This document shows positions 1-64,000 of a stretch of DNA of 64,000 nucleotides, piece after piece. The stretch lies in contig DATDVZ010000007.1 of assembly GCA_036517475.1 (NCBI GenBank), positions 1,706 to 65,705 on the forward strand, read 5' to 3'. The notes beneath the pieces were generated by a model. It did not search any database. It was given only the letters and a program-made list of their open reading frames with translations, and was not told the origin of the DNA. How positions within the stretch are numbered: position 1 is the stretch's first letter; each line of letters opens with the position of its first letter. This stretch comes from Minisyncoccota bacterium (GTDB lineage: Bacteria > Patescibacteriota > Minisyncoccia > Phycocordibacterales > Zambryskibacteraceae). The position numbers and the translations under genes are program-made.

Positions 1-1227
1 GAATGAATGGACTTTGATTTCAGTCAGTCCTTCACCCAGATAAAAGAGCCTGTCAGCAAATGAAAGAATTCCCCTCGCCTGCGCCTTAAACGGCAGAATT
101 TCCTTCTGTCTGGAGCTCTCATCAACAAAAGAAACCTCTATCTGTCCCGAAGATTTTCTAAGAACAATGTAACCGGAATTATTCCTGATTATTTCAGCAT
201 CAGGGGAAATGCTACTGGCAACTTCTCTGCCTGTAAAAATATCAAGAAGAATCCCTGATGAAAGAAGCACTACCCCGCACTCATAGATTCTCACAGCGGG
301 ATCGTTTTCTCTTTCAATCATTTTTTCAAAAACAAGAGAGCCGGTTGCTAGAGAGAGCTTGACCCTCATCGTCATAGCCTGCTTTGGCACCGACACCCCC
401 GTTTCAAACGGAAATGGCGGGGCAGTGCGCAATCCGCGTTCAAAGACTTCTCTGTACCAATTCAGCAATGAATTGGGAATAAGAGAAAAATTTCGCACTG
501 CACGGTTCAGTCTGACATTCTTTGAGAAAACTGATGCATTATCCTTCATTCTTTTTTCAAGATCTGATCTGTCATAAGAGGGATGTGTGCCTTTATACGG
601 ATGTATTCCTGAAAACAGCTGGAATGTTACTACTGCCCATGAAAACCAGTCGCTATTTTCATCAAATGTTTTGGAATGCCAGTCGCGTATTGAAGGCATC
701 ACTGCAATAGCTCCCCATCGCCCTATTGCCCAAGAATCAACATCTACAATAAGTGGCGAAGGATTACTTCCTTTAAACTTCACAAGCCAGTTGAGCTCAT
801 TGGGATCAACGAGAATTGCCCCGTTATTATGCGCAAAGGCGACAGTCTCGCGCATCTTTTCTGCAAGCTCTTTTGCGTGAGAGGCGCTGAAGCCTTCTCT
901 TTGCCAGAAGTCGTTGGTAAAAACACGTGAGAGCGGATGGGCATCAGCGTAGGGCATGATGTATCCGATCGGCTCTTTTTTTTCCGAATAAGCAAGATCC
1001 AGCGGAGCAACAACGTAGGGACAGTGGAGTTTAGAAAGAATTTTTATCTTATCCGGCAGAGCAAGCGAGCGAAACTGCTTCGGATCACTGTAGATTTTTA
1101 CAACCAGATCAGTACTTAGTCTGTAAATAGAACCCTGACCGCCGGTTGCAATATGGTCTCTTGATTTAAGAGTCACGGTGCCACGGCTACTCAAGAGAAC
1201 TTTTATTGCCGCATTGGCGTTACTCAT
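1..1227 (-). CDS. Ser/Thr protein kinase-like protein (TerY-P triad kinase); C-terminus lies beyond window start
   Basis: Hand translation of minus strand from ATG at 1227-1225 gives an unbroken frame of >400 codons to position 1 (MSNANAAIKVLLSSRG...ATGGQGSIYRL..VVKIY, AFAHNNGAILVDPNELNWLV, DVDSWAIG = Gly-loop/Lys, catalytic-loop-like and DxD-like motifs). Absent from the supplied ORF track because no in-window stop. Start overlaps stop of upstream PP2C gene (ATGA). Confidence 0.6.
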   Translation of the reverse strand, partial: MSNANAAIKVLLSSRGTVTLKSRDHIATGGQGSIYRLSTDLVVKIYSDPKQFRSLALPDKIKILSKLHCPYVVAPLDLAYSEKKEPIGYIMPYADAHPLSRVFTNDFWQREGFSASHAKELAEKMRETVAFAHNNGAILVDPNELNWLVKFKGSNPSPLIVDVDSWAIGRWGAIAVMPSIRDWHSKTFDENSDWFSWAVVTFQLFSGIHPYKGTHPSYDRSDLEKRMKDNASVFSKNVRLNRAVRNFSLIPNSLLNWYREVFERGLRTAPPFPFETGVSVPKQAMTMRVKLSLATGSLVFEKMIERENDPAVRIYECGVVLLSSGILLDIFTGREVASSISPDAEIIRNNSGYIVLRKSSGQIEVSFVDESSRQKEILPFKAQARGILSFADRLFYLGEGLTEIKVHSF

Positions 1228-2084
1228 TCTTCCTCCTTTTGGTCAGTAATTCTTATCACCGCGCCGGAAATATCATCGGATGGCTTAGACCCAGCTTTTT
1301 CAAAATCACGGATTGCCCTCATCATACGGCGCTTGAGAAATTCTCCTTCAAAATTTTTGAAGGAAAGAAATTCCCTTACCGCATCAGTCCACTTAACCCC
1401 CTCGATTTGGGCGACACCGTCGCTAAAGACTGAGAGAATTTCTATTTCATCCATCTCATCTTTTGGAAGAAACTCTGTGACACCAGATATTGCTTCACCG
1501 AGACTAAGTTCATGACTCTCTTCACTTTCACCGGCAGTATCAAGAACGTAAGTGCTTCTTCTGAAACGCAGCGAATTGAGATCGCCGCCATGAGCAGAAA
1601 GAAAACTTTCCAGATTTCCTGCGTATGCAGGATAAATAGGGATGTTATCAATCCATTCATAAAGATTGGCAACTATCCTTCCGTCTTTGTATTTTCTTGC
1701 AATAACTCCGTCTCCTTCTAAATGAAGAATCGCTCTGTCATTCTGAAGGTATGCATAAACTGCAGTTGAAAGAAGATCAGTCTGCGAAAGACCGAGTAAT
1801 TCGCTTGAACTTTTCATAATTTCTGCTGATTTTTCAGAAATTATTTGGCCTGAATTTGCATCAACTAGAGGCGAATTTATTCTGCCCTTCATTGCCCGCA
1901 AGAGTGAGAGTGCCTGAAGGCGGGCGCCAATATCTGTGTGCCTGCCGGAAGAGCAGCCGTCTGAGATGATTGCGCATGCTCTCACTGCATTTGCACCTGA
2001 AAGAGCAAAGTCCTGACATGGCAAACCTTTTTGGTAATGCAGACTTCCGATCTGGAAGTAATGGTCAGCATGAAGTATTTTCAT
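1224..2084 (-). CDS. PP2C-family Ser/Thr protein phosphatase (TerY-P triad phosphatase)
   Basis: 286 aa; ISDGCSSGRHTDIGA and HLEGDGV motifs typical of bacterial PP2C-like phosphatases found next to vWA/kinase; 4-nt overlap with kinase start. Confidence 0.65.
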   Translation of the reverse strand: MKILHADHYFQIGSLHYQKGLPCQDFALSGANAVRACAIISDGCSSGRHTDIGARLQALSLLRAMKGRINSPLVDANSGQIISEKSAEIMKSSSELLGLSQTDLLSTAVYAYLQNDRAILHLEGDGVIARKYKDGRIVANLYEWIDNIPIYPAYAGNLESFLSAHGGDLNSLRFRRSTYVLDTAGESEESHELSLGEAISGVTEFLPKDEMDEIEILSVFSDGVAQIEGVKWTDAVREFLSFKNFEGEFLKRRMMRAIRDFEKAGSKPSDDISGAVIRITDQKEEE

Positions 2085-2111
2085 TTTTTTCTCCTTTTTT
2101 TCTCCAAGGAA

Positions 2112-2136
2112 AAGGGGAACGGCAGTGCCGTTCCCC
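2112..2136 (-). terminator. GC hairpin between vWA and PP2C genes (attenuator/partial terminator candidate)
   Basis: GGGGAACGGCAGTGCCGTTCCCC perfect stem-loop followed on minus strand by T-rich tract, then PP2C RBS/ATG. Confidence 0.35.
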
Positions 2137-2147
2137 GAGTGGTTGTT

Positions 2148-2901
2148 TTATATGGTAGCCGCGATGTTCTGGCTCGGACCACCAGTGCCCAGAGACTGCG
2201 ACTGACTGGAAACTGACTGGGAGATGAAGTTAGCAAGCTTTGCAAGCTTGGATGCAGTTGCGTCCCCCGCATCAATGTATTGCATTCCCGCCTCGCTCTC
2301 CAAGAGTTCAAGACGCGGGCGGAAATTTTGAGCATTGATGCCAACAGCAATACCGATAAGAGACTCAATCTCTTCACCCTGCCGCCCGCGATCCATTTCT
2401 TTGCGGAGCATCTTCGTTGTTGCAGAAGAGGCATTGTCATCTCCATCGGTAACAACAACTACAATGCCGTTAACCAGAAAGTCCTGATCCATGAGCTGTT
2501 TGGCATAGGTGTTTGTGGCACCCAATGCCGAAAAGCAAGCGTCATAGAGAGGAGTGCCGCCACCGGGATAGAGATCAGGATAAGAATCCGGATCAATCTC
2601 GGTTAGAGGCTTAAAACCGTGGATCTCTTCAATCCCGCCAGCAAAGGCAGTTGAGAAAAGAATCACACGCACAAGCATGTTATCCGAACGGGGCGATTTC
2701 TTCAGTGAAGCAATAGCTGTCTTGAGGCACTTTTTCAACTCTGCCTCAAAACCTGAAACCGAACCAGTGACATCAACTGCCACTGTTGCCAAAGTGTACT
2801 CGGTTGCACCGAGTTTCTCCACTTTGGTAGCGGAGAACTTGAAAGCCTGCATACCTCTTATGGAGGCGACCTGCATGCTTTTATCAGTAAGGCGCGGCAT
2901 A
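2148..2901 (-). CDS. von Willebrand factor A (vWA) domain protein, TerY-like
   Basis: VAVDVTGSVSG...VVVVTDGDDN MIDAS-like motifs. Long ORF to 3047 rejected; internal ATG at 2901 preceded by AAGGGAGA RBS and avoids overlap with pncA. Confidence 0.7.
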
Positions 2902-2923
2902 TGATTCTCCCTTTCTTCCGGCC

Positions 2924-3751
2924 TTAGGCCAGAAAATCTTTTGAGGTGGTGAGGGTCATGCCGAGCCTCTGCATATCCTTGAGCCAGTCTGCCGCGATTG
3001 CCGGAAAATCCGGACCGCCAGGCACTGCTCCCACAGGACTCATGCAATCGGTAATGAGCTCAAACTTCTTGATGTGCTCGGTGCCGATATTCTCTGCAAT
3101 CTGATTGACAGTTGTCAAAACGCAGTGGCTTGAAGCTTCTCCCGCAATACCGATTTTGTCGGCAGTGGAGAGCATGTCAAGAACTGCTGTATTGAGAGCC
3201 GTTCCCGGATCTTCAGCGTCGGGAACTTCAGCCATCAATGCACCATAGTGTTCAGTAAAGGGATTAGAGCCCTTGGTGACATAGTCCACAAGCGCAAACT
3301 GATTCTCCGACCAGCGCTGAAGTGAGGCATTGAGATCAGAGTGAACATTGTGACCCCAAGTGCCAATCAGACAATGCTCCGGCCAAACCATCAGAAGATA
3401 CTTGCCGCCGGCTTCCAGACTTCTTGCATACTGCAGAGCCCTTGTGCGAAGCGATGGGTTTCTTGGTGTCCAGAGCCCGGTCTCAATATCGCCTGCGCGA
3501 ATGATTGTAAAAGGCGATGGCCTCTTACCGCTTGCATCAGACCAGAAACCCGGGTGAGCGATGTCAATCTTGCGATGACTGTCCAGCGTGACATGGATGT
3601 CATCGAGCTTGTGCCCGACCCGGTCAATCAATTTGGCAAGCCGCTTCATATCAGCGTCTGCGCCTTTGACCGGCAGAGCAGCCCCTGCGATGTCGCAGAA
3701 GTCATTCTGCGGATCAATGGCCATTAGGTGAACTTTGTAACTGCGTGACAT
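2924..3751 (-). CDS. pncA: isochorismatase-family hydrolase, nicotinamidase-like
   Basis: AIDPQNDF N-terminal Asp motif, conserved Lys and GEASSHCVLTT Cys motif of cysteine hydrolases; adjacent to pncB and nadE. Confidence 0.6.
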   Translation of the reverse strand: MSRSYKVHLMAIDPQNDFCDIAGAALPVKGADADMKRLAKLIDRVGHKLDDIHVTLDSHRKIDIAHPGFWSDASGKRPSPFTIIRAGDIETGLWTPRNPSLRTRALQYARSLEAGGKYLLMVWPEHCLIGTWGHNVHSDLNASLQRWSENQFALVDYVTKGSNPFTEHYGALMAEVPDAEDPGTALNTAVLDMLSTADKIGIAGEASSHCVLTTVNQIAENIGTEHIKKFELITDCMSPVGAVPGGPDFPAIAADWLKDMQRLGMTLTTSKDFLA

Positions 3752-3848
3752 AATTTTTTTCTCCTTTTTGTGGGTTAGTTTTTTGTTACTGTAGCCTGCG
3801 AAATTTTACTTCTTTTCCTCCTTTCTTTATTTTGATTTCAATGTACTA

Positions 3849-3865
3849 AGTGTTCTAAGTACACT
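3849..3865. promoter_or_regulatory. inverted repeat AGTGT-N7-ACACT upstream of pncA
   Basis: AGTGTtctaagtACACT about 95 nt upstream of pncA ATG; same half-sites and spacing as site in front of nadE (5457-5473). Confidence 0.4.
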
Positions 3866-3927
3866 ATATTCTTATGTTATTTATTGTCAAGCATACACTA
3901 ACTAAAATGTGGATAAAATAAAAAAAC

Positions 3928-3958
3928 CCTCGATCGTTTCCAATCGAGGGCTCTATAC
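3928..3958 (-). terminator. rho-independent terminator after pncB
   Basis: Minus strand CCCTCGATTGGAAACGATCGAGGG hairpin followed by TTTTTTT directly after pncB stop. Confidence 0.6.
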
Positions 3959-3960
3959 CT

Positions 3961-5283
3961 TTATACTTTGACGACTTGACTAATTCGGCCTCTGTTGCCG
4001 AATATCCAGATATACCTTTCTATCTCCTCTTTCGGGCCGGTGGCTTTGCCAATATTGTCAGAAAGTTTAACGCAAGGTCTGCCATTTGCACTTACTACTT
4101 TGCAAACCATCGAGAAGGGACGAAGAAGCGGATACTTGGGGTGACAGCCTCTAAAATCATTTCCAAAGAGTGTCCCCCACCCGAATGATAGGTTGATCTT
4201 ATCTCCGAGCTCTTTTTGAATTTCAATCATTGAACCAACATCAAGGCCATCTGATGGAATCATTAGCTTGGACTTAGGATCAACACCGTGGCGCTTGAGC
4301 CAGTTAATATAGCGATACCCTGACTGCACTGGATCTCCTGAATCCTGACGGAAGCCCTTCCAGTCAAGGAGAAACTTCGGAGCATTCTCAAAAAACTGCG
4401 CTGTCCCATATGTATCGGGTAAGAAAATTCTCAGCCCCGGACCATATACCTCTTGCCAAAGAAGAGGCACTCTGTACTGCTGCCGAAGCATTTCCTGCTC
4501 TGAATCCTCTAGAGCAGTAAGGACCATGGGAAGTTCATGGGCATTAGTGCCGATGGGAATCAAATCATAGTGAAATGCCATCCATGTATTTGATGTTCCC
4601 ACAAGCAACTCTGGAAAATTTCTCGCCGTAAAACCAACAGCATGCTTCTGCCAGAGAAAACTATGCCGCCTTCTCTGACAGAAATCTGAAAAGCGAATAT
4701 TGTTATCTGAAAGCAGTTCAAGCTTTCGGATAAGTTTGCCCTCTGCATTTTCATAAATCTCAATCAGATCCTGATCCGGAATACTTCTCATCACAGCGCG
4801 GTTATAGAGCTCATTGACAATTGCTACAGCAATAGTCTCCCACATGGTTGCCGTCTCCCACGGCCCACTGAATTCGAGCTCAATACTCTCGCCTTTCATT
4901 TCAAGCTTGTAGGGAGAGAGCCGAAAGTTTTCGAGAAACTCAAGGTAGCTTTCATTGAACATATTTGCCTGATAGAGATTGATCCCCCGCAGGTAATATA
5001 AGTCAGTGCGCCTGAATGCAACTCCCATCATGTAATCAAGACTTTGACGTAAGTCATCTTCCCTGATCAGGGCTCCAACTAGCACATCAGGATCGCGGAT
5101 GATGAGTTTAAATGTAACCTCTGTACCGCGAAACTTGATAAATATAAACTGTCCCATGGTGAACTTATAGAAGTCCACATCCATGAGAGAGCGTACCGGA
5201 GGGTGAAAACTCGTCTGCGTCTCGCGCACCATGTCTACAAAATCTCTGGCTTTTAATCCCTTCTCAAACTCGGCGGTCTGCAT
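3961..5283 (-). CDS. pncB: nicotinate phosphoribosyltransferase
   Basis: 440 aa; DVDFYKFTM, SGPWETATMWE, GTSNTW, IGTNAHE, RQDSGDP, LSFGWGT, KLSDNIGK match conserved NAPRTase blocks. Confidence 0.8.
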   Translation of the reverse strand: MQTAEFEKGLKARDFVDMVRETQTSFHPPVRSLMDVDFYKFTMGQFIFIKFRGTEVTFKLIIRDPDVLVGALIREDDLRQSLDYMMGVAFRRTDLYYLRGINLYQANMFNESYLEFLENFRLSPYKLEMKGESIELEFSGPWETATMWETIAVAIVNELYNRAVMRSIPDQDLIEIYENAEGKLIRKLELLSDNNIRFSDFCQRRRHSFLWQKHAVGFTARNFPELLVGTSNTWMAFHYDLIPIGTNAHELPMVLTALEDSEQEMLRQQYRVPLLWQEVYGPGLRIFLPDTYGTAQFFENAPKFLLDWKGFRQDSGDPVQSGYRYINWLKRHGVDPKSKLMIPSDGLDVGSMIEIQKELGDKINLSFGWGTLFGNDFRGCHPKYPLLRPFSMVCKVVSANGRPCVKLSDNIGKATGPKEEIERYIWIFGNRGRISQVVKV

Positions 5284-5456
5284 ATCTCCCTCCCTTTTTG
5301 TAGTCGTTAATGTAATTGTGAAAGAACACTTGCCTCATATGAGGCAGAAAACTGGAATGAATTTGATTGCAGTTTTCTGCCACCTATTGCTTTACAAGCT
5401 ATAACATTCTTGATAGTCTTGTCAACATTGATTATGTGTTGTCTTCAATTAAAAAT

Positions 5457-5473
5457 AGTGTATTATTAACACT
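5457..5473. promoter_or_regulatory. inverted repeat AGTGT-N7-ACACT immediately upstream of nadE (within ATAGTGT-N7-ACACTAT)
   Basis: atAGTGTattattaACACTat ends 7 nt before nadE ATG; overlaps expected promoter/leader. Confidence 0.4.
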
Positions 5474-5479
5474 ATATAC

Positions 5480-7426
5480 ATGAGAAATAAAAAGTCAAAT
5501 GCAAATGAATACGGCTTCCTACGCGTTGCCTCAGTAGTACCCGCTCTTAAGCTTGGCAATATTTCATATAATGAAATTGAGATTGAAAAAAGTACCAGAA
5601 GTGCCGAGTCGAAGGGCGCAAGACTTGTGGTTTTTCCCGAGCTTTCAGTAACCGGATATTCTATCGGCGATCTCTTGCATCAGGAAATTATTCTTAAAGA
5701 AACCAAAAAGGCGCTATTATCACTGGCACTGAAATTAAAAAAACTTAATTGTGTTGTGGTGATCGGAGCTCCCCTAGTTATCACCGATAAGCTATTTAAT
5801 ACTGCTGTTGCAATTTCTAAAGGAAAAATAATTGCAATCGTGCCAAAAACCTATCTTCCAAGTTATAAGGAATTCTATGAGAAAAGATGGTTTTCTTCAG
5901 GGAGAGATTGTTCTGTAACAGAGACAATGATAGGTAACCAGAGGGTCTCCGTCGGTACAGATATTCTCCTTAAGATAGATGGCACTCTTGTGGCAATTGA
6001 AATATGTGAAGATCTCTGGAGTGCGCTGCCACCGAGTTCATATCATGCCCTCTCGGGTGCGGGCGTTATTGCCAACCTTTCATCATCAAATGAACTTGTC
6101 GGAAAAGCGCAATACAGGAAGGATTTGATAAAGAATCAATCAGCTAGATGCATTGCTGGATATGTTTACAGCGCATCCGGAGTAAATGAATCCACGATGG
6201 ATATTGTTTTTTCCGGTCATGCAATAATTGCCGAGAACGGGACAATACTTAATGAAGCGGAAACCTTCAGGGGCGATACCCAGATGATTATTTCTGACAT
6301 TGATATTGAACACATACTTGCTGACAGAGAAAGAATTACAAGTTTTGCCGATACGGCATCAGCTAATTTCAGAACTTACAGAACCTTTGAAATCAAACTA
6401 AGCCCAAAAGCAAAAACAGATCTGCTAAGAAGTGTGCCACAAAGACCTTTCATACCTGAAACGAAAGAAGAGTTATATGAAGTAGCCCAAGAGGTATTTA
6501 ATATTCAGGTTGCGGGACTCTCAACAAGGCTCAATCATGCAAAAATAAAAAACGCAGTAATCGGACTCTCCGGAGGGCTTGATTCCACTCTTGCCCTCCT
6601 TGTTGCAATTGAGGCTTTCAAAAAAATTTCCTTGCCTTTAAAAAACATCCACGCATTTACAATGCCGGGATTTGGGACAACCAAAACTACAAAATCAAGC
6701 GCTCACCTGCTCTCAAAGTCAGTGGGAATTAATATAGAGGAGATTGATATTACAGATGGAGTAAGATCGCATTTCAGAGATATAAAGCACAATGAAAGAG
6801 TCGAGGATCAGACATTTGAAAACGTGCAGGCAAGATACAGAACAATGCTTCTTCTAAATAAAGCAAACCAGCTTAGAGCCATTATGATCGGCACTGGAGA
6901 TCTTTCAGAAATCGCTCTTGGCTGGACTACATTTGGCGGCGATCATATGTCCCATTACAATGTGAACTGCGGAGTTCCAAAAACTTTGGTCAAGCACCTA
7001 ATCCAATGGTTTGCCGTAGAATCACAAGATAAAAAATTAAAAACAATACTAAATAAAATTCTTGAAACACCGATTTCTCCGGAACTTAAAAGGCATAGCA
7101 AGGGTAAGATCATTCATAAAACAGAAGATATAATAGGGCCATACGAATTACATGATTTTTTCCTTTACCACTTTATCCGCTGGGGATCAAAGCCTAAGAA
7201 AATATTATTTCTTGCAAAATACGCCTTTTTGAAAAAATACTCTGAACAAAAAATTAAGAATACTCTCAAAATTTTCATAGAAAGATTTTTCAACAACCAA
7301 TGGAAGCGCTCCGTCATGCCAGACGGGCCAAAGGTCGGATCAGTTTCACTTTCACCCCGAGGCGACTGGAGAATGCCATCTGATGCGGATGCAAAACTCT
7401 GGATCAGAGATACTGACACGGCTTGA
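5480..7426 (+). CDS. nadE: glutamine-dependent NAD+ synthetase (nitrilase-like domain + NAD synthetase domain)
   Basis: 648 aa; N-terminal CN-hydrolase motifs (VFPELSVTGY, EICEDLW), C-terminal PP-loop GLSGGLDSTLALLVA. Confidence 0.85.
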   Translation: MRNKKSNANEYGFLRVASVVPALKLGNISYNEIEIEKSTRSAESKGARLVVFPELSVTGYSIGDLLHQEIILKETKKALLSLALKLKKLNCVVVIGAPLVITDKLFNTAVAISKGKIIAIVPKTYLPSYKEFYEKRWFSSGRDCSVTETMIGNQRVSVGTDILLKIDGTLVAIEICEDLWSALPPSSYHALSGAGVIANLSSSNELVGKAQYRKDLIKNQSARCIAGYVYSASGVNESTMDIVFSGHAIIAENGTILNEAETFRGDTQMIISDIDIEHILADRERITSFADTASANFRTYRTFEIKLSPKAKTDLLRSVPQRPFIPETKEELYEVAQEVFNIQVAGLSTRLNHAKIKNAVIGLSGGLDSTLALLVAIEAFKKISLPLKNIHAFTMPGFGTTKTTKSSAHLLSKSVGINIEEIDITDGVRSHFRDIKHNERVEDQTFENVQARYRTMLLLNKANQLRAIMIGTGDLSEIALGWTTFGGDHMSHYNVNCGVPKTLVKHLIQWFAVESQDKKLKTILNKILETPISPELKRHSKGKIIHKTEDIIGPYELHDFFLYHFIRWGSKPKKILFLAKYAFLKKYSEQKIKNTLKIFIERFFNNQWKRSVMPDGPKVGSVSLSPRGDWRMPSDADAKLWIRDTDTA

Positions 7427-7449
7427 CATTATCAAATAATTAAGATAAA

Positions 7450-7935
7450 ATGCAGGAAGATTTGAATTCCCTAAACGAGGAGGAAATAATGGAGACTATC
7501 CTTAAACGAGAAATCCTAGTTTCTCTTGTTGCTAGTCAGGCACATGAAGACTGGCGCAGAGAATGGAAAAGCCAAAATGGTGAAACTGCGAGAGTGAAAA
7601 AGACTACAGATACAGCGTGGGCTGCTGCGCATAATGGTAAAGACCATTTGGATATTGCGGCAACCGCCTACGAAGATCTGCCATCTGATTGGCAAAGGGA
7701 AAATAGGTTGGCTGCAGAAGTTGCGGTTGATGCAGTCATCGCCGCTCTCGAACAAGGAAGAGTAATGGATAGTTTATTTATTGAGGAAGTTTCCGCTATC
7801 TGCCATGAAAAATGGATTGAGCGGAATGCTCTTTGGGCCAGCGCTGAACAAAAACGATCGTATTTTGAACTTCCAGAATCAGAGAAGGAAAAGGATCGCC
7901 TTTTTGTTCGACGAGCGATGGTGGCAGTTGCGTAG
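7450..7935 (+). CDS. hypothetical protein
   Basis: 161-aa ORF, acidic, no recognisable motifs; followed by clean terminator. Confidence 0.4.
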   Translation: MQEDLNSLNEEEIMETILKREILVSLVASQAHEDWRREWKSQNGETARVKKTTDTAWAAAHNGKDHLDIAATAYEDLPSDWQRENRLAAEVAVDAVIAALEQGRVMDSLFIEEVSAICHEKWIERNALWASAEQKRSYFELPESEKEKDRLFVRRAMVAVA

Positions 7936-7943
7936 TGTTTTGC

Positions 7944-7975
7944 TCCCGACGAAGGAGACTTCGTCGGGATTTTTT
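7944..7975 (+). terminator. rho-independent terminator
   Basis: CCCGACGAAGGAGACTTCGTCGGG hairpin + TTTTTTTAT. Confidence 0.65.
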
Positions 7976-9624
7976 TATGGCTTCTCGGCAATTAAAACTA
8001 CATTGGTCGGAGGATAACCAATCTCAACAAGTTTGCCGTCTGTTTTTTCAAATATTTTCACTTTATCTTTATAGCGATTATCAACAATCCATTGATTTGT
8101 ATATACTCGGGATGAATGAGATGGCTGATTCGGGTTTTCTATAATCCTGAAGCCAAGGTTTTTTAAAAATCCTTTCCATTCCTTAAAATCAAAAAAAGTA
8201 AATTCTTCATTCATCTCGCTTTGCCAGTTATCGGCATAATCTTTCTTGCTTAAGAACTCGGCACTATTCCTCAATGTGGTTACAAAAAAGTTCTTTTCAT
8301 CTGCTTTTTCCTCTCTAAAGCGGACTTGAGTATCCTTGCTTCTCTTGCCTTGTATCCTCATGTCATTTAGATAATCATTCGCAAATCTTTTGAATCTAGC
8401 CTCTGTTGAAAGTTTTTTAATGTGTGTCTCTAGCTCATTTGCACTTCCAAAATTCTCAAAAATATCTTCATTTTCTCCGTCCTCGTTGTTAAGCCACAGA
8501 TACACTTCCTTATCTTTATTTTCTGGACCGACAACATCGCGAATTATGAGTCTCCCGCCCGAGCGCATTTGCCTAAATTTCTTTTCAAAATATTTATATA
8601 AGCTTTCTTTTTGGCTGCCATATGACCAGATTTCATGTGTCGTTGAATTGCAGATTGTCGTATCAATGGAATTATCCTCAAAAATTGAATCAAGTAAATT
8701 TTTTTGATGAAAATGAACAAAGGTTCCTCCAAACTCCCCTGCTCTTTGCCTCTCAATACAGCGAGCCATGAATTCAGAAGTAATTTCAATGCCAATAATA
8801 TCTGAATCGGGAAAATCTCTTGCTAAAAGAACAATCAGAGACCCGTCAGCACATCCTTCATCAACAATTTTGCCCGGAACTAGAGCTTCTTTTATATCCT
8901 GATATTTAAGGTTAATAAGTTCGGTATGCCCCATGCCTTGGGCATATGTCGAGTAATTCCTTTCTTCTGTTAATGAACCAGACTCATTTAAAAGCGGGTC
9001 TCGCCATATGCGCCTTATAGTCTCTGGAATTTCAGGAAAATCCCTCCACATAGAAAGGGTTTCCTCGGAAATCATTTCTTCAATTTCCCCAAAACCCTCA
9101 TCAGATTCAGCAAATATTTTTATTATTTCAACAGGAGTGTTTTGTTTTCTTTCTTTTGCATAATAGTCATATTCAGCGGTTAAAACTCCAAATCCTTTTT
9201 TAACATAATCATCAACAAGTTTAGGTGTTGAACATAAAACTAATGTATTTTGAGGATTTAGAGTCAGATGGTCATATGTATTTTCATGAATTTCTTTAAG
9301 AATAAAATCAATATATCGTTCACTGGGAGGATAGTGCGGAATGGCAATAATTCTGTAAGGAGTTGCTGTTTTTTCCTTAACTTTGCTGGCAAATCTGTCT
9401 ATCGCAACTGCTCTTACCCAAAAGGGAACGGGATTATATCTGGAGTTAGATTGATTTGCAGAGGTCACTGCAAAAATTATTTCAGTTATTTTTTCATTAT
9501 CCACCATCTCATGCTTCCCAACTAAATCCATCTGACCAGTAGGAATATTAATTAATTTCTCAATATAATCCTTCTGAAACTTTGTGTTAATAAGATGTCT
9601 GCCTGGAAATAAGAGATATGCCAT
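7975..9624 (-). CDS. two-domain protein: N-terminal nucleotidyltransferase-like region + C-terminal class I SAM-dependent methyltransferase
   Basis: 549 aa; C-terminal half has SAM-binding motif I (VDEGCADGSLIVLLARDFP..DIIGIEI) and post-I acidic motif; N-terminal LLFPGRHLINTKFQ resembles degenerate GRFQPFHKGH cytidylyl/NMN-adenylyltransferase motif (weak). Confidence 0.45.
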   Translation of the reverse strand: MAYLLFPGRHLINTKFQKDYIEKLINIPTGQMDLVGKHEMVDNEKITEIIFAVTSANQSNSRYNPVPFWVRAVAIDRFASKVKEKTATPYRIIAIPHYPPSERYIDFILKEIHENTYDHLTLNPQNTLVLCSTPKLVDDYVKKGFGVLTAEYDYYAKERKQNTPVEIIKIFAESDEGFGEIEEMISEETLSMWRDFPEIPETIRRIWRDPLLNESGSLTEERNYSTYAQGMGHTELINLKYQDIKEALVPGKIVDEGCADGSLIVLLARDFPDSDIIGIEITSEFMARCIERQRAGEFGGTFVHFHQKNLLDSIFEDNSIDTTICNSTTHEIWSYGSQKESLYKYFEKKFRQMRSGGRLIIRDVVGPENKDKEVYLWLNNEDGENEDIFENFGSANELETHIKKLSTEARFKRFANDYLNDMRIQGKRSKDTQVRFREEKADEKNFFVTTLRNSAEFLSKKDYADNWQSEMNEEFTFFDFKEWKGFLKNLGFRIIENPNQPSHSSRVYTNQWIVDNRYKDKVKIFEKTDGKLVEIGYPPTNVVLIAEKP

Positions 9625-9683
9625 AAAATTTATGATTGAAAGCCATTATTTATACAAATAATTCTCATTCATTTTAATATATT

Positions 9684-10616
9684 TTAAATACTTTTAGTTG
9701 CTGGTGTAAGATTAGACTCAATTTCTTTCTTTTTGCTGGAGTAATATTGCTTATGAAATAAAATCGCAATATCTTCCATTATCACTTTATTCTCCATTCT
9801 ATTAATGGCTTCCTCACATTCATTGAAGGTTTGTGGTATATCTTTCTCGCCAAGAAGTGATAGCGCAACTTGAGTATTGGTTAATATATTTGACCGGTAA
9901 CTTTCCTCACTCCTCTGTCTTTTATAATTTTCCAAAACTTTTATATAGTCATGAGGATTTAAAGTAAGTCTTTTTTTAAAATATGGGTTACTAACCTGCG
10001 GCATCTTGCTATACCAAAGATCGCACCAGACAATATTGTTTTGCTTGAATTTCCTCATATAATCAAAAACTTTTTGCGAATCAGGGTGGTCTCCAAGTCC
10101 GCAATCATCGTTATTTAGAATTATTGATTTTCTTAATTCAAGAAGAAATTCAATAGAGGGAGTCTCTGGATATTTTTTAATCAAAAGGTCGTAAAGGATA
10201 GTGTAGGAAAGGCTTTTTTCGCGAAGTGAAGGTATCCTATAGTAGGTGTACATCTCAGTATCGTTTGATGCCACGTATTCGTTGTGGTTTGCAATTTCAC
10301 AGAAATATTCATAATTTAATCTTCGCGGATTAAGAGGGTTGTCAAAAACCATATGCACAAGATCATGAGTAAAAAACATATCGCTCACATAATCACTCTC
10401 ATAGCCACGCATTAAAACAAAATTAAAATATTGAGTGAAATGGGCATATTCATAATCTTTTGTGCTCTTGAAAAATATGGGGCTTCGATGATCAATAATA
10501 AAATCGAGGAGTCCTCTATAGAAAGGGTGTGTTTTAAACTCATTGGTTTTAATCACCTGTGTATTTAAAAAATACTCGTACTCTTCCAATGTTGGAAAAA
10601 AAGTTAAATCTCTCAT
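9684..10616 (-). CDS. hypothetical protein (very AT-rich, Tyr/Asn/Phe-rich)
   Basis: 310-aa ORF with strong coding periodicity, no motif recognised. Confidence 0.4.
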   Translation of the reverse strand: MRDLTFFPTLEEYEYFLNTQVIKTNEFKTHPFYRGLLDFIIDHRSPIFFKSTKDYEYAHFTQYFNFVLMRGYESDYVSDMFFTHDLVHMVFDNPLNPRRLNYEYFCEIANHNEYVASNDTEMYTYYRIPSLREKSLSYTILYDLLIKKYPETPSIEFLLELRKSIILNNDDCGLGDHPDSQKVFDYMRKFKQNNIVWCDLWYSKMPQVSNPYFKKRLTLNPHDYIKVLENYKRQRSEESYRSNILTNTQVALSLLGEKDIPQTFNECEEAINRMENKVIMEDIAILFHKQYYSSKKKEIESNLTPATKSI

Positions 10617-10667
10617 AATTCAATTCAATCACTTAAGAGATTTTAGTCAATAAAAAAATCCGGAGGC

Positions 10668-12020
10668 TTATGCCTCCGGTCCGGAGTTTACAACTTCCGG
10701 TATCAAACCCAAACTATGCTCAAAAGCATCCTGATTGAAGTTGTATCCTTCACCAAGAAATTCAACCACCTTCAAAGCATCACGTCTGGCATTGTAAAGA
10801 CAAACGGAGGCTCCGGGAGAAGGTGTTGTATTGAAAATGCAACTATCTCCAATAATTGTCTTGTCTCCCATTTCTAGCTTCCAAGTCTTCAGATTCACAA
10901 TTTGAGGCCTGATCCCACCAGCACCTTCCCTACGCTTGATATCACGATATCTGATACCCGGAACAATTTTGCGAGCCTCCTTAAGAAGTAGGAACTTGCC
11001 AACAATCGGAAATCTATAAATCAGATTTCTTGACACATATCCGAAGAGTCTATTGGCAAAGAGAATATAAAACATTACCGCAATTCCTCTTAAAGAAGCG
11101 GTTGGAAGCTTCATATAGTCAAAGAAGCTTCTGTAATTATATCGTTCCATAAGTGGCTGAGGTACAGTAGTCGGGCCAAAATGATTCTCTTGCATCTTAA
11201 GTACGTCAGGATCCATATGAAGTTCAGCGAAAGGTCTTCCTTCAACCTGAGGCCGATAAACCTTATTGTAAACCTGCAAGCCAACTGAGTAAAAATCACC
11301 GGCTACTGAGAGAATTCCGTACTCATACCCGTAACCAAGCTTCTGAGCAAAAAGTAAGCTGTAAGCTCCGGCAGCAAAAACTACAACGCGAGCATGAAAT
11401 TCTCCACGATTTGTTTCAATAACATATCCATCTTCTGCTTTTCTTACGTCAATAACTGCAGTTGCGAGAAATAAATCCCCCTTTAAACTAGGTAATCCAT
11501 CAGCAACAAAACATTCTGCCAAAATCTGGTAATTTACCGCAAAACCCTCTGAACTGACTAATGCGCAAATTTTTTCCTCAGGGTTTCGCCCTTCCATGAC
11601 TTTCGGCTCAATCACAGAGAGCTCATCTTCATAAGCAATACGTAAATCAGGATAATAGTCTCTGAATTGTGTATAGCGATCCTCAAGAGCTTTTACCTGA
11701 TCAGTCCCAACTGCAAGCACCATGCGCAAAGTTTTCTTGAATAACCCGTCTGTTTTGCGCCTTGTTATATAACCGCGCAAAAGCTTGGCCGCCTCCTGAA
11801 CCTGAAGTGCGTGTTCAAGATCGTAGTTGGTTTCTGTTCCGCCATCATGTGATGTTTGGGCATTATTGAGCGGATGAGAATTTACGAGCGCAACTCCGTT
11901 GTTTTTTTCCAGAAGCGCGATACTTCTTATGTTGCTGAATCTGGAAAGAGCATAAAACAGAGATGTGCCGGTTACCCCAGCACCCACAATTGCAAGATCG
12001 TAGTGTCTTTTCATTTTCAT
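10668..12020 (-). CDS. FAD-dependent oxidoreductase, malate:quinone oxidoreductase-like
   Basis: N-terminal YDLAIVGAGVTGTSL Rossmann dinucleotide motif; NSHPLNNAQTSHDGGTETNYD and GGIRPQIV resemble Mqo-family blocks. Confidence 0.55.
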   Translation of the reverse strand: MKMKRHYDLAIVGAGVTGTSLFYALSRFSNIRSIALLEKNNGVALVNSHPLNNAQTSHDGGTETNYDLEHALQVQEAAKLLRGYITRRKTDGLFKKTLRMVLAVGTDQVKALEDRYTQFRDYYPDLRIAYEDELSVIEPKVMEGRNPEEKICALVSSEGFAVNYQILAECFVADGLPSLKGDLFLATAVIDVRKAEDGYVIETNRGEFHARVVVFAAGAYSLLFAQKLGYGYEYGILSVAGDFYSVGLQVYNKVYRPQVEGRPFAELHMDPDVLKMQENHFGPTTVPQPLMERYNYRSFFDYMKLPTASLRGIAVMFYILFANRLFGYVSRNLIYRFPIVGKFLLLKEARKIVPGIRYRDIKRREGAGGIRPQIVNLKTWKLEMGDKTIIGDSCIFNTTPSPGASVCLYNARRDALKVVEFLGEGYNFNQDAFEHSLGLIPEVVNSGPEA

Positions 12021-12094
12021 TCATCATCCTAGAAAGTGTGAATGGAAAAGAACTCTAATAAAATAATATCACTAATTTGATAATGAGTCAATAA

Positions 12095-12718
12095 TTAGTT
12101 AAAGCCGTAAAGTTTTTTGAGTTTTATATATTCCGTTGCCTCTTTTGCCATAAATTTCTCAAATGGTTCTCCATTTGCAATCCTGTTTCTTACTTCAGAA
12201 CTTGAGGCACCCTTCAACTTTACTTGAGCTATTTCGAAATTCTCTGGCAGCATTAATTCACTTGGGTCTTTATATCCCTCTCGTGGAAAAATTAAAAATT
12301 TCCATTTTTTAAAAAGCTCTTCTCCCCTTACCCAACGTGCTTGAATTTCATTCAATCCGCTGAATTCTTCTCTTTTTACTATTGAATCAGCACCTGTAAA
12401 CCAGATAACTTCATTATCAGGATAGATTCCTTTATATCTTTCAAGCCATTCAATAGTAGGTGTATTTTGCTTATACAAATCTTCAAATGAAATTGTAAAA
12501 TCCACATCTTTTTTTAAAAACCATTCTGTTGGAATGGTCAATAAGGTAATTATAAGCCTATGTTCTGGATCAATTAAGTTTTTTTTATCATTCCTTTGGC
12601 CAGATATTATCCAAATAACTTTGCTGAATTTTCCACTGTTCAATAGCCAACCAATAAGTTCCCTATGCGCAAGTATCGCTGGATTTGCAGCTGAACCACC
12701 TATTGCAATTGGAAGCAT
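12095..12718 (-). CDS. nicotinate/nicotinamide-nucleotide adenylyltransferase-like (NadD family, divergent)
   Basis: 207 aa; N-terminal GGSAANPAILAHREL (divergent (H/T)xGH region) and C-terminal SSSEVRNRI (SxTxIR-like) motifs; in NAD cluster. Confidence 0.55.
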   Translation of the reverse strand: MLPIAIGGSAANPAILAHRELIGWLLNSGKFSKVIWIISGQRNDKKNLIDPEHRLIITLLTIPTEWFLKKDVDFTISFEDLYKQNTPTIEWLERYKGIYPDNEVIWFTGADSIVKREEFSGLNEIQARWVRGEELFKKWKFLIFPREGYKDPSELMLPENFEIAQVKLKGASSSEVRNRIANGEPFEKFMAKEATEYIKLKKLYGFN

Positions 12719-12758
12719 TTATAAAAATTAAATTAATTTACCTAAATAAAATACCACA

Positions 12759-13430
12759 TCAGACTGATGTGGTAGAGTGTTTAGCAAGGATTTCTCTGAT
12801 TTTTGGATGGTGTATAACGCTAAAAATTTTCATATCAACCATTACTCCTGCCGGAGGATTGCTTAAAAAATCATGAGCCTCAATGAGAGGAACAGTTACA
12901 ACTTCAATATCTTCTCCCGTCTCAAGTTCTGGCTCTGTCACTTTCACGGCATTTAATCCGAGATAAATCACCATATTGTCTTCAACCAAACCTGAATTTA
13001 TCGGCCCTGAAAAAAGCCGGATGACTGAAGAAACTTTATAACCAGTTTCCTCAGTGAGTTCTCTCATCGCTAAAGATTCTTCCTCCTCGCCCTGCTTATC
13101 CATAATACCAGCACAAAGCTCAATAACCCACGATCTAAGAGGAATACGGTAATTTTTTGTAAGAATTAATCTGTCATCCGCTGTGATTGCAGCAATGCCG
13201 ACAATTCTTCCGAAAGTTTTGCGCTTTACACACTCCCAAATTCCCTCTCCGCCTGTTGCATTGTTGCGGAAATGGCGATTGGTAACTGTAATAAACTTGC
13301 CGTCATAGACAAGTTCCTCCTCAAGAATCTCTAAGTTTGTATTTCTCATTATCCTCCAAAATATTTTTCTACTCTTAATGGATACTACATTAGGCAAATA
13401 ATAAATCAAATAGTTTTTATCTCCTTGCAA
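12759..13430 (-). CDS. Nudix hydrolase, ADP-ribose pyrophosphatase-like
   Basis: Nudix box GIMDKQGEEEESLAMRELTEETG; true start may be internal Met (MRNTNLEIL...). Confidence 0.65.
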   Translation of the reverse strand: MQGDKNYLIYYLPNVVSIKSRKIFWRIMRNTNLEILEEELVYDGKFITVTNRHFRNNATGGEGIWECVKRKTFGRIVGIAAITADDRLILTKNYRIPLRSWVIELCAGIMDKQGEEEESLAMRELTEETGYKVSSVIRLFSGPINSGLVEDNMVIYLGLNAVKVTEPELETGEDIEVVTVPLIEAHDFLSNPPAGVMVDMKIFSVIHHPKIREILAKHSTTSV

Positions 13431-13738
13431 ACTAAAAACCGAGTTATTTCTATAACTCGGGCTTGTTTAGACACTATTTTTCCATTTCTGCTTCCGCGCG
13501 CCTTTGGGCAGCCAACCTTGCCAAAATCCGATTATTCTCATTATTCTGGGGAGAAAGTAAATAATCGGGAGCGGTGTATCTGCCACTTGGGCGGTCTTCG
13601 GGAGAGATTTTCATACTTTTTCTTTTGCCTGAATTACGATCTCGGCGCGGTCCTCTCATGATATACTCCGAATTTGGATCTGGGTTTAATTATAATCAGA
13701 AATATTTTTTTGAAAAGTGGAAATAAAAAAATTGTTTA

Positions 13739-14641
13739 TTATTCGTTATAAGCCCTTTTTAATCCTTCAATATCAATCTTTTTCATTTGAAGCATTGCTT
13801 TCATCACCCTTTCAGACTTTACAGGATCCGGGTCGCTCAAGTACTCTCCTAGAATTTTAGGAATGATCTGCCATGAAAAATCAAATTTATCGGCAAGCCA
13901 TCCGCACTGTTGCGCCTTTGAATCGGCTTCTTCTGTCAACTTATTCCAGTAATAATCAACCTCATTTTGATCTTCACACTCAACATGAAAGGATATTGCC
14001 CCACTTACTTCGAACTTATGTGGAAAACTGTTCTCCATTGCCCGAAAAGGCTGCCCCTCCAGAAGAAAATGTGAATATTTTATCTTTCCCTCAACGTCCC
14101 CTTCGTCCTTCTCGTATCTTGCAATAGTTTCAATTGAAGAATTTTTAAATATTCCCATATAAAAATTTATCGCCTCATCGCATTTGCCGAAGTGTTTGCC
14201 AATAAACATCAGTGACGGAATTATTTTCCCACCATTCTTTTCTGTGTTTATCTGCCAAGATACTCCGAATCTGTCCTGGAGCCAGCCATATTTTTCCGCC
14301 CACGGATATTGCTGAAATGGCATCAGTATTTCCCCATCAGCAGAAAGTTTATCGTAAAAATTTTGAGCCACGTCTGCATTTGCGCAGGTTATTGTAAAAG
14401 AGACTGATGGATTGAATTTGAAATGCGGGCCGCCGTCGAGGGCCATAAAGCGTTGTCCCATAAGCTCAAAGACAGCTGTTATAATTTTTCCTTGGAATCC
14501 TTCCCACGCCGGGTGAAGCGCTTTTTCAGGATAGCGTTTGATGCTTACAATTCTTGAATTATCAAAAATTGAAATATAAAAATTCATCGCTTCCTGGCAA
14601 TTCTTGTCAAACCATAAAAACGGAGTGATTTTTTGAATCAT
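13739..14641 (-). CDS. VOC-superfamily protein with two tandem PhnB/3-demethylubiquinone-9 3-methyltransferase-like domains
   Basis: Two repeats each starting ITPFLWFD / IIPSLMFIG with conserved aromatic pattern of PF06983-type domains. Confidence 0.55.
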   Translation of the reverse strand: MIQKITPFLWFDKNCQEAMNFYISIFDNSRIVSIKRYPEKALHPAWEGFQGKIITAVFELMGQRFMALDGGPHFKFNPSVSFTITCANADVAQNFYDKLSADGEILMPFQQYPWAEKYGWLQDRFGVSWQINTEKNGGKIIPSLMFIGKHFGKCDEAINFYMGIFKNSSIETIARYEKDEGDVEGKIKYSHFLLEGQPFRAMENSFPHKFEVSGAISFHVECEDQNEVDYYWNKLTEEADSKAQQCGWLADKFDFSWQIIPKILGEYLSDPDPVKSERVMKAMLQMKKIDIEGLKRAYNE

Positions 14642-14680
14642 AGTTATTTGGTTTTATTAACAGTTTAAAAAAACTACAGA

Positions 14681-14794
14681 TTAAAGTCTTTTGCGTTTTG
14701 CTGAAAGCCTCGCGTGTTTTATCGCCAGGCGTTTTTTTGTTTTCCTGGAACGAGAGGTTTTATTTTTTGTATTTACACTAAGTCTTTTTGCCAT
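14681..14794 (-). CDS. small basic protein (37 aa), possible divergent ribosomal protein L34-like
   Basis: MAKRLSVNTKNKTSRSRKTKKRLAIKHARLSAKRKRL; Arg/Lys-rich, length and C-terminal KRKRL reminiscent of L34 but similarity weak; below ORF-track size cutoff. Confidence 0.25.
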   Translation of the reverse strand: MAKRLSVNTKNKTSRSRKTKKRLAIKHARLSAKRKRL

Positions 14795-14968
14795 GGTTCA
14801 ATATTACTCACCATGGCCCTGAATTAAATTAATTGAAGGGCCATAAGTTGTAACTATACCCCGTGAGATACAGATAATATACTAAGTATTGTAACATGGG
14901 AATCATTATCTCATGGGGTATACACTAATTAACTGACAGCGCGAACAAATTATTCTAATTTTTAATAA

Positions 14969-15565
14969 TCAGCGGATACCAGTGTCACATGAAAGGGTAA
15001 TATTTTGCGTGGGACCAGAAATTTCAAAACTTTCCTCCTTGCATAAAGGATAAGGATTGCCGCTTCGCGGTATAAACTTATATGCTCCATAAGAGAGATA
15101 AAAAGTGACTTTCCCCTTCCCATCGGTTGGCCTGCTCGTAACTAAGTTTGCATCACTGTAAACATCAACTGATGTCAGATAAGGTTTTGGAGCACAATTT
15201 GGATCTGGAGGAATTCTTTCCACCGGACAAGTCGGCCCAAGCAGAACCTCTACATAGACAACCGTACTCTTGGCGGGGGTGGCCGGGCATGCCTTAAACT
15301 GGCAAGTTGGCGGGGTCCGACTGACATATGAACCATCTGGACAGAGTTTCACATCGGCCGTACAGAAAATTTGCTCCGACCCATCTGGCAGTGTTGAAGG
15401 CGTTGATGTCGGAGTAATTGAGGTAGATGTACTAGACATTTTTTCCCCCGGTAAAATACTTCCGATCGGTAAATTATCTTTTTGCCAAAAAAGTACAACC
15501 AGAACAGCGGCTGCCACAATAACTCCAATTAATATTCCGTTTTTTGAATTCATATTTGATATCAA
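14969..15565 (-). CDS. membrane-anchored Cys-rich secreted protein, hypothetical
   Basis: N-terminal TM helix, Ser/Thr/Pro-rich linker, 8+ Cys. Confidence 0.4.
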   Translation of the reverse strand: MISNMNSKNGILIGVIVAAAVLVVLFWQKDNLPIGSILPGEKMSSTSTSITPTSTPSTLPDGSEQIFCTADVKLCPDGSYVSRTPPTCQFKACPATPAKSTVVYVEVLLGPTCPVERIPPDPNCAPKPYLTSVDVYSDANLVTSRPTDGKGKVTFYLSYGAYKFIPRSGNPYPLCKEESFEISGPTQNITLSCDTGIR

Positions 15566-15658
15566 AAATTGCCTGCCCGCTCAAATCCTGCTTACGGGAT
15601 TTGAACGGGAAAATTGAATTTTTAGTATATCAGACGACAAAATGATTATTTAATGAAC

Positions 15659-15970
15659 TTATTTGCCGAGGAATACTAAAACTAAAACAATAAACACAAT
15701 TACGATTCCGGCAAAAAATCCTAAAGTTTTTAAAAAATAGTTTACCGCTTCCTGCTTAAGCCCGTCCATATATAACTTGAATGGCTCAAAAACAAAAAGA
15801 TACCCCATTAAGGCCGCCGACAACACAAAAAGACCAATCATAACCATTGGCATGAAAATTGTTCTCTCCAACGATGTAATGGAAGTTGTCGTCTGCATAA
15901 CAAAGACAATAATCACGATGTATATTGCAGCCGCTATTGCATTAACTATTGGGTTCTTGTTCATGAGCAC
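15659..15970 (-). CDS. small integral membrane protein
   Basis: 103 aa, three hydrophobic helices. Confidence 0.4.
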   Translation of the reverse strand: MLMNKNPIVNAIAAAIYIVIIVFVMQTTTSITSLERTIFMPMVMIGLFVLSAALMGYLFVFEPFKLYMDGLKQEAVNYFLKTLGFFAGIVIVFIVLVLVFLGK

Positions 15971-16016
15971 ATTGTATCATTTTGTAAAATAACCGCCCAA
16001 ATGGCGGTTATTTTTC

Positions 16017-16571
16017 TTAACTTCTCTCCTTCATGATTTCAATGAGAAATTCCGCCTTCTTGCCTTCGGATTTGAGAAGTGTAGGTAGTGTAAGATCACT
16101 TCTCAAACTTTGCATATCTTCATCAAAATCCGGATCCTCAAAACTACATTGAGCAAACCCAGCAAAGTGTAGAGATTCAACCTTATCACCAAGAGTAAAT
16201 TCAATAATAGCTACCATAGCATGCTTGGCATAATATGGTGATCGTTTGTTTACTACTCCAAAAAAATGATCACAAACCCTATCTCTAATTGTTTGGTGAT
16301 CTGTGCCTAAAGTGAGAAATGGTTGAACAATTTTACTCACTCCCTCTCTTTCAGGAACGCAACCTTTTGGCAACATTCCTAACACAAAAGATAAATATCT
16401 TTCAACAAGTTCTGATGTTATGCCGGGGAATCTACCTTCAAGAAATGTTAAGAGTTCCTCAACTTCTTTTCCCTGTCGTGCAGTAATATCAATTATATCC
16501 TCGGGAGTAATCTCTGGAAATTCATGAACATTCGACCAAGTAAGTAATGCCCCCAGTCGCCGATTGCTCAT
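16017..16571 (-). CDS. hypothetical protein
   Basis: 184-aa ORF, no motif recognised. Confidence 0.4.
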   Translation of the reverse strand: MSNRRLGALLTWSNVHEFPEITPEDIIDITARQGKEVEELLTFLEGRFPGITSELVERYLSFVLGMLPKGCVPEREGVSKIVQPFLTLGTDHQTIRDRVCDHFFGVVNKRSPYYAKHAMVAIIEFTLGDKVESLHFAGFAQCSFEDPDFDEDMQSLRSDLTLPTLLKSEGKKAEFLIEIMKERS

Positions 16572-16698
16572 TTATACTCCTCCTCTTTGAAGTCAGGTTT
16601 TGATTACAATTCTATTGACACCCTACACTTTTTTAAATTACGGTCAATTTAAGTATATCTATACTTTTTATTCATTGTTATTTATTCATTGTTCCCTG

Positions 16699-17319
16699 CT
16701 ATATTTTCTCGTAAAATACGGCTTTCCCTTTTATTCCAACTTGTCTTATCCTCCCCTCACTCTCCAACATTGAAAGATATCTTGTGGCGGTAGCATCAGA
16801 GACATGCAAAAGCTTCTCTACTTCATCGTTCGTGATCCTTGTTCGCTTCGCAAATAATTCCATAATTTTTTCAATTTTTTTTCTCTTCCTTGCCCGAATT
16901 ACATTTCCGGCTTTAGTAAGAAGTTCGCGAACTGGATTTCGAGTAAACGGCTCAATTGGTGGGAATTGAGCCGTTTGATTTAAAACCGGAGGTGTTTCCT
17001 TGGGTAGCGGAGAGGACAGAAGTAAATCCTCAGATTTTTCTTCAGTATTTTCAGGGGCTGTAGTTTCTGCAGGTGCTGTCGCATCACCCCCTGAAACCAC
17101 TTCCGTGGTTTCAGGGGGTATGTTTTCATTTATCGCATCAACCGGCACATCAACTGTTTCAGAACTTGCTTGTGGTGAGTTAATCGAATCCACCTGCGGT
17201 AAGCTTGTCGAATCCACCTGTGGTGAGCTAGTCGAATCCACTTGCGTCTCCGCAGGCACTTCAGGAATCACAGTAATAGGATTTTGATCAGAATTTTGAT
17301 TTTCTGGTTCATTAGTCAT
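16699..17319 (-). CDS. winged-helix DNA-binding protein with N-terminal tandem peptide repeats
   Basis: Repeats VDSTSSPQ/VDSTSLPQ/VDSINSPQ; C-terminus EVEKLLHVSDATATRYLSMLESEGRIRQ typical wHTH. Confidence 0.45.
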   Translation of the reverse strand: MTNEPENQNSDQNPITVIPEVPAETQVDSTSSPQVDSTSLPQVDSINSPQASSETVDVPVDAINENIPPETTEVVSGGDATAPAETTAPENTEEKSEDLLLSSPLPKETPPVLNQTAQFPPIEPFTRNPVRELLTKAGNVIRARKRKKIEKIMELFAKRTRITNDEVEKLLHVSDATATRYLSMLESEGRIRQVGIKGKAVFYEKI

Positions 17320-17762
17320 GTTGAAATTATATCAATTCTCTCAATAAGGGATTTAAATATTTTGGCAATTGTCGCGATAAGATATGTATTCTATGCGTAA
17401 CCAGCTTATTTGAACACCGTGATTGGTACAAGTTACTGCATACGCCCTATCACGATGTATACTTTCAAAGTCATGCCAACTTGTACGAAGATTCAAAGCA
17501 AATATAACTATAATCAACGAAATAATTATCCCTAACAAATATAGATATTTCTTCATATTAAAAATTTATTTGTTAATCCAGCACCCGATAAACACTAACA
17601 TCCCCATCTTTTACCATTAAAATAATATAGTAAATTTATTATAAACAAACTATATGCTAATTTGCGCCTGCCCCGTAATGAACGTAGTTCTACTATTGGG
17701 GTAAATAAGCATATAGTTTGACTTAGGGTTTATAGTTATAAAAATTAAATAAAAAACCCGTA

Positions 17763-18134
17763 TTAACGGGCTCTCTTTTGGAGAATTCTTTCTCGCGCTT
17801 CTGATGTTGCATTCAATCCTTTTTGCCGGATTTCTTCAGGGCTATCATAGGCATTCACCACAACAAATGCAACCGCTAATCGCTCCCTCTGACGTCTGAT
17901 TTGAAAATAGCGGATTGCTCTGTATGAACTTTTTATCTGAACAAAGATCTTACCAACATCCGTATGTGCAATAGCGTCAATTCCCCTATAATCCTCTTCT
18001 CTACTTGCTCTTTCAATTCTGTAAAGCCATTCCGGCAAAGGTACACCTTGTGAAAAAGCAGAGAAGAATTTGTTTTCATTAATTCTCCCCCTCTCTTGGC
18101 CGATTTTCCCAATCAAGCTTCTTACTCTAGACAC
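17763..18134 (-). CDS. small PD-(D/E)xK nuclease-fold-like protein, hypothetical
   Basis: GIDAIAHTD...IFVQIKSS matches D...(D/E)xK arrangement; terminator hairpin CCCGTTAATACGGG+T-run downstream. Confidence 0.35.
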   Translation of the reverse strand: MSRVRSLIGKIGQERGRINENKFFSAFSQGVPLPEWLYRIERASREEDYRGIDAIAHTDVGKIFVQIKSSYRAIRYFQIRRQRERLAVAFVVVNAYDSPEEIRQKGLNATSEARERILQKRAR

Positions 18135-18258
18135 TACCCCTCCTTTTTAGATATCTTAAACTAATTTAAAACAATCCCCCAATTTTGTCAAAAAATTTTT
18201 TAGAATTTTGATTCTCTTATTCGTCTAGCAAGATCAAATTATATCAGTCCACAAATCT

Positions 18259-18286
18259 ATTCTCTTATTCTCGAGAATAAGAGAAT
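18259..18286. repeat. 28-bp perfect palindrome ATTCTCTTATTCTCGAGAATAAGAGAAT, copy A (plus conserved flank to 18310)
   Basis: Exact repeat of 19550-19577; flank TTGGCAAAGATTATCAGCG also shared. Confidence 0.8.
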
Positions 18287-18303
18287 AGATTTGGCAAAGA
18301 TTA

Positions 18304-18642
18304 TCAGCGGAGTTGGCTGCCCAGATCAATTGAAGGTTTCTTGGGTTCAATAAGCACCCAGCCGTCTCCCTCATTATTGCGGAAGCCGAGTGTAAGGACT
18401 TCAGAAGCAAAAGGTCCAATTTGTTTTGGCGAAAAATTTATTACGCAACACACTAAAGAATTCAATAATTCTTCTTTAGTATGCGCTCCGACAGCTTGAA
18501 CACTGGATTGTTTCGTCCCTACTTCAGTTCCAAAGTCAATTTTTAATTTATATGCCGGTTTTTTCGCTTCAGGAAAATCCGAAACCTCAACCACTTTCCC
18601 CACCCGAATATCAACTTTCTCAAAATCTTCGAATGTAATCAT
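18304..18642 (-). CDS. tRNA-binding domain protein (CsaA/Trbp111/EMAP-II-like OB fold)
   Basis: KVDIRVGKVVEV...; characteristic myf-domain pattern. Confidence 0.65.
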   Translation of the reverse strand: MITFEDFEKVDIRVGKVVEVSDFPEAKKPAYKLKIDFGTEVGTKQSSVQAVGAHTKEELLNSLVCCVINFSPKQIGPFASEVLTLGFRNNEGDGWVLIEPKKPSIDLGSQLR

Positions 18643-18689
18643 AAATTTAGTATAGCAAAACTGCCTCGTCTTAACTTAAGACTTTTAAT

Positions 18690-18848
18690 ATAGACCCTCG
18701 GGGCAAGCCCCGAGGTAATTAATACCGAGCTCATTCCATTCGCACTGAAGCGCGGCGAAGCCGCGCGGTATTAAACCTATATTAGCTCCTCGGCTCGGAA
18801 GTAAAAAAGTTTACTTTCTTACTTCTCTCGCTCTACGTCGCTAATAAA
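18690..18848 (+). repeat. structured GC-rich intergenic repeat, family R, copy 1
   Basis: ATAGACCCTCGGGGCAAGCCCCGAGG hairpin, TAATACCG...CGGTATTA enclosing GCGCGGCGAAGCCGCGC hairpin, conserved 3' module ...TCTCGCTCTACGTCGCTAATAA; near-identical ends to 26594-26756 (inverted) and 49098-49252. Confidence 0.8.
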
Positions 18849-18881
18849 AAAACCCCTCCTTATAAATGAGGGGGTGTGGGA

Positions 18882-19502
18882 TTAAACCCTTCGCTTGTTG
18901 GTATAGAGGCTTCTCCACCAACTTGAGGGTGACTCGTCGTACATTTCTTTACAAAGAGTTTTCGCTGATTCTGTAGTAAGGTATTTCATGTATGCATATG
19001 GCCGTGGAGTACTTTTGCCGGCAAGCCATGCAGCCGCCTCTTTATTGCCCTGCCACTCGTATTCTCGCAGCAGTAGGACTTGGTCTAGAACGTCGGCATC
19101 TTTGGCAACAAGGGCTTCGCGACTCTGGCGAGCAGCATATTCACGAGCAATTTCTGCTAGCTCTGGGAAAGGTAATCCGCCGAGCTGCTCATCAAGCACA
19201 GCCGCCTCGTCTTCACTTACATAGCGCTTGTGAATCCAGTTGTGATCATTAGTTCTGGATTCGCCGGTATCGTGTAGAAGGCACATCATGACAACTTTCT
19301 GCCAGTCCACTCCTTCCATTTTGGCAAGAAAGTAGCCAATGAACATTACTCGAAATGAATGCGTGGCAATGTTATCGGACATGTCATCAGTTAAGAGCGA
19401 CTGGCGATGAATCCGAGCAACTTTTCGCATCGTGCCAACTTCAAACAGAAACTGCACAATCCTCTCTGTGTCCACTTTTTCCTCCAAACAAGATCTGAAC
19501 AC
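18882..19502 (-). CDS. HD-domain phosphohydrolase, YfbR-like 5'-deoxynucleotidase
   Basis: HSFRV...LLHDTGE...D HD motif arrangement; GTG start inferred. Confidence 0.6.
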   Translation of the reverse strand: MFRSCLEEKVDTERIVQFLFEVGTMRKVARIHRQSLLTDDMSDNIATHSFRVMFIGYFLAKMEGVDWQKVVMMCLLHDTGESRTNDHNWIHKRYVSEDEAAVLDEQLGGLPFPELAEIAREYAARQSREALVAKDADVLDQVLLLREYEWQGNKEAAAWLAGKSTPRPYAYMKYLTTESAKTLCKEMYDESPSSWWRSLYTNKRRV

Positions 19503-19549
19503 AACCCTAGCATTTTTACATTAATTTTTAAAGCCCTCACTACAAAACC

Positions 19550-19577
19550 ATTCTCTTATTCTCGAGAATAAGAGAAT
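19550..19577. repeat. 28-bp perfect palindrome, copy B (about 45 nt upstream of HD gene)
   Basis: Identical to copy A; shared flanks CACTACAAA (5') and GATTTTGCAAAGATTATCAGCG (3'). Confidence 0.8.
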
Positions 19578-19676
19578 GGATTTTGCAAAGATTATCAGCG
19601 ATACTGGCTCAAGCAACACTAGCCCATTCCGGTTTTCTTAAGAAAACCGGAATTGATTTTAAAATAATCATTCCAG

Positions 19677-20198
19677 TTAATCAGAGGAAACCTCAAGTCT
19701 TCCAGTAATAACATATCCCGCAGATTCTAGTGCTTTCTTTTTATTGGAATTATTAGAAAATGACACTATTGTTTTTGATATATAAAGGTCTCCAAGTACT
19801 TCAACTTCAAACCTATAATCATTTGGATCAGATTCAACAAGTCCGATTTTTTTGAGAGCTTGTGAGGTGCTAATACCTTCAATACGCTTAATTTCCATGG
19901 TCTTTATTTTATTTTCTAAACCAACCCCCCTACCTTCATCACAGTGAGAATAAACTATTACTCCGCCTTTGTTATCTGCAATTGCTTTCATTGCTTTTGT
20001 AAGTTGAAGAGCACAATTACATTGTGTTGAGTGAAACGCCTCGCCAAAAAGACAAGTCGAGTGAATGCGTACAACGGGATTTCCAGCCTCCACATTGCCC
20101 AAGGAAAGTGAAACAAAATCTTTTCCACTAATTTTGTGATAATTGATTTTAAACTGACCGAATTCAGTCTGAATAATTGTCGTGGCTGTAATTGACAT
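19677..20198 (-). CDS. ribA: GTP cyclohydrolase II
   Basis: RIHSTCLFGEAFHSTQCNCALQL matches RxHSECLTGDxxxSxRCDCGxQL zinc/GTP-binding signature. Confidence 0.7.
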   Translation of the reverse strand: MSITATTIIQTEFGQFKINYHKISGKDFVSLSLGNVEAGNPVVRIHSTCLFGEAFHSTQCNCALQLTKAMKAIADNKGGVIVYSHCDEGRGVGLENKIKTMEIKRIEGISTSQALKKIGLVESDPNDYRFEVEVLGDLYISKTIVSFSNNSNKKKALESAGYVITGRLEVSSD

Positions 20199-20219
20199 AA
20201 TTTTAGAAAATGAATTGGA

Positions 20220-20996
20220 TTAATTAATCTGTCTCATCCCCCATTTCACAGTTGTCAGTTTTTCAATTTTCTCAAAAATCAAAAATTCTGCCGCAATGCC
20301 AACCAATGCGATTATAATGATCCCCGCTATTACCTGATCGAACTTGAAAACCCACTGAGAAAGCCAGATGTATTTACCAAGCCCCCCAGCAGTTACAACA
20401 AGCATTTCTGCCCCAACAAGCGATCGCCACGCTGAACCAAAACCGGTGCGCAGTCCGCTTAAGATATTGGGCAAAGAACCCGGTAGAACAACCATCATTA
20501 CTGTTTTAAATGTACTCAATTTAAAATTTTTGGCAGTGAGCCACCAAACCTGGTCAATACTTCTTACTCCACCGATCACACTGTAAATTATTTTTGTAAA
20601 ACTGGATATCGCAACCATCGCCCAGATCGTTTCGCGAGTAAAACCAAAAATAAGAATGAGAAGCGGAAGCCAGGCTAAAGACGGAATAAGATATACGGCA
20701 GATATTATCGGTGAGAACATTTTCCTCACTGTTTCATTTATACCGATAAGGGTTCCCAGAATAACTGCAATTAGAGATGCAAAAACAAAGGCTGGGAAAA
20801 TATTCAATAAACTAATAATAAAAAGTCTTGGCAAAACACCGTTTATCAATAGTTCCCAGAATTTAGGGAAAACCTCACTCGGAGGAGGAAAGAGCATGGT
20901 GAAGAAATTACTTCCGGTAGCTAACAACTGCCATATAATTATTACGGCTATAAAAGGCAGAGCGCCCAGAAGTATATTTTTAGTTTTGTCCGCCAT
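20220..20996 (-). CDS. ABC transporter permease (NitT/TauT family)
   Basis: 258 aa, 6 TM, EAA-like loop; operon with SBP and ATPase. Confidence 0.7.
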   Translation of the reverse strand: MADKTKNILLGALPFIAVIIIWQLLATGSNFFTMLFPPPSEVFPKFWELLINGVLPRLFIISLLNIFPAFVFASLIAVILGTLIGINETVRKMFSPIISAVYLIPSLAWLPLLILIFGFTRETIWAMVAISSFTKIIYSVIGGVRSIDQVWWLTAKNFKLSTFKTVMMVVLPGSLPNILSGLRTGFGSAWRSLVGAEMLVVTAGGLGKYIWLSQWVFKFDQVIAGIIIIALVGIAAEFLIFEKIEKLTTVKWGMRQIN

Positions 20997-21996
20997 AAAT
21001 TTCTTCCTGTAATTTTTTTAATTTGTCTGCAAACCTTAAATCATATATATCTTCCAGAGACAGGTCTTTGTCTATGATTCCCAGTTCTTTAGACTTTTTG
21101 ACCATCTCCATGCCAATTTTAGGGTCCTGCCAAACCGTGTTAATTACTGATGAGTTCCATTCGGACACTATTGTGTCTGGAGAATAGTCTACCGCCCCAT
21201 TGGTTTGTTCAATAATATCTTCCGACACAAGTATCGCTGCGGCGAAAGGATCGTTCTTGATAAGGGCGTGTGCCTCGCCATAAGCGTCAAAGAATTTGTC
21301 TAGCAAATCCTGGTTTTCATTGAGATATGCTGTGGTAACTAGAATTGAAGTTCTGGGTTGTAGTTGTTTGAAATGTTGGCTATTTTCCCATTCTGGTAAA
21401 ACAATCGCGCCTTCCTCAATAAATCTACTTGCATCTTGCGCCCCCACAATAGCAGCATCTGACAATTTTCTTTGCATTAGTGTTGAAACTCGGTAAGGAC
21501 CTTCAATGTCTATAAAGTTTATTTTACTGACATCTATATTATCTTTGTCCATTGCCACTCTAAAAGGGACATCATCTGAACCACCCGGAGAGACCGAGAC
21601 TGTTTTCCCGTATAAATCCCTAAAACTATTGATATTACTATCTGGCCTGACAAATATATATGTTGCAGAAAGAGACATTGGAGTAATAACTCTGGCGGGA
21701 ACTCCGCTTGCAATAATTGGAATAAAATCAACCATTCCGGCAGAACCGATATCAATATGCCCAGAGATCAACGCCAGCCTTACTTCTGCTCCGCCTTTCA
21801 TTGGCACCATCATTACTTCTAGATCGTGTTTTTTGAAATATCCGCCTTCTGAGGCCACCACAATAGCTGAGGAACCCAGACTTTGCGCACTATATCCGAT
21901 TCTAATCTCACTGTTAGTAATTGGCTTATCCTTTAATAATATTGCTCCAATAATTACTATTCCAATAACTACAATTATATATATTGATTTATTCAT
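20980..21996 (-). CDS. ABC transporter substrate-binding protein (NMT1/THI5-like)
   Basis: 338 aa, N-terminal signal/TM, periplasmic-binding-protein type 2 pattern. Confidence 0.55.
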   Translation of the reverse strand: MNKSIYIIVVIGIVIIGAILLKDKPITNSEIRIGYSAQSLGSSAIVVASEGGYFKKHDLEVMMVPMKGGAEVRLALISGHIDIGSAGMVDFIPIIASGVPARVITPMSLSATYIFVRPDSNINSFRDLYGKTVSVSPGGSDDVPFRVAMDKDNIDVSKINFIDIEGPYRVSTLMQRKLSDAAIVGAQDASRFIEEGAIVLPEWENSQHFKQLQPRTSILVTTAYLNENQDLLDKFFDAYGEAHALIKNDPFAAAILVSEDIIEQTNGAVDYSPDTIVSEWNSSVINTVWQDPKIGMEMVKKSKELGIIDKDLSLEDIYDLRFADKLKKLQEEIYGGQN

Positions 21997-22808
21997 ATTT
22001 TTTTAATTTGGGTTTCTAAAATCTGACCCAATACCTGCCTGTCGCTCAAATCACTATTAAGCGCCAGGTCAAACTCCAAAGCGATTTCTTTTTCGATGTC
22101 TTTGGCGATAGCGACAAACCCAGAGCTTCTTGGATCGCGTGGACGTGGCAGATCTATTTTATAAGTTTTTCTTATTTTTGCTGGCAAATTTGAGAAAAGG
22201 TAAATCCGATCAGCCAGGGTCAGAGCTTCATTGACGCTGTGAGTCACAAAAATTATTGTTTTTTTTGTTTCCTGCCAGATTTTTTCAAGATTTGATCTCA
22301 TATACTTCCTATACTCAGGATCAAGTGCAGAAAATGGTTCATCCAGAAGAAGGATTTTAGGGTTTGAAATAAGAGATCTAGCAATTATCACTTTTTGTCT
22401 CATGCCCCCAGAAAGCTTGTGCGGGTACCAATCTTTATATTTCTCGAGTCCCACCAGATTCAGATACTTCAAGACCATTTTATTTTTCTCTGCCGATAGT
22501 AGGTTTGAGTTCTCTAAGCCAAAAACAATATTTCCATGGACAGTTCTCCATGGAAATAGTGATGAGTCTTGAAATATCATCATTTTATCTGTATCTGGAC
22601 CAATGACTTTCTGCCCACCAAGAGTAATCTCACCCGAAGTCGGCTCAAGAAAACCTGCTATAAGATATAAAAACACAGTCTTACCAGAGCCACTCGGACC
22701 AAGTATGCAAACAAATTCACCCATCTCAACCTCCATACTTATCTGATCAATAACATGGTGTTGATTAGAGTCCTCAAAAACCTTACTTAGGTCTTTAACT
22801 TTCAACAT
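21993..22808 (-). CDS. ABC transporter ATP-binding protein
   Basis: Walker A GPSGSGKT, signature LSGGMRQKV, Walker B LLLDEPFSALD. Confidence 0.8.
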   Translation of the reverse strand: MLKVKDLSKVFEDSNQHHVIDQISMEVEMGEFVCILGPSGSGKTVFLYLIAGFLEPTSGEITLGGQKVIGPDTDKMMIFQDSSLFPWRTVHGNIVFGLENSNLLSAEKNKMVLKYLNLVGLEKYKDWYPHKLSGGMRQKVIIARSLISNPKILLLDEPFSALDPEYRKYMRSNLEKIWQETKKTIIFVTHSVNEALTLADRIYLFSNLPAKIRKTYKIDLPRPRDPRSSGFVAIAKDIEKEIALEFDLALNSDLSDRQVLGQILETQIKKI

Positions 22809-22845
22809 TATTTTAGTCTTTCAGAACTAGTAACTATGTCAAGTA

Positions 22846-23322
22846 TTAATCCAGATTAAAATGTTTTGAAAAATCTTCTTTTTCCCAAGGAAAAACAATT
22901 TTCTCATCATCTTCACTCAAAACGTAAAAATCAGGAAGCTTTTGGCATTTATTTTTATTAGTAGCAAGAGTGGCTGTTTTAATTTCAGATGGTTCATATT
23001 TTTTTACAATAATCTCTGCGACTGTTTTAAGAGTGAAACCTGTGCTTGAGATTTCATCAACTAACAATAATTTTTTGTTTTTTAAGTTGATATCAGGTAG
23101 GTAAGTAATTTTTATTTCTTTTTTATTGTCCTTTTCCATTAATTTTGATGAAACAATCAACACATTACTTATGCCGATCTTCTTTGATAAGAAATATAGA
23201 GGTATTAGCCCACCTGTTGCAAGACCAACTATGTAATCGGGGTTAAAATCACTTGTCTTGATTACTGAAGCCAACGAGTTAGCAGCGACTTCAACTTCTT
23301 CCCATGTAATTTTTCTAACCAT
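22846..23322 (-). CDS. type I phosphoribosyltransferase (purine PRTase-like)
   Basis: PRPP-binding motif LLLVDEISSTGFTLK. Confidence 0.6.
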   Translation of the reverse strand: MVRKITWEEVEVAANSLASVIKTSDFNPDYIVGLATGGLIPLYFLSKKIGISNVLIVSSKLMEKDNKKEIKITYLPDINLKNKKLLLVDEISSTGFTLKTVAEIIVKKYEPSEIKTATLATNKNKCQKLPDFYVLSEDDEKIVFPWEKEDFSKHFNLD

Positions 23323-23346
23323 AGATCAATCAATAAATCATTAATA

Positions 23347-23811
23347 CTAGAAATTTCCTACTTTATTAATTTTATATTCAATAATATTTCCATTATCTAA
23401 TAGGAATTCTCCCTTGAAGCAAGTGTTATCAATAACATACTGCAACCAGAGCCTGTCAGTTGACCACATTTGATTAAATGGTATCTCAGCAAATTTAAAC
23501 CATTTGGGTTTCATCTCGTCAGTTTCCATCGGGGTACCGCTAAAATCTTCAATCTTAAATATGTGGGTTTCAATTTTCTTTTGCTCATCCTGAGAAAAAG
23601 AAAAATTTAAAACACCGATTTTTTTTAGTTTGTTTGGAATTACTTTGCTTTCTTCAACTACTTCACGTATCGCAGCATCTTCGATCATTTCATTGCCTTC
23701 AACTTTGCCACCAAACCCATTCCATTTCCCTACTCCTGAACCTCTTTTTTTCAGCCCAAGTAAGATAGAATGTTCATTAGATAGAAACGAGAGAGTCATG
23801 ACTTTTTTCAT
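23347..23811 (-). CDS. Nudix hydrolase, MutT-like
   Basis: Nudix box GGKVEGNEMIEDAAIREVVEESKV. Confidence 0.65.
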   Translation of the reverse strand: MKKVMTLSFLSNEHSILLGLKKRGSGVGKWNGFGGKVEGNEMIEDAAIREVVEESKVIPNKLKKIGVLNFSFSQDEQKKIETHIFKIEDFSGTPMETDEMKPKWFKFAEIPFNQMWSTDRLWLQYVIDNTCFKGEFLLDNGNIIEYKINKVGNF

Positions 23812-23901
23812 AAATTTTCAAAAAAACTCTAGCATTTTTAACCCGTCATCGCCACTCTCCATTGCGGACAAGTCTTATTTTTTATACCCCACTACAAATT
23901 T

Positions 23902-23929
23902 ATTCTCTTATTCTCGAGAATACAAGAAT
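23902..23929. repeat. degenerate copy C of the 28-bp palindrome (ATTCTCTTATTCTCGAGAATACAAGAAT)
   Basis: Left arm identical, right arm 2 mismatches; same 5' flank ACTACAAAT; sits between divergent genes 23811(-) and 24082(+). Confidence 0.7.
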
Positions 23930-24081
23930 GGTTTAAATCATCAAAATTGCACTTCATAAAGAATTCATTTTTATACTATGAAATGATTATTATTTTGTTA
24001 TAGTGTTGTCATAATGCGTTAATGTAATCGTCATTATAAAAGTGCGTTATTTAATTATTTATCATTTATAAAATCAAGAAT

Positions 24082-24849
24082 ATGAAAACATATTGGACAG
24101 TGGCAATTGTTGCGGTGGTACTCATCGGAGGATTCTTCCTTCTGAAAAGTAACCCAAGCACCAATGAAAATACTGGGGATAATAACCAAACCAGTACTAC
24201 CACAGGAGAAGGAAGAGTATTTTTTTCAATTACTGACGCGGCCGCCTCAATGGGAAATATTTCAGAAGTCAAAATGACTGTAGGAAGTGTTGAGATGTAT
24301 AACCAGACAAAAGGCTGGGTTTCTGTTTCAACGGCGCCTAAAACTTATAACCTTCTTGAGCTTAAGAGCTCTGGTAAAAATGCATTAGTTGCTAGTTTCA
24401 GGGCGGCGGCGGGTACATATAACCAAGTGCGTTTACGGATTGATAAAGTGGTTGTCAGAACTAAAAATAATACTGAGGAGAATGCTGCCCTTGTTTCTTC
24501 AAGTATGACTCTCAATAGTAGTGTCAGAGTAAATGCTAATGAGGATTCAAGCGTAAATATTGATGTCCTTGCAGACAAATCTCTCTACACCACAACAAAG
24601 GGCGGCTATGTGTTTGCTCCCAATGTTAAAGTTGAGAGCAGAAGTGATGCAAATGTAACAACTAACTCTGACAGTACTGTTATCATAGACGGCGGAACAG
24701 TAGAGAGCTCCGGAACTTATGGAATGAATTTGGAGGGTAATATGATCTTGAATTTTCGACTTGATGTAAATGCTTCCTTTGATGTAACCGGTAATGTTCT
24801 CAAGGTTATTATGGGTACCACGACAACAACAATAGATCTGAAGCTATAA
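24082..24849 (+). CDS. membrane-anchored secreted protein, DUF4382-like
   Basis: N-terminal TM, Thr/Asn-rich linker, beta-rich body resembling DUF4382 lipoproteins; hairpin terminator at 24868-24905. Confidence 0.45.
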   Translation: MKTYWTVAIVAVVLIGGFFLLKSNPSTNENTGDNNQTSTTTGEGRVFFSITDAAASMGNISEVKMTVGSVEMYNQTKGWVSVSTAPKTYNLLELKSSGKNALVASFRAAAGTYNQVRLRIDKVVVRTKNNTEENAALVSSSMTLNSSVRVNANEDSSVNIDVLADKSLYTTTKGGYVFAPNVKVESRSDANVTTNSDSTVIIDGGTVESSGTYGMNLEGNMILNFRLDVNASFDVTGNVLKVIMGTTTTTIDLKL

Positions 24850-24985
24850 CCCGTACTAAATTAATTGACTGATAACAAACAACTTATCCGATATAGCGGA
24901 TAAGTTGTTTTCAAATAACTTGATATTAAAATAATAATCTTTATAATCTTGAACCTGTGTTACATTAATAATATATAAATATTTT

Positions 24986-25186
24986 ATGACATTTAAAATG
25001 ACGTGCTCGTGTGGAGATACAATGAATGTTGAGGCAGAAAATCGAGATGAAGCAGTCGGGAAGTTCAAAGCAATGATGGATGAAGGAGCAATCAAGACTC
25101 ACATGGATGAAAAGCATCCGGGAGAACCCCTGATTTCTGTTGCCGATTGCCACAAAATGATTGAAGAGACAACAGTTGCTGTATAA
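24986..25186 (+). CDS. small DUF1059-like protein
   Basis: 66 aa; MTFKMTCSCGDTMNVEAE..HMDEKHPG resembles DUF1059 small metal-binding proteins; followed by terminator CCCCGCACTCACTGCGGGG+TTTT (25210-25235). Confidence 0.4.
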   Translation: MTFKMTCSCGDTMNVEAENRDEAVGKFKAMMDEGAIKTHMDEKHPGEPLISVADCHKMIEETTVAV

Positions 25187-25272
25187 CCAAACAGTTAAAT
25201 ATCCTTCTCCCCGCACTCACTGCGGGGTTTTCTAGTTAATGAAAAGCCCCACGAACATAAATGTTCGTGGGG

Positions 25273-26250
25273 CTAGGAAACTCCTTCAATGACTCCTCTG
25301 AGTGTATTCTTGAGGTTTTTTACCCAAGTAGAATGATTTTGAAGGTACCAAGCCCGAGCCGCCTGGCCATAGCTTCGCCGCTCGCAGCATGACATTGATA
25401 TCGCCTGATCACAAACTCGCTCAAGATCACGCGAGTCAACAAAATGGGCGACTCCCAGATTTTTTTTTACGCGTCTTTGGACTTTTACTAGAAGTCCCCT
25501 TTCAGGCGCTACGATCTCATTCATCGGTGCTCCATCAGTCGTGATAACAAGAGCACCGCATGATAGTCCTTCAACTATAGCGTGCCCCCATCCTTCTGCT
25601 TCTGAAGGGCAGACGTGAATGCCTGCACTATTTTGCAGTTTTATTACTTCTTCATCAGGAATCCAATTGGAAATGTAGCGGATGTTCGGGGCAACAGGCT
25701 CGTGGAGCGCGTCTTGCCAATCCGGATAAAGCATCCGGTGTACTACCACAAGCTCTGGCCACTCTGGGTGTCTGCACCATATATCTGTGATTTCTTTGGT
25801 GCCTTTTTGTGAGCTACCCCCGGCAATGTGAAGAACCATATTGATAGGTCGCTCCCAGACAGGACTCCCCCAAAGGTGATCTTCAGATGTAAAAGAAACA
25901 TATTCCGAAGGAATTTGCAATTGCCGGAAAATTTCATGAGCGTGTCGGGTTTTACAGAGTACCAGATCAATGTTCCTAAGATCTTGATAATTTGTCCACT
26001 CCTGATTCGGTATCAGGAAATTATGCCTGCTTGTGAGAAGCCAGCGTGATTGAACATGTTCAAGGTGAATGTTCGCCCTAAACGGCGGCTCACGGCTGAG
26101 TTGGTATTTTGCTAAATGCCGCACCCAAATTTTCCAGTCAAATTTCGCTGTATTTGTTACTGCACTACCAAACGGCCCAAGAGCACGCTCAAGAATTTTG
26201 GCATCCCGAGTGAGCCCGCCGCCATTCAAACGGGAAATAAGATGGAGCAT
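25273..26250 (-). CDS. glycosyltransferase family 1 (GT4-like)
   Basis: EGWGHAIVEGLSCGALVITTDGAPMNEIV E-x7-E motif. Confidence 0.65.
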   Translation of the reverse strand: MLHLISRLNGGGLTRDAKILERALGPFGSAVTNTAKFDWKIWVRHLAKYQLSREPPFRANIHLEHVQSRWLLTSRHNFLIPNQEWTNYQDLRNIDLVLCKTRHAHEIFRQLQIPSEYVSFTSEDHLWGSPVWERPINMVLHIAGGSSQKGTKEITDIWCRHPEWPELVVVHRMLYPDWQDALHEPVAPNIRYISNWIPDEEVIKLQNSAGIHVCPSEAEGWGHAIVEGLSCGALVITTDGAPMNEIVAPERGLLVKVQRRVKKNLGVAHFVDSRDLERVCDQAISMSCCERRSYGQAARAWYLQNHSTWVKNLKNTLRGVIEGVS

Positions 26251-26356
26251 TCTGAAACCTCCTGATAAAAACTATTACAATATTCGTTCCAATATTCACA
26301 TTACTGTTTGACCAAAACTTGTCAAACCTTAAGAGCCGACAGAAAAAAAAGTTAAG

Positions 26357-26572
26357 TTAATTGAATTCAAAAAGTTTTGACTCAAAATTTTTGACCCTGT
26401 CTCTCTTGTCTATTTCAATCCCCTCTTTTTTGTAAAGACCCATACGGGATTTGCGATACTTCGCATTTATCCAGATTTTTCCGTTTGAGTAAACAATTCT
26501 ATGAAAGGGAATATTTTTTGCGCCTTCATCATAGGCATCTCCTAAAATTTTCGTAACTTTTCGCGCCATCAT
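26357..26572 (-). CDS. MGMT-family DNA-binding domain protein lacking active-site Cys (alkyltransferase-like, ATL)
   Basis: IPFHRIVYSNGKI...Y aligns with PCHRVV motif of O6-alkylguanine transferases but Cys replaced by Phe. Confidence 0.5.
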   Translation of the reverse strand: MMARKVTKILGDAYDEGAKNIPFHRIVYSNGKIWINAKYRKSRMGLYKKEGIEIDKRDRVKNFESKLFEFN

Positions 26573-26593
26573 GGGATGCCCGCCAGCTGCCCG

Positions 26594-26756
26594 GTTTATT
26601 AGCGACGTAGAGCGAGAGAGGTAAAAAAGTAAACTTTTTTACTTCCGAGCCGAGGAGCTAATATAGGTTTAATACCGCCTGTCTTTGTCGCGCTTTTAGT
26701 GCGAGCGATAGGGAGTTCGGTATTAATTACCTCGGGGCTTTGCCCCGAGGGTCTAT
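26594..26756 (-). repeat. structured GC-rich intergenic repeat, family R, copy 2 (inverted)
   Basis: Reverse complement matches copy 1 over both terminal modules with a divergent central hairpin; 3' end of element lies about 20 nt from ATL gene ATG. Confidence 0.8.
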
Positions 26757-26836
26757 ATCCTGCCATAAGTAGTTACCTTTCCTCTGGGAATTCTTAAAGC
26801 CATTATAAGAACCCTTTCATTAAAACTGAGCATCTT

Positions 26837-27031
26837 CTATTTTTGGTATGGGACAATAAAAATTGCAATGATATAAGCGATAACCCCAGGGACAAAACCG
26901 GTGAAAATCACAACAAGAACCCAAAAGAGGCGTAAAATCGCCGGGTCAATATTAAAATACTGACCCAACCCTCCGCAGATCCCAGCAAATACTCTATTAG
27001 TCTTGCTCCTATAAAGTCGTTTTGTTTCCAT
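26837..27031 (-). CDS. PspC-domain membrane protein
   Basis: VFAGICGGLGQYFNIDPAILRLFWV matches PspC N-terminal domain. Confidence 0.6.
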   Translation of the reverse strand: METKRLYRSKTNRVFAGICGGLGQYFNIDPAILRLFWVLVVIFTGFVPGVIAYIIAIFIVPYQK

Positions 27032-27091
27032 GTTAATTGTTTGATTAGGCTTACTAATAATTACAACGATTTTACCAAATTAAATTTGATT

Positions 27092-27481
27092 TCATTTTTT
27101 ACTTTTTTTATTTCCCTTTTTAGTTTGAGTTTTCTTTTTGCTTTTTTCCTGCTTTTTATAGTTTTTGTATCTTCTTAAAATTTGTTCTATTTCAGATTGC
27201 GTTATTGTCCCGTCATCTATTCTGTCTAAAAAGTACTGAACCTGTCTTTCTTCATCATCCAAAATACCAATATCTTCCTCTAATTCTTCATATTCTTTTT
27301 GTTGATTTTCTCCTGATTCACCACTTTCCTCCATATCAGCAAAAAGATATGCCGCTTCAGCACTGACATCATCGCGCAATGCAGATAAATCCTCTAAACG
27401 ATCTTGGAGAGCTCGAGTAAGCTCCTTTGGATCAGGAGTCTCTTCAAACGGAACGCCCCCTTGTTCAAGTAACCCTTCCAT
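27092..27481 (-). CDS. hypothetical acidic protein with Lys-rich C-terminal tail
   Basis: 129-aa ORF. Confidence 0.4.
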   Translation of the reverse strand: MEGLLEQGGVPFEETPDPKELTRALQDRLEDLSALRDDVSAEAAYLFADMEESGESGENQQKEYEELEEDIGILDDEERQVQYFLDRIDDGTITQSEIEQILRRYKNYKKQEKSKKKTQTKKGNKKSKK

Positions 27482-27605
27482 TATGTAGAAATTATAATCT
27501 ATTTAATAAAATTATATTAGGTCACATTTAAAACTTGACTTAGAGGCAATAAAAATATAAAACATCTTCAGAAATGCACCTAGTCAAAAATTAAAGGAGA
27601 TAAAA

Positions 27606-28487
27606 ATGGAAATGATGCCAAGGACTCTTACTTTGGTCCGTCATGGCGAGTCAGAGAGCAATGCCGTCAAACGCAAAGCAGAGAAAGGCATACATCACCC
27701 GCGCGAGGCTGAGCTTATGAAAGTCCACACTTCGCGCAGGAGGCTCACAGCACGCGGCGTAAGACAAGCAATCAGTGCTGGTGAATGGCTTCAGAATTAT
27801 TTCGCTGAGGAAGCAAAGCATCGTGGAGATTTTGTTTATGAAAGAGTTGTCGGGTATGTCTCACCATATGTGCGGGCGATGGAAACTGCGGGAAACTTAA
27901 ACTTGCCAATAACATGGCGAGCGGACGCTAGGCTTGCAGAGCGCAACTGGGGCGATCTTGATCAGCTCACGTATGAAGAACGCATTGCTAAGTATGCAAC
28001 AATCAAAAACCGCGAGAGTCATGGGATATTCTGGCCGGCTGGCAATGGCGAGACATTGCAGATGCTTGGCACTCGCATGTGGCAGCACTTCGATATGCTC
28101 TGCAGAGAGCATGAAGGCGATGATGTTGTAGAAGTATCTCATGGCGAGACAATCCTCACTCAGCGATTCATGCTGGAGAGATGGTTGCCTGAAGATCTGG
28201 TTCAAATGATGCTTTCGACTGATTCCAAGCTCGCAAAGGAAATTCTCGGCAGAGAAGCTGACTTGCAAAACAAGATTATAAACGGACGAATCATTCAGTA
28301 TACGCGCGAGCGAGAAGACGGTACTTGGGATACCAAATATTGCCGAGTACGGCTTGTGGCGCCATCTGCCCTAGATGATCCAAGAAGGAATCTGGATTGG
28401 AGTGCTATTGTCCGCCGGCAATTCACCACAAATGAATTGCTTGAATATGTTTCTAAATTTCCTCATTTCCTAGAGGAAGTTGCATAA
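27606..28487 (+). CDS. histidine phosphatase family protein (phosphoglycerate mutase-like)
   Basis: LVRHGESESN RHG motif; terminator ACCGCTCTGCGAGCGGT+TTTTTT at 28489-28515. Confidence 0.6.
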   Translation: MEMMPRTLTLVRHGESESNAVKRKAEKGIHHPREAELMKVHTSRRRLTARGVRQAISAGEWLQNYFAEEAKHRGDFVYERVVGYVSPYVRAMETAGNLNLPITWRADARLAERNWGDLDQLTYEERIAKYATIKNRESHGIFWPAGNGETLQMLGTRMWQHFDMLCREHEGDDVVEVSHGETILTQRFMLERWLPEDLVQMMLSTDSKLAKEILGREADLQNKIINGRIIQYTREREDGTWDTKYCRVRLVAPSALDDPRRNLDWSAIVRRQFTTNELLEYVSKFPHFLEEVA

Positions 28488-28516
28488 TACCGCTCTGCGA
28501 GCGGTTTTTTTATTAA

Positions 28517-28737
28517 TAAAAAGAGACCGCCCGAAAGCGGTCTCCAAGTAGTAACCCCCCACAGATATATCCCAGGGCATGCTCCTTGGGACGCCTAGAC
28601 GGTGGCCCGTTGCACAAAGGTGCACTCTTTGTGTTTTCAGGGTGTCAGCCCAACTCCGAAGAGTTGTTAACCTGCTGTGGGGGCCGGCCGCTCGCCACCT
28701 TAGTATTCAAGATGGGGCTTGCCGAATTACTGATCTA
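28517..28737 (-). ncRNA. candidate structured small RNA (unknown family)
   Basis: Minus-strand TTGACA(28770-28765)-16nt-TAATAT(28748-28743) promoter; GC-rich (in AT-rich genome) multi-hairpin body incl. AACTC-UUCG-GAGUU; ends at GAGACCGCCCGAAAGCGGTCTC hairpin (28523-28544) + U-run; no ORF. Confidence 0.4.
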
Positions 28738-28830
28738 AATGCATATTACTTTACTCGCCAATAATGTCAACCATTAAATAATGCAAACTATGATTTGCCC
28801 GTCTCAAGTTATAACTGCGTAGTGTCGTTA

Positions 28831-29613
28831 TCAAACTTTCCTTTGTTGCTCCTGAATTATTAATTCAATCGGACTATGGTCTGAAACTTTATTAGGAAGA
28901 ATGCGAGTATTTATTTTAGATTCAGTCGCAGTTTTTCGGTCAACAAAAAGATGATCAGTTTTTAGAGGAACTCTTATACCAAACTTAGCCAGAAATACTG
29001 CGATTCTATTTGTGAGTACTGGGACATTTTCAGTGTAACGGCTATCAAGAGTCGGGCCAATATCCTTTGTGACGCTCGCAAATTCCGGTGAGAGAATTGT
29101 GTTTGTTCTTCTAACTTCTCCCGGAAGACCGAGGTTAAAATCTCCTCCGAAAACAATTCGTGCAGCCGACGGCAGAGAGACTCTAAGAATTTCTTTTAAT
29201 TTTTTAGTTTCTCTCATACGTATGCCCAGCCTAAGTCCAGAATGTTGATGAACTGAGCCAATATATATCTCTCGTCCATCTTTCTCAAACTGTCCCAATA
29301 ATAATCCGAAGCCTGGATGTATGAGAAATGGCGTTGGGTGCATAAATGAAAATGAATGCAATGTGCTTTTCTTCAGTAAAAAGTTGTCTCGATAAAGAAT
29401 TGCAAGATGACTTTGTTTTCCGAGTTCATTATTAAAACCGTGAAGAATTTTATATGAAATTCCTTCTGGAATTGCGGCCATGGCAACTCCTGTAAATTCC
29501 TGAAGAAGCAGAAAATCATACTGGCCATCCTTAAGTACTTTATTCAAAAATTCTTTCAATCCCGTTTGATATCCTTTCTGGCAGTTAAGACTGAGAATTT
29601 TGATATCTTTCAT
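28831..29613 (-). CDS. endonuclease/exonuclease/phosphatase (EEP) family protein
   Basis: DFLLLQE and SDHSPIELII motifs. Confidence 0.55.
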   Translation of the reverse strand: MKDIKILSLNCQKGYQTGLKEFLNKVLKDGQYDFLLLQEFTGVAMAAIPEGISYKILHGFNNELGKQSHLAILYRDNFLLKKSTLHSFSFMHPTPFLIHPGFGLLLGQFEKDGREIYIGSVHQHSGLRLGIRMRETKKLKEILRVSLPSAARIVFGGDFNLGLPGEVRRTNTILSPEFASVTKDIGPTLDSRYTENVPVLTNRIAVFLAKFGIRVPLKTDHLFVDRKTATESKINTRILPNKVSDHSPIELIIQEQQRKV

Positions 29614-29639
29614 AATTTACAGCTCATAGAGTTAATACA

Positions 29640-30068
29640 CTATTTCCACAATTTAAAGCTGCCTGTTATTTCTTTGAGAATTTTTTTGTCGCCAAAAACT
29701 CCAACTCCTAAATAATCTAGAGACTCATCATTTTTTAGAGATATGGATTTCTCAAGTTCAATATCATCTGTAGTTTCAATCATATCTCTGATGAAATTTA
29801 TAGAGAGTAAATTTCTTCTTCTAATTTCTTGAATAAGCGGGTACAACTCTTCACTATTTGCACTTAACACCACAATCGCGTATTGAGAATTGCGCGGATG
29901 GGTAATTTTATCCTTACTTAAAAAATAGTTCCCTGTTCCAAAATTATCTTTAAGTTGATTGCCAAAATATGCGGAAATATGGGCAACAGTATTTAATACT
30001 TGCCAAGATTCCAAATCCTTTCTCACAACAATAACTATTCTTTTTGAAAAATCCTGAACCTTGTCCAT
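29640..30068 (-). CDS. PTH2-like / DUF2000-like protein
   Basis: KRIVIVVRKDLE...AHISA and GVGVFGDKKILKEITGSFKLW resemble peptidyl-tRNA hydrolase PTH2 fold pattern (weak). Confidence 0.4.
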   Translation of the reverse strand: MDKVQDFSKRIVIVVRKDLESWQVLNTVAHISAYFGNQLKDNFGTGNYFLSKDKITHPRNSQYAIVVLSANSEELYPLIQEIRRRNLLSINFIRDMIETTDDIELEKSISLKNDESLDYLGVGVFGDKKILKEITGSFKLWK

Positions 30069-30119
30069 TTATACAATATAGCAAACCCACAAGTTACCGT
30101 CTGGTATGAGATTGGAACT

Positions 30120-30500
30120 TTAATTAGATTCCAGAATAGTTTTTAGCTTTTCTATATTTGACTGTTTAAATGGGTTCAGCAATTCACCCTCTTCTACCCA
30201 TTCAAAGTATTCTAATTCTACCTTGTCCAAAGAGATATTATTGTAAGTATAACGAACCTTGTATGTAGAGGTGCTTAATTTGAGTTCAAAAATTTCACCA
30301 TCAACAAACTGAGTAACTTTGTAAATATTCTTATTTCCCTCTTTGTCAATATTTGTATATAAGGTACCCACTCTTATTGGCCTCTCATTAACCGCTTCTG
30401 AAACAATCCCGTCTATCCACTTTGGAGTATTGTCTGGTTCAGTTGTGAAATCAAAAACTGAAGGTGAATTAATTGTAATTTTGAGTTTATTTTCTTTCAT
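30120..30500 (-). CDS. hypothetical protein
   Basis: 126-aa ORF. Confidence 0.4.
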   Translation of the reverse strand: MKENKLKITINSPSVFDFTTEPDNTPKWIDGIVSEAVNERPIRVGTLYTNIDKEGNKNIYKVTQFVDGEIFELKLSTSTYKVRYTYNNISLDKVELEYFEWVEEGELLNPFKQSNIEKLKTILESN

Positions 30501-30543
30501 ACTCTTAGAATATCATGAGCTAGCTACATTTGTAGGGAAATCT

Positions 30544-31521
30544 TTATGAAATCTTGCAAACATAACCATCTGCAAAACAAACTAATACACCACTCGCACT
30601 AGATATCATTCCCCAGATGGCATTTTCTTTTTGCAGTGCGGGTTTAATTTCAATGATTTTTTTCAACTGATGACTATCCAAATCAAAAGAAAAAAGTTTC
30701 CCCAATCGTGTCCCTACAAGCAAAACTCCTTTTGAAAGCCGCTCTATACAGCTTATATCTTCACCGATATTGAATGATGTTATCAATTTAAAATTTTTGT
30801 CAAAAATAATTAGATCTCCCCAGCGAGTGCCTATGACAATGTTATTACCCATAATCTCAAGCCCCCATAGAGATGGGCCAAATCCACCCTTTAATCTTTT
30901 GTCACCGGTGTAGAATTTTTTAATATCTAGAAGTCGGACTTTTTTTCGAAAAAATTTCTTTCTCTCTACAATATAGAGAATGCCGTCATAATCCCCCGCA
31001 TAAATAACTTCATTTTTTGCGTCAAATTTTAAAGACCAAAGTCTTACTTTCTGTGAGGAAAGTTGAATTTTTGATTTCAGTCTTAGAGTTCGCGAATCTA
31101 TTATTTCTAATTTGCCAGAGCGCGTGGTTAGTATTATTTCCGATTTTTTACGATTTAGGATTGCGTTATAAACCCCCTTTCCATCTTTGTCGTCCCTGCT
31201 AATTAGTAGATTTCCCTGTTTATCAATGATAGTCATTGTATCTTTTTCTCCTTTGCAACCAACAAAAAGAGTGCCATTTGGCAAAACTAAGATGGTATAA
31301 ATCATTGACGGAAATAAAACCTTTCGGTTTGTAGTGAAAGTTTTACCCGTGCCTTTCTTTTTTAAAATATATAAAACTCCTTTAGCTTTGCGGGCAATAT
31401 TTTTTGAATATCTAACAGCTCTTCTATTCCAATTGCTTCCTCCGACATATAAATTTCCAGCGCTTTCAGCAGCCGCATATACAGAACTTGGAAACCGAAG
31501 TTTGTACTGAATTTTAATCAT
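30544..31521 (-). CDS. beta-propeller repeat protein (PQQ/WD-like), hypothetical
   Basis: Repeated G(T/D)..G.L...D blade-like segments (LFVGCKGEKD, IYAGDYDGILYIVE, VIGTRWGDLIIFD, LLVGTRLGKLFSFD). Confidence 0.45.
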   Translation of the reverse strand: MIKIQYKLRFPSSVYAAAESAGNLYVGGSNWNRRAVRYSKNIARKAKGVLYILKKKGTGKTFTTNRKVLFPSMIYTILVLPNGTLFVGCKGEKDTMTIIDKQGNLLISRDDKDGKGVYNAILNRKKSEIILTTRSGKLEIIDSRTLRLKSKIQLSSQKVRLWSLKFDAKNEVIYAGDYDGILYIVERKKFFRKKVRLLDIKKFYTGDKRLKGGFGPSLWGLEIMGNNIVIGTRWGDLIIFDKNFKLITSFNIGEDISCIERLSKGVLLVGTRLGKLFSFDLDSHQLKKIIEIKPALQKENAIWGMISSASGVLVCFADGYVCKIS

Positions 31522-31625
31522 TGTTTTCTTAAAAAATCCTGCACCTTATCCATTTATACAATATAGCAAACTAAGAGATTGTAAAAAAACCTCACATATT
31601 GTTGTGAGGTTTTGTCAGCTAACCT

Positions 31626-32828
31626 TTACTTCAGACGAAGCAGCGCGTTAGCTCTGGTTAAAACTTCCTTCATTTCTTCTATAGGAATGCCTCTCCAGAA
31701 TTCATCAACTTCCAGATTTCCTCCCAGAACCACCAGATCATGTTGAGAAAAGTAATAATCCTGACTCGGTTTTATCTCTGTTGGCCAGAGCTCTTTATCC
31801 CCTTCCGCTGCCGCCCACCTTAGCCTTTTGAAATGACTTGAATCTTGATTGTGATTTCTGAGAACATCAATCTTGCGAGAGATTACCCTTTCGGAAACAT
31901 GGCCTGGAATGTGCCCAACGCGAGCTACAGTACCGGGAAACATCCTTATTGCGATGTGTTCAGGTATTAGCTTGGGATTCCATTTCCGTAGATGACAAAG
32001 CATTTCAGAAAGTTCCTCTTGGTGCCCGCGCTTTGTGGCATAGTGGATCATATCAGGACCAGATACATCATAACGATCAATTCTTCCTGTCTGCCAGTAC
32101 TGTGCAAGCATGGTTGCAAGAGGCACCATCACCCCGTCATAACATGCGCCACCAACTGTAGTGAGAGGTTCATCACTAAATAGAAGTTTATCAAGCTCTT
32201 CAAGTACCTGCAGAAAAGAATCTGCCAAATCTTTCTGTTTGATTCCGCTTTCTTTGATCGGCCGCATAACACCAGATGAATCAATGAAGCGAGAAAAAAC
32301 AATACTTCCCCTAGTTTCTGCCAGATAGGAGAATACTTCCAAAACCTTTTCTCTCTCCTGAAGTAACAGCCGAGAGCAAGAAGAAATAACTCCCGGAAAC
32401 AAACCCTCGCAGACTCGGACATGAAATCTTCCAAGTCGCTCACCTGTTGTAGTTTTCTGATAAGCAGTAACGAATCTTCTGCTGTGATTCGTTTGTGACA
32501 TTACCTGCTGGTAGAAAGATTCCTGCACCAAAAGTTCTGCCTGACCACCCACCAGACGAAACATCGGCCAATTATTGGCATCACTCTTACAGCATGTCAC
32601 ATCCCAGAGGTGCTCCGGGATACCGCACTTCCAGAGAGTGAGTTTGTAAAGCGAAGCGTTACCAGGGTGTGAGGTTAGTGTCACAGGAGCGCCTGCAGAT
32701 TTAAGAGCAATCAGGTCGTTAATGCTCGAGGGGTTTACCTTGATCATTTTTCCTCCATATTTGTGGTTGATGTTTGTGTTTGTGAAAGAACAAAATAGGC
32801 CCCTTTCAAGGCCTATTTTTATGTTCAT
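31626..32828 (-). CDS. hypothetical protein (higher GC than neighbours)
   Basis: 400-aa ORF, no motif recognised. Confidence 0.4.
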   Translation of the reverse strand: MNIKIGLERGLFCSFTNTNINHKYGGKMIKVNPSSINDLIALKSAGAPVTLTSHPGNASLYKLTLWKCGIPEHLWDVTCCKSDANNWPMFRLVGGQAELLVQESFYQQVMSQTNHSRRFVTAYQKTTTGERLGRFHVRVCEGLFPGVISSCSRLLLQEREKVLEVFSYLAETRGSIVFSRFIDSSGVMRPIKESGIKQKDLADSFLQVLEELDKLLFSDEPLTTVGGACYDGVMVPLATMLAQYWQTGRIDRYDVSGPDMIHYATKRGHQEELSEMLCHLRKWNPKLIPEHIAIRMFPGTVARVGHIPGHVSERVISRKIDVLRNHNQDSSHFKRLRWAAAEGDKELWPTEIKPSQDYYFSQHDLVVLGGNLEVDEFWRGIPIEEMKEVLTRANALLRLK

Positions 32829-32951
32829 TATTGGAGCTTCTATTTAGACAGTTAGGTAAGATGAACGCAAAAATTGACCCTCAAAGCGGGGGCATTCCAA
32901 TAGAAAGCAAAATGCATAGCTTTCAGGTCAATTTTTGGTTGTTTTGAAACC

Positions 32952-33581
32952 ATGTTAAAATTTTGTACCAATACGCAAATTATGTCAAGCATATCAAATG
33001 AAAAAATAATTATTGATAGTGATATGTCTTTAGAAGAAGCTCTTGCCACCAATCCTCAAAATCCGGCTCCAAAAGAAGTTCTGCAAATGATGGAAATGAT
33101 TTCAGTTGATTATTTTGGTTTTGACGGATCAATACATAGAGGTCTGATTGTTGTAAACAAAGATGTGATTGATGATATTAAAAAATTTTTTGAATTAGCA
33201 CAAGAATTGAAGTTTCCCATCAAAAGCGTTATCCCAATAAGTAATAGAAAATATTCTTGGGATGATAATACATCATGTGAAGACAATAATTCCTCCGGTT
33301 TCAACTACAGATTGGTGGCAGGAACAAATAGAATTTCAAAACACTCAGACGGACGAGCATTTGATATTAATCCTGTTCAGAATATTTATATCAGATACGA
33401 AAATATGAAAGAAACCTTCAGAGCGCCAACTGATGGTATATATGAGATAGGAGTTTTAGGAACTCTTTCTGCTGATAGCCTCCTTGTTTTACTGATGAAA
33501 AAATTGGGTTGGGACTGGGGCGGAGACTGGACACCCGAATTAGGCAGAATTGACTATCAGCACTTTGAGAAAAATACTTAA
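32952..33581 (+). CDS. M15-family zinc D-Ala-D-Ala carboxypeptidase-like protein
   Basis: HSDGRAFDI and C-terminal DYQHFE match H-x-x-G-x-A-x-D ... H-F-E signature of M15 peptidases. Confidence 0.5.
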   Translation: MLKFCTNTQIMSSISNEKIIIDSDMSLEEALATNPQNPAPKEVLQMMEMISVDYFGFDGSIHRGLIVVNKDVIDDIKKFFELAQELKFPIKSVIPISNRKYSWDDNTSCEDNNSSGFNYRLVAGTNRISKHSDGRAFDINPVQNIYIRYENMKETFRAPTDGIYEIGVLGTLSADSLLVLLMKKLGWDWGGDWTPELGRIDYQHFEKNT

Positions 33582-33622
33582 AAAAAATTTAGAAATCTAA
33601 AATTAATTTGTATATTCTTTAA

Positions 33623-34798
33623 TCATTTATGTGTCCTTTTCATTTTGTTATCTTCTTGGCATTTTTGCATCAGGACGCCGTATAAGTCCACAAGTTTTTG
33701 AGCAATGATGTTGCTGGAAAACTGTTTGGCCGTTTTCATTGCTTCTGAAGAAAGACTTTTACGAAAATCCTTATCCCTAATTAACAACTTAGTTTTTTCA
33801 ATTGCTTCAGCTTGTGAAGAGACAATGAAACCATTTTCTCCATTTCGAATAATCTCTGGAGCAACACCAACTGGATATACTATAGGCACAAGCCCTTGAG
33901 ACATTCCTTCGATAAGAGAAAGGGAGAACCCTTCATACCGTGACGGGATGAATAGAATGCTGCCGCGCAATGGATTTAATAAAGATGGAAGTTTATCTTT
34001 CTCTACATTTGAAAACACCGTATGATTTGCAATCTCAGATCTAAGCCAGGAAAGAAGTGGTTTGTTAGTACTTATACAAAAAGTTAATTTTTGTATATCG
34101 GGAAATTGTTGATATAAATGCAAAAGTCTATCAACTCCTTTCAATTTCAAAGTAAAAGCGTCACTTCCTAGTCTGCCGAGAAATACTATGCTCGGGTTGT
34201 CTACCAACTCCTGAGAGGGTGTGTCGAACCAATAGTCTTCTATTGCATTGTGTATTAGATGTATATTCCCCTCAGGTATTTTGGCCGCCAAGAGCTCTCG
34301 TTTTACGTTTTCTGATGTCGCTATTACCGCGGTTGCGCGAGAAGCCACATATTCTTCTATATCGGCAATGTCACGAAGCGGTCGTCGTGTCTTAACATTC
34401 AGTTCGGTGATCGCGCCATGCTTCTTGAGGATATACCAAAACTTTCTTGTAACCTTTTCAAGATTATTGGCCATTGGCGTAGCATTCAAAAATCCGCGAG
34501 TAGTTGACCCAAAATGACTAACTACTGGCACGGGATAGGCCAGAAATGGCAAAGGTGTATAGGTGGTTCCTTGAATGATATTGAATTTTAAAATCTCTTT
34601 TCTTCGTTCAAGAAGTGAGTAGAAGAAGAGGATACTTTTAATTCCCCCTAAATGTGCCGGCGTATCTACAAGTGAAGTTCTTGGGTAGAAGTTTTTTATT
34701 TCCACACCATCCTCATTTAACTTAGATGCCATTAGGTCATTAATATAATGAGCACCTGTGCCAATTTTCTTTTCGTTGTGTATAAATGCAACCTTCAT
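33623..34798 (-). CDS. glycosyltransferase family 1
   Basis: 391 aa, GT-B fold C-terminal EGFSLSLIEGMSQGLVPIV motif. Confidence 0.6.
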   Translation of the reverse strand: MKVAFIHNEKKIGTGAHYINDLMASKLNEDGVEIKNFYPRTSLVDTPAHLGGIKSILFFYSLLERRKEILKFNIIQGTTYTPLPFLAYPVPVVSHFGSTTRGFLNATPMANNLEKVTRKFWYILKKHGAITELNVKTRRPLRDIADIEEYVASRATAVIATSENVKRELLAAKIPEGNIHLIHNAIEDYWFDTPSQELVDNPSIVFLGRLGSDAFTLKLKGVDRLLHLYQQFPDIQKLTFCISTNKPLLSWLRSEIANHTVFSNVEKDKLPSLLNPLRGSILFIPSRYEGFSLSLIEGMSQGLVPIVYPVGVAPEIIRNGENGFIVSSQAEAIEKTKLLIRDKDFRKSLSSEAMKTAKQFSSNIIAQKLVDLYGVLMQKCQEDNKMKRTHK

Positions 34799-34999
34799 GG
34801 TTAAAAAGCACCCATTATTAACCTTAACAAAATTTAGAACACCTGATGCATTTTTCCTGCCCCGTTCTAGTTTTAATATATTTATTTCCGCAGGAACAGA
34901 TCAAAATCTTGGTAGCATGGGGTTTTACAATCCACTTGCCGTCTTTTTGGAAGTGCTTTTTTGAAACTTTTAGGTTTGGTTTGATTTTTTGAGACACGG

Positions 35000-36253
35000 T
35001 TATTCAAGAAATGTCAGGGCTTTGCCCACCTTATTGCCACGCCCGGTTCTACCAATGCGGTGTACGTAATCATCGTATGTTGCCGGAATATCAAAGTTAA
35101 TGACGTGGCTCACACCGGTGATGTCCAGACCGCGAGCGGCTACATCTGTTGCCACCAAGACTTGTGAGTGCCCGCGCTTAAATCCTTCAAGAGCGCGCTG
35201 CCTTTGCGACTGGCTTTTATTTCCATGGATAGATTCTGCTCTGAAATTCCGTTTACTAAGTTCACGGGAGAGTTTCTCAACTCCGTGTTTTGTTCTTCCA
35301 AAAATAAGAACTTTACTGAAGTCAGTTTGTTTTAATAAGTCAGAGAGCAGATCAATTTTTGTGCGGCCGGGAAGAACCTTGATTATATCCTGATCAACGC
35401 TCTTGGGTGTCTCACGGGTTTTCACGGAAATCCTGATCGGTTCGCGCAAAAATTCTCCAATAAGTTTTTCAACCTCGGGAGAGATCGTAGCGGAGAAAAA
35501 CAAACTCTGCCTTATTTTAGGCATTAAAGAAACAACATAACGCATGTCATTTACAAACCCCATATCAAGCATTCGATCTGCTTCATCTAGAACTATGTTT
35601 GCAAAAGTCCCAAGATTAATCATTTTGCGGGCAATTAAATCCTTCAGCCGACCCGGAGTGCCTATAATAAAATTATTAAAATGCCTCAAATCTCTCATTT
35701 GTGCAGTGATACTGGCTCCACCAACACAACAAACGGAAAAAATATTCATCATCTGTGTAAAACTTTGCAGTTCTTCTTTAATCTGCATGGCAAGTTCGCG
35801 AGTGGGCACGACAATAAGCACCTGCTCTTTTCTGTTGGCTAGAACTTTATTAATCAGTGGAATAAGAAAAGCTGCGGTTTTGCCGGTTCCGGTGTTTGCA
35901 ACTCCCACAAGGTCCGCCCCTTTAAGAATATGCGGAATACTTCTATCTTGTATGGGAGTGGGGTCCTTGTAACCACGAGCTTGAATTGTTTTCTTCAAAC
36001 GTTCGTCAATTTGAAAATCGGCAAAGGAATGCTCCGGTACAAAGTGTTCTATTTCTTCTGTGATTACTGCCTTATTGATAAAACGAGAGGGATCAATGTA
36101 TTGACCTCTGTTTCCTCGTCCGCGAGAAGGTCCTCCTCTATGTGTCATTCGAGATCTTGAAGTTGAAGTAAATTTTGATCGAGATCCGCCAACTGGCGGA
36201 AAACTCTGCGCCACCCTGTGACGAGAGGAATTAGAAAATTGTTTTTTATACAT
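35000..36253 (-). CDS. DEAD-box ATP-dependent RNA helicase
   Basis: Q motif, GTGKTAAF, DEAD, SAT, HRIGRTGRG; Arg/Gly-rich C-terminal tail. Confidence 0.85.
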   Translation of the reverse strand: MYKKQFSNSSRHRVAQSFPPVGGSRSKFTSTSRSRMTHRGGPSRGRGNRGQYIDPSRFINKAVITEEIEHFVPEHSFADFQIDERLKKTIQARGYKDPTPIQDRSIPHILKGADLVGVANTGTGKTAAFLIPLINKVLANRKEQVLIVVPTRELAMQIKEELQSFTQMMNIFSVCCVGGASITAQMRDLRHFNNFIIGTPGRLKDLIARKMINLGTFANIVLDEADRMLDMGFVNDMRYVVSLMPKIRQSLFFSATISPEVEKLIGEFLREPIRISVKTRETPKSVDQDIIKVLPGRTKIDLLSDLLKQTDFSKVLIFGRTKHGVEKLSRELSKRNFRAESIHGNKSQSQRQRALEGFKRGHSQVLVATDVAARGLDITGVSHVINFDIPATYDDYVHRIGRTGRGNKVGKALTFLE

Positions 36254-36574
36254 TACAAAATATTTAGAGTTTTAACTCTTAACTTCTAGTCATTAATGTA
36301 AATTGCGACTAGGCTCTCGCAAGTTTTAAAGAAGTTTTAACTCCAACAAGGCAAGCGCCTATGAAACCATTGAGATTTAAGTTACCTCATAATAGTATAC
36401 CAAAACAGATATTTTGTCAACATTTTGGGAAGTGCTATATCATACTGGCCAACTCGAGCTTGAACCGTAGTCGGCCAAGCCCAGATTTGCCTGCCCGTCC
36501 GTAGCTCGATGCAAAGGAGGAATGGAATTAACTTATTTTACACTATCCAAACGACGGGTCCTGAGCGCAAGTAA

Positions 36575-37654
36575 TTATAATAAATTCTCAACTGCTTTAT
36601 GAACTCTTATATATAAGGCCGCGCTCCAAATTTGTTCAGCACTACCATATCCCTTACCAGTTAGAGGATCATAAAATTCAAAAAATCCATCTAAATTACT
36701 CCATTTACTGAATTGTCTTAGCGCTATTTCAGTAGCTCCAGATTTGAGAGCCGCCAAAATCATAAATCCATGTATGAACGGCCAGATCACTCCGAATTGA
36801 TTAGTTTTTAACATTATCTCTGTTTCTTCTTTAGATTTAGGCGGTAAAGTCACACCGTTTAACTTGTAGCCATATGAGGTATCTAATACTTCAGCACTCT
36901 GTAAAATTAAAGGAAGATATTCAGTCGGAGCAATCTCAAATAATATTGCCAAAGCATTACCCAGGGTGTCAAAATCATCAACTCCAACATAATCACGATA
37001 ATATTTGCCAGTCCATAATTTTTCGTTAATAGTCCTTTTTAGTTTTTCTGCCTTACTAGCTTCGCCTAGTAATTTATATCCTTGAAATAAAAAACAATTA
37101 TTAGTAAGTAAGAACTTATCATCCAAATCGGGGCAAGTATCCCGCCAGTCGCCACCAAAGACCAAGCCATCTTTCATAAGATTTTTTTCTACATAAGCTA
37201 GGGCATTACTAATTCGTTCTTTATTTTCGCTCAGCAGCTTCTGGTCATTTGTTTTTATAACATACTTCATTATTCCTAGAACAAATAGGATTTCTGAATC
37301 TTTAGTCCATGGGGATAATTGTCCAATGCCGTCCTTGCTAAAATATCCTCTCAAAAGAAAAGAGATTCTTCGATTAGATATACTGTTCCAGATTTTAATA
37401 GCTAGCCATTTAACGGTATTATCCAAAAACATAATAGGCATTCTCCCGTCTGAATATTGATGCCTTGCTAAGTTCTCAATATGCTTTTTGACAATATCGT
37501 CCTTGCCCCACTCAAGTAACAAATCCTCTGTTGCAATAACAAAATCTCTAGTCCAGCACTGATATTTATATCTAAAAGAACTGGCCCAAACTCCATTTTT
37601 ACCAATACAACCCTCGACTATCTTTTTTGCTTCTTCTAGTTTTAATTCGTTCAT
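36575..37654 (-). CDS. (alpha/alpha)6-barrel glycoside hydrolase-like protein (GH15/GH63-like)
   Basis: CWTRDFV and overall pattern resembling glucoamylase/trehalase-like six-hairpin glycosidases (moderate). Confidence 0.45.
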   Translation of the reverse strand: MNELKLEEAKKIVEGCIGKNGVWASSFRYKYQCWTRDFVIATEDLLLEWGKDDIVKKHIENLARHQYSDGRMPIMFLDNTVKWLAIKIWNSISNRRISFLLRGYFSKDGIGQLSPWTKDSEILFVLGIMKYVIKTNDQKLLSENKERISNALAYVEKNLMKDGLVFGGDWRDTCPDLDDKFLLTNNCFLFQGYKLLGEASKAEKLKRTINEKLWTGKYYRDYVGVDDFDTLGNALAILFEIAPTEYLPLILQSAEVLDTSYGYKLNGVTLPPKSKEETEIMLKTNQFGVIWPFIHGFMILAALKSGATEIALRQFSKWSNLDGFFEFYDPLTGKGYGSAEQIWSAALYIRVHKAVENLL

Positions 37655-38259
37655 ATTGTTAAATCCAACACTTCCATAAGATATTTAATTTTCTCAACTT
37701 CCTCAACATACTCTGCTCTTTGTTCCAAGCCAATTTTATCTCGCCATCCGATTTTTTCTTCAATAATGTATTGCGGTCTCAGGAATAGTGCTTTTTCGCC
37801 CAAGAATTCTATTTCCTCGCTTGCTTCTTTGGCACTGGTACTTAATTTTAGTTCTTTGCCTAGTAAAGGAATAGTTACCCTGCTGTTTTCATCTTCCCAA
37901 AAATAATGAATATCACAATGACAGTGCATTGGACTACCTGGCTCTGCCTGATCCACCTTTAAACACTCACCCTTAACTTTATCTGGCTCATATACTGTAT
38001 GCCCCTCTGATTCTAGGAATATCTTAATTTTTTGAGCGGTATCCCTGGGGGTCATTAAATCCGCATCGCGATGTTGACGAGTTAAATAACCAAAATGAGC
38101 ATCAGTTGCTAATCCTGACAAGAATATAACTTGCCAACCCTCGTTAATCGCCTGCCTAGCTATTATTTTATATATAGCAACTGCTTTTAAGGTTCTCTCG
38201 CTGGGCTGACTTAATACGGGATATTTTTTCTGAAGTTGATTTAATAATTTATCATTCAT
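37651..38259 (-). CDS. nucleotidyltransferase-fold protein (ANT(2'')-like)
   Basis: GLATDAHFGYLTRQHRDADL fits hGS...D.D nucleotidyltransferase motif. Confidence 0.4.
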   Translation of the reverse strand: MNDKLLNQLQKKYPVLSQPSERTLKAVAIYKIIARQAINEGWQVIFLSGLATDAHFGYLTRQHRDADLMTPRDTAQKIKIFLESEGHTVYEPDKVKGECLKVDQAEPGSPMHCHCDIHYFWEDENSRVTIPLLGKELKLSTSAKEASEEIEFLGEKALFLRPQYIIEEKIGWRDKIGLEQRAEYVEEVEKIKYLMEVLDLTI

Positions 38260-38321
38260 ATTTTACGCTCCTTGAGCATCTCTCAAGTTGTCTGGCCGTC
38301 TCGAGCTAGCTCAAAGTGGTT

Positions 38322-38576
38322 TTATAATACTGGTTTACCAAACTCTATCAAATTTAGTTTCTTCTCACGTCGCCAACCTTTGAGTTGAGCCTCTCGTTTT
38401 AGTGCTGAACTTCTATCTTGATGTTTTTCTGTATATAACACGCTAACGACTTTACTTGATTTCGTATAATGACCACCTTTTCCGTTTTTGTGCTCATTAA
38501 AGCGCCTATTAACATCTGTTGTAATGCCTGTATATAAAGTTCCATTTCCACATTTTAAAATATATACAAAATACAT
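38322..38576 (-). CDS. GIY-YIG nuclease domain protein (YhbQ/UPF0213-like)
   Basis: FVYILKCGNGTLYTGITTDVNRRFNEH GIY-YIG core. Confidence 0.7.
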   Translation of the reverse strand: MYFVYILKCGNGTLYTGITTDVNRRFNEHKNGKGGHYTKSSKVVSVLYTEKHQDRSSALKREAQLKGWRREKKLNLIEFGKPVL

Positions 38577-38670
38577 AAAGGCTTCGGTTCCGGGCTTCGA
38601 CTGATCTCAGCCGAATGTCCTCAGCCCACTTCGCCTGGCTCGCACTGAGCGAGCGTAGCGAGTCGAAGTG

Positions 38671-38741
38671 CTGCCGGACTTGGACTCGAACCAAGATACT
38701 CGCCTCCAAAGGGCGATGTCCTACCATTAGACGATCCGGCA
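38671..38741 (-). tRNA. tRNA-Gln (anticodon UUG)
   Basis: Manual fold: acceptor UGCCGGA/UCCGGCA, D arm GUCU..GGAC, anticodon stem UCGCC/GGCGA with loop CUUUGGA, T arm CUUGG-UUCGAGU-CCAAG, discriminator G; CCA not encoded. Confidence 0.7.
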
Positions 38742-38777
38742 ATACGAAAAATATACCATAAAAAATAACAATATTTC

Positions 38778-38807
38778 TATTTGTTAATTCGCTCGAATTA
38801 ACAAATA
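38778..38807. promoter_or_regulatory. 30-bp palindrome TATTTGTTAATTCG-CT-CGAATTAACAAATA (downstream copy)
   Basis: Near-identical to 39128-39157; between ArsR stop and tRNA-Gln. Confidence 0.55.
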
Positions 38808-38838
38808 AGTAGGTAAAAATAATATTGCCATGCTAAAA

Positions 38839-39099
38839 CTATAACTCCTCAATTATTTTTGAAGCAATTCTTTCTAACTTTTTTGATAATGAATAATACA
38901 TCTCAAGGCTTCTCTGTTCCTTGTCTACTATATCCACGTTAAATAAAATCAAGAGATGTCTAGAGGTAGCACTGAATGATAGTTTTATCGCACCGGCAAT
39001 CTCGCCTACAGTTGCTTCGTTATTCTTTTTTAAATATGAAAGTATCGCAAGTCTCCGTTTATTACCAATTGCCTTTAATATTTTTTCTAATTGCTTCAT
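38839..39099 (-). CDS. ArsR/SmtB-family transcriptional regulator
   Basis: 86 aa; RLAILSYLKKNNEATVGEIAGAIKLSFSATSRHL HTH. Confidence 0.7.
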   Translation of the reverse strand: MKQLEKILKAIGNKRRLAILSYLKKNNEATVGEIAGAIKLSFSATSRHLLILFNVDIVDKEQRSLEMYYSLSKKLERIASKIIEEL

Positions 39100-39127
39100 T
39101 ATTATTGTTTTTTATTTTTAATAGTCT

Positions 39128-39157
39128 TATTTGTTAATTCGTTCGAATTAACAAATA
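39128..39157. promoter_or_regulatory. 30-bp palindrome TATTTGTTAATTCG-TT-CGAATTAACAAATA, candidate ArsR operator
   Basis: 12-2-12 inverted repeat about 30 nt upstream of ArsR ATG. Confidence 0.55.
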
Positions 39158-39174
39158 ATGATGTTGATAGTATT

Positions 39175-40227
39175 TTATACTTGTTCATCTTTGTTGAATA
39201 ATTTAATCAAGGCAAGCTCAATGGGAAGCTCGGGAGTGTATGCCCGGGAGACAAATTCCTGAGCCAGGAGAAGTTCAGAGAGCACTTCGGATCCAATGGC
39301 GCATTCGGGATCCTTTGATACTGCTTTTATAAACTTAAAATCATCATCTGATAACTCCCCTTTTACTTCATCTTCTTCCATACCTCCTCCAAATTTGAGA
39401 AGTAAGACAAATCTCATCTTCTGCAGAACAAGTCTCATAAAAATTTTCATATCAACATTTTGTGATGCAGCTTTATGAACGTATCCTAGAGCTTTTTCAA
39501 GAGATTTATCCGAGACAGATTTTACAAAATCATTAATCAGAGTATTTTGAGGCGCTCCGGTAACTGTTTCTACTTCTTCAATTGAAATTTTCTTATTCTT
39601 GCTGTAGCTCATCACCTTCTGCAGTATTCCCTGCGCATCGCGAAAAGAAGCATCAGCCAAAAGTGCGATGAGTTCTGCAGATGAGGCATCAATCGTAAAA
39701 CCCTCTTTTTTTGAAATATTTGCCACCAGTTCTCTTAAAATTTTCTGGCTTGGTCTTTTAAATTGGTAAATTTGGCAGCGCGAAAGTATAGTTTCAGGAA
39801 TTTTTTCCATTTCTGTCGTTGCTAGAATAAAAATCACGTATTCCGGAGGCTCCTCAAGAGTTTTGAGGAATGCATTCCAAGCTTCTTTGGTAAGCATGTG
39901 AGCCTCATCGATAATGTAAATCTTGTATTTTGATTCAAACGGGACACTTGAAACAGATGTCTTGATTTCCCTGACATCATCAATCCCGCGATTGGAAGCG
40001 GCGTCAATCTCATGCAGATCGCTTGGCGAGACATCCAAGTCCTTGGCAATAATTCTAGCAACAGAAGTTTTGCCAATTCCGCGCGGTCCGGCAAAAAGAT
40101 AAGCGTGAGAAATGTTTCCCAGATCAAGGGCTCCTTTTATAACTTTAACTATATGATCTTGGCCTATAACATCCCCCCACTTTTGCGGGCGGTACTTGCG
40201 ATAAAGAGAAGTAGTCTCAGATGACAT
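39175..40227 (-). CDS. dnaX: DNA polymerase III subunit gamma/tau (short form)
   Basis: LYRKYRPQKWGDVIGQ, Walker A GPRGIGKT, IYIIDEAHML, SRC motif; start set at MSSETTSLY rather than upstream Met of the ORF. Confidence 0.7.
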   Translation of the reverse strand: MSSETTSLYRKYRPQKWGDVIGQDHIVKVIKGALDLGNISHAYLFAGPRGIGKTSVARIIAKDLDVSPSDLHEIDAASNRGIDDVREIKTSVSSVPFESKYKIYIIDEAHMLTKEAWNAFLKTLEEPPEYVIFILATTEMEKIPETILSRCQIYQFKRPSQKILRELVANISKKEGFTIDASSAELIALLADASFRDAQGILQKVMSYSKNKKISIEEVETVTGAPQNTLINDFVKSVSDKSLEKALGYVHKAASQNVDMKIFMRLVLQKMRFVLLLKFGGGMEEDEVKGELSDDDFKFIKAVSKDPECAIGSEVLSELLLAQEFVSRAYTPELPIELALIKLFNKDEQV

Positions 40228-40313
40228 GAAAAAGATTATAGCACCCGTTAAAATTTTTACTAAAACTTTAACGGGCAAGAAAAAGGAGCCCTTTGCAAGC
40301 GGCTCCTATGTGA

Positions 40314-41282
40314 TTACGGATCAACGAAGACCTTAGTACCCTTCGTGACAGGCTGGTTATTGGCATCGAGGCCAATAGTCCGCACAGTCACCGGAGTATA
40401 AGAAGGAGTATTTACGAAAATCCCCTTCACCCTGCATTTTGTTCCAGTCGCAGTCGCTGTGACATAAAGCGCACTGGAAGAAAAGCAAATGAAGTTAGTG
40501 GATACACCCGGATCACCCGTAATACTTACCGAGAGATCCATCTCCTGCCCGACTTTTATACGAACAGAGTCTGGCACAACTGAGAGATTAGTAACTCTTG
40601 AGAGAGGAACTCTCACGAGTACTGAATCCTTTTTACTCTGATCAGCTGAAGCAGTGCAGACTACCCATGTTACTCCTGCAACATTTCCAGTTCCGGGCCA
40701 AACTGACATAACAGTACCAGCAGTATCAACAGTAGCAATCTGCGCATTTCTTGATACGCAAGTTGAAGCGGTTGATTGACCCGCGGGTACCGTCACGGTG
40801 CGCCGCAGAACATAACTCTGCGTCCTAAAGACTGAAGTGTCCTTCGGCGCAAGAGTAATGCTTACTGGAACTGGGGGTGGTGCGTTCACTGTCACCACCG
40901 CAGTGTCAGATGTGGCTTGATGGGTTGCAAGCTTCGCCCAGATTTTTGCAACTCCAGGCGAAACACAGTTGACTTTACCAGTGCTGTCCACCACTGTTGC
41001 AGTGGTGGCACTCGTTGAACCCCAAGCTACTTTAGCGCTCTGTCCTGCAGGCACAGAAACTGTGGCACCAAACTGCCTATTCTCCCCAACCGTGCACGTT
41101 GCCGACTTTGGACTCACAGTAAGTGAGTAGTTAGAGGGCGGAGGTGGCGGAGGCGGGGGGGGCTGAGGTGGAGGTGGAGGCGCTGGCGGCCCTGACGGGC
41201 ACGAAACACAGACATTCTGCTCCTGCTTGCACCCTGCCACTGTCAACAATACCCCCAAAAGCAAGACCTTGAATCCTTTCAT
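40314..41282 (-). CDS. lipoprotein with poly-proline linker and Big_2-like Ig domains
   Basis: Lipobox LLTVAGC, PPAPPPPPQPPPPPPPPP, repeated VxATVxxxG Ig-like segments; markedly higher GC than rest of window. Confidence 0.5.
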   Translation of the reverse strand: MKGFKVLLLGVLLTVAGCKQEQNVCVSCPSGPPAPPPPPQPPPPPPPPPSNYSLTVSPKSATCTVGENRQFGATVSVPAGQSAKVAWGSTSATTATVVDSTGKVNCVSPGVAKIWAKLATHQATSDTAVVTVNAPPPVPVSITLAPKDTSVFRTQSYVLRRTVTVPAGQSTASTCVSRNAQIATVDTAGTVMSVWPGTGNVAGVTWVVCTASADQSKKDSVLVRVPLSRVTNLSVVPDSVRIKVGQEMDLSVSITGDPGVSTNFICFSSSALYVTATATGTKCRVKGIFVNTPSYTPVTVRTIGLDANNQPVTKGTKVFVDP

Positions 41283-41479
41283 TTTTCACTCCTTCCTTGT
41301 TTGGTCATATGTTCAAGAACGTTTACTAAAATGGAAACTACCATTTTAGTTTTTAAAAGTCAACCCCGTCAAATAATTCGCTTTGCGAATTCCTGCGAAG
41401 CGGGATTTAACAGGGTCAAGCCTAGAGTAGGAACAATGAATAAAGAGTGAGGAATAAAAAAATGAACCTTTTGGGTTCA

Positions 41480-41659
41480 TTACTTGACACATGCAAATGG
41501 CAATTTGCCGCTCATTTTTCTAAATACTTCATCAGCACGTCTGATTGTTTCAAGTCTTTCTGGAGTATTGGGAGTCCCCTCTTGGATCTCCTTCAATATT
41601 CTTCTCGCGTCTTCTCCTCTTACTACCGGGGAAACCATTTCAGAAACTGATCGAGCCAT
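41480..41659 (-). CDS. small hypothetical protein (59 aa)
   Basis: ATG preceded by AAAGAGGAAAAAAA RBS; MARSVSEMVSPVVRGEDARRILKEIQEG...; just under ORF-track cutoff. Confidence 0.3.
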   Translation of the reverse strand: MARSVSEMVSPVVRGEDARRILKEIQEGTPNTPERLETIRRADEVFRKMSGKLPFACVK

Positions 41660-41757
41660 TTTTTTTCCTCTTTATTTTTTCTTAAAATAAGATATCACAA
41701 ATTTTGTAAATATCAAAGGGCGGACCTCGCTGTCCGCCCTTTTTATAAAGCACTAAA

Positions 41758-42297
41758 TCAGTGCTTTTCTTTCTTCCAACTTGGATGTTCAGGCCAAGTC
41801 GGAAGGCTCACCGAGTTAGAAACGCGCTCGTGGCGTTCCATCTCCTCGATAGTCATGATTCCAAAGCCCTCCTCTGGCCAGAGACCAGGTATTACTTCAG
41901 GATCTCCAAAGGCATCCATATCCTGAGGAGCAAACGGCTCTTCACCACTACTGTCCCGAAGTGCCGCTATCCTGATCTCTCCGGAGTCATTGAGAGGATC
42001 AAAAGGATTCGAATCATCGGGCATATCCTCATCGTCCTCAACTAGTGCTTCCGGGCTCGGGTTCACCGAGTGAAGCACGAGTGCAATACGGTTCGTGCGA
42101 GGATATGGTAATGCCATTCTTTTTGCCCGTTCTTCTCTTTCTTCGGCAGGTGTGAGATTTCTTCTCGGCCTCTTTCTTCTTTCAACGAAATCAGAAGGAG
42201 GAACAAAGTCGCCCACAAAGGCATCTGCACGAAGTAAGTGGCCCATAGAACGTCTCCATGGAAGGGGGATGAGGGGTACTACGAAAAGTACATCCAA
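41758..42297 (-). CDS. hypothetical Pro/Asp/Glu-rich protein
   Basis: 179-aa ORF in higher-GC island. Confidence 0.4.
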   Translation of the reverse strand: MDVLFVVPLIPLPWRRSMGHLLRADAFVGDFVPPSDFVERRKRPRRNLTPAEEREERAKRMALPYPRTNRIALVLHSVNPSPEALVEDDEDMPDDSNPFDPLNDSGEIRIAALRDSSGEEPFAPQDMDAFGDPEVIPGLWPEEGFGIMTIEEMERHERVSNSVSLPTWPEHPSWKKEKH

Positions 42298-42337
42298 AAT
42301 GAATTATACATGAAAATAAATATTTATCAACAGTCAC

Positions 42338-43144
42338 TTACCTTCTCTTTATTACAGCTTTATTTCCGTACCTCAAATCAATTGATTCAACTTGTAATCT
42401 GCCGTCCCTTATTGCAAAGAGGCTCTGATCTTGAAGGATTGAATCAAGATTAGAAATTATTCTGGAGGTATTCTCTTCAAGAGGAAAAATAATTTTACCC
42501 CCCTCAGCGCTTATTTCAAATTCATTTTCATTAATCGGCTCAACTGACAATGGAGTAACCCCCATTTTTTTTATCTCATCAATCAATAAATTTAATTTTA
42601 CAAAAAACTCAGGCAAATAATTCTGCCTCATTGGGCTACCCTCAAACCCTCCCCTATAAATAAAATAGACACCGGCTGTTGCATTTATACCTTCAGCGTA
42701 AACATATCCTTTACTGTCCATAAAATAGCATTTTTCAGGATTCTCGCTGTCACACCAGATCGCAAATGGTTTTCTTTCTTTAATATTAATCTCTGCATCC
42801 TGCAGAGATGTCAGATTCACCTCAACACCTTGAGTTCTCGGAAAATCGTTCAAAATCTTCTTTTCAAGAGCTTTCTTTGGGAAGATAAGAAAATTGGTTT
42901 TTGGTAAAAGAGTAAAATATTTTCCCCCAGAAACATCCACCGCAGTTTTTTTGATATCATCTTCATTGATACTGACTGCCCCGAGAACAGTAAAATTTCG
43001 AACCTGCAGTGAGGATATTGAAAGTAATTTTGTAAGCGCAAACACAAGCAGTACAAGAACAAGTAAAGAAAGACCGAGCTTAAATACAAATCTCTGTCTT
43101 CTTTTTTTTCTTACATTGTTACTTTGAAATTTGTTCCTTGCCAT
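42338..43144 (-). CDS. ftsQ: cell division protein FtsQ/DivIB-like (POTRA domain)
   Basis: Basic N-terminus, single TM, POTRA-like region (LQVRNFTVLGAVSINEDDIKK). Confidence 0.55.
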   Translation of the reverse strand: MARNKFQSNNVRKKRRQRFVFKLGLSLLVLVLLVFALTKLLSISSLQVRNFTVLGAVSINEDDIKKTAVDVSGGKYFTLLPKTNFLIFPKKALEKKILNDFPRTQGVEVNLTSLQDAEINIKERKPFAIWCDSENPEKCYFMDSKGYVYAEGINATAGVYFIYRGGFEGSPMRQNYLPEFFVKLNLLIDEIKKMGVTPLSVEPINENEFEISAEGGKIIFPLEENTSRIISNLDSILQDQSLFAIRDGRLQVESIDLRYGNKAVIKRR

Positions 43145-44384
43145 TCATGTACTTACGCAATACTTCAGGAACCGCGACCGAACCATCAGACTGCTGATAA
43201 TTTTCAACTATGCCGACAAGAATTCTTGGCGTCGGAATCGCGGTATTGTTGAGCGAATGGGCAAATCTCTTCTGCCCATTGTCATCGTATTTGATTCCAA
43301 ATCGTCTTGTTTGGAAATCATGATAATAGGAAGAGCTTGCGATTTCTCTATAACCATTCTGTGAGGGTAACCACATTTCAATTTCATATTGCTTGACCTT
43401 GCTTGCAGAAAGCTCTCCCGTACAAATAACAGAGCGTCTGTAGGCAAGACCTAGGCTTTCTAAAAATTCTTCGGTGCGAACCGTGAGCTCCTCATGCAAC
43501 CTCTCGCTTTCCTCGTGTCTAGCTTCGCATAAGACCAGTTGTTCAAATTTATAAAACTCATGAACCCGAATTAACCCCTTTATATCTTTGCTGTAGCTTC
43601 CCGCCTCCCTGCGATAACAGGGAGAGAAAGCCAGAAATTTTTTTGGCAAATCAGATTTGCGCAAAGTTTCTCCCGAGTAATAGGCCATCATCGGCACTTC
43701 TGCTGTGCCGGAGAGATAATCGTCATCCTGTGTTTTAAATAAGTCCTCCGCGTCATTTGGCAGATGGCCCGTACCGTAAAAATGCTCTTTTCGCACAATT
43801 ACCGGAGTAATGACTTCTTCAACCCCCTCTCCGGAAAAAAACTCTCTTGCATGATTCCAGATTGCCCAAGAAAGTTTTGCCCCCTCTCCTGTAAGAAAAT
43901 ATCCGCGAAACCCGTGAGTCTTAACCCCTCTTTCAAAATCCACCATTCCAAGATTTTCCATCAAAGCTATGTGATCTTTCACAGGAAAATCAAACTGCGG
44001 AGTATCTCCCCATTTTTTTATTTCAACATTATCTTCCTCAGCTTTACCTTCTGGCACTGATGGGTCGGCAATATTGGGCACGGAAAGCATAATTGAATGC
44101 CACTCATTCATTATTCCTTTTAACTTCTCTTCTTCTTTCTGTAATTCTTCTTTGACAACCTTCATCTCATCAATAAATTTAAGTTTGAGGGTTGAATTTT
44201 TCTCTTGAGGGATTTTTACATTGTATTCATTCTGTATTCGGCGCTTCTCCTCGACACTTACAAGAACTTTGCGCCTTTCATCATCAACCTCAATAAGCCG
44301 CTTTAAATCAACCTTGATTTTTTTCTTTCTTGCGGCTTCGGCAATCAGATCCTTATTTTCTATAATAAATTTAATGTCTAACAT
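43119..44384 (-). CDS. serS: seryl-tRNA synthetase
   Basis: N-terminal coiled coil; class II motifs (FRGYFLTGEGAKL, GSYSKDIKGLIRVHEFYKFEQ, HSLNNTAIPTPRILV). Confidence 0.85.
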   Translation of the reverse strand: MLDIKFIIENKDLIAEAARKKKIKVDLKRLIEVDDERRKVLVSVEEKRRIQNEYNVKIPQEKNSTLKLKFIDEMKVVKEELQKEEEKLKGIMNEWHSIMLSVPNIADPSVPEGKAEEDNVEIKKWGDTPQFDFPVKDHIALMENLGMVDFERGVKTHGFRGYFLTGEGAKLSWAIWNHAREFFSGEGVEEVITPVIVRKEHFYGTGHLPNDAEDLFKTQDDDYLSGTAEVPMMAYYSGETLRKSDLPKKFLAFSPCYRREAGSYSKDIKGLIRVHEFYKFEQLVLCEARHEESERLHEELTVRTEEFLESLGLAYRRSVICTGELSASKVKQYEIEMWLPSQNGYREIASSSYYHDFQTRRFGIKYDDNGQKRFAHSLNNTAIPTPRILVGIVENYQQSDGSVAVPEVLRKYMNGKEQISK

Positions 44385-44387
44385 GAT

Positions 44388-44729
44388 TTAAACTGGATAC
44401 TTCGGTGGTAAACCTATATCAACTCTTAATTCATTCACTATATTTTTATAATACCCCATATCTTCATCTTCAATTTTACCCCCTAAAACACCGCCAATAA
44501 TGTGCTCTATTTCAGAAATAGTCAAAATCTGAATAATTAGGTTGCGCCTTTCTACTCTGCTTTTAGCCCCCTCCAAAAGATCTAAATACTCATTTGCCTC
44601 ACTTTCAATAACTTCCTTGACATATCTTTTCGCTATCTCTCTTGGCTCATCCCCAGAACTGGGTATTTCGTCTGGATTTTCACTCATAATATTTATTAAT
44701 TGTATAATAACACGAAATGCCTTACTCAA
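44388..44729 (-). CDS. hypothetical protein
   Basis: 113-aa ORF. Confidence 0.4.
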   Translation of the reverse strand: MSKAFRVIIQLINIMSENPDEIPSSGDEPREIAKRYVKEVIESEANEYLDLLEGAKSRVERRNLIIQILTISEIEHIIGGVLGGKIEDEDMGYYKNIVNELRVDIGLPPKYPV

Positions 44730-45589
44730 TCCGTGACTTAAAACTTGAAGAATTCCCCCCTTTGCTAAAGGAAATTCCAGATCCTCCTAAGAAACTTTTT
44801 CTGGCGGGAAGTCTGCCAAAAGAAGAAAATAAAATTTTATGTATTGTAGGTTCGCGAAAATATACTCAATATGGTAAGGAAATCTGTGAGAAATTGATTA
44901 GTGAAATTAAAGGTTATCCGATAACGATAGTATCTGGTCTTGCTTTGGGTACTGACTCAATTGCTCATAAAGCAGCCATGAAAAATGGTTTACAAACCGT
45001 TGCCCTACCCGGTTCAGGATTGAATTCTAAAAATCTTTACCCGAGTTCTCATCTACCTCTTGCGGAAGAAATTATTGAAAATGGCGGCGGGCTTTTATCA
45101 GAATTTGATCCTGATTTCAAAGCCACTCTCTGGAGTTTTCCACAAAGAAACAGAATTATGGCAGGAATTTCCCATGCAGTTTTAATAATTGAGGCAGAAA
45201 TTAAATCGGGAACTCTAATTACTTCTAGGCTCGCTACAGAATACAACCGTGATGTTATGACCGTACCCGGATCAATCTTTTCAAAAAATTCAGAAGGTCC
45301 GCATATGCTGATTAAACTTGGGGCAACGCCAGTAACTTCAGGAGAAGATATTTTAAAAGTACTAAATATAGAAACTTCTATAACTAAGAATAATCAATCA
45401 TTCGATATATCGAATGAAATGCTTTCAGAGGATGAAAAGAAAATTGTTGAACTTCTGCATAACCCAGTGACACGAGATGATCTAATCCGCCAAAGCGGCA
45501 TGCCTGCAAGTAAAATCAATATGATAATTACTGCAATGGAGATAAAAGGAATTATCACTGAAAGTGTGGGGGAAATCCGAATTAATTAA
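44717..45589 (+). CDS. dprA: DNA processing protein A
   Basis: Rossmann-like DprA core (ILCIVGSRKYTQYG, GLALGTDSIAHKAA, LLSEFDPD, SGTLITSRLA) and C-terminal wH. Confidence 0.8.
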   Translation: MPYSIRDLKLEEFPPLLKEIPDPPKKLFLAGSLPKEENKILCIVGSRKYTQYGKEICEKLISEIKGYPITIVSGLALGTDSIAHKAAMKNGLQTVALPGSGLNSKNLYPSSHLPLAEEIIENGGGLLSEFDPDFKATLWSFPQRNRIMAGISHAVLIIEAEIKSGTLITSRLATEYNRDVMTVPGSIFSKNSEGPHMLIKLGATPVTSGEDILKVLNIETSITKNNQSFDISNEMLSEDEKKIVELLHNPVTRDDLIRQSGMPASKINMIITAMEIKGIITESVGEIRIN

Positions 45590-45639
45590 AAAATGTTCCA
45601 CTTGGTGGTGAAACCGCCACGTGGCTGCTGTGGTAAGTA

Positions 45640-45667
45640 TTGACTTTTTTTGTTATTAATGTATATT
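45640..45667 (+). promoter_or_regulatory. sigma70-like promoter candidate
   Basis: TTGACT-16nt-TATATT about 30 nt upstream of 45699 ORF. Confidence 0.35.
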
Positions 45668-45698
45668 AACTAAAGAAACCCAGACAGAGGAGTTTAAA

Positions 45699-46004
45699 AT
45701 GAAACTCAGCCCCAGTGAGCTAGATTTGCTTACTGAAAAGAAGGTTGTAAAAACGAATAACAAAAAGAGAAACTTGCTTTTAATTGGAGTTGGTGTGGCG
45801 GCTTTAGTCTTTGGGACACCCGTCGGTTGGCTCATCTTCGGAGCACTTTGGCCGGCGATGTCATTTTTGGTAAGTGCTGTCACTGGACTTGATCCCAGAC
45901 TTGCCTCAACGATTGGGCTTTTTCTTTCTTTCATCGTTTTTGGCGCCGGGGTTCTGACCTTATATAAAATCGTAAGAAAAAAGTTATCTCGAACGCAAGC
46001 TTAG
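45699..46004 (+). CDS. small membrane protein
   Basis: 101 aa, 3 TM helices. Confidence 0.4.
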   Translation: MKLSPSELDLLTEKKVVKTNNKKRNLLLIGVGVAALVFGTPVGWLIFGALWPAMSFLVSAVTGLDPRLASTIGLFLSFIVFGAGVLTLYKIVRKKLSRTQA

Positions 46005-46094
46005 CTTGCGTTTTTCTTTTTAATTTATTATTTCTATCCTTTAAATTAATATTGATATTTGCAAATAAAATCTTTTTATAGTATCAATTCACCC

Positions 46095-48299
46095 ATGAGT
46101 AAAAAACTTTTAATTGTTGAGTCGCCGGCAAAAGCAAAAACGATTGGAAAATATCTCGGAGATGAGTACGAGGTTGTTGCCTCAGTCGGGCATATTCGTG
46201 ATTTACCTAAATCAAATAAAAAAGCAATTGATATTGAAGGCGGATTTATACCCCATTATGAAATCGTTAAAGGAAAAGAAAAAGTAATTTCAGAAATAAA
46301 AAGAAAAGCTTCAAAATCTGATGAAATAATCCTTGCTACAGACCCAGACCGCGAGGGGGAGGCTATTGCATGGCATATTTCCGAGCTCATCAAAAATAAG
46401 TCAGCAGAATCAGGAATCAAGAATCATGAATTAAGAATCAAAAGGGTTACTTATCATGAAATTACGGAAGATGCCATAAAAGAAGCGCTCGGGAATCCCA
46501 GAGATATTGATGAGAATTTAAAAACCGCGCAAGAAGCACGCAGGGTTTTAGACAGACTTGTCGGCTACGATCTTTCTGGTCTAATCTGGAAAAAGGTTCG
46601 ATATGGCCTCTCTGCCGGCAGAGTCCAGTCCCCTGCTCTGCGAATACTAATGGAGCGTGAACGTGAAATAAGAGCATTTAAGTCTGAAACATTTTGGACA
46701 ATTACCGCATTATTAAAAAATAAAAATAATATTGAGTATGTTTTCACATGCGAAGAAGAACCAAGGGATAAAAATGAAGTTGAACGAATAATTGATATCG
46801 GCAAAAAGGAAGATTGGGAAATTAAAGACATAAAAGAAACAGAGGTAAAGCGATCCCCCAGACCGCCATTTATTACTTCTACACTTCAGCAAGCGGCAAG
46901 CTCTCGGCTTGGATTTGCACCCTCAAGAACAATGGGTATTGCGCAAAAATTGTATGAATCCGGTTTCATAACTTACATGAGAACTGACAGTACAAATTTA
47001 AGCGAGAATGCAAAAAATCAAATCGCCTCGGTAGTGGAGAAAAAATTTGGCAGGCAGAATTTGCAATTACGAAACTATGCAAAAAAAAGCAAAAACGCTC
47101 AAGAAGCGCATGAAGCTATCCGACCTTCAGATTTATTCAGGGAAGGTGCCGGCCACAATGAAGAGCAAAAAAAGTTGTATAAATTAATCTGGGGAAGAGC
47201 AGTTTCAAGCCAAATGATTGATGCAAAAGTTTTAAGGACCAGAGTCTTGGCGAATACTATAAATGAAAATATTCCTAATTTTGTGCTGAACGGTTCCCGC
47301 ACAATAAGCGACGGCTGGCTTTTAGCTGATCCCATTGCCAAAACAGAAGATGTTGAAGTACCAAAATTTCAAAAGGAAGAAAAACTGAAATTATCTTCAA
47401 TTGATTCAGAGGAAAAGCAAACTCAACCTCCGGCAAGATATTCAGAGGCAGGATTAGTTAAAGAGTTGGAAAAAAGAGGCATTGGAAGGCCCTCAACTTA
47501 TGCTTCAATCATAAAGACACTTCTGGACAGAGGTTACATTGTTAAGGAGCAGAGAGCGCTTCTTCCGACAGATACTGGAGATGTTGTGAGCTCATTTTTG
47601 GAGGAAAATTTTGCAAATTATATCAGCGACACATTTACTGCGGAGATGGAGGATGAACTGGATGAGATAGCGGCCGGTAAAAGAGGTTATGAAAAAACCT
47701 TACGCGACTTCTATACCCCCTTTTTAAAAGACGTGAAGTCAAAGGAAAAAATCACAAAATTGACAAACCTCGGTGAGGCCGACCCAAAATGGAAATGCCC
47801 AGTTTGCGGCTCCTCAATGATTATTAAGCTTGGAAGAAGCGGAAAATTTCTTTCATGTTCAAGATTCCCAGATTGTAAAGGCGCGCGAACAATAGAGGGT
47901 GAGGAGCTCGCGGGGCCAAAAGATACTGGGGAAATATGTCCTGAGTGCGGCAAAGCAAATTTGGTAGAAAGGGATGGTAAATTTGGGCGTTTCATTGCCT
48001 GTTCACGATATCCAAAATGCAAATTTGTTAAAAAAAGTCCGGAAGAGGAAAACCGCAGCAAGACAGGTGTAAAATGCCCCGTTTGCAAAGAAGGTGAAAT
48101 GGTGGAGCGCCGAGGTCGCTTCGGAATTTTTTATTCATGTAGCAATTATCCTAGATGTAAAAACGCCATCAAGGCCAAGCCGACAGGAAATATCTGCCAA
48201 ATGTGCGGATCATTAATGATGGAAGGCACAAAGACTATACCTGAGCGTTGTAGTAATAAACAATGTGTAATGCATAATCCTCATAAAAATAAATTATAA
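46095..48299 (+). CDS. topA: DNA topoisomerase I with C-terminal zinc-ribbon repeats
   Basis: Start chosen at MSKKLLIVESPAKAKTIGKYLG (Toprim) rather than upstream Met at 46059; four C4 zinc ribbons at C-terminus. Confidence 0.85.
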   Translation: MSKKLLIVESPAKAKTIGKYLGDEYEVVASVGHIRDLPKSNKKAIDIEGGFIPHYEIVKGKEKVISEIKRKASKSDEIILATDPDREGEAIAWHISELIKNKSAESGIKNHELRIKRVTYHEITEDAIKEALGNPRDIDENLKTAQEARRVLDRLVGYDLSGLIWKKVRYGLSAGRVQSPALRILMEREREIRAFKSETFWTITALLKNKNNIEYVFTCEEEPRDKNEVERIIDIGKKEDWEIKDIKETEVKRSPRPPFITSTLQQAASSRLGFAPSRTMGIAQKLYESGFITYMRTDSTNLSENAKNQIASVVEKKFGRQNLQLRNYAKKSKNAQEAHEAIRPSDLFREGAGHNEEQKKLYKLIWGRAVSSQMIDAKVLRTRVLANTINENIPNFVLNGSRTISDGWLLADPIAKTEDVEVPKFQKEEKLKLSSIDSEEKQTQPPARYSEAGLVKELEKRGIGRPSTYASIIKTLLDRGYIVKEQRALLPTDTGDVVSSFLEENFANYISDTFTAEMEDELDEIAAGKRGYEKTLRDFYTPFLKDVKSKEKITKLTNLGEADPKWKCPVCGSSMIIKLGRSGKFLSCSRFPDCKGARTIEGEELAGPKDTGEICPECGKANLVERDGKFGRFIACSRYPKCKFVKKSPEEENRSKTGVKCPVCKEGEMVERRGRFGIFYSCSNYPRCKNAIKAKPTGNICQMCGSLMMEGTKTIPERCSNKQCVMHNPHKNKL

Positions 48300-48440
48300 T
48301 TGGTAAGCAGGCACACTACTGTGCCTGCGCTAATAGTCTTTGTGAGGCACAGCGATGTCGCATCAGCAGATGCGACCGCGAGCCGGGGTCGCGAGCGCTT
48401 TCGCTCGACGGAGCGAAGGCGACTTGTGACCTAAAACTAT
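48300..48440. repeat. GC-rich multi-hairpin insert between topA stop and a diverged duplicate of topA's last 17 codons
   Basis: Hairpins GCAGGCAC-ACUAC-GUGCCUGC, GUCGCAU-CAGCAG-AUGCGAC, UUCGCUC-GACG-GAGCGAA; followed (48441-48493) by copy of topA 3' end. Confidence 0.6.
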
Positions 48441-48496
48441 CCCGGAGCGCTGTTCTAATAAAGCGTGTCCAAACCATAATCCTCATAAATTAAAAA

Positions 48497-49000
48497 ATGC
48501 AAAATAAATGTGGTTATATTAAAATTACTATAGTGGATAAAAAGAAAAAAAAGGCCTCAAGTGCATTTACATTGATTGAAGTATTAATAGTAATCGGGAT
48601 AATTGCGGTCCTCGCAGGAATAGTTCTTGTTGCCATTAATCCCGGCAGGCAGTTTGCCCAAGCTAGGGACACTCAAAGGATAAGTAACATCAATGCAATT
48701 TTAAATGCAATCGGACAATATACAATTGATAATAAAGGAATGCTTCCGGTTGGAATCCCCGCAAAAGGAGATAACCCAATTGAAATAGATCAGACTATCT
48801 GCTCTGCAATTGTACCGACATACCTGCCGGCACTTCCAACAGACCCATCATCAAGTTCCAAAGGTGCTTCAATTACTGACTGTGATAGTGTTGCAACAAG
48901 CACCGTTCTATACGCAATATTTCAGGACAATAATGGCAGGATTACTGTAAGCACAGAAAGGGGCGAGATCGGGACCTCGACTATATCTGCTACCAGATAA
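48497..49000 (+). CDS. type IV pilin (prepilin-type N-terminal methylation domain)
   Basis: AFTLIEVLIVIGIIAVLAGI class III signal; terminator AAACCCGCATTTCGCGGGTTTTT at 49060-49085. Confidence 0.65.
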   Translation: MQNKCGYIKITIVDKKKKKASSAFTLIEVLIVIGIIAVLAGIVLVAINPGRQFAQARDTQRISNINAILNAIGQYTIDNKGMLPVGIPAKGDNPIEIDQTICSAIVPTYLPALPTDPSSSSKGASITDCDSVATSTVLYAIFQDNNGRITVSTERGEIGTSTISATR

Positions 49001-49097
49001 CAAAATTAAGAGATTAAAATCCAAAAGAGGAAAATCTAAAATTTAGAATACGTGAAACAAAAACCCGCATTTCGCGGGTTTTTGTTTTGCATGCAAT

Positions 49098-49252
49098 ATA
49101 GTCCCTCGTGGCAAGCCCCGAGGTAATTACGGAACTCGCTTCGCTTATCCATTTAGCGCGGCAAGCCGCGCAGTATTGGACTATATTAGCTCCTCGGCTC
49201 GGAAATGGAAAAGTAAAACTCTTCCATTTCTCTCGCTCTACGTCGCTAATAA
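49098..49252 (+). repeat. structured GC-rich intergenic repeat, family R, copy 3
   Basis: ATAGTCCCTCGTGGCAAGCCCCGAGG..GCGCGGCAAGCCGCGC..TATATTAGCTCCTCGGCTCGGAA..TCTCGCTCTACGTCGCTAATAA. Confidence 0.8.
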
Positions 49253-49259
49253 GGATAGA

Positions 49260-49460
49260 TTACATAGCTGCGCCTCCTGACTGCTTCTTGTAGGTGAAGA
49301 GAGAATAGAGTGCAGAAAGACCAACCAAAATATAAACAATCATAGAGATACCGCTGCCCAGAATACTCTCAACTACGTTACCAAGACCAACCCCCATCAG
49401 GCCCCAGTTTAGGCCTCCGATTACGAGCAGAACCCAGGCAACTGTTTGTAAACCTTTCAT
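49260..49460 (-). CDS. DUF378-family small membrane protein
   Basis: GGLNWGLMG motif. Confidence 0.55.
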   Translation of the reverse strand: MKGLQTVAWVLLVIGGLNWGLMGVGLGNVVESILGSGISMIVYILVGLSALYSLFTYKKQSGGAAM

Positions 49461-49600
49461 AATATTTTTTAAAAAAATATTTATTAAATCGACTCTATTA
49501 AATTATGAGGCATTCCCAGAAGCTTACAAGACCTTTTTCCCCAATATCTTATAGCTAAACAGAGCCCTAGAACGCTTTCTGTGTTAAAATAGTAAATTAA

Positions 49601-50086
49601 ATGAAAATAATCTGGGACAAAGTAACATCTTTTTCAAAGTTTTGCGCGCTGATTTTTTTTCTTTTAATTCTCCCTCTTTGGATTGTATATGTGATGAATA
49701 TTTACAAAGAAACATCTCACCTGTTAAGTAACAATAGCTCGCCAGTTTGTGAAGGAGCAAGTTGTACAAAAGAAACACAAGCAATTGAAAATTCAGGTGT
49801 TATGGGAACTGTAACAATTGGGGCCAAGTGCTCTGAAACCGAAAGGAGTAAGTGCAGTGGCAAGCCATATTCAGCACATCTTAAAGTTACTTACGAGAGC
49901 GGGAAAGTTATTACCCAAACTTTTGTTTCGCCAGACGGTAAGTTTCTTCTGCTTCTTCCTCCGGGAAGCTACATGATTTACAACGGCTCTGATAAGAATA
50001 CTGTCAGTTTTTCTCCCCAAAAGATATCAGTGGAAAAAAATAAAATTTCTTCTATAAATCTCTACTTTGAAAGCAATAGAGAGTAG
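49601..50086 (+). CDS. membrane-anchored secreted protein with carboxypeptidase-regulatory-like beta domain
   Basis: N-terminal TM; KVTYESGKVITQTFVSPDGKFLLLLPPGSYMI. Confidence 0.4.
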   Translation: MKIIWDKVTSFSKFCALIFFLLILPLWIVYVMNIYKETSHLLSNNSSPVCEGASCTKETQAIENSGVMGTVTIGAKCSETERSKCSGKPYSAHLKVTYESGKVITQTFVSPDGKFLLLLPPGSYMIYNGSDKNTVSFSPQKISVEKNKISSINLYFESNRE

Positions 50087-50140
50087 TTTGATTTAAATTT
50101 CTTGATGTGCTAATTTGATATTGGAAGAAAGGAGGGCCAA

Positions 50141-50380
50141 ATGGAACCCCATCAAAAAGATCGTGAAAAAACAGCTATCTTTGAAAGAGCCTGTGCGGGT
50201 TGCAGAGCCGTTCTGCAGATCAATCCACAAAACATCAACCCAAGGATCCCGTATATTCTATGCCCTACCTGCGGACTTGAGTGTATGATTCCTCAGGACG
50301 CTATTTATATGGCCGAGCTGATTCTTAAGGAAAAAAGAAGAAAGTACGGCCGACGAAACAAAGCTATAAATCCCGAATAG
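50141..50380 (+). CDS. small zinc-ribbon protein
   Basis: CxxC...CxxC; terminator AAATCCCGAATAGGGATTTTTTT at 50368-50390. Confidence 0.4.
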   Translation: MEPHQKDREKTAIFERACAGCRAVLQINPQNINPRIPYILCPTCGLECMIPQDAIYMAELILKEKRRKYGRRNKAINPE

Positions 50381-50388
50381 GGATTTTT

Positions 50389-50700
50389 TTATAAACGACG
50401 TAGAGCGAGAGAAATGAAAAATTCTTATTTTTCATTTCCGAGCCGAGGAGTTTATATAGTATCCAATTATATAAACGACGTAGAGTGAAAAAGCGAAAAC
50501 ATGGAGCTTTTGCAAGGTCGGAGCACGACGGTGCGAGACAGGATCGAAAGATTTTTCAGTAGAAAAATACTTTTGATAGAGAAGTGAGAAAGTTTACTTT
50601 CTCACTTACGAGCCGAGGTGAGGAAGCGAATACATGGAGCCCATTCGGGTCTGAAAGACCCTCAGGGTCTTAAACGACTTCGCAAGACTTTGAGCTCCGA
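50389..50700 (-). repeat. family R repeats, two partial/variant copies in tandem (inverted orientation)
   Basis: TTATAAACGACGTAGAGCGAGAG...CCGAGCCGAGGAG (rc of 3' module) at 50389-50466 and a second rearranged copy 50471-50700. Confidence 0.6.
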
Positions 50701-50860
50701 TACTATCGGAGCGAAAAGTGTACAGTTCATGTAATGAAATTATATTGTACCAAGTTATATTGATATTTTTAAATTTTTTGAATGTTAACATTCTGTACGA
50801 TCGTACAAAATGTTAACATTGGTCTTTAAGTTGCCAACCTAGTTAAATTTGATTACAAAA

Positions 50861-51733
50861 CTACTGCTCTATACAATTATTATATTGCTTAACCTGATCG
50901 TTATATTTTGTAATATCTGATTTTACAACCGCAATCAGGTCATTAATCTGTCTTACAAGTAAGTTATACTCCGATACTTTTTGATTATAAGCTTCCCTGT
51001 TTGAGCGATTTTTTTCCATCTTTTCTAATTCAACTTCAAGTTGCTTAATCTGGGTTTCTAAACTTGAAATTTCATCCTTTTCACTATCTATTTTAGATTT
51101 TAGGGAAACACTCACCTGAGAGCATTCTGAAAGGGGTCTAGCAAACACTTGTACCGCCATCCACGTACTTTTACCCTGATAAATTCCCTTTCCAACAGCA
51201 ATGCCAATTTCAGTAAATTTTGTACTTAAAATATTTGCCCTATGACCCGAACTAGCCATCCATGCGGCAACCAAAGTCTCATCATCCTCAAAATTTCCTA
51301 AAGCGATATTCTCCCCTATTGAAATATATTCATAGCCAAATCTTTGTGCTTCTTTTGAAACACTTCCTCCCGTGGGAGATATATGCTCAAAATACTGATT
51401 TGCAAACATATCATCTAGCCTTGCTTTTGCTACTGCATTCAGAGTGGCATTTGATTCAAGTGTATTTAAATCAAGTCTAACTCTCTCTGCATTAGTAAAT
51501 TGAAACACTCCCCCAACTGTTAGAAATGCCCTTTCAGATTCAATTTTAGCAACAAGAGCCCCGGGGGTATTAACCTCCTGTTTTATACCCTCAATAATTG
51601 ATTCTATATTTAAATTTTCAAGAAGATTTTTTGCTTGTTTTCGAATCTCATCTCCTTTTTGAAAAAAATATAAGCCAAGGGCTAACAGCACTAAAACAAA
51701 GATATACAGCGCTCTTTTCCAGTTCTGTTTCAT
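50861..51733 (-). CDS. CAP/SCP/PR1-like domain protein with coiled-coil tail
   Basis: N-terminal TM, GHRANIL CAP motif, C-terminal heptad repeats. Confidence 0.55.
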   Translation of the reverse strand: MKQNWKRALYIFVLVLLALGLYFFQKGDEIRKQAKNLLENLNIESIIEGIKQEVNTPGALVAKIESERAFLTVGGVFQFTNAERVRLDLNTLESNATLNAVAKARLDDMFANQYFEHISPTGGSVSKEAQRFGYEYISIGENIALGNFEDDETLVAAWMASSGHRANILSTKFTEIGIAVGKGIYQGKSTWMAVQVFARPLSECSQVSVSLKSKIDSEKDEISSLETQIKQLEVELEKMEKNRSNREAYNQKVSEYNLLVRQINDLIAVVKSDITKYNDQVKQYNNCIEQ

Positions 51734-51846
51734 CCCAGTAGGAAATTTTTTAATGCTGGACTACTAATATTAAACAACATTTTATTAAAGATTTAGTCAT
51801 TTTGATGAATGGGTGTCTGTTGAAAATTCCTACGGGACAAGTGCAT

Positions 51847-52398
51847 TTATTTTGACTGGTCTACAATTTTAACTTCCTGAATACGTTCAATCTGTTTGTT
51901 ATGCTGCTCAAAAATCACCTGCCGCACTTTATCGGGATTTTCAACTTTATTCATCATGTAATCCTCACTGTGTTCGGCGGCGGTTTGAACTCTAATATCA
52001 CCGAATTTAAGAAATGTTGCTATAAGCCCGCGTACATTAATAGTTACATCCTGAATTTTATCAAATGGCAGATTTGAAATTTCTCTATGAAAAAGAGTCA
52101 TCTGCTCTATATCAATAATTCTTTTTTCGGTTATGTACCAAACGTCCAGATAGTAATTTGTCCATTGAATGAAAAACAATAACCAGAGCACGAGAAGCCA
52201 TAGACTATATCCAAAAAAGATAAGAACCCAGAGTTGCCCGGTTATATCTATTGAAGACTCAATATAATTTTCAATTACTCCAAGAAAAAACAGGGGAATA
52301 ATTGCCGCCAGAGCCAGAATAAATCCATAAACGAATATAACAATCCAGTGTCTGCGAACCTCAAATACTATTGTTTCTCCTGGATCAAGATAAAGCAT
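51847..52398 (-). CDS. bPH_2 (YdbT/DUF304-like) membrane protein
   Basis: Two TM helices then PH-like domain (YITEKRIIDIE...FGDIRVQT). Confidence 0.5.
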   Translation of the reverse strand: MLYLDPGETIVFEVRRHWIVIFVYGFILALAAIIPLFFLGVIENYIESSIDITGQLWVLIFFGYSLWLLVLWLLFFIQWTNYYLDVWYITEKRIIDIEQMTLFHREISNLPFDKIQDVTINVRGLIATFLKFGDIRVQTAAEHSEDYMMNKVENPDKVRQVIFEQHNKQIERIQEVKIVDQSK

Positions 52399-52656
52399 TT
52401 AAAAAATAATTAGGAATATTAAAGACCCAGACAATAAAATTCCGGAGACTGTTAAAAATAATTTTTTCATTTTTCTTATGACAGGAGTATTGAAAGAATA
52501 ATTTTTCCAGTGAAAAGAAAGCATCCAGGCAAAACCGGAAAAAATAACAGCTACAAAAATAAAAACCGCAAGCATTAAAATCTTGAAATCTATGCTCTCA
52601 AATGGCATGTAGGCAAGGGCTAAAAGTGATTTATTGAGCATGTATAAATTATACAA
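52399..52656 (-). CDS. small membrane protein
   Basis: 85 aa, 2 TM; stop-start adjacent to 51847..52398. Confidence 0.35.
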   Translation of the reverse strand: MYNLYMLNKSLLALAYMPFESIDFKILMLAVFIFVAVIFSGFAWMLSFHWKNYSFNTPVIRKMKKLFLTVSGILLSGSLIFLIIF

Positions 52657-52788
52657 TAATTAGTTAATCTTTAGGGTAATCTTGGGGGGAGCCCTCAAGA
52701 TTTTACTTACTGACTTGATTTTATTTTTATTTTATGATATAGTTTTTCATAAACCTGATCTTTCACAATCTACTACCAAGGAGGCAAT

Positions 52789-53433
52789 GTGCTCTCTGTT
52801 TTTAAAACGATTGCTTCGCATGCAGACCAAATCATCATTCCCCGCATTTCAGGCGATGGTAAAGTGGAAATTGCTATGATGCCCTACACTAAGGACAGGG
52901 GCACAAAAAATGCTTACATCACTCTCCGGCTGCCAACTGAGAGCCGAAGGAATGGCGAGAGTCTTATGGCAACTGCCATTCGAGGTGTTCGAGAAGAGGC
53001 AGCAAAAGATCCCAGTGACTTTGATATTGAGGTTTGGGGTATGTGCTATGCGGAATTTTTCCAAGATGAGCAGGATCCTGAGGGTGCGCATGTAAAAGCG
53101 GCAATCGTAATTCAACATGTCTGTAATCAAAAAGTTTGCACCCACCTTAGGGATTTCCCCAAAGTGGATCAGGACGATGCAGATGAATTCCATGACCCGA
53201 TGGAGTGGTTGGAAGTAAATGAAATTCTTAACGCACTAAGGAGACGGCGTGAGGGGAAACTCAAGCTCCTTTACTCTCATGGAGTTTCAATTTGCGCATT
53301 CCTTAGAATGCTTTCGACTCGCCTTCCCGAGGTTGAAATGTATTATCACAACTACCTTGAGGAGTATAAGGGAGTGCGGCTTACACCCCAGCAACACACT
53401 GAGCTCGAACGCTATATGGCTCAGGTGAAGTAG
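52789..53433 (+). CDS. hypothetical protein
   Basis: 214 aa; terminator CCCGGCAGATAATGCCGGG+T7 at 53445-53480. Confidence 0.4.
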   Translation: MLSVFKTIASHADQIIIPRISGDGKVEIAMMPYTKDRGTKNAYITLRLPTESRRNGESLMATAIRGVREEAAKDPSDFDIEVWGMCYAEFFQDEQDPEGAHVKAAIVIQHVCNQKVCTHLRDFPKVDQDDADEFHDPMEWLEVNEILNALRRRREGKLKLLYSHGVSICAFLRMLSTRLPEVEMYYHNYLEEYKGVRLTPQQHTELERYMAQVK

Positions 53434-53495
53434 GTCATTTGGACTTCGGTCCCGGCAGATAATGCCGGGACTTTTTTTATGTTAAAATCTCACTG

Positions 53496-54581
53496 ATGCC
53501 TAAAAAACTAGACACTTCTCCATACAAAGGCGTTCGGGATTTCTACCCGCAAGACAAGTTTGTTCAGAACTATATTTTTTCCGTATGGCACAGGGTTGCG
53601 GAGAGTTTCGGTTATGAAGAATACGACGCGTCAATACTTGAACCATCAGAAATTTTCAAGGAAAAATCAGGAGAGGAAATTGTAAATGAGCAGACTTTTA
53701 CTTTTACCGATAGAGGCGGACGTGAGGTAACACTTAGACCTGAGATAACCCCCACTCTTGCCAGAATGGTTGCCGCCCGCAGAAGAGAATTGGGTTTTCC
53801 TCTTCGCTTGTATTCAATCCCCAATCTTTTCCGTTATGAAGCAACCCAGCGAGGAAGACTTCGTGAGCACTGGCAATTAAATGTAGACATAATCGGCGCC
53901 TCAATTCTTCAGGCTGATATTGAAACAATTCTGGTTGCTGACAAAATTATGAAAGAGTTCGGAGCAAAATCACAGGATTATGAAATCAGATTGAATGATC
54001 CCGCCAAAGGAGCAAACATTGATCAATTGATTGGGGCCCTGAAAGATAACGGTATTACAAATATAAAAATTGATGATACCTTGGCGCGCGGGCAGACCTA
54101 CTACACAGGAATAGTATATGAATTTTTTGACACATCTTCCGAGAATCCGCGCTCCCTTCTTGGGGGCGGCAGATACGATAATCTAACCTCCATGTTCGGA
54201 GATTCTTCTAACTTGGGGTTTGTGGGGTTTGGAGCTGGGGATGTGACAATAAAAGATTTTCTCCAAACACATAATCTTCTTCCGACCTATGAGAGTAGAA
54301 CCAGACTTTATATTGCGATTACTGATATTTCACTCTCACAGGAAGTAATTAATTTTGCTCTTAATTTGCAAAGCAAGGGAGTAAATACGGCTATTGACTG
54401 GTCAGAGAGAAAAGTTGGCGATCAGATTAAAAACGCGGCAAAACACGGGGTAAAGTTTGCCACTGTATTCGGAAGTGAAGAGAGTGAAAAGAAGGAATTT
54501 AGAATAAAAAATTTAGATACTGGCGAAGAAAAAACTTTAAAGGAACAGGAAATTCCGGATTTTTTGAAAGCTTCTCTGTAA
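53496..54581 (+). CDS. hisS: histidyl-tRNA synthetase (short form)
   Basis: Class II motifs (RPEITP, FRYEATQRGRLREHWQ, GGGRYD) + C-terminal anticodon-binding domain. Confidence 0.7.
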   Translation: MPKKLDTSPYKGVRDFYPQDKFVQNYIFSVWHRVAESFGYEEYDASILEPSEIFKEKSGEEIVNEQTFTFTDRGGREVTLRPEITPTLARMVAARRRELGFPLRLYSIPNLFRYEATQRGRLREHWQLNVDIIGASILQADIETILVADKIMKEFGAKSQDYEIRLNDPAKGANIDQLIGALKDNGITNIKIDDTLARGQTYYTGIVYEFFDTSSENPRSLLGGGRYDNLTSMFGDSSNLGFVGFGAGDVTIKDFLQTHNLLPTYESRTRLYIAITDISLSQEVINFALNLQSKGVNTAIDWSERKVGDQIKNAAKHGVKFATVFGSEESEKKEFRIKNLDTGEEKTLKEQEIPDFLKASL

Positions 54582-54606
54582 TCTGTTAAGATTCAAAAAA
54601 TTATAT

Positions 54607-55182
54607 ATGCGTAAAATTTTTTTTGATATTGAAACAAGTGATGTATTTTCCGATGTCGGGATAAATGACCCTTCAGCTCTTAATATTTCCGTTGTTGGCA
54701 TATACGATTCCGAAAGAGAGGTATACGAGCATTTTCTTCAGGAGGATCTGACAAAATTATGGCCGATTATTGAAAGCGCCGATGTTTTGATTGGCTATAA
54801 TAGCGATCACTTTGATATTCCCCTACTTAATAAATATTACTCCGGCGATTTAAGAAGTGTACGAAGCCTAGACCTTCTTAAAGAAATAAAAAACTGCTGC
54901 GGCAGAAGAATGAAGTTGGATCAAGTGGCAGAAGGAACACTCGGCATTAATAAAACCGGCGCGGGAATGCAGGCAACAGAATGGTGGAAGAAGGGAGAAA
55001 AACAAAAAGTAATAGATTACTGTCTCAATGATGTAAAAATCACCAAGGAAATTTATGACTATGCTCTCGCTAATAATAAAATAATTTTTAAGGAGGGCGC
55101 TGAACTTATAACTATTCCTCTTAAGACATCACACTGGGAAGAAAAAATAGAAAAAGTACTGAACCATACGCTGCCTTTTTAA
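54607..55182 (+). CDS. RNase H-like 3'-5' exonuclease (PolB-exo-related)
   Basis: FFDIETS Exo I motif, YNSDHFDIP, YCLNDV. Confidence 0.5.
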   Translation: MRKIFFDIETSDVFSDVGINDPSALNISVVGIYDSEREVYEHFLQEDLTKLWPIIESADVLIGYNSDHFDIPLLNKYYSGDLRSVRSLDLLKEIKNCCGRRMKLDQVAEGTLGINKTGAGMQATEWWKKGEKQKVIDYCLNDVKITKEIYDYALANNKIIFKEGAELITIPLKTSHWEEKIEKVLNHTLPF

Positions 55183-55197
55183 GTCGTACTATAAAAA

Positions 55198-55704
55198 ATG
55201 TTTAAATTTATCCAGCAATATTTTCTGAAAGAAAATAGTGCTGGGTTTACACTAATTGAATTACTTATTGTAATCTCCCTTATAACAATTATTTCCGGTC
55301 TGACATCAGTTTTAGGTTTTGATCTCATCAGAGTAGGAGGAGGCAGATCCGAGAAGGACAACCTTGTGAGTCTACTCCAGAGAGCAAGATCAAAATCACT
55401 GAATAATATAGGAGAATTGCGCCATGGAATTCATTTTGAAGTTAATCCTTACAAATTAACCGCTTTTTCCTGCAAGGACTGTGAAGGTTTTGAGGGTGCA
55501 TCAATTGAGTCGGAGTACTCCCCCGCAATAAAAAATTTTGAGATTATTTCTCCCAACATTCCCTTTGATATTTTATATGATCAGCTAAGCGGCAATTGCA
55601 TTAGCGCTCCCTGTGGAAGCGGAGTTGTAATCAAAGTAAGCGATGGCACAAAAATCAGCAACATTTTTATAAGTAAAGTCGGACAAATTGACGCAAATAA
55701 ATGA
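55198..55704 (+). CDS. type IV pilin-like protein
   Basis: GFTLIELLIVISLITIISGL prepilin N-terminus. Confidence 0.6.
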   Translation: MFKFIQQYFLKENSAGFTLIELLIVISLITIISGLTSVLGFDLIRVGGGRSEKDNLVSLLQRARSKSLNNIGELRHGIHFEVNPYKLTAFSCKDCEGFEGASIESEYSPAIKNFEIISPNIPFDILYDQLSGNCISAPCGSGVVIKVSDGTKISNIFISKVGQIDANK

Positions 55705-57107
55705 AAGACCGCAGAAAATCCCAAAGTGGTATTGTCACTATGGAGCTATTAATCGCTCTTTCAATTATCATTCTGACACTGACCTCAGCTACACTTTTGA
55801 CATTCGGCGTGCAATCAAACTTAGTCACAGCGCAAAATTATCAGAGATCAATCTACGAAACAAAAAAACTTATTGAGGATGCCAGAGCGCGGGCCCGTGT
55901 TAATTTTTTAAGTCTTAGAACTATACCGGAGGGCGATTTTGAGATTTATAAAAAAAACCTTTTCGTCTATCCTGAAGGAGAATTTGAAAAAAGAATTCTT
56001 GGGACTCTGGATTGGGCTGGCGGCAGTGTCTCCTTGAGAACCGCCCTGACTGACTGGAATAAGGGGAAATGTAATATTGATTTGAGTAAAAACTGGAGAG
56101 AGCCCAAAGAGTATGCTTATGCTGATCTTTCAAGTCCAAATAGTGGAACTGGTATTGCAATCAAGGACAAAGTGGCCTTTCTTACCTCAGACCCCTCCTC
56201 TGCTCCTCTATATGATTTTTATGCCTTTGATATCAGTTCTGTTTTTTACGGCAAAGGTGAGCTCCCGGTATTAAAAAGTTTTAGCACAGGACTGGGTTTA
56301 ACGGATGTAAAAATTTCAGGAAATTTTGCCTATGCAAGCGCTCATAGCGCATTGAATCAGTTAGTAATTATAGACGTTGGAGACCCGACAAAGCTCGGTG
56401 ACCGGGGCGTCAAATCAAGTCTTGATGTCACAGAGGTTGGAGACTCTGCATACGGCAACACATTATTTTTTAACAGCGATAAAATTTATTTAGGTCTTAC
56501 AAAATCAAATGGTCCGGAGTTCTACATCATTGATGTTACTGATCCTGCAAGCCCGAGTGTGATAAATGGTTCAGAGTTTGAAGTAGATGGGGCCGTCAAC
56601 TCTATTTTTGTTGAAAATAATACTGCCTACATTGCCACTGCTTCCACCTCGCAGCTTCTCACGCTTAATATTGAGAATCCCTCATCAGTAAGATTAATTG
56701 ACAAGTACAGCTCAAGCGCTCTGACCGGGCAAAGTATTGCTAAAAACAACAACATTATTTACTTCGGCAGAATCGGTGGCAGTGGAAATCCAAAACTTTT
56801 CTCGTTTTCTGATAATAATCTAAATTCCCCTCTCTGGAACATGAATATGGGAAGTCAAAGCGGAATATATAATATGTTTTTTTATAATAATTTACTTTTT
56901 ATGAATAATTCTGACCCCAATGATGGATTTCAGATTTGGGATATTACCGGAGCCGATGGAGAGACTGCTCCAGTACGGTTTGATACCGAAAATCTCAATA
57001 TTGAACAGGGCCAGCCAACAGGGATACTCTGCAATGAAGGTTTACTGTTTGTAGCCCAAAATGGAGAACGTGGATTAACTGTAATCGGTCCAAATCCAAT
57101 CCAATGA
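55701..57107 (+). CDS. large pseudopilin with LVIVD-type beta-propeller repeats
   Basis: GIVTMELLIALSIIILTL pilin-like N-terminus; repeated hydrophobic-IDV-DP motifs (LVIIDVGDPTKL, YIIDVTDPASP, LTLNIENPSS); translationally coupled to neighbours (ATGA overlaps). Confidence 0.55.
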   Translation: MKDRRKSQSGIVTMELLIALSIIILTLTSATLLTFGVQSNLVTAQNYQRSIYETKKLIEDARARARVNFLSLRTIPEGDFEIYKKNLFVYPEGEFEKRILGTLDWAGGSVSLRTALTDWNKGKCNIDLSKNWREPKEYAYADLSSPNSGTGIAIKDKVAFLTSDPSSAPLYDFYAFDISSVFYGKGELPVLKSFSTGLGLTDVKISGNFAYASAHSALNQLVIIDVGDPTKLGDRGVKSSLDVTEVGDSAYGNTLFFNSDKIYLGLTKSNGPEFYIIDVTDPASPSVINGSEFEVDGAVNSIFVENNTAYIATASTSQLLTLNIENPSSVRLIDKYSSSALTGQSIAKNNNIIYFGRIGGSGNPKLFSFSDNNLNSPLWNMNMGSQSGIYNMFFYNNLLFMNNSDPNDGFQIWDITGADGETAPVRFDTENLNIEQGQPTGILCNEGLLFVAQNGERGLTVIGPNPIQ

Positions 57108-57568
57108 ACAAAGGAATAACTCTAATTGAGACTTTAATCTATATTGCGCTTTTCATTATAATAATGGGCGGCGCCCTTTTTGCTTCCTATTCAATTATTC
57201 TCTCACAGGAGTCAAACAAAAATAAAATAATCCTTCAGGAGGAGGCGAATTTCATTTATCGTAAATTCACTTGGGCATTAAACGGTTCTGTAATTTCCCA
57301 GATCAGCACTACTACCCTGAAATTAATAAAAAATTCTGGTGAGCAAATTAATTTTAGTTATGAAAGTCCTTATCTTTATATAGAGATTTTACCTGAGGGC
57401 AGATTACCGCTAAATTCCGGGGTTGTATCTGTATCAGATGTTGAGTTTAGAAAAACGACGGAGTTTGGTTATCCTGACCGAATTAGTATTGATTTTATTC
57501 TTACTGTATTTGACGGAGGAAGAAGTAGTTCAGAAAATTTTAGTTTCTGGAAATATTTAAGACAATGA
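57104..57568 (+). CDS. pilin-like protein
   Basis: GITLIETLIYIALFIIIMGG. Confidence 0.55.
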   Translation: MNKGITLIETLIYIALFIIIMGGALFASYSIILSQESNKNKIILQEEANFIYRKFTWALNGSVISQISTTTLKLIKNSGEQINFSYESPYLYIEILPEGRLPLNSGVVSVSDVEFRKTTEFGYPDRISIDFILTVFDGGRSSSENFSFWKYLRQ

Positions 57569-58080
57569 AAATAAACTTACAACAGATAACAGACAACAAA
57601 CAACTTGGACAGCAAAATAATACTGCCTGCCCCGTTAAAGGACTGCCCTGCCGAAGGCAGTCCGTACGGACCATGGGGCAGATTTCCTTTAACGGGGGGT
57701 TTACAGCTTTAATGAGCGCTATAGTGCTTTCATTTCTTCTTTTAACTGTGGCTGTGACCATCGGAACAGTGGGCTTAAATAACCGACTCAACATTTCTGA
57801 AACTGAATTTAAGGAAAGAAGTCTAAATCTTGCAGAAGGCTGTGTAGATATTGCCATATCAAGCATAAACGACGGTTTCTTCCCAAGCAATCTAACAATA
57901 ACAATAGGCGAAAATTCCGAAGATAAATGCATCATTGTTTCTGCTTTGCATGGAGTTCCGGCAGCCAATTTATATGAGATAAAGACTAGGTCAGATATTC
58001 AAAACGCAGTTACTAATCTCAAAGTCGTACTGGATAAAAATAAAAATGTAATCACATGGGAAGAAGTTTCCAATTTCTGA
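57565..58080 (+). CDS. pilin-like protein
   Basis: GGFTALMSAIVLSFLLLTVAV. Confidence 0.5.
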   Translation: MKINLQQITDNKQLGQQNNTACPVKGLPCRRQSVRTMGQISFNGGFTALMSAIVLSFLLLTVAVTIGTVGLNNRLNISETEFKERSLNLAEGCVDIAISSINDGFFPSNLTITIGENSEDKCIIVSALHGVPAANLYEIKTRSDIQNAVTNLKVVLDKNKNVITWEEVSNF

Positions 58081-58139
58081 TTTTGAGATTTACTAAAGCT
58101 GTGATTATATACTCTCTTAGAAACAGCCGGAGTAGTTTT

Positions 58140-58382
58140 ATGCCCCAAAAGGATTGTGGATACCGTAGCCTGTATGAAGCGCTTATGATTCAGAGGTTGG
58201 CTGCAATTGATCAAAAGCAAAGAATTGAGAAGGAAATAGAGGATCTCAAATCAAGGTGTCCCCATAAAAATACAAAAACAAGGATTTTTGGTAATGCACC
58301 CCAAATGGTTCGTTATGTCAGAAAAATGTGTCTTGATTGTAACGGTGAGCTTATGTTTCAATTTCTTAAGCCAAACCCATAA
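58140..58382 (+). CDS. small zinc-ribbon protein
   Basis: MPQKDCGYRSLYEAL...CPHKN...CLDCNG; upstream part of ORF (58056-) overlaps pilin gene and is probably not translated. Confidence 0.35.
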   Translation: MPQKDCGYRSLYEALMIQRLAAIDQKQRIEKEIEDLKSRCPHKNTKTRIFGNAPQMVRYVRKMCLDCNGELMFQFLKPNP

Positions 58383-58443
58383 ACCAATTCTGTCTAAGAA
58401 TTGGTTTTTTGATTTTTTTTATTACAGAAGTACAATGTGAAAT

Positions 58444-59967
58444 ATGTCAGGCCCAGAGGAAATTATAAGTTTAATGACAGAGCAAAGAGAAGACAAAGTT
58501 CTGATTGAAAAAGCGTACAAGTTTTCAGAACTTGCTCACAGTGATCAGAAACGTCTTTCAGGAGATGACTATTTTATTCATTTGGTTGAAACCGCAAAAA
58601 TTCTTGCAGAATTTGGTATGGGAGCAGTGGTTGTCGCCGCCGGACTCTTGCATGATTCACTTGAGGATGGAAAAGTGACTGCAAACGAACTGAAAAAAGA
58701 ATTCGGCGCTGAAATTCTATTTTTAGTGGAGGGAGTTACAAAGCTTGGAAAATTAAGATACAGGGGGGCAGACAGGCATAATGAAAGTCTGCGTAAACTT
58801 TTTGTGGCAATGTCACAGGATATAAGGGTGCTGATGATTAAATTTGCTGACAGACTTCATAATATGAGAACTCTTTCTCATGTGGATAAGGACAAGCAAA
58901 AACGAATCGCCGGAGAAACCCTTGAGATTTTTGCTCCCATTGCCTACCGGCTGGGTATCCGCAAACTCTCTCGTGAACTTGAGGATCTTTCTTTCCCCTA
59001 CGTTTACCCTAAAGAGTATGAGAGGGTAAAAGCAGTCACGAAGGAAAAACATGAGAAAAATGTTAAAAACCTTGAGGATTTCCTGAAGTCCATAAAAAAA
59101 GCTCTGGCAAAAGAGGGTCTAATCAATGTTAGAACTGAATACAGAGTCAAGGGTTTGTATAGTTTGTATAAAAAACTTCAGAATAAGGAGCATAATGAAG
59201 AAAATATTTATGACATTATGGCGCTGCGTATTATAGTGCCGGAATTAACAGACTGTTATAGGGCTCTGGGTATTATTCACGGCAACTGGCAGCCGCTTCC
59301 AGGCAGAATCAAGGACTACATAGCCCTGCCAAAACCAAACGGTTATCAGTCAATACATACGACAGTTTTTACAGGTAATGGCTCACTTGTTGAAATTCAA
59401 ATCAGAACTGCCGACATGCACGAACATGCCGAATATGGCATTGCCTCGCACATTTCCTACAAAGAAGGCAAGAGGGGTGGCAGTCCGGAAAATCTCAATT
59501 GGATAAGTACACTTTTACCAAAACACAACTTCAAGGAGGTTATTGATCAGGAGTCAGTTCCAGCTCTTATTTCAAAGTTTCAGGATATTCCTCATTGGAT
59601 AAAAGATTTGGTGAAATATAGGCAAAGTACGGATAATCATGAAATATTCAACGAGGATTTAAAAAATGATTTTTTTCAACATAGAATTTTCGTTTTTACT
59701 CCGCTAGGAGATGTTGTTGATCTACCAAAAGACTCAACCCCCATCGATTTTGCCTATTCAATTCACTCGGATATCGGCGATCATATGTGGGGAGCAAAAA
59801 TTAACGGTAAACTTGTATCCCTTGACACCAAACTTCAAAGCGGCGATATTGTTGAAATTATTACAAAATCTTCTGCCAAGCCCACAAGTAAATGGCTTAA
59901 TAGTATTAAAACCACCCTTGCCCGCAGACAAATCCGCGGCGCCATCCTCAAGGAAAAACTCAAATAA
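58444..59967 (+). CDS. bifunctional (p)ppGpp synthetase/hydrolase, RelA/SpoT family (short, HD + synthetase + TGS)
   Basis: HD motif HLVETAKILAEFGMGAVVVAAGLLHDSLED; synthetase RVKGLYSLYKKL, DIMALRIIV; TGS domain. Confidence 0.8.
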   Translation: MSGPEEIISLMTEQREDKVLIEKAYKFSELAHSDQKRLSGDDYFIHLVETAKILAEFGMGAVVVAAGLLHDSLEDGKVTANELKKEFGAEILFLVEGVTKLGKLRYRGADRHNESLRKLFVAMSQDIRVLMIKFADRLHNMRTLSHVDKDKQKRIAGETLEIFAPIAYRLGIRKLSRELEDLSFPYVYPKEYERVKAVTKEKHEKNVKNLEDFLKSIKKALAKEGLINVRTEYRVKGLYSLYKKLQNKEHNEENIYDIMALRIIVPELTDCYRALGIIHGNWQPLPGRIKDYIALPKPNGYQSIHTTVFTGNGSLVEIQIRTADMHEHAEYGIASHISYKEGKRGGSPENLNWISTLLPKHNFKEVIDQESVPALISKFQDIPHWIKDLVKYRQSTDNHEIFNEDLKNDFFQHRIFVFTPLGDVVDLPKDSTPIDFAYSIHSDIGDHMWGAKINGKLVSLDTKLQSGDIVEIITKSSAKPTSKWLNSIKTTLARRQIRGAILKEKLK

Positions 59968-60014
59968 TTTTTCTGGCTAAAAATTTAAATACAGAGGTAT
60001 AAGCAATTATTTTA

Positions 60015-60034
60015 TACTATGATATATCATAGTA
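60015..60034. repeat. 20-bp perfect palindrome TACTATGATATATCATAGTA (copy 1; 30-bp exact repeat with 61782-61811)
   Basis: Identical copy inside miaA; both within 1.8 kb of parB. Confidence 0.7.
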
Positions 60035-60069
60035 AAATAAAAAATTAAGACCTTAACTAAATAATAAAC

Positions 60070-61104
60070 TTAAACAGTAAAGTTTTTTATTGAATAAATA
60101 TCTTCTTCATCTTTCTTTTTCTCATCAATGGATCTATCATCTTCGAGCGTTAAATTCACTTCAGAATTTTGGGTCTTGTCCGAATCTGGGGTTGCTTGCC
60201 CTGTTAAATAATCCTGCTTTTGCAGGATTCCAGCTTCGCTGGATTTAACAGGGTTAATTGGTTGTAAGTTGTTAGTTGTAGGTTGCTGCAATATCTGAAT
60301 TAAACTTTTCAAATCCTCATTTGAAAAGAAATCAATCAAAATTTTTCCTCCCACTTCCTTTCTTTCAATCTGCACCCTTGTGCCGAGTGCCTCCTTTAGC
60401 TGCTCCTCCAAATCAATAGTTTCTGGGTCAATAGCATGTTCTTTTTTGCGGACTTTGTCATAGGCAATCCGGCGGGCAATTCCTTCCGCCTCGCGAACAG
60501 TAAGTCTTTTAAGAATTATTTCCTTAAACAAAACTCCCCTCTCATCCGGCCTGTCATTTAACATCATAAGCGGACGGGCATGACCTTCGGTGATCTTACC
60601 TCCCGAAAGTGCGTCCTGCATGTCTGAAGGAAGCGTCAGTAGTCGAAGACTGTTTGAAACATACTCGCGGCTTTTGCCGATTTTTTGGGCAATTAACTGA
60701 TGAGTAAAACCAAATTCATTTGCAAGCCTGTCAAAAGCCCTTGCTCGATCAATAGGATTTAGGTCTTCTCTTTGCAAGTTCTCAATAATTGAGAGCTCAA
60801 GCTTCATTAGGTCAGTGTCATCTCCGGTTTTTATGAGACACGGCACCTGGGAAAGGCCTGCCATTTTGGAGGCGCGCAGTCTTCTTTCTCCGGCAATAAG
60901 CTCGTACTTAACACCCATTCCGCCTTCTGGCTTTTCAAATTCTTTACGAGTTACAACTAATGCCTGAAGGACTCCGTACTGGCGGATTGAATCAGAGAGG
61001 CTCTGCATTTCAGCTTCGCCGAATTCACGGCGTGGTTGAAATGGGTTTGGCTCAATCTTATCAACATCGATCCAGAAAACCGAATCATTTAAAAATTGGG
61101 ACAT
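60070..61104 (-). CDS. parB: chromosome partitioning protein ParB/Spo0J
   Basis: ParB box GERRLRA, HTH, KIEPNPFQPRR N-terminal motif. Confidence 0.8.
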   Translation of the reverse strand: MSQFLNDSVFWIDVDKIEPNPFQPRREFGEAEMQSLSDSIRQYGVLQALVVTRKEFEKPEGGMGVKYELIAGERRLRASKMAGLSQVPCLIKTGDDTDLMKLELSIIENLQREDLNPIDRARAFDRLANEFGFTHQLIAQKIGKSREYVSNSLRLLTLPSDMQDALSGGKITEGHARPLMMLNDRPDERGVLFKEIILKRLTVREAEGIARRIAYDKVRKKEHAIDPETIDLEEQLKEALGTRVQIERKEVGGKILIDFFSNEDLKSLIQILQQPTTNNLQPINPVKSSEAGILQKQDYLTGQATPDSDKTQNSEVNLTLEDDRSIDEKKKDEEDIYSIKNFTV

Positions 61105-61409
61105 GATGATTTTTCTTATGAACGAAGTGAATTATAAATAATCATCACCCCGTTGCAATTTTGCCGTAAAATTTCTTTATGCAGTGCGTGTGCCGAATAG
61201 GCATATACTTCTGTGGGCGTAGTGCTGTATGAATTATAAACAAACTGATTATACAAATGTATCATCCTCATTTAAATATTTGCAAAATTGCTATGGGGTT
61301 AAGTGCTAATCTCACTCTGTTATTATAATTTTAACACAACCGACAACAAACAACTTAAATATTGTTTCAAAATCAAAATTGTTGTAAGTTGTTAGTTGTT
61401 AGTTGATTT

Positions 61410-61492
61410 GCCGGGGTGGCGGAATGGCAGACGCGATGGACTCAAAATCCATTGTCCGCAAGGATGTGAGAGTTCGAGTCTCTCTCCCGGCA
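61410..61492 (+). tRNA. tRNA-Leu (anticodon CAA), type II with long variable arm
   Basis: Acceptor GCCGGGG/UCCCGGC, anticodon stem AUGGA/UCCAU loop CUCAAAA, variable arm UGUCCGCAAGGAUGU, T arm GAGAG-UUCGAGU-CUCUC. Confidence 0.7.
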
Positions 61493-61494
61493 TA

Positions 61495-62460
61495 ATGAAA
61501 CCCAAAATTCTCGTTATTGTAGGACCCACAGCCTCCGGGAAAAGCAATTTGGCTGTAAAATTGGCCCTTCGACTTCGCTCAGGGCAAGCTCAAAAAATTG
61601 GAATTAAGGGTGGAGAAATAATTTCTGCTGATTCAAGGCAGGTTTATAAAGGACTAAATCTTGGAACAGGAAAAATTACAAAAAAAGAAATGCGAGGTGT
61701 CCCTCACCATTTACTTGATATTATAGACCCGAGGAAATCATTTTCAGTCTTTGATTTTGTAAAAAAAGCCAATCACGCAATTACTATGATATATCATAGT
61801 AAAAAATTGCCCATAATCGTTGGCGGAACTGGATTTTATATTGATGCTTTAGTTTATGATCAGAAATTTCCCAATGTAAAAGCCAACTTAAAACTGCGAA
61901 AAAAACTTCAAAAAATGAGTGCTAGCGAGCTTTATAAAATTTTAAAAAAGAAAGACTTAGCAAGAGCAAAAAGTGTTGATAGAAATAATAAAGTGAGGCT
62001 TATAAGAGCATTGGAAATTGTGGAAAAACTCGGAAAAGTCCCCAAATTAACTAACAACTTACAACCAACAACTTACAACGCATTATTAATTGGGTTAAAA
62101 TCTAATAATGAAATTCTGCGAAAAAATATTCACAAGAGACTGATTCAAAGAATAAAAAAAGGAATGATAAAAGAGGTCAAAAAATTGCACTCTGGAGGTC
62201 TTTCATGGAAACGTATGGAAGAATTAGGGCTTGAGTACCGTTATATAACAAGATTTTTGCAAAATAAAATAACTAAAATAGAGATGTCAAATCAGCTTGA
62301 ATCGTCCATCTGGCAATACTCACGCCGGCAGATTACTTGGTTTAAAAGAAATAAGCAAATACTCTGGTTTAATCCGGAAGAGAAAAATTCAAGTAAGAAA
62401 ATCGAAGATGTTGTAAAAAAATTAGTCCTTGACAAAAATAAAAAAGACGATATACTATAA
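61495..62460 (+). CDS. miaA: tRNA dimethylallyltransferase
   Basis: P-loop GPTASGKS, ADSRQVYKGLNLGTGK; ORF-track N-terminal extension (from 61396) rejected because it reads through tRNA-Leu. Confidence 0.8.
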   Translation: MKPKILVIVGPTASGKSNLAVKLALRLRSGQAQKIGIKGGEIISADSRQVYKGLNLGTGKITKKEMRGVPHHLLDIIDPRKSFSVFDFVKKANHAITMIYHSKKLPIIVGGTGFYIDALVYDQKFPNVKANLKLRKKLQKMSASELYKILKKKDLARAKSVDRNNKVRLIRALEIVEKLGKVPKLTNNLQPTTYNALLIGLKSNNEILRKNIHKRLIQRIKKGMIKEVKKLHSGGLSWKRMEELGLEYRYITRFLQNKITKIEMSNQLESSIWQYSRRQITWFKRNKQILWFNPEEKNSSKKIEDVVKKLVLDKNKKDDIL

Positions 62461-62695
62461 ACAGACTGAGCCAAAGGAACCCATGAAATACGGACTAACT
62501 TTGTTTACTATGGGTCTTCTGATGTTATTTTGTGTAAGTTGGATCGTCTCCCGAAACTGGGGAATGGTAGAAATTTTCGCCTTAGTCCCGGCAGTGGCTG
62601 GCCTCATACTTACACTTGCCGGATTTTGCTGGGTAACGGTTAACTCTTTTTTCTGGGTCATCAAAGCTTTTCGAAGATCTGTCGCCAAAAGGTGA
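62429..62695 (+). CDS. small membrane protein
   Basis: 88 aa, 2 TM. Confidence 0.35.
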   Translation: MTKIKKTIYYKQTEPKEPMKYGLTLFTMGLLMLFCVSWIVSRNWGMVEIFALVPAVAGLILTLAGFCWVTVNSFFWVIKAFRRSVAKR

Positions 62696-62746
62696 CAGAT
62701 CTTTTTGTTTGAAACAAAGAAGTAATTTGATACGATACAACACATT

Positions 62747-62778
62747 GGGAGCTTAGTTAAGTGGTATAACTGCGGTCT
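62747..62778 (+). pseudogene. partial duplicate of tRNA-Trp 5' half (acceptor-D-anticodon stem region)
   Basis: GGGAGCTTAGTTAAGTGGTATAACTGCGGTCT matches 62803-62834 (GGGTGGTTAGTTAAGTGGTATAACTGCGGTCT) with 3 changes, then diverges. Confidence 0.6.
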
Positions 62779-62802
62779 AGTTAAAAAAATAAAGAAAAGT
62801 TT

Positions 62803-62873
62803 GGGTGGTTAGTTAAGTGGTATAACTGCGGTCTCCAAAACCGCTATCGAGGGTTCGATTCCTTCACCACCCG
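62803..62873 (+). tRNA. tRNA-Trp (anticodon CCA)
   Basis: Acceptor GGGUGGU/ACCACCC, D arm GUUA-AGUGGUA-UAAC, anticodon stem GCGGU/ACCGC loop CUCCAAA, T arm GAGGG-UUCGAUU-CCUUC. Confidence 0.7.
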
Positions 62874-62875
62874 TA

Positions 62876-63328
62876 ATGAAAATTAGACAGATGGAAAAGA
62901 CGGACATAAGAAGGGTTGTCAGTCTGTATCTAGATGCAAACACCTTTGCGACAAAAGAAAATATCAGCAAATGGACATTAGAAGGATTACTGAAATACCC
63001 TCTTCTTAATTTAGTCGCAGAAAAAAACTCTAATATCGTAGGAGCTGTATCTGGTATATTAAGAAAAAATATTGGAGTAATTAATGATATTGCAGTAAAA
63101 AACAACTACAGAAACCAAAAAATAGGAAATTTATTATTTCAAAAAATCCTAAACAAATTCAAAAAACTTAAAGTCCAGAAAATAACTCTGTGGGTACATT
63201 TCAGTAACATCAGGGCAATACCCTTTTACTATAGATTCGGCTTTAAAATAAAGAGAATTTCTACTACAAAAAATATTAAATTTGTGCCAAATGGAGAGCA
63301 GATTTTCCACCTAGAAAAGAGACTTTAA
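62876..63328 (+). CDS. GNAT-family N-acetyltransferase
   Basis: GNAT motif A region IAVKNNYRNQKIGNLLF; starts 2 nt after tRNA-Trp. Confidence 0.6.
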   Translation: MKIRQMEKTDIRRVVSLYLDANTFATKENISKWTLEGLLKYPLLNLVAEKNSNIVGAVSGILRKNIGVINDIAVKNNYRNQKIGNLLFQKILNKFKKLKVQKITLWVHFSNIRAIPFYYRFGFKIKRISTTKNIKFVPNGEQIFHLEKRL

Positions 63329-63337
63329 AAAAAATTA

Positions 63338-63493
63338 TTATTTTTTGACTTCCTTAAAAACAACTCTTTTTCGAAGCTTTTTGGAGAATTTTTTAAGCTC
63401 AATTTTGCGCTCTACTTTGCGCTTATTTTTACGAGTGAAATAAACCTCGCCTGTTTCCTTATTTTTTAAAATAATTAGATTATCCTGCGACAT
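63338..63493 (-). CDS. rpmG: 50S ribosomal protein L33
   Basis: IILKNKETGEVYFTRKNKRKVERKIELKKFSKKLRKRVVFKEVK matches L33; start set at MSQDN internal Met. Confidence 0.6.
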   Translation of the reverse strand: MSQDNLIILKNKETGEVYFTRKNKRKVERKIELKKFSKKLRKRVVFKEVKK

Positions 63494-63547
63494 AAATTTG
63501 AAACAATAATAATACAGAAATTGCTCAATTAAGCAAATCACTTTTAT

Positions 63548-63590
63548 CTAATCTATTCTAATGTTCTTAAGAACATTAGAATAGATTAAT
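63548..63590. promoter_or_regulatory. 36-bp perfect palindrome ATCTATTCTAATGTTC-TTAA-GAACATTAGAATAGAT
   Basis: Between stop of 63586..63840 and start of rpmG; operator or bidirectional terminator-like hairpin. Confidence 0.4.
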
Positions 63591-63840
63591 CCGATGCGGA
63601 AAAAATTTCTGAACCCTCCTTGGCCTGCTGAGAGAGTTTAATTGCTACCTCCTGGCCCTTTTTACCACTCTCAATTGCACTGTGCTCTAATTGCATTGAT
63701 TCCACACTATCTTCAAACTCCTTATCCCCATGCTTTACTTTGACTTTATCTCCAACTTTAAGAGCTCCAGTTAGTTTAACTACTGCCACCCCGATTTTAT
63801 CGTACCAATGTACAACTTTTCCTAAAGATTTTTCCGCCAT
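63586..63840 (-). CDS. small hypothetical protein (beta-barrel-like, Lys/Val-rich)
   Basis: 84-aa ORF. Confidence 0.4.
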   Translation of the reverse strand: MAEKSLGKVVHWYDKIGVAVVKLTGALKVGDKVKVKHGDKEFEDSVESMQLEHSAIESGKKGQEVAIKLSQQAKEGSEIFSASD

Positions 63841-64000
63841 GTTTACTTGCCCACCTAAGTCCCGCTTAGCGGGATTTTGGTGGGTAAAAAATTACCCTGC
63901 GACCTTCATTTAAGATTATTACAATAAAAACAAATTTCAAGTATTCTCAATCCTCCAATGTCTTTTCTCATTATCCCAGACAAATTTCACTGGAACAGCC

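Follow-up and report, generated by a model that had tools for sequence, protein, structure and literature searches.

A nicotinamidase-like gene and a vWA-phosphatase-kinase triad form one operon beside NAD-salvage genes in a Patescibacteria genome

Gene order and control sites

At the left end of the 64,000-nt stretch analyzed here (the window), three co-directional genes on the minus strand encode a vWA protein, a PP2C-type Ser/Thr phosphatase and a Ser/Thr kinase. A preliminary description of this DNA had proposed these genes, and they stand with small corrections of their coordinates. The vWA ORF (2148-2900, 250 aa) has its stop codon ending at 2148, as described, but its ATG lies at 2900 and not at 2901. 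Translation reproduced the phosphatase ORF at 1224-2084 (286 aa) and the partial kinase ORF (<1-1227), whose frame is open from 1227 to base 1 over 409 stop-free codons, as well as the ATGA at 1227-1224 in which the phosphatase stop overlaps the kinase start. The spacing between these two genes has a median of -4 nt in 98 modules. As had also been noted, the kinase was omitted from the ORF list because its frame runs past the window edge. Two contigs extend this edge, L001 (99.99% identity over 12,084 nt) and L002 (100% over 7,517 nt), and with them the kinase is an intact gene of 578 aa and not a pseudogene, with its final 169 codons lying left of the window. Past its stop codon, a GC hairpin and then a T-run form a predicted terminator. 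A convergent nrtR gene (L001 positions 12961-13653; NUDIX, WHD_AraR and WHD_NrtR domains) lies some 370 nt beyond this stop, just outside the window.

The three genes do not constitute a unit of their own, as the preliminary description had it, but belong to an operon of four genes, of which they are the last three and whose first gene (2924-3751, minus strand) encodes a long-form, PncA-like nicotinamidase of the isochorismatase superfamily (275 aa). Further upstream lie pncB (3961-5283, minus strand), a nicotinate phosphoribosyltransferase gene (NAPRTase 112 bits, NAPRTase_N 77 bits), and nadE (5480-7426, plus strand), a glutamine-dependent NAD synthetase gene with CN_hydrolase and NAD_synthase domains in the identical L001 gene. 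An intrinsic terminator predicted by consensus match 3' of pncB (3923-3954, minus strand; a 14-bp stem followed by a T-run) separates pncB from the operon. The G+C content of the module region is 8 points above that of the window.

A sigma-70-like promoter is predicted for the operon at 3863-3890 on the minus strand (TTGACA at 3890-3885, a 16-nt spacer and TATAGT at 3868-3863); by consensus match, with 11 of 12 positions, it is the top candidate in the first 5.6 kb. Both of its hexamers are overlapped by predicted NrtR-type operators. Operator B (3847-3867, ATAGTGT-N7-ACACTTA), a 21-bp palindrome with a GT-N7-AC core, overlaps the -10 hexamer, and operator A (3881-3901, TTAGTGT-N7-ACAATAA), with six of seven arm pairs in a palindrome scan (L001 position -151), overlaps the -35 hexamer. 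A predicted operator with zero mismatches, ATAGTGTATTATTAACACTAT, is found at 5455-5475 in the divergent pncB/nadE control region, where it overlaps promoter-like sites on both strands. A pattern search for the operator gave three hits in the window against 0.12 expected by chance. In the relevant passages of PMC2330246, NrtR sites are 21-bp palindromes with a GT-N7-AC core that overlap the promoter or lie downstream of it, an arrangement that the boxes described here match, and NrtR is reported to respond to ADP-ribose.

In 1.73 Mb of related loci, TAGTGT-N7-ACACTA with at most one mismatch occurs at 168 sites, compared with one to six in shuffled sequences. These sites lie upstream of the PncA-like gene (71), nrtR (21), pncB (16) and nadE (7), and further box-proximal genes include a NadD-like gene, PnuC, Prs and NAD kinase. 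Nevertheless, a box with at most one mismatch precedes the PncA-like gene in only 50 of 142 loci, about a third, which counts against reading the module as part of an NAD regulon.

Within the operon, a terminator-like hairpin occupies the gap between the vWA and phosphatase genes (2114-2136, minus strand). It had been placed at 2112-2136 as a perfect GC hairpin; a strong hairpin is indeed present, but it spans 2114-2136 and has a 10-bp stem with eight G-C pairs and a 3-nt loop. Read along the minus strand, it runs from 2136 to 2114 and is followed by TTTTCCTT. Its predicted folding energy is -27.6 kcal/mol (z = -5.6), a stability reached by none of 200 dinucleotide shuffles. A structured element recurs at this place without sequence conservation, with a median folding energy of -26.9 kcal/mol for the gap in 87 loci and z < -2 in 86% of them. 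The hairpin is likely an attenuator or a 3'-end stabiliser.

The four proteins and their relatives

Profile searches supported the proposed families unevenly. The phosphatase matched PF13672 (PP2C_2) with 44.4 bits against a gathering score of 24, whereas the kinase reached 29.2 bits for Pkinase, slightly below the gathering score of 31.7, and the vWA protein only 14.4 bits for VWA, also below the cutoff. For the kinase, an AF2 model (pLDDT 82) gave more than 1,800 PDB matches in Foldseek at E ≤ 0.001, and among the matches listed all are protein kinases. Residues K44, D141, N143, E144, D162 and D164 are retained in at least 97% of the 98 modules, and the catalytic K44, D141, N146 and D164 are conserved. 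The family profile aligns with E. coli YegI with 96.9% probability (hhalign, E = 1.9e-10). The kinase domain covers approximately residues 1-270 and is followed, from near residue 290, by an all-beta C-terminal domain of about 290 aa. No conserved cysteine was found in the C-terminal half of the family alignment. A propeller-like fold is proposed for this domain from its strand count and one multi-domain Foldseek match to LRRK2.

The phosphatase shares PF13672 with E. coli PphC. Its D25, D42-G43, D125-G126, D222-G223 and D270-D271, among them the metal-binding Asp residues, are retained in at least 97% of the 98 modules. The AF2 model of the vWA protein (pLDDT 86, pTM 0.86) has vWA or integrin I domains as all its top PDB matches in Foldseek, and the MIDAS site is complete, with D43-x-T-x-S47, T116 and D152 invariant. 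Its Ser/Gln-rich C-terminal tail (FxSQSVSSQSQSLGTGGPSQxIxxTI), a candidate phospho-tail, is disordered in the model; it is invariant among 28 close sequences, and its conservation extends to a broader set of 123. In sequence, the protein is only weakly linked to E. coli YegL (hhalign, E = 2.8e-4, 41% probability); the Ser-repeat helix aligns with the YegL C-terminus, and homologues are labelled 'YegL' by JGI.

As to the first gene of the operon, the single sequence falls below the cutoff of Pfam Isochorismatase, and the same model is recorded on many homologues. The family profile matches solved structures that are all nicotinamidases, that is, yeast Pnc1 (2h0r, E = 6e-9), 29iv (1.4e-7), M. 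tuberculosis PncA (3pl1, 2.5e-6) and 1ilw (2.4e-4). We take D13/K160/C210 to be the catalytic Asp-Lys-Cys triad and D57/H59/H126 to be the Asp/His/His metal site; they align with D8/K96/C138 and D49/H51/H71 of the M. tuberculosis enzyme. All six are invariant in 13 divergent sequences, and in the 98 modules all but D13, which is under 97%, are at least 97% conserved. The protein is longer than the solved enzymes (275 aa versus about 180-215 aa), with an insertion of about 50 aa and a C-terminal extension. JGI labels its homologues 'nicotinamidase/pyrazinamidase'. Both profile and residues support a nicotinamidase-like protein, and its adjacency to pncB and nadE leads us to predict a deamidase activity.

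The TerY-P triad, as PMC11090510 defines it following Anantharaman et al. 2012, has been proposed as a metal-sensing phosphorylation switch, often on mobile or defence islands, and its kinase bears a C-terminal zinc ribbon (classic) or, in the defence variant, an OB fold (PMC11090510). The assignment of our genes to this type held in part. A TerY-like vWA protein with MIDAS, an adjacent PP2C and an adjacent YegI-type Ser/Thr kinase are all present, as in the CoCoNuT/Ter and Gao et al. 2020 TerY-P(-like) triads, but zinc ribbon and OB fold are absent from the kinase, whose beta domain is much larger. The partner of those triads is a nuclease or McrBC and here a nicotinamidase, under predicted control by an NAD-regulon operator. 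A search of the neighborhood for further TerY-P partners turned up pncB, nadE and nrtR instead; no Ter-family or restriction genes occur in the scanned window neighbors or among the called genes of L001, and neighbors of restriction or defence type are seen only in some other genomes. Nor can such triads still be called essentially uncharacterised, since defence against T7-like phages has been reported for TerY-P-like modules (PMC7699616, PMC11090510) and a biochemical study exists for E. coli YegI and PphC (bioRxiv 10.1101/819920).

The closest characterised relative of the triad is of the TerY-P/YegL-PphC-YegI type. The E. coli K-12 cluster YegL-PphC (YegK)-YegI has the same order of vWA, PP2C and kinase genes, and YegI shares the atypical motifs GGEG, D-x-N-x-x-N/S, D-x-D-S-[WF] and HPY with the kinase described here; neither protein exceeds the Pfam Pkinase gathering score. 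However, YegI has 648 aa and is reported to be a double-pass inner-membrane protein (10.1101/819920), in contrast with the 578 aa and soluble C-terminal domain of our kinase. The E. coli cluster is interrupted by yegJ, unlike the operon, the invariant GTGGPSQ...I tail of the vWA protein is additional relative to YegL, and the annotation of the 14 kb of E. coli sequence fetched for comparison shows no nicotinamidase, NrtR box or NAD gene.

Known NrtR-controlled pncA-pncB(-nadD-nadE) operons (Rodionov et al. 2008) resemble the locus in having a nearby Nudix-type regulator gene, 21-bp palindromes on promoters and, as targets, pncA, pncB, nadE, nadD, pnuC and prs, according to the relevant parts of PMC2330246. 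Neither the regulon table nor the kinase and phosphatase passages of that work list a protein kinase, protein phosphatase or vWA gene. NAD-rebuilding genes are also known from phages, as in the huge-phage and IMG/VR contigs considered below. The described routes NARP1 (Adps and Namat), NARP2 (Nampt and Nmnat) and NARP3 (PnuC and a NadR-like enzyme) use no nicotinamidase (bioRxiv 10.1101/2024.02.11.579819, PMC13464706), and, unlike our module, they lack PncA, PncB, NadE and a kinase/phosphatase/vWA switch.

Distribution and linkage to NAD genes

Every one of the 71 GTDB loci that are anchored on the kinase and have 2.9 kb or more of upstream flank shows the order PncA-vWA-PP2C-kinase, and the vWA gene is next to PncA in 49 of 55 PncA-anchored metagenome loci, so that the nicotinamidase gene belongs with the triad. 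In six or seven PncA-family loci an adjacent triad is absent, suggesting that the nicotinamidase is able to work without it. Pairwise distances among the four proteins correlate (r = 0.60-0.87, 98 modules), and the average identity of the vWA and nicotinamidase proteins is 53-56%. Among loci of at least 15 kb, 36 of 46 have pncB, nadE or nrtR within 8 kb. Both pncB and nadE are interleaved in the module in several viral contigs (L200/L206, L182, L180/L186 and L173), with the nadE stop overlapping the PP2C start in L200, and a Variovorax megaplasmid carries PP2C-kinase-pncB...NADAR-nadE. We found no description of this linkage between nicotinamidase and triad in the searchable literature.

The cassette is common in Patescibacteria and not, as first thought, unusual for such genomes: Patescibacteria-type names account for 59 of the 80 GTDB species loci returned, and clustering at 50% identity leaves 838 representatives of the kinase family (E ≤ 1e-30). 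Outside this group, the Bradyrhizobium module is part of an island of conserved synteny that also encodes an integrase, Dam, an RNase_T exonuclease and a HerA-like ATPase, and NAD genes or nrtR are absent within 8 kb of it; these regions are listed as viral genomes in IMG/VR, where the range of one entry (L169) is that of a Bradyrhizobium locus (L053). Two GenBank genomes named 'uncultured phage' (485 and 595 kb) also carry all four genes in unchanged order. The genes are likewise present in 40 IMG/VR contigs, and in several of these the cassette encloses pncB and nadE. The neighbors in L200 are phage-like. In L004, AbiV-HEPN, SocA/Panacea, KilA-N and Fic genes follow the module. One 411-kb IMG/VR contig with nrtR (L167) resembles a Patescibacteria genome, and IMG/VR calls can err.

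Possible function of the module

TerY-P-type triads are widespread, many systems of phage defence and counter-defence turn on NAD, and Patescibacteria are generally thought to rely on cofactor salvage. On balance we favor, with moderate confidence, the view that the operon is part of an NrtR-type NAD-salvage regulon of this Patescibacteria (Paceibacterota) genome and acts as a phospho-switch coupled to NAD salvage. NrtR, encoded just beyond the kinase, would bind the two 21-bp GT-N7-AC operators over the -35 and -10 hexamers and, by analogy with characterised NrtR proteins, would be released by ADP-ribose, an NAD breakdown product. The nicotinamidase would then convert nicotinamide to nicotinate, feeding PncB and NadE, whose genes lie close by and would be controlled through the same operator. 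The conserved hairpin 3' of the vWA gene and the -4 nt overlap of the phosphatase and kinase genes may both be signals of stoichiometry, and because of the former the vWA protein would be produced in excess, acting as a stoichiometric adaptor and probable phospho-acceptor by way of its intact MIDAS site and invariant tail. The kinase, with its intact catalytic residues and a putative propeller-like sensor domain, would be translationally coupled to the phosphatase; the first would write and the second erase the vWA phosphorylation, thereby setting the engagement of a partner by the vWA protein. This partner would most likely be the nicotinamidase or another salvage enzyme, in which case the switch would gate NAD recycling.

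The content of the Bradyrhizobium island looks more like a conflict island and counts against an NAD-salvage switch. It agrees better with a stand-alone anti-phage defence of the TerY-P kind, in which the kinase senses infection, the vWA protein and phosphatase set a threshold and the nicotinamidase is effector or accessory; it could, for example, remove nicotinamide and starve the NAD-rebuilding enzymes of the phage. The protection against T7-like phages mentioned above, the patchy distribution and joint inheritance of the four genes beyond Patescibacteria, the defence-type genes that follow the module in L004 and the raised G+C of the module region point in the same direction. We nevertheless consider this explanation unlikely, since the vWA and nicotinamidase identities are unusually high for a defence system, many Patescibacteria loci have the module in a fixed place beside pncB, nadE and nrtR, the operator is common to the module and NAD biosynthesis genes, and residence inside huge phage genomes would be odd for a host defence. 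PADLOC models gave no match for the module, but this is uninformative, as the E. coli triad has none either. A generic signalling triad that came by chance to lie near NAD genes, or a tellurite or metal-stress (Ter) module, is very improbable. Small genomes do pack unrelated genes tightly, the vWA MIDAS binds metal and the TerY-P name comes from tellurite-resistance loci, but adjacency in so many independent loci, spread over three or more kinds of host or element, as well as the interleaving with pncB and nadE, argues against both. In addition, TerD, TerZ, TerB and other Ter families are absent from the 10 ORFs that reach 140 aa between 7.4 and 17.3 kb of the window, and from L001 and the Bradyrhizobium flanks.

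The huge-phage and IMG/VR occurrences, with the phage-like surroundings of L200 and the viral listing of the Bradyrhizobium regions, suggest another origin, that of a module by which mobile elements or phages rebuild NAD against NAD-depleting host immunity, with the phospho-switch as its regulator, later domesticated by Patescibacteria. The proposed route would be the deamidated one, from nicotinamide through nicotinate and NaMN to NAD, and NAD reconstitution is an established phage counter-defence (bioRxiv 10.1101/2024.02.11.579819, PMC13464706). Viral calls in IMG/VR are fallible, however, as L167 illustrates, the phage status of the two GenBank genomes comes from unannotated records, and in our genome the operon has a host-type NrtR operator and is part of an NAD cluster on the chromosome, so that we regard such an origin as quite unlikely. 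A broader form of it seems to us speculative, yet somewhat easier to entertain, namely a mobile, phospho-regulated NAD-recycling module providing a fourth, deamidating route (PncA to PncB to NadE) gated by vWA, PP2C and kinase, which huge phages and proviruses would use against NAD-depleting immunity and which Patescibacteria would have domesticated under NrtR as their principal means of retaining NAD. If true, this would give a TerY-P-type triad its first defined physiological output.

Returning to the phospho-switch that we favor, the family offers a concrete candidate output for TerY-P-type triads, hard-wired to a nicotinamidase and co-regulated with NAD salvage. A phosphorylation switch on nicotinamide recycling would, if true, be common to Patescibacteria, proteobacterial mobile elements and huge phages, and given the role of NAD in phage conflict and the reliance of Patescibacteria on salvage, it would bear both on symbiont physiology and on the NAD arms race. 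About 840 kinase clusters and more than 1,600 vWA clusters are flagged in this way; where NCBI names are given to family members, they mostly read 'hypothetical protein'.

A nicotinamidase operon around the triad

The first 2.9 kb of the window hold three tightly packed minus-strand genes, as the preliminary description had claimed: a vWA gene (2900-2148, 250 aa), a PP2C phosphatase gene (2084-1224, 286 aa) and a kinase frame that runs open from 1227 to base 1 (409 codons inside the window). The vWA start, placed at 2901 in that description, is an ATG at 2900. The overlap of the phosphatase stop with the kinase start (ATGA) was also seen in the sequence, and the kinase is indeed missing from the ORF list since its frame leaves the window edge without a stop. 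Two contigs retrieved by exact-protein look-up, L001 (99.99% identical to the window over 12.1 kb) and L002 (100% over 7.5 kb), run further left and contain the full-length kinase as an intact frame of 578 aa, which removes the concern that it might be a pseudogene. The kinase stop is followed there by a GC hairpin and a T-run, and ~370 nt beyond the kinase an nrtR gene (L001 12961-13653), with a NUDIX domain and an NrtR winged helix, runs convergently. NCBI holds an identical kinase as a hypothetical protein from a Candidatus Paceibacterota MAG.

The triad had been regarded as a complete unit, but this overlooked a nicotinamidase gene directly upstream of vWA (2924-3751, minus strand), whose end is 23 nt from the vWA start. 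In a census based on a kinase profile run against one genome per GTDB species, with 80 loci annotated by custom HMMs, the co-directional order nicotinamidase-vWA-PP2C-kinase was found in 71/71 loci whose upstream flank reached 2.9 kb or more. In the reciprocal scan of nicotinamidase-anchored metagenome contigs, vWA came next in 49 of the 55 loci with room, and the loci with no adjacent vWA were plain pncA-pncB(-nadE) arrangements. Pairwise distances among the four proteins correlate (r = 0.60-0.87 in 98 complete modules), and the four genes thus travel as a unit. Mean identity in these modules is 56% for the nicotinamidase, 53% for vWA, 41% for the kinase and 35% for the phosphatase. The operon (window 1-3751) has 47.3% G+C against a window mean of 39.4%, which could reflect either a horizontal origin or a strongly conserved protein composition.

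When a 13-sequence profile of the nicotinamidase was run against the PDB, every match was a nicotinamidase of known structure, including yeast Pnc1 (6e-9) and M. tuberculosis PncA. D13, K160 and C210, which make up the Asp-Lys-Cys triad, are invariant, as are the metal-binding D57, H59 and H126, and JGI labels the homologues nicotinamidase/pyrazinamidase. The GGPDFP motif of its C-terminal extension was discarded as a marker of linkage to the triad, being absent in 40 linked and present in 3 unlinked copies.

HMM searches supported the proposed identity of the phosphatase (PP2C_2, 44 bits vs a Pfam threshold of 24), whose aspartates at the metal site are conserved to at least 97% among 98 family members, but left the kinase slightly below threshold (29.2 vs 31.7 bits) and VWA at 14 bits; the folds of these two were supported by structural models. 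In the AlphaFold model of the kinase (pLDDT 82), residues 1-270 form a bilobed kinase domain, and residues 290-578, after a disordered linker, are predicted to form ~29 beta strands. More than 1,800 PDB chains match this model at E <= 0.001 in Foldseek, with protein kinases throughout among the matches listed, and the best multi-domain match is to LRRK2, which combines a kinase with WD40. K44, D141-x-N-E-x-N146 and D162-V-D164-S-W are invariant or almost so.

The vWA protein is nearly invisible to sequence models. Searches of Pfam, NCBIfam and PDB, by sequence or profile, gave nothing above threshold, a single-sequence PDB match to RstA being spurious, and the fold was therefore taken from structure prediction, in which it is unambiguously of the vWA/integrin-I type (pLDDT 86, pTM 0.86). 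The MIDAS residues D43-x-T-x-S47, T116 and D152 are invariant. The C-terminal 26 residues (FxSQSVSSQSQSLGTGGPSQxIxxTI) are near-invariant among 28 close sequences and also conserved across a broader set of 123, with residues 238-250 disordered in the model. This tail would be the best candidate for a phospho-acceptor or docking motif.

Promoter, operators and hairpin

Upstream of the operon, a strong terminator (3954-3923) closes pncB (3961-5283). It is followed by a minus-strand sigma-70-like promoter (TTGACA at 3890-3885, a 16-nt spacer and TATAGT at 3868-3863; 11/12 consensus match), whose -35 and -10 elements are each overlapped by a 21-bp palindrome (3881-3901 and 3847-3867, respectively) of the form (T/A)TAGTGT-N7-ACA(C/A)T(A/T)A. 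The divergent promoters of pncB and nadE flank a perfect copy of this operator (5455-5475); only 0.12 occurrences of the pattern per window are expected by chance. PMC2330246 describes NrtR sites as palindromes of 21 bp, built on a GT-N7-AC core and overlapping promoters, from which NrtR is released by ADP-ribose. Allowing at most one mismatch, the consensus occurs 168 times in 1.73 Mb of related loci against 1-6 times in shuffles. Within 300 nt upstream of a nicotinamidase gene we found 71 of these sites, and there are further upstream sites for nrtR (21), pncB (16) and nadE (7); genes for NadD-like, PnuC, Prs and NAD kinase proteins also lie behind the box. This enrichment, together with the NAD genes behind the box, indicates that the operon belongs to an NAD regulon, and we infer that NrtR binds its operators. 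The preliminary description had missed this setting, NAD regulon and nicotinamidase alike, which is the defining context of the triad.

The operator at 5455-5475 is common to two divergent promoter-like sites (5439-5498). With the plus-strand -10 ending at 5466 and the start codon of nadE at 5480 (ATG), the nadE mRNA would be nearly leaderless, unless the true start lies elsewhere. A third operator-like match (55235-55255) falls inside a type IV pilin-like gene (55198-55704, N-terminal GFTLIELLIV) and is probably due to chance. A second NUDIX gene (12759-13430, 223 aa) lies ~5 kb past nadE and may encode either an NrtR paralogue or a hydrolase.

The GC hairpin previously noticed between vWA and PP2C is real (2136-2114, minus strand), with a 10-bp stem of which 8 pairs are G-C and a folding energy of -27.6 kcal/mol (z = -5.6 vs dinucleotide shuffles). 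The vWA-PP2C spacer was folded in 87 loci and gave z < -2 in 86% of them (median -26.9 kcal/mol), many followed by T-runs, and the hairpin is thus kept as a structure without sequence conservation. The PP2C/kinase overlap has a median of 4 nt. Attenuation is the simplest reading of the hairpin; it would leave nicotinamidase and vWA in excess over the kinase and phosphatase, and these two in a fixed ratio. A ~178-nt intergenic element occurs twice (92.7% identity), at window 50465-50640 and at L001 12626-12802; the latter copy sits slightly beyond the left edge of the window, in the stretch from the kinase terminator to nrtR. The element, which had no match in Rfam, includes a direct repeat within it, GCGAA[AT]ACATGGAGCTT..GCAAG.

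Distribution in cells, phages and plasmids

The triad had been called unusual for such a genome. However, 59 of the 80 GTDB loci bear Patescibacteria-type names, and the kinase family numbers 838 representatives when clustered at 50% identity (E <= 1e-30), almost all of them full-length, with 1,632 clusters for vWA (at 90% identity) and 5,535 for the nicotinamidase; the cassette is therefore typical of the lineage. Doubt attaches to several MAG labels from outside Patescibacteria, such as Micavibrio and Rickettsiales; the nicotinamidase of one locus, L058, is 90% identical to that of a Moraniibacteriota locus. Outside Patescibacteria, only three isolates of Bradyrhizobium and the Variovorax plasmids count as secure hosts.

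In Bradyrhizobium, the module has a G+C content equal to that of its flanks (63-64%) and lies inside a syntenic ~17-kb island with radical SAM, Dam, RNase_T exonuclease, DUF1643, HerA-like ATPase and integrase genes; the same regions appear in IMG/VR as viral genomes. An additional ORF of ~128 aa is present between PP2C and kinase in the Bradyrhizobium modules (L064 7597-7983; L053, L061), and one of 123 aa occupies the same slot in a huge phage (L207 14368-14739), but the two are not homologous. The Variovorax megaplasmids carry PP2C-kinase-pncB followed by MazG-like, NADAR and NAD synthase genes, the kinase being hypothetical in RefSeq. In Variovorax sp. SRS16 plasmid 2 (NZ_LR594667.1, 607880-627331), an AlkB gene follows pncB, ahead of genes for a MazG-like pyrophosphohydrolase, a NADAR family protein and NAD synthase, and the region around them has a DNA methyltransferase gene and numerous small hypothetical ones; no nicotinamidase or vWA gene was found within 9 kb.

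All four genes are present in order in two GenBank 'uncultured phage' genomes, LR745208.1 (485 kb) and LR756511.1 (595 kb), which probably come from the survey of huge phages by Al-Shayeb et al. 2020. The kinase was found in 40 IMG/VR contigs, nearly all with the module, and some of these viral calls are probably cellular, such as the 411-kb L167, which carries nrtR. In several of the contigs pncB and nadE lie inside the module, in the order nicotinamidase-vWA-pncB-nadE-PP2C-kinase (L200/L206, L182) or nicotinamidase-vWA-PP2C-pncB-nadE-kinase (L180/L186); L200 has an overlap between the stop of nadE and the start of PP2C. Searches of PHROGs with the four cassette proteins gave weak matches only and no real family.

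Relation to known triads and possible function

The triad was compared with the E. coli K-12 cluster yegL-pphC-yegJ-yegI. The kinase-family profile matches the YegI kinase domain (96.9% probability, E = 1.9e-10), YegI's atypical motifs included, and PphC shares its Pfam family with the window phosphatase. The vWA profile aligns weakly with YegL (E = 2.8e-4, 41% probability), over a region that covers a Ser-repeat C-terminal helix; JGI labels the vWA homologues 'YegL'. The shared architecture and two of the three components thus tie the triad to the YegL/PphC/YegI type. As for the TerY-P assignment, the triad is real, intact and TerY-P-like, but the zinc ribbon, or OB fold in the defence variant, that defines the C-terminus of TerY-P kinases (PMC11090510) was not found in the window kinase, nor were Ter genes among the neighbours scanned in the window and L001. 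The C-terminal beta domain of the kinase has no conserved cysteine. PADLOC gave no TerY-P match for any of the three proteins, a result that is uninformative because the E. coli archetype likewise gives none.

The best-supported reading is that the triad is functionally coupled to NAD salvage, and we consider this likely given the interleaving with pncB and nadE, the shared operator and the 71/71 adjacency. How the coupling might work is a more tentative matter: a sensor kinase and the PP2C phosphatase would set the phosphorylation state of the vWA tail, which could in turn gate the nicotinamidase or another salvage step. The module may also be a TerY-P-like system that defends the cell by removing nicotinamide, or a mobile phage NAD-reconstitution module domesticated by Patescibacteria, as its presence in huge phages may indicate; the published phage routes NARP1-3 lack PncA, PncB, NadE and a kinase switch (bioRxiv 10.1101/2024.02.11.579819; PMC13464706). 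Both are compatible with coupling to NAD salvage. Overall, a four-gene operon of the NAD regulon encoding a phospho-switch coupled to NAD salvage is probably the best explanation. It would give an uncharacterised signalling triad a concrete and testable metabolic partner, and it touches the current NAD-centred view of phage-host conflict. In the library searched, we found no relevant literature linking TerY-type triads with nicotinamidase or NrtR, nicotinamidase with vWA, kinase and phosphatase, or NrtR with von Willebrand proteins.

In a Moranbacteria locus (L004 13227-18447), the cassette is followed by AbiV-type HEPN, SocA/Panacea, KilA-N, HTH_17 and Fic genes, and pncB and nadE resume beyond this insertion, which has the look of a defence or mobile region. 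Beside the cassette, L004 (11884-13038) also encodes a protein of ~385-405 aa in which a Nuc_deoxyri_tr2 domain (PF15891) is combined with a NUDIX domain, as do L018, L024, L034 and L087 and the huge phage L207 (19461-20675). Copies from Patescibacteria and from the huge phage resemble each other closely (E = 1e-133), and the protein may be a further NAD- or nucleoside-linked accessory.

Follow-up and report, generated by a model that had tools for sequence, protein, structure and literature searches.

The window, meaning the whole 64,000-nucleotide stretch of DNA analysed here, carries three copies of a long palindrome. The 28-mer ATTCTCTTATTCTCGAGAATAAGAGAAT was found exactly at 18259-18286 (copy A) and 19550-19577 (copy B) by scanning the window, and its version with two mismatches, ATTCTCTTATTCTCGAGAATACAAGAAT, occupies 23902-23929 (copy C). 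These positions reproduce those of a sequence-only reading, which had reported two exact copies and a degenerate third, and no match appeared in 100 dinucleotide-preserving shuffles of the window. Copy A is made up of four hexamers (ATTCTC TT ATTCTC / GAGAAT AA GAGAAT), and its symmetry reaches 42 bp (18252-18293). The symmetry of copy B reaches 40 bp (19544-19583) with one bulge. Copy C is a hybrid site composed of the left half ATTCTCTTATTCTC and the right half GAGAATACAAGAAT.

Copy A lies 17 nt past the stop codon of a tRNA_bind gene (18304-18642, minus strand). Copies A and B have 68 nt in common at 88% identity (18251-18318 versus 19542-19609), including GATTT(G/T)GCAAAGATTATCAGCG and the final codons of the tRNA_bind gene, which read AGCCAACTCCGCTGA at copy A and AGCCAGTATCGCTGA at copy B. 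The flank of copy B shared with copy A (19578-19609, minus strand) is a decayed 3' end of this gene, …SQYR* versus …SQLR*, as had been noticed earlier. This gene-end remnant supports the origin of the pair by a local duplication of ~68 bp, which probably gave a second promoter region its copy of the site; the earlier notion of a duplicated promoter cassette is thus supported for copies A and B. The conserved flanks claimed for the copies stood in part: A and B share the 68 nt, whereas CACTACAAA is exact only at copies B and C, and copy A has TCCACAAA.

Copy A heads a 123-aa ORF without a family match (17763-18134, minus strand), the start codon of which is 124 nt away. Copy B heads an HD_3/YfbR-like phosphohydrolase gene (18882-19502, minus strand), lying 47 nt from the GTG at 19502 and 74 nt from the GTG at 19475; the latter is the likely start, with the Shine-Dalgarno sequence GGAGG before it. 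Copy C lies 90 nt from the first start codon of a six-gene unit (19677-23811, minus strand, gaps between genes ≤37 nt) comprising, in order, a MutT-like Nudix gene, a purine-type phosphoribosyltransferase, an ABC ATPase, an NMT1-type binding protein, a permease and a GTP cyclohydrolase II-like gene. The spacing of 45-120 nt to a minus-strand gene given in the sequence-only reading is close to these measurements. Its HD and Nudix assignments were confirmed by Pfam (HD_3/YfbR-like and NUDIX), but the PD-(D/E)xK label of the 123-aa ORF found no support in Pfam, NCBIfam and PDB sequence searches. An NrtR-like gene situated just outside the window is unrelated to the site.

The gene side of all three copies contains a -10-like hexamer 15-19 nt past the palindrome. 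At copy A, a putative extended -10, TGATATAAT (18238-18246, minus strand), begins 12 nt past the edge. If it is used, the centre of the palindrome would fall at about -41.5 from the predicted transcription start. A solitary half-site-like ATTCTCTTATTCGT, matching at 12 of 14 bases, lies downstream of this element (18211-18224, plus strand), and a consensus scan gives an alternative sigma-70-like promoter, TTGACA-17-TAAATT, before the 123-aa ORF (18163-18191, minus strand). At copy B, the edge is followed at 19 nt by a weaker TAAAAA and at 37 nt by a better match, the extended -10-like TGCTAGGGT before the HD_3 gene (19504-19512, minus strand). A -10 element of this TGCTAGRRT type also precedes a tRNA in locus L085. 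At copy C, a candidate TATAAA (23881-23886, minus strand) lies 15 nt past the edge, an offset equal to that of copy A, and a better match about 66 nt downstream, the putative second -10 TGCTAGAGT (23827-23835, minus strand), stands directly before the Nudix start codon.

Beyond the window, the 28-mer was found in 63 genome loci (about 40 genomes, nearly all of Patescibacteria) and in 22 metagenome contigs. Across the loci it varies symmetrically at positions 7-8 and 21-22. The two JBAZPT scaffolds, together ~886 kb long, carry seven strict sites, and contigs of 250-330 kb carry one or two, the strict pattern undercounting the copies. Of 76 sites, 64 (84%) are intergenic. Because of the low copy number and this intergenic preference, the element is not a plain MITE.

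When all ORFs of the 63 loci were clustered, the sole family recurring beside the site was an ArsR-like winged-helix (wHTH) protein (16-18 loci), followed by small GIY-YIG proteins (6 loci) and dcw genes. In all 26 motif-found genes of this ~90-aa ArsR/SmtB-like family the palindrome lies directly upstream, and most have a second palindrome downstream, usually overlapping the stop codon. The association was also seen starting from the protein: four family members, picked solely for the size of their contigs and inspected over ±10 kb, were each flanked by exactly two sites within about 12-20 kb, the upstream one ending 16 nt before the ATG (6 nt in L093) and the other located at the stop codon. 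The placement in 30 of 30 family genes is consistent with an inverted repeat overlapping the gene's own promoter. In most regulator promoters the -10 box begins 4 nt after the palindrome and the ATG follows 6-7 nt later; these promoters are mostly leaderless, and extended -10 matches are concentrated 0-14 nt from the site edge. The downstream operator encodes the C-terminal …TFSHS* residues of the regulator. The whole operator-regulator-operator module has a constant length of ~350 bp, with the sites about 325 bp apart, and stands before unrelated genes. The right half of copy C, GAGAATACAAGAAT, matches the second operator variant, which in L047, L067/L079 and L069/L082 flanks the gene of the regulator. 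The regulator gene itself is absent from the window and from extensions of 3-4 kb on either side, so the candidate cognate dimeric wHTH found by the search for a compatible DNA-binding protein would be encoded outside the window.

The AlphaFold2 model of the family member P0001 (pLDDT 85; H14-38, H44-51, H55-67, E71-76, E79-84, H86-99) predicts an H-H-H-hairpin-H layout that matches the α1-α2-α3-αR-β hairpin-α5 fold of ArsR/SmtB proteins. Foldseek retrieved SqrR, CadC, HlyU, SmtB, CzrA and PagR at E-values of 1e-4 to 7e-4; MarR proteins and AspA were among the hits as well. Family members score 21.6, 23.5 and 29.1 bits with Pfam HTH_5 (cut-off 22), 25.3 and 35.7 bits with Pfam MarR (cut-off 24.6) and 36-45 bits with NCBIfam HTH_metalloreg (cut-off 55). 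The residues K,Q,E,R,G,N,H,R,I,N,K,T,S,H,T,L,A,G,L,K,Y,G,V,H,S,P,Y,G,F are invariant in an alignment of 34 members. One Cys before αR is common in it, without being invariant, and neither an α3N Cys motif nor an α5 His/Asp/Glu cluster of a metal or metalloid site is present, a criterion that defines only the metal-sensing ArsR/SmtB subgroups. The NrdR, LexA and NrtR regulons, which control nucleotide and DNA-damage genes, were considered and rejected: the protein beside the site consists of a 90-aa wHTH only and lacks the ATP-cone/Zn-ribbon, the S24 peptidase and the Nudix-wHTH arrangement, respectively, and the boxes of these regulators differ from the 28-mer.

In paralogues, a changed recognition helix comes with a changed half-site. 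The helix KT[IV]SGHT is paired with ATTCTC…GAGAAT sites, while KTxSEHV and KTVADHV are paired with sites of the GTTCTT|AAGAAC type. A paralogue encoded in the window (38839-39099; HTH_5 39.1 bits), with the helix SATSRHL, is paired with TTGTTAATTCG|CGAATTAACAA.

The genes located behind the site recur as well. Orthologous Nudix genes follow it in three lineages, represented by the window, L059 and the L050 operon. Other genes behind the site encode dUTPase, ITPase (NTPase_I-T), MsrA, MsrB, HhH-GPD and CYTH proteins. In a post-hoc test, categories picked after the data were seen account for 7 of 39 targets and for 9 of the 491 remaining ORFs (p=5e-5). The nucleotide-pool character attributed to the targets earlier is borne out by Nudix, dUTPase and ITPase, but the regulon is broader.

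Taken together, the palindromes of the window are probably (at roughly 70%) operators for a Patescibacteria-specific ArsR/SmtB-like winged-helix regulator of ~88-110 aa encoded elsewhere in the genome. The shared operator proposed in the sequence-only reading is thereby strengthened by the conservation of the site across Patescibacteria, by the candidate cognate wHTH and by the recurrence at Nudix, dUTPase and ITPase genes. One regulator dimer, or two, would presumably occupy the four octamers NNATTCTC NNATTCTC | GAGAATNN GAGAATNN. At the regulator's own gene the site would span the -35 and the spacer up to the -10 box; since it reaches the -10 box, binding should repress, giving autorepression. 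The second site, overlapping the stop codon, would head the next gene. Within the window, three minus-strand units in a row (Nudix to GTP cyclohydrolase II-like; HD hydrolase; 123-aa ORF) may be co-regulated, as each has a single site followed after 15-19 nt by a -10-like hexamer. Physical binding and repression at the window promoters are predictions from sequence, and the centre near -41.5 at copy A would also suit activation. Counting against the operator reading are the distances of 37 and about 66 nt from copies B and C to their better -10 matches, the extended symmetry of the sites described below, and the sites within genes or between convergent genes, which it leaves unexplained.

A more far-reaching version is speculative and rather unlikely. 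According to it, the operator-regulator-operator unit would be a self-contained cassette of ~350 bp moving within and between Patescibacteria and seeding solitary operators, some of them in frame within essential genes, so that a lineage-variable regulon of "nucleotide-pool and oxidative-damage hygiene" would be built under a phylum-wide master regulator in organisms obliged to salvage all their nucleotides. Intragenic and convergent sites might then act as protein roadblocks or insulators instead of classical operators. About 12 sites lie in frame within conserved genes (TruB, TsaD, YchF, UvrC, Dus, PduL-like). Sites between convergent genes, where a promoter is not expected, number 14 of 67 intergenic ones (about 20%), a count inflated by small genes missed in ORF calling, as in the rpmG case.

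It is improbable that we are dealing first and foremost with a small selfish or mobile palindromic element (REP-, RPE- or MITE-like) that spreads within and between Patescibacteria genomes, with the wHTH gene between two copies as its "master" unit and regulation being secondary. Such an element could account for the regulator sandwiched in a module of constant length before unrelated genes, for the local duplication of copies A and B with a foreign flank, for the TsaD site of L028, which sits within an inserted stretch of 14 aa that E. coli TsaD lacks, and for the TruB-like gene with an internal tandem 48-nt duplication. The symmetry at variable positions, which is kept within single genomes and runs 3-7 nt into the variable flanks, is not obviously required by a homodimer. 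However, about one strict site occurs per 100 kb or more, whereas tens to hundreds per genome would be expected for REP, MITE or RPE. No transposase, RAYT or recombinase recurs near the sites among the ORFs of the 63 loci, the 90-aa wHTH has no catalytic domain, and the 28-mer was not found in any of 2.9 million viral contigs. Furthermore, the YchF site causes no change of length when aligned with solved YchF proteins (gap of ≤1 residue). The UvrC site probably adds no length relative to E. coli UvrC. In the PduL-like genes of two diverged genomes the site is at the same position and forms the longest identical run, its flanks being about 70% identical. The mobility suggested earlier was therefore not demonstrated as an active process, though the in-frame TsaD insertion leaves room for it.

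Very little probability is given to a role in DNA organisation, in which the protein-site pair would be centromere-like, a roadblock, an insulator (AspA- or ParB-like) or a looping anchor. The P0001 model superposes on AspA of pNOB8 with an rmsd of 1.1-1.2 Å over 72-73 columns, two sites bracket the regulator gene, others fall within genes and in convergent regions, and a strand-switch and GC-skew minimum lies 21-26 kb from the three clustered sites of the window. Against this, sites that abut on -10 boxes tightly and in consistent phase, at offsets of 4 and 15 nt, are typical of promoters under control; the pair has no linked partition ATPase, and a canonical ParB is encoded separately at 60070-61104.

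An RNA-level hairpin serving as a (bidirectional) terminator, 3'-end stabiliser or RNase III processing site between units is fainter still. Copies A and B fold into stems of 19-21 bp (-25 to -26 kcal/mol, z about -7), and many sites lie 3-30 nt past a stop codon, but copy C hardly folds (-7.5 kcal/mol, z -1) and only copy B passes a terminator-like scan. Flanking sequence is rich in A 5' of the sites and in T 3' of them, a symmetric pattern; this T-richness is independent of incoming transcription (3.84 versus 4.15 T, p=0.28), and one-sided transitions, read by eye, have no G·U-compatible strand preference (9 versus 6). The stems are AT-rich and loopless, unlike intrinsic terminators, while ordinary GC-rich terminators with loops and T-runs are present in the genome. 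A phylum-wide conservation of stem sequence is not expected of a terminator, and the wHTH linkage and recognition helix would be left unexplained. A dif- or pdif-like recombination site (11-6-11) flanking a Xer-mobilised gene would fit the 28-bp length, the central 6 bp differing by subfamily (CTCGAG, CTCAAG, CTTAAG) and the gene between two sites, yet it is hardly credible given three sites within 5.7 kb abutting -10 boxes, a site that changes with the wHTH helix rather than with a recombinase, and no recombinase recurring in the 63 loci.

The regulator reading accounts for the presence of the same element at three consecutive transcription units of the window. Patescibacteria (candidate phyla radiation, CPR) represent a very large part of bacterial diversity, have tiny genomes with few regulators and depend on scavenged nucleotides. 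To our knowledge, almost nothing is known of their transcriptional control. A site nearly invariant from Saccharibacteria to Parcubacteria and served by one regulator family would make regulons predictable directly from metagenomes, and one 90-aa protein with one 28-mer would form a testable protein-DNA pair. It would also mark as co-regulated the sanitation of the nucleotide pool (MutT-like Nudix, HD nucleotidase, dUTPase, ITPase) and the repair of methionine sulfoxide. This would be a first handle on gene regulation, including that of nucleotide-pool clean-up genes, in these uncultivated bacteria.

Among known systems, AspA, a centromere-binding protein of the Sulfolobus plasmid pNOB8, ranks among the nearest in structure and binds a palindrome of more than 20 bp, but it has ParA/ParB partners on the plasmid and spreads on DNA, whereas no such partners or clustered arrays were seen here. 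RPE and REP/RAYT are likewise palindromic repeats, sometimes translated in frame within conserved genes, and RAYT genes lie between REPs as the regulator does between its operators. Unlike them, the present element is far shorter than RPE, has few copies per genome and no transposase, and is no insertion in at least one of the genes that contain it (YchF). With the ArsR/SmtB repressors (SmtB, CzrA, CadC, HlyU, SqrR/BigR) the family shares a winged helix of ~90-100 aa with the H-H-H-hairpin-H order, the αR motif S-x-H-[TL]-x-x-L-x-x-A-G-L and, as far as promoters can be predicted, a palindromic site overlapping its own promoter with few further targets. It differs in scoring below the NCBIfam cut-off and borderline with Pfam HTH_5, in lacking the α3N/α5 metal sites and the conserved Cys pair, in a four-octamer operator of 28-32 bp instead of a 12-2-12 repeat, in a gene placed between two operators, the second coding for its C-terminus, and in the phylum-wide conservation of the site sequence. 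The pair was not found in the literature searched. The protein family and site differ from those of HrcA-CIRCE, LexA-SOS box and NrdR-NrdR box, the NrdR box (acaCwAtATaTwGtgt) and the Gram-positive LexA box (GAAC-N4-GTTC) not matching the 28-mer, and the regulon is far less uniform between genomes. In common with these systems, the pair has a long palindrome that hardly changes even between very distant lineages, a regulator whose own gene is among the targets, and a small regulon tending towards functions in maintenance and damage.

The exact 28-bp palindrome ATTCTCTTATTCTCGAGAATAAGAGAAT, which the sequence-only reading had placed at 18259-18286 (copy A) and 19550-19577 (copy B), is present at both positions, and a degenerate third copy (copy C) was borne out at 23902-23929 with two mismatches. 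The 28-mer had 0 matches in 100 dinucleotide-preserving shuffles. Symmetry extends over 42 bp in copy A and 40 bp in copy B, and these two copies have 68 nt in common at 88% identity. Beside copy A it takes in, as had also been claimed, the closing codons of the tRNA_bind gene with their stop; beside copy B it holds a decayed version of these. Palindromes with arms of 12 nt or more number 26 over the whole window, compared with 0-1 in shuffles, and more long AT-rich zero-loop palindromes are intergenic at 24877-24910, 50781-50820, 60012-60037 and 61781-61807. This surplus suggests several further operator-like sites.

Every gene from 17763 to 23811 is oriented on the minus strand. The order is copy C, Nudix, purine-type phosphoribosyltransferase, ABC ATPase, NMT1-type binding protein, permease, GTP cyclohydrolase II-like, copy B, HD_3/YfbR-like hydrolase, a ~165-nt repeat, tRNA_bind protein, copy A and a 123-aa ORF. 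The PD-(D/E)xK label earlier given to this ORF found no support, the ORF being without any family match. Hexamers resembling -10 boxes lie on the gene side of all three copies at similar offsets, namely one within TGATATAAT at copy A and TATAAA at copy C, each 15 nt from the palindrome edge, and TAAAAA at copy B, 19 nt from it. Promoter-like elements are also found farther downstream: TTGACA-17-TAAATT for the 123-aa ORF, the extended -10-like TGCTAGGGT at 19504-19512 for the HD gene, and TGCTAGAGT for the Nudix gene. From sequence, we infer both promoter usage at the window copies and the sign of the effect (repression or activation). Translation of the HD gene probably begins at the GTG at 19475, which GGAGG precedes by 5 nt, rather than at 19502. 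Over 45 nt, the promoter region beside copy A (18202-18246) shares 76% identity with 17290-17334, the leaderless promoter (TGATATAAT, 6 nt, ATG) of a 206-aa gene at 16699-17319, whose product has a C-terminal winged helix (wHTH) and which contains a 24-nt tandem repeat at 17171-17242.

Scanning GTDB, one genome per species, with the pattern ATTCTCNNATTCTCGAGAATNNRAGAAT returned 63 loci (L-numbers below), nearly all in Patescibacteria. Motif-bearing groups are Parcubacteria/Paceibacterota, Saccharibacteria, Moranbacteria, Staskawiczbacteria, Nomurabacteria and Berkelbacteria. The most frequent form is (A)AC ATTCTCACATTCTCGAGAATGTGAGAAT GT(T). Positions 7-8 and 21-22 are variable yet complementary (AC/GT 32, TT/AA 21, AT/AT 11, GT/AC 5); copy C is a hybrid of a ATTCTTGTATTCTCGAGAATACAAGAAT half-site and a TT/AA half-site, and 22 metagenome contigs carry the window's exact TT/AA form. 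Flanking complementarity exceeds expectation at ±1 (83% vs 49%), ±2 (76% vs 44%) and ±3 (59% vs 37%) and fades out towards ±8. The symmetric flanks are themselves variable in sequence, and one genome can hold different symmetric spacer variants. Symmetry beyond the core could reflect hairpin or cruciform formation; judging from established knowledge, it could also arise by template-switch mutational 'correction' of quasi-palindromes. A viral origin of the motif was rejected, no form of it having a match among the 2.9 million viral contigs of IMG/VR.

Clustering of ORFs over the motif loci gave one strongly recurrent family of about 88-110 aa (example MKNSKQIEKHLKGVANHRRIDILLLISKSRGITLEQISESLNCNFKTVSGHTLKLVSAGLVNKDYKGRAILHSLSPYGKIFVKFIADFKRL; P0001, with MKKRVRKNKKEKSARQLERHMKGV…, is a member). 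Directly upstream of all 26 family genes in the loci lies a long zero-loop palindrome of the type ATTCTx-NN-xTTCTy joined to rAGAAx-NN-xAGAAT, and a second such palindrome lies directly downstream of most of them. The linkage was also found in an independent protein-first test of four family members (P0039, P0085, P0098, P0033) picked solely for their long contigs. Each of the four loci had exactly two sites in 12-20 kb, the upstream one ending 16 nt short of the ATG (6 nt short in L093) and the second overlapping the stop codon about 325 nt on. In three of the four, a TATAAT/TAGAAT -10 box begins 4 nt past the palindrome and the ATG follows after 6-7 nt, so that the mRNA would be leaderless; in L093 the -10 position is taken by the outer hexamer TAGAAT. 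Since the palindrome abuts or forms the -10, the site would span the -35 and spacer with its centre near -30.5, which at the regulator genes is the predicted geometry of a repressor. Among all sites, extended -10 matches are concentrated 0-14 nt from the palindrome edge. At the offsets seen in the window, the palindrome centre would fall near -41.5, a helical turn farther upstream than at the regulator genes.

The recognition helix of the regulator and its site vary together. Helices reading KT[IV]SGHT go with ATTCTC…GAGAAT sites, and KTxSEHV or KTVADHV with sites having the inner sequence GTTCT[TC] joined to [AG]AGAAC (L008, L071, L085). In genomes with a TT/AA site, the regulator gene lies between this site and ATTCTTGTATTCTCGAGAATACAAGAAT (L047, L067/L079, L069/L082). 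Many regulators end in …TFSHS, as seen in L092-L095, L020, L067/L079 and the family alignment. Their codons and the stop come from the left half of the downstream putative operator, where a change of the central CTCGAG to CTTGAG creates the TGA; the operator is thus physically fused with the gene.

Pfam gave weak MarR and HTH_5 matches to the family and NCBIfam a sub-threshold ArsR/SmtB match, and HlyU and CzrA were the top matches in a PDB sequence search. The AlphaFold2 model (pLDDT 85) has the H-H-H-hairpin-H layout of a winged helix, and Foldseek related it to ArsR/SmtB proteins (SqrR, CadC, HlyU, SmtB, CzrA), MarR proteins and the centromere-binding AspA. No metal-site residues were seen in the family alignment. 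At least 546 cluster representatives occur in a large protein database, under generic names throughout.

A regulator gene of the type associated with ATTCTC…GAGAAT sites was not found by tblastn in the window with 3-4 kb added at each end; the sole match there was a paralogue of 35% identity whose palindrome is different. This ArsR/HTH_5 gene (38839-39099, minus strand, 86 aa, HTH_5 39 bits, recognition helix SATSRHL) is bracketed by the palindrome pair TTATTTGTTAATTCG(C/T)TCGAATTAACAAATAA at 38778-38807 and 39127-39158, and the locus (38778-39158) has the same architecture as the ATTCTC-type regulator loci elsewhere. Downstream of it are tRNA-Gln (38670-38741) and a small GIY-YIG gene (38322-38576). 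Two other four-unit palindromes of different sequence are ATTCTAATGTTCTTAAGAACATTAGAAT at 63555-63582, 61 nt upstream of rpmG (L33; 63338-63493, minus strand), and ATTCCGGTTTTCTTAAGAAAACCGGAAT at 19626-19653, 48 nt from copy B. The former and its flanks share an identical run of 38 nt with the L085 site that overlaps the 3' end of a paralogue regulator gene. The two probably belong to a second regulon, that of a paralogue. The site at 63555 was rejected as a convergent-region counter-example, the downstream rpmG having been below the ORF threshold.

Apart from the regulator itself, the genes starting towards a site were assigned to families by Pfam and gene context. They include Nudix genes 46% (L059) and 49% (L050, after NTPase_I-T) identical to that of the window, dUTPase (L060), MsrA (L019), MsrB (L047), HhH-GPD glycosylase (L003) and CYTH (L023, L035), together with unrelated genes such as TyrRS, LepA, Fmt, P-type ATPase, GDH and ComEC. 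House-cleaning and oxidative-repair families make up 7 of 39 targets vs 9 of 491 other ORFs (Fisher p=5e-5), an enrichment that is only suggestive because the categories were picked after the data had been seen. Small stand-alone GIY-YIG genes (~85-95 aa) occur near sites or regulators in 6 of the 63 loci (L010, L027, L037, L040, L046 and L060), in L094 and in the window; this recurrence may only mirror how abundant they are in these genomes.

In about 12 of 76 cases, the site is read in frame within a long conserved gene and translated as HSHILENVR[MI] or TFSHSRECEN. The genes are TruB-like (two copies 48 nt apart), TsaD, YchF, UvrC, Dus, PduL-like, O-antigen-ligase-like and TspO (L007, L028, L039, L056, L049, L036/L054, L026/L029, L008). 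In the PduL-like gene of two Staskawiczbacteria, the site is at the same place and forms the longest identical run, with flanks ~70% identical. Of 67 intergenic sites, 14 look convergent, an upper bound because the ORF caller misses small genes, as in the rpmG case. These intragenic and convergent sites, together with the resemblance of the regulator to AspA, are consistent with a role in DNA organisation or as a roadblock, which could coexist with operator function. A mobile component is plausible, given the duplication of copies A and B, the cassette-like unit of a gene with two sites, and the TsaD site, which falls in an inserted stretch of 14 aa that E. coli TsaD lacks. A mobile palindromic element as the main nature of the motif is opposed by low copy number, the lack of a linked transposase, absence from viral contigs and the YchF site, which stands in place with no indel or length change relative to solved YchF proteins. 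As to an RNA hairpin or terminator, stable folding (-25 kcal/mol) is seen in copies A and B but not in copy C, T-tract strength and T-rich flanks are the same whether or not transcription enters, and sequence conservation and protein linkage would be left unexplained. An RNA-strand test was dropped as evidence, one-sided transitions giving G·U pairs not tracking gene strand (9 vs 6, by eye). That the palindrome is a dif-like recombination site is unlikely.

Several other features of the window were recorded. The gathering scan with Rfam over the whole window gave three tRNAs only, and an E-value scan of 18640-18890 gave no credible match. The ~165-nt repeat family has three internal hairpins, with three full copies and one partial (18687-18857, 26595-26758 inverted, 49095-49252, 50379-50460), one lying between the HD and tRNA_bind genes. 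Rfam having nothing credible for it, the family may represent a MITE-like element or a new small RNA. Near 44.7 kb, at the cumulative GC skew minimum, minus-strand genes give way to plus-strand genes, and this may be a replication origin region. To its right are a DprA-like gene (by sequence reading) and a large topA-looking gene (matching L014); a canonical ParB gene is at 60070-61104. Immediately beyond the left edge of the window, an NrtR-like gene for a Nudix-wHTH regulator (L086 12961-13653) neighbours NAD salvage genes that lie in the window (NAPRTase, 3961-5283; NAD synthase, 5480-7426), a candidate separate regulon.

A full-text literature search found no description of the motif or of the regulator clade; a 2017 paper on the Patescibacteria LexA regulon reportedly concerns a different protein. 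The main interest of the regulator-site pair is that it would open regulon prediction in Patescibacteria. The proposed system is like ArsR/SmtB-type repressors in its predicted autoregulation and small regulon, and like the HrcA-CIRCE and LexA-SOS box pairs in depth of conservation. It differs in having a site built as a four-octamer array of 28-32 bp that also occurs within coding sequences, a regulator gene set between two putative operators, and a protein without a recognisable sensor site.

Follow-up and report, generated by a model that had tools for sequence, protein, structure and literature searches.

The window (the whole 64,000-nucleotide stretch of DNA analysed here) carries hairpin-rich repeats at several separate positions, raising the question of whether they represent small-RNA genes, mobile elements, recombination sites or some product of duplication. 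The analysis below indicates that they belong to a hitherto undescribed family of mobile DNA elements, small, non-coding and rich in hairpins, that many ultra-small Patescibacteria (CPR) lineages carry.

Results

Copies in the window

The 3' module of the repeat, CTCGGCTCGGAA-N(18-40)-CTCGCTCTACGT, is present at 18789-18838(+), 26605-26654(-), 49193-49243(+) and 50398-50447(-), with zero matches in any shuffle of the window. With 116 copies as input, a covariance model recovered these four copies with scores of 84-89 bits (E about 1e-26 to 1e-28) and also picked two relics, at 50566-50625(-) with 18.3 bits and at 50468-50513(-) with 12.3 bits; scanning the window gave no match beyond these six. 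The predicted repeat family is therefore real, and the window contains four intact copies (c1, c2, c3 and c4a) with two decayed relics within 50468-50700 (-).

Full-length c1 (18688-18847, +; 88.1 bits) lies between a tRNA-binding-domain gene (18304-18642, -) and an HD-domain gene (18882-19502, -), antisense to both, and its 3' end adjoins the A-run that belongs to the terminator hairpin of the HD gene. The full-length copy c2 (26596-26758, -) interrupts an Atl/MGMT-like ORF, so the placement is not strictly intergenic as originally proposed. Full-length c3 (49096-49252, +), detected by both pattern and covariance model, starts 10 nt past the terminator of a pilin-like gene (48497-49000) and leaves a gap of 7 nt to the stop codon of a small membrane-protein ORF (49260-49460, -). 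The rearranged cluster noted at 50389-50700 resolves into one complete short copy, one 3'-end fragment and one decayed copy. The short copy c4a (50386-50472, -; 89.1 bits) combines a minimal P1 hairpin with an intact 3' module; it was inserted at the ATA with which the preceding 3'-end fragment terminates, and the T-run of a terminator at 50368-50386 overlaps its 3' end. That fragment (..TTTCACTCTACGTCGTTTATA; about 50468-50513, -; 12.3 bits) is devoid of core A and P5, while the decayed copy c4b (50566-50700, -; 18.3 bits) shows remnants of 5'-domain hairpins preceding its core, and then CACCTCGGCTCGTAA, an intact P5 and a degraded core B.

All three modules of the original prediction, CCTCGGGG-CAAG-CCCCGAGG, TAATACCG...CGGTATTA and the 3' module, are present in c1-c3. 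However, the copies are not near-identical, as pairwise identities are 88% (c1/c2), 79% (c1/c3) and 76% (c2/c3) and the core alone is identical throughout. Nor do they form striking GC-rich islands in an AT-rich genome: the contrast is modest because the window has 39% GC and the elements 46-49%. Two fragments thought to be related, one following tRNA-Gln (38577-38670) and one at the topA 3' end (48288-48432), gave no model match and local-alignment p values against shuffles of at least 0.04 and at least 0.35, respectively; neither is detectably related to the family.

Anatomy and covariation

The element is non-coding, about 85-165 nt in length, and consists of a 5' hairpin (P1) followed directly by a rod composed of stem P4, a conserved internal loop with strands TCCTCGGCTCG / CTCGCTCTACGTC, and a variable hairpin P5. 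P1 may hold optional GC-rich sub-hairpins. In the 5' domain of c1 (18688-18782, +), P1 is formed by pairing of ATATAG (18688-18693) with CTATAT (18777-18782) and encloses hairpin P2 (CCTCGGGG-CAAG-CCCCGAGG), a clamp (TAATACCG/CGGTATTA) and hairpin P3 (GCGCGGC-GAA-GCCGCGC). Not every copy has this domain; others possess a P1 hairpin of 5-6 bp alone. The stem of P3 had been described as retained in spite of sequence differences, but the c2 version (GCGCGAC-AAAG-ACAGGC) now pairs poorly. The plus strand of c1 continues with core strand A (TCCTCGGCTCG, 18787-18797), P5 (GAAGTAAAAAAG-TTTA-CTTTCTTACTTC, 18798-18825), whose sequence varies with pairing kept, core strand B (TCTCGCTCTACGTC, 18826-18839) and the P4 3' strand GCTAA with a terminal TAA (18840-18847).

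Because the 3' strand of P1 runs directly into the 5' strand of P4, one continuous stretch, here called the splint (CTATAT-TAGC in c1, 18777-18786, +), is predicted from the sequence to pair with both element termini, and its central TAT can pair with ATA on either flank. Such pairing would place the two ends side by side in one helix, in a circular form as well as in a folded single strand.

Double-sided pair changes amounted to 311 cells, whereas shuffles gave 84 +/- 7 and slid partners 53-84; 90% of cells were paired. The two stems flanking the invariant core covaried strongly, indicating that the folded single strand matters, and P1 covaried too. Extra copies recovered by the covariance model had 0-1 changes across the whole 24-nt core; the core invariance in the main set is partly ascertainment because the core was part of the exact-match search pattern. 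No excess of G.U over A.C mismatches was found on either strand (32 versus 52 in P5 and 28 versus 21 in P4), and the hairpin loops were of the C-AA-G, C-AGA-G or C-GAA-G kind, with no GNRA or UNCG loop in element hairpins. The fold is stable on the plus (z = -4.3) and minus (z = -4.7) strands. The element contains neither an ORF nor terminal inverted repeats, and no Rfam family was matched, even at E <= 10.

Distribution across Patescibacteria

The 24-nt core, CTCGGCTCGGAA-hairpin-CTCGCTCTACGT, has exact matches in over 118 genome tiles of many Patescibacteria lineages, from about 90 MAGs with names of Paceibacteria, Kaiser-, Yonath-, Nomura-, Taylor-, Azam-, Komeili-, Buchanan-, Doudna- and Shapirobacteria, and was absent from viral contigs, plasmids and phage records (IMG/VR, PLSDB and a phage collection). 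The family is thus not specific to the source genome; it is widespread in Patescibacteria, mainly in Parcubacteria/Paceibacteria lineages, and the genome-wide search suggested originally yielded many further copies with strong covariation. About 6 extra copies were found in 648 kb, so few copies are apparent in most genomes. A core kept across deep lineages, with copies either intact or badly decayed, also fits selection for a host function.

Insertion site and intragenic copies

Copy c2 lies in sense orientation within the Atl/MGMT-like gene (PF01035), the 5' part of which (26756-26833) is ended by c2's own in-frame TAG while the 3' part runs to 26357. Deleting 26597-26755 rejoined the ORF to 105 aa, a length like that of homologues, with a junction reading TYGxINRAAGGHP and a complete PF01035 domain. 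Empty sites in relatives, tatggtgcaATAAATcgt and tatggcttgATAAACcga, show the uninterrupted form ...ATAAA(C/T)..., and the filled site reads ggcaggATA[TAG...GCTAATA]AACcgg. This insertion was fixed in 10 of 10 contigs compared, from 17 with the gene (at least 99.2% identity), with no presence/absence polymorphism seen within the species among those 10, and it recurs in independent ENA, JGI and Logan assemblies. In another genome (L078), a copy is located in frame and in sense inside a DUF1905 gene as a 36-aa stop-free insert; DUF1905 profile positions 4-45 are covered with or without the insert, and excision raises the score.

The insertion point is the TA inside (A/G)TAA(A). Each copy is flanked by a 2-8 nt repeat with TA as the minimum, a TA duplication is compatible with all junctions examined, and exact removal of the element restores the target. 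Most copies land between genes, often in terminator A/T runs, and genes are hit occasionally.

Evidence for mobility

Two pairs of copies, each within the same MAG, were 97% identical over 177 nt (L037/L097) and 98% identical over 89 nt (L063/L105) with unrelated flanks, showing that the element has recently been copied to new positions in one genome; these pairs also fix the element termini. Head-to-tail tandems, found in the c4 cluster of the window and in L010, L092 and L098, arise by re-insertion at the element's own 3' end. The upstream flanking gene had the same orientation in 57 cases and the opposite in 60, flanking genes were arranged '++' in 26 versus '--' in 30, and divergent promoter gaps made up 21% of element-bearing gaps versus 16% of the background. 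No neighbouring gene family recurred in more than 6 of the 118 loci, and 6 of the 118 adjoined a tRNA. Taken together, the empty sites, the in-frame intragenic copy, the 97-98% identical copies and the tandems support the element behaving as mobile DNA rather than as an RNA gene.

Discussion

We consider it probable that the copies form a family of small, non-coding and non-autonomous mobile DNA elements with a folded single strand as the active form and an enzyme supplied in trans. A folded single strand would be the active form since the stems change sequence in a coordinated way that preserves pairing, and the strand is more likely DNA than RNA because there is no G.U excess and the loops are not GNRA or UNCG. 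The conserved loop may serve as a recognition site for a protein supplied in trans, and the mobilising enzyme probably belongs among the conserved chromosomal functions instead of being a fast-evolving transposase. No transposase or recombinase could be linked with the element, the mobilising enzyme is not encoded beside any copy, and a search for an autonomous version found none. RayT/IS200-like Y1 transposases occur at 3 of the 118 loci (L024, L053 and L012), each flanked by its own species-specific hairpin repeat unrelated to the element. The absence of gene-direction orientation bias, with a 2:2 split in each window half, argues against an IS200/IS605 lagging-strand ssDNA route, and the lack of terminal inverted repeats is likewise evidence against a DDE transposase.

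The closest counterparts of the element are Bacillus bcr1, Rickettsia RPEs and REP elements. Like the element, bcr1 (and bcr2-18) of the Bacillus cereus group are structured repeats (100-400 bp) without an ORF; bcr1 is multi-copy with complete and partial copies, and its TTTAT motif reads on the opposite strand as ATAAA, where the Patescibacteria element inserts. No mobilising enzyme is known in either family. We know of no description of an invariant internal loop or a terminus-pairing splint in bcr1, which is confined to one species group, whereas the element core is common to many classes of a phylum. The two share no sequence similarity, and blastn of the element against PLSDB, suggested by cited papers to include bcr-bearing Bacillus plasmids, gave no match.

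RPEs are reportedly selfish repeats of about 100-150 bp that form hairpins, occur in a reduced genome and lie both between genes and in frame within protein-coding genes; they are a precedent for such repeats in reduced genomes, where these had been thought unexpected. The stop-free L078 insert in the DUF1905 gene resembles them, and the mobilisation mechanism is obscure for both. RPEs differ in phylum and sequence, and the Patescibacteria element has a defined insertion site, TA in (A/G)TAA(A). In addition, in-frame survival is exceptional for the element, since most copies have stop codons in their reading frames; c2, for instance, cuts its host gene short.

With REP/BIME repeats (REPIN; RAYT being Y1 HUH transposases), the element shares a short structured extragenic form at gene ends, conservation of structure rather than stem sequence, conserved single-stranded nucleotides beside a hairpin and, presumably, an enzyme acting in trans; RAYT-like genes are present in CPR genomes. 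However, the hairpins of the RAYT-like genes L024, L053 and L012 are species-specific and unrelated to the element, the core of which is constant across lineages whose RAYT-flanking repeats differ. The element is also larger, has two domains and enters ORFs. Resembling IS200/IS605-derived PATEs, it has subterminal hairpins without terminal inverted repeats and a short specific insertion sequence with seamless restoration on excision, and P4 plus splint is formally analogous to an internal guide by a hairpin that pairs with the end or target. By contrast with PATEs, it shows no gene- or replication-direction orientation bias, its two end structures are dissimilar, its guide pairs with the end through a Watson-Crick stem of 5-7 bp, and no TnpA/TnpB partner was found in the 118 loci neighbourhoods. 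Classical MITEs (Correia; IS630/Tc1-type with TA duplication) are likewise short non-coding sequences that occur in multiple copies and target AT-rich sites, and TA duplication is compatible with every element junction examined; but the element lacks terminal inverted repeats and a related full-length IS, its internal structure is kept by covariation, and its ends are not conserved as transposase binding sites.

An alternative that we regard as unlikely, and which is compatible with a mobile origin, is a domesticated structural repeat with a REP/BIME-like host function at the DNA or transcript level, such as binding of a conserved host factor (nucleoid protein, topoisomerase or ribonuclease), an exonuclease block or bidirectional termination. 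This would accommodate a core common to many CPR lineages with lineage-specific, compensated stems, copies that are intact (0-1 core changes) or heavily decayed, low copy number in most genomes, and the gene ends and terminators adjoining many copies; antisense P2 itself scores as a terminator-like hairpin. However, c2 and L078 copies interrupt genes, divergent promoter regions are not avoided (21% versus 16%), copy positions are not common between genomes and no host factor was found.

Independently transcribed small RNAs or a cis-acting RNA, with the loop as a protein-binding or tertiary motif, are improbable. Random orientation relative to neighbouring genes, and unrelated flanks without a conserved promoter or terminator, oppose this originally suggested reading in spite of strong covariation of the two stems around the invariant loop, the stable fold on both strands and some copies beginning exactly at the stop codon of a co-oriented upstream gene. 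The sole -10-like string lies at the extreme 5' end, so a transcript from there would lack the covarying P1 strand, and the element has no T-run terminator of its own. G.U is not enriched over A.C on either strand, GNRA/UNCG loops and Rfam matches (E <= 10) are absent, and some copies lie inside ORFs.

Less probable still is a small RNA-level mobile element, ribozyme-bearing or intron-like. Catalysis would then reside in the conserved loop, and the splint would hold the two ends in register while the element excises itself or circularises; spread would proceed via reverse transcription or reverse splicing. The proposed juxtaposition of termini on an internal guide would be typical of self-processing RNAs, the core loop is highly conserved, and both clear intragenic copies are sense-oriented with both gene halves intact and the ORF restored by exact removal. 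However, these intragenic cases are two only, c2 holds an in-frame TAG, and no splicing is needed for the L078 copy, which is simply read through in frame. The element is too small for group I or group II; as read from the sequence, 0 of 4 possible 3' boundaries end in G (against group I), and GUGYG...AY and domain V are lacking (against group II). No Rfam ribozyme matched, and a reverse transcriptase is absent nearby.

Finally, segmental duplication or assembly artefact has a negligible probability and was refuted: several same-species contigs are broken where the element lies, with L121, L124 and L125 beginning within it, indicating that assemblers treat it as a repeat, but the flanks of all copies are unrelated, which excludes duplication, hundreds of copies occur in unrelated MAGs, and the same insertions recur in the independent ENA, JGI and Logan assemblies.

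Copies of the element in the window

Four matches to the pattern CTCGGCTCGGAA-N18-40-CTCGCTCTACGT lie in the window, at 18789-18838 (+), 26605-26654 (−), 49193-49243 (+) and 50398-50447 (−), and 100 shuffles of the window gave no match. When R1, a covariance model built from 116 copies, was scored at every window position, these four copies reached 84-89 bits and two relics, both within the 50.4-50.7 kb cluster, reached 18 and 12 bits; no other family member was found over the window. The copies correspond to c1 (18688-18847, +), c2 (26596-26758, −), c3 (49096-49252, +) and c4a (50386-50472, −), a short form of 87 nt that is accompanied by the two decayed relics (50468-50700, −). Elements range from 85 to 165 nt in size and have a GC content of 46-49%, compared with 39% for the window. 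Direct reading of the sequence showed the architecture described in the original prediction to be present at all four places. The copies had also been called near-identical, which overstates their likeness: identity is 88% between c1 and c2, 79% between c1 and c3 and 76% between c2 and c3, with invariance limited to the core. The suggested kinship of the tRNA-Gln spacer and the topA insert was not supported, their similarity to the element not being significant, and the same was found for a GC island at 28.5 kb.

Architecture and covariation

The element starts with (A/G)TAAA.., or with ATATAG.. in the window lineage, and ends in ..GC(T)AA-TAA. Its first stem, P1, is either a minimal hairpin (5-6 bp, with a TATTAA or AGTA loop) or is enlarged with GC-rich sub-hairpins, each followed by GGTATT. 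Directly 3' of P1 lies P4 (5-7 bp), after which comes an internal loop made of the conserved core strands TCCTCGGCTCG and CTCGCTCTACGTC, both C/T-rich, and P5, an A/T-rich 12-bp hairpin of variable sequence. RNAalifold places a GGC-GCU pairing within the internal loop, in columns that never vary. Because the 3' strand of P1 is contiguous with the 5' strand of P4 (CTATAT-TAGC in c1), a single splint pairs with both termini. Judged from its sequence, a circle junction GCTA-ATA-TAGG would form one unbroken helix, and the central TAT of the splint could pair with either flanking ATA.

The covariance model was run on the window and on tiles from other genomes, as the original prediction had proposed, and both further copies and stem covariation were recovered. 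Across the 116 copies, 90% of the P4/P5 cells are paired, against 76% after shuffling and 39-55% with slid partners, and 311 cells are changed on both sides, against 84 ± 7 after shuffling and 53-84 with slid partners. AU, GC, CG and UA are among the pair types at single P4/P5 positions. Covariation is also seen in P1, with the strand pairs ATAAAGGTT/AACCTGTAT, ATATAGTCC/GGACTATAT, TAAACCAAT/ATTGGTTT and ATATATGCC/GGCATATAT. Fold z-scores are −4.1 to −4.7, and hairpin indels between copies are not multiples of three. The structure of the element is under selection. Core invariance in the 116-copy set is partly a matter of ascertainment because the core itself was the search pattern; extra copies not selected by the core are either nearly intact there (0-1 changes) or heavily decayed, giving a bimodal distribution. 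Several Kaiserbacteria-like genomes carry a separate palindromic repeat, GC-rich and of the CCTGCC(N)GGCAGG type (loci L021, L059, L092 (upstream of the 3' module), L017 and L093), which takes the place of the P4 5' strand in three copies of the element.

Insertion into genes and target choice

Copy c2 is an insertion into a pre-existing gene, splitting an Atl/MGMT-like ORF and bringing in a stop codon. Joining the two halves as ...TYGRI|NRAAGGHPMMARKV... gives a protein of 105 aa, a length shared by hundreds of homologues, which spans positions 2-80 of 81 of PF01035; the closest homologues read TYG(T/A/L)INRAAGGHPMMA at the junction. The empty site is found in the DNA of two relatives as tatggtgcaATAAATcgtgct and tatggcttgATAAACcgagct, and the filled site in the window is ggcaggATA[TAGACC...GCTAATA]AACcgggca. 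Seventeen contigs of the window species carry the gene, and all 10 contigs compared have c2, with no empty site seen; in the protein database no intact allele of the host gene closer than 82% was found. A second intragenic copy, in locus L078, lies within a DUF1905 ORF in sense orientation, in frame and free of stops, and adds 36 aa, with AATAAAGG as the junction repeat. The protein matches profile positions 4-45 with or without the insert and scores higher without it. A systematic excision and ORF test across loci gave these two clear cases, the remainder being too noisy. The antisense copy in L044, at first sight intragenic, lies upstream of where the gene begins.

Copies at unrelated loci of the same MAG are 97% identical over 177 nt (L037/L097) and 98% identical over 89 nt (L063/L105), with similarity ending exactly at the termini. 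Head-to-tail tandems in which adjoining units have a single ATA in common were found in the window (c4 cluster) and in L010, L092 and L098, as expected if the 3' end of the element recreates the target. The flank repeat at junctions varies from 2 to 8 nt (TA, ATA, GTAA, ATAAA, AATAAAGG), and what the junctions examined have in common is a TA within (A/G)TAA(A). Duplication of TA is compatible with all junctions, yet indistinguishable from the element termini. A target of (A/G)TAA(A) accounts for the link of the copies to TAA stop codons and to terminator A/T runs.

Distribution

A scan of species-representative genomes found the core pattern in at least 118 eight-kb tiles, to which about 90 MAGs contributed. 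Nearly all of the matches listed are Patescibacteria by name (Paceibacteria/-ota, Kaiser-, Yonath-, Nomura-, Taylor-, Azam-, Komeili-, Buchanan-, Doudna- and Shapirobacteria, together with many co-assembly bins labelled 'Saccharibacteria'); a few short contigs in otherwise-labelled bins are also among the matches listed. R1 found only about six copies besides the seeded ones in the first 100 tiles (648 kb), indicating that most genomes are low-copy, at about one copy in 100 kb; by comparison the genome of the window is rich, with 4-6 copies in 64 kb. The core-pattern scan of IMG/VR and blastn of the element against PLSDB and a phage collection gave no match. A full-text literature search gave no match to the core sequence and nothing relevant on CPR MITEs or RNA motifs.

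Genomes of Patescibacteria are thought to be streamlined and poor in mobile elements. A structured insertion element whose 24-nt core is shared by lineages of Parcubacteria, ABY1 and Microgenomates provides a new marker of genome dynamics and assembly breaks in this uncultured group; the element also disrupts genes and inserts peptides in frame. Annotation can already draw on the covariance model to keep such repeats from being taken for small-RNA genes or spurious ORFs.

Proposed mobilization

The element poses a mechanistic puzzle: it lacks inverted repeats, an ORF and any strand bias, has its ends paired to an internal splint, and shows core conservation far above what is usual for transposase binding sites. 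We propose only a general, enzyme-neutral mechanism because no mobilizing enzyme could be tied to it. The element would be non-autonomous, with its core loop recognized by a trans-acting, probably conserved chromosomal protein; copying may proceed via a folded single-stranded intermediate, DNA being likelier than RNA, with the splint keeping the ends together, and integration would take place at the TA in (A/G)TAA(A). We consider it more likely than not that the element is mobile in this general way, and a loop-recognizing protein could reveal a CPR-wide recombination or nucleic-acid-processing activity. Any particular class of mobilizing enzyme is, by contrast, an unlikely choice.

Several enzymes were considered and set aside. 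The absence of terminal inverted repeats argues against a DDE transposase. Three RAYT-like Y1 transposase genes (PF01797) are present in 899 kb of loci, namely the Y1_Tnp (IS200-like) genes of 224-235 aa in units at L024 4322-5106, L053 1872-2601 and L012 7028-7890. Since each is bracketed by its own genome-specific hairpin repeat unrelated to the element (GAACCAGCAAGGCGACGCCTTGCTGGTTC, AAAGGGGGTCAGGTACCCTTTTTA and GTCAAGGTGAGTCCTTGAC), they are ordinary REP-RAYT units, and RayT/IS200 was rejected as the mobilizer within these 8-kb tiles. Large serine recombinases lie near six copies, and four of the six adjoin tRNA 3' ends, which points to integrated islands rather than partners of the element. 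These four genes (Resolvase, Recombinase and Zn ribbon domains; L019 4889-6630, L085 6050-7607, L086 2897-4558 and L070 300-2139) each run at the 3' end into that of a tRNA gene, and in CPR genomes they probably mark islands integrated at tRNA-Asp, -Glu, -His and -Gly. A small GIY-YIG nuclease is near copies in only three loci or contigs and was likewise rejected. No ORF-bearing version of the element was found in 0.9 Mb of loci by an orphan half-site search, the putative autonomous version in L098 consisting of chance matches inside thyX-like and rplK-like genes. The window holds no recognizable transposase or integrase, as judged by inspection of all ORF translations, by Pfam runs on those that were unclear, and by tblastn with three queries for Y1 transposases.

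Alternatively, the core loop and the terminus-aligning splint could make the element a self-processing nucleic acid with a truly new mechanism, either a new small ribozyme or a structure-specific ssDNA substrate, that would excise as a circle and re-integrate at TA. The 25-nt conserved internal loop and the splint would then be the working parts, and only a housekeeping enzyme common to Patescibacteria (a ligase, type IA topoisomerase, RtcB or Xer-type recombinase) would be called upon, a dedicated transposase not being needed. Self-processing would explain why the same core is found across deep lineages and a transposase is never nearby, as well as the sense orientation and intact gene halves of both intragenic copies. 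We nevertheless regard it as improbable.

The behaviour of the element is not that of an RNA gene or of a cis-regulatory RNA. Among the 118 matches listed, the element shares its orientation with the upstream gene in 57 and opposes it in 60, the figures for the downstream gene being 52 and 56. Element-bearing gaps comprise 56 tandem ('++' 26, '--' 30), 23 convergent and 21 divergent, compared with a background of 70/14/16%. The flanks of copies are unrelated to one another, clustering of 749 neighbouring ORFs gave no family in more than 6 of the 118 loci (matches listed), and tRNA adjacency is at background level. In stem mismatches G.U is not in excess over A.C on either strand. The hairpin loops are CAAG, C-AGA-G, C-GAA-G, G-ATTA-C and G-AGTA-C, with no GNRA or UNCG loops among the element hairpins. 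C-GNA-G loops are a hallmark of stable mini-hairpins of DNA, and those seen here weakly favour DNA over RNA. Known RNA families, including self-cleaving ribozymes, were rejected, as Rfam 15 gave no match over any copy at the gathering threshold or even at E <= 10 (window copies and eight other loci), the only hits in those loci being tRNAs and one FMN riboswitch elsewhere than the element. A group I/II intron is dismissed by the c2 boundaries, which are without a terminal G and without GUGYG...AY, and by the L078 copy, which is read through in frame.

Comparison with known systems

The family belongs to the known kind of small structured interspersed mobile repeats, as a new family set apart by how deeply its core is conserved, by its host range, and by a fold of two domains in which a splint pairs with the termini. 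Rickettsia RPEs come close, being hairpin repeats of about 100-150 nt that lie between genes and, like the L078 copy, in frame within ORFs. Their in-frame copies stand within genes of a reduced genome, and an RPE-like selfish palindromic element is a functional class, not a homology family. The repeats bcr1-18 of the Bacillus cereus group are structured, 100-400 bp long and of unknown mechanism, with mobility tied to a possibly duplicated TTTAT (PMC6542083, PMC6199540). The element resembles them in the TTTAT (= ATAAA) motif at its ends, its secondary structure and its mobile behaviour; the bcr repeats were compared by description, and blastn of the element gave no match in PLSDB or the phage collection.

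IS200/IS605 PATEs, REP/REPIN-RAYT, classical MITEs and integron attC sites each fail on a tested defining feature. With PATEs the element shares subterminal hairpins, the lack of inverted repeats and insertion at a specific tetra- or pentanucleotide, and, formally, seamless restoration and guide-to-end pairing. PATEs make no target duplication, and in the element 'none' is inseparable from a duplication of 2-3 nt. Their lagging-strand bias, however, is missing when gene direction is taken as a proxy for replication direction, and + and − copies lie to either side of the window's strand switch near 44.7 kb. REP/REPIN sequences are short imperfect palindromes with conserved unpaired nucleotides, extragenic only and served by a cognate RAYT gene that has the same repeat at its flanks. 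The element contains a hairpin with conserved flanking strands but is two-domain and has two copies in ORFs, and no such RAYT gene was found in the 899 kb of loci or the window. A classical MITE, a deletion derivative of a DDE-IS, would likewise be small, ORF-free and multi-copy, with insertion polymorphism; for the element, filled and empty orthologous sites were compared and paralogous copies are 97-98% identical. However, a MITE needs terminal inverted repeats matching those of a parent IS, and the ends of the element (5' (A/G)TAAAGG.. or ATATAG.., 3' ..GC(T)AATAA) are direct repeats. A MITE would also have a target duplication of fixed length; the flank repeat of the element is 2-8 nt, with a TA duplication compatible with every junction. 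Integron attC has R''/R' boxes RYYYAAC...GTTRRRY and forms one-orientation cassette arrays near intI, unlike the element, whose covarying ends are TTAGC/GCTAA and whose copies are dispersed in both orientations with no adjacent integrase.

Other repeats and features of the window

The last ~19 codons of topA occur twice (48231-48287 and 48433-48489, 77% identical), the annotated ORF ending in the first. The 145-nt GC-rich, hairpin-rich insert between them (48288-48432), unrelated to the family and without Rfam match, resembles a small insertion carrying a substitute for the gene's 3' end. At 38322-38741 (−), a GC-rich spacer of 94 nt, containing a long-range stem CTTCGACT...AGTCGAAG, separates tRNA-Gln from the small GIY-YIG nuclease ORF (PF01541) that comes after it; in L078 and L034, too, element copies have GIY-YIG homologues beside or near them. 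The 178-nt island at 28553-28730 (57% GC, within the gap 28487-28831) had no Rfam match at E <= 1 and is a candidate unannotated structured RNA, for example a divergent SRP or 6S RNA.

A near-perfect palindrome of ~41 nt, AAATCTATTCTCTTATTCTCGAGAATAAGAGAATAGATTT, is intergenic at 18253-18293, 19543-19583 and 23895-23934, within 6 kb (88-93% identical), and represents a second, unrelated repeat family that is operator- or terminator-like. Palindromes TTTGTTAATTCG(C/T)TCGAATTAACAAA at 38760-38809 and 39126-39175 lie on either side of an ORF (38839-39099) that is ArsR-like by eye, and are probably operator sites. A short hairpin followed by TTTAACAGGGT (ATTCCNGC....GGGATTTAACAGGGT) occurs in three intergenic places (41389-41419, 60227-60257 and 63858-63888). 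A 46-nt repeat (91% identical) upstream of two minus-strand genes, at 30041-30086 and 31526-31571, is probably shared promoter or 5'-UTR sequence.

At ~44.4-46.0 kb, genes turn from nearly all minus to nearly all plus and the cumulative GC skew goes from falling to rising. This origin-like strand switch adjoins dprA and topA, and no DnaA-box cluster was found at it. Finally, the 5' half of tRNA-Trp is duplicated (62745-62778 and 62801-62834, 94% identity), 56 nt upstream of the real gene (62802-62874).
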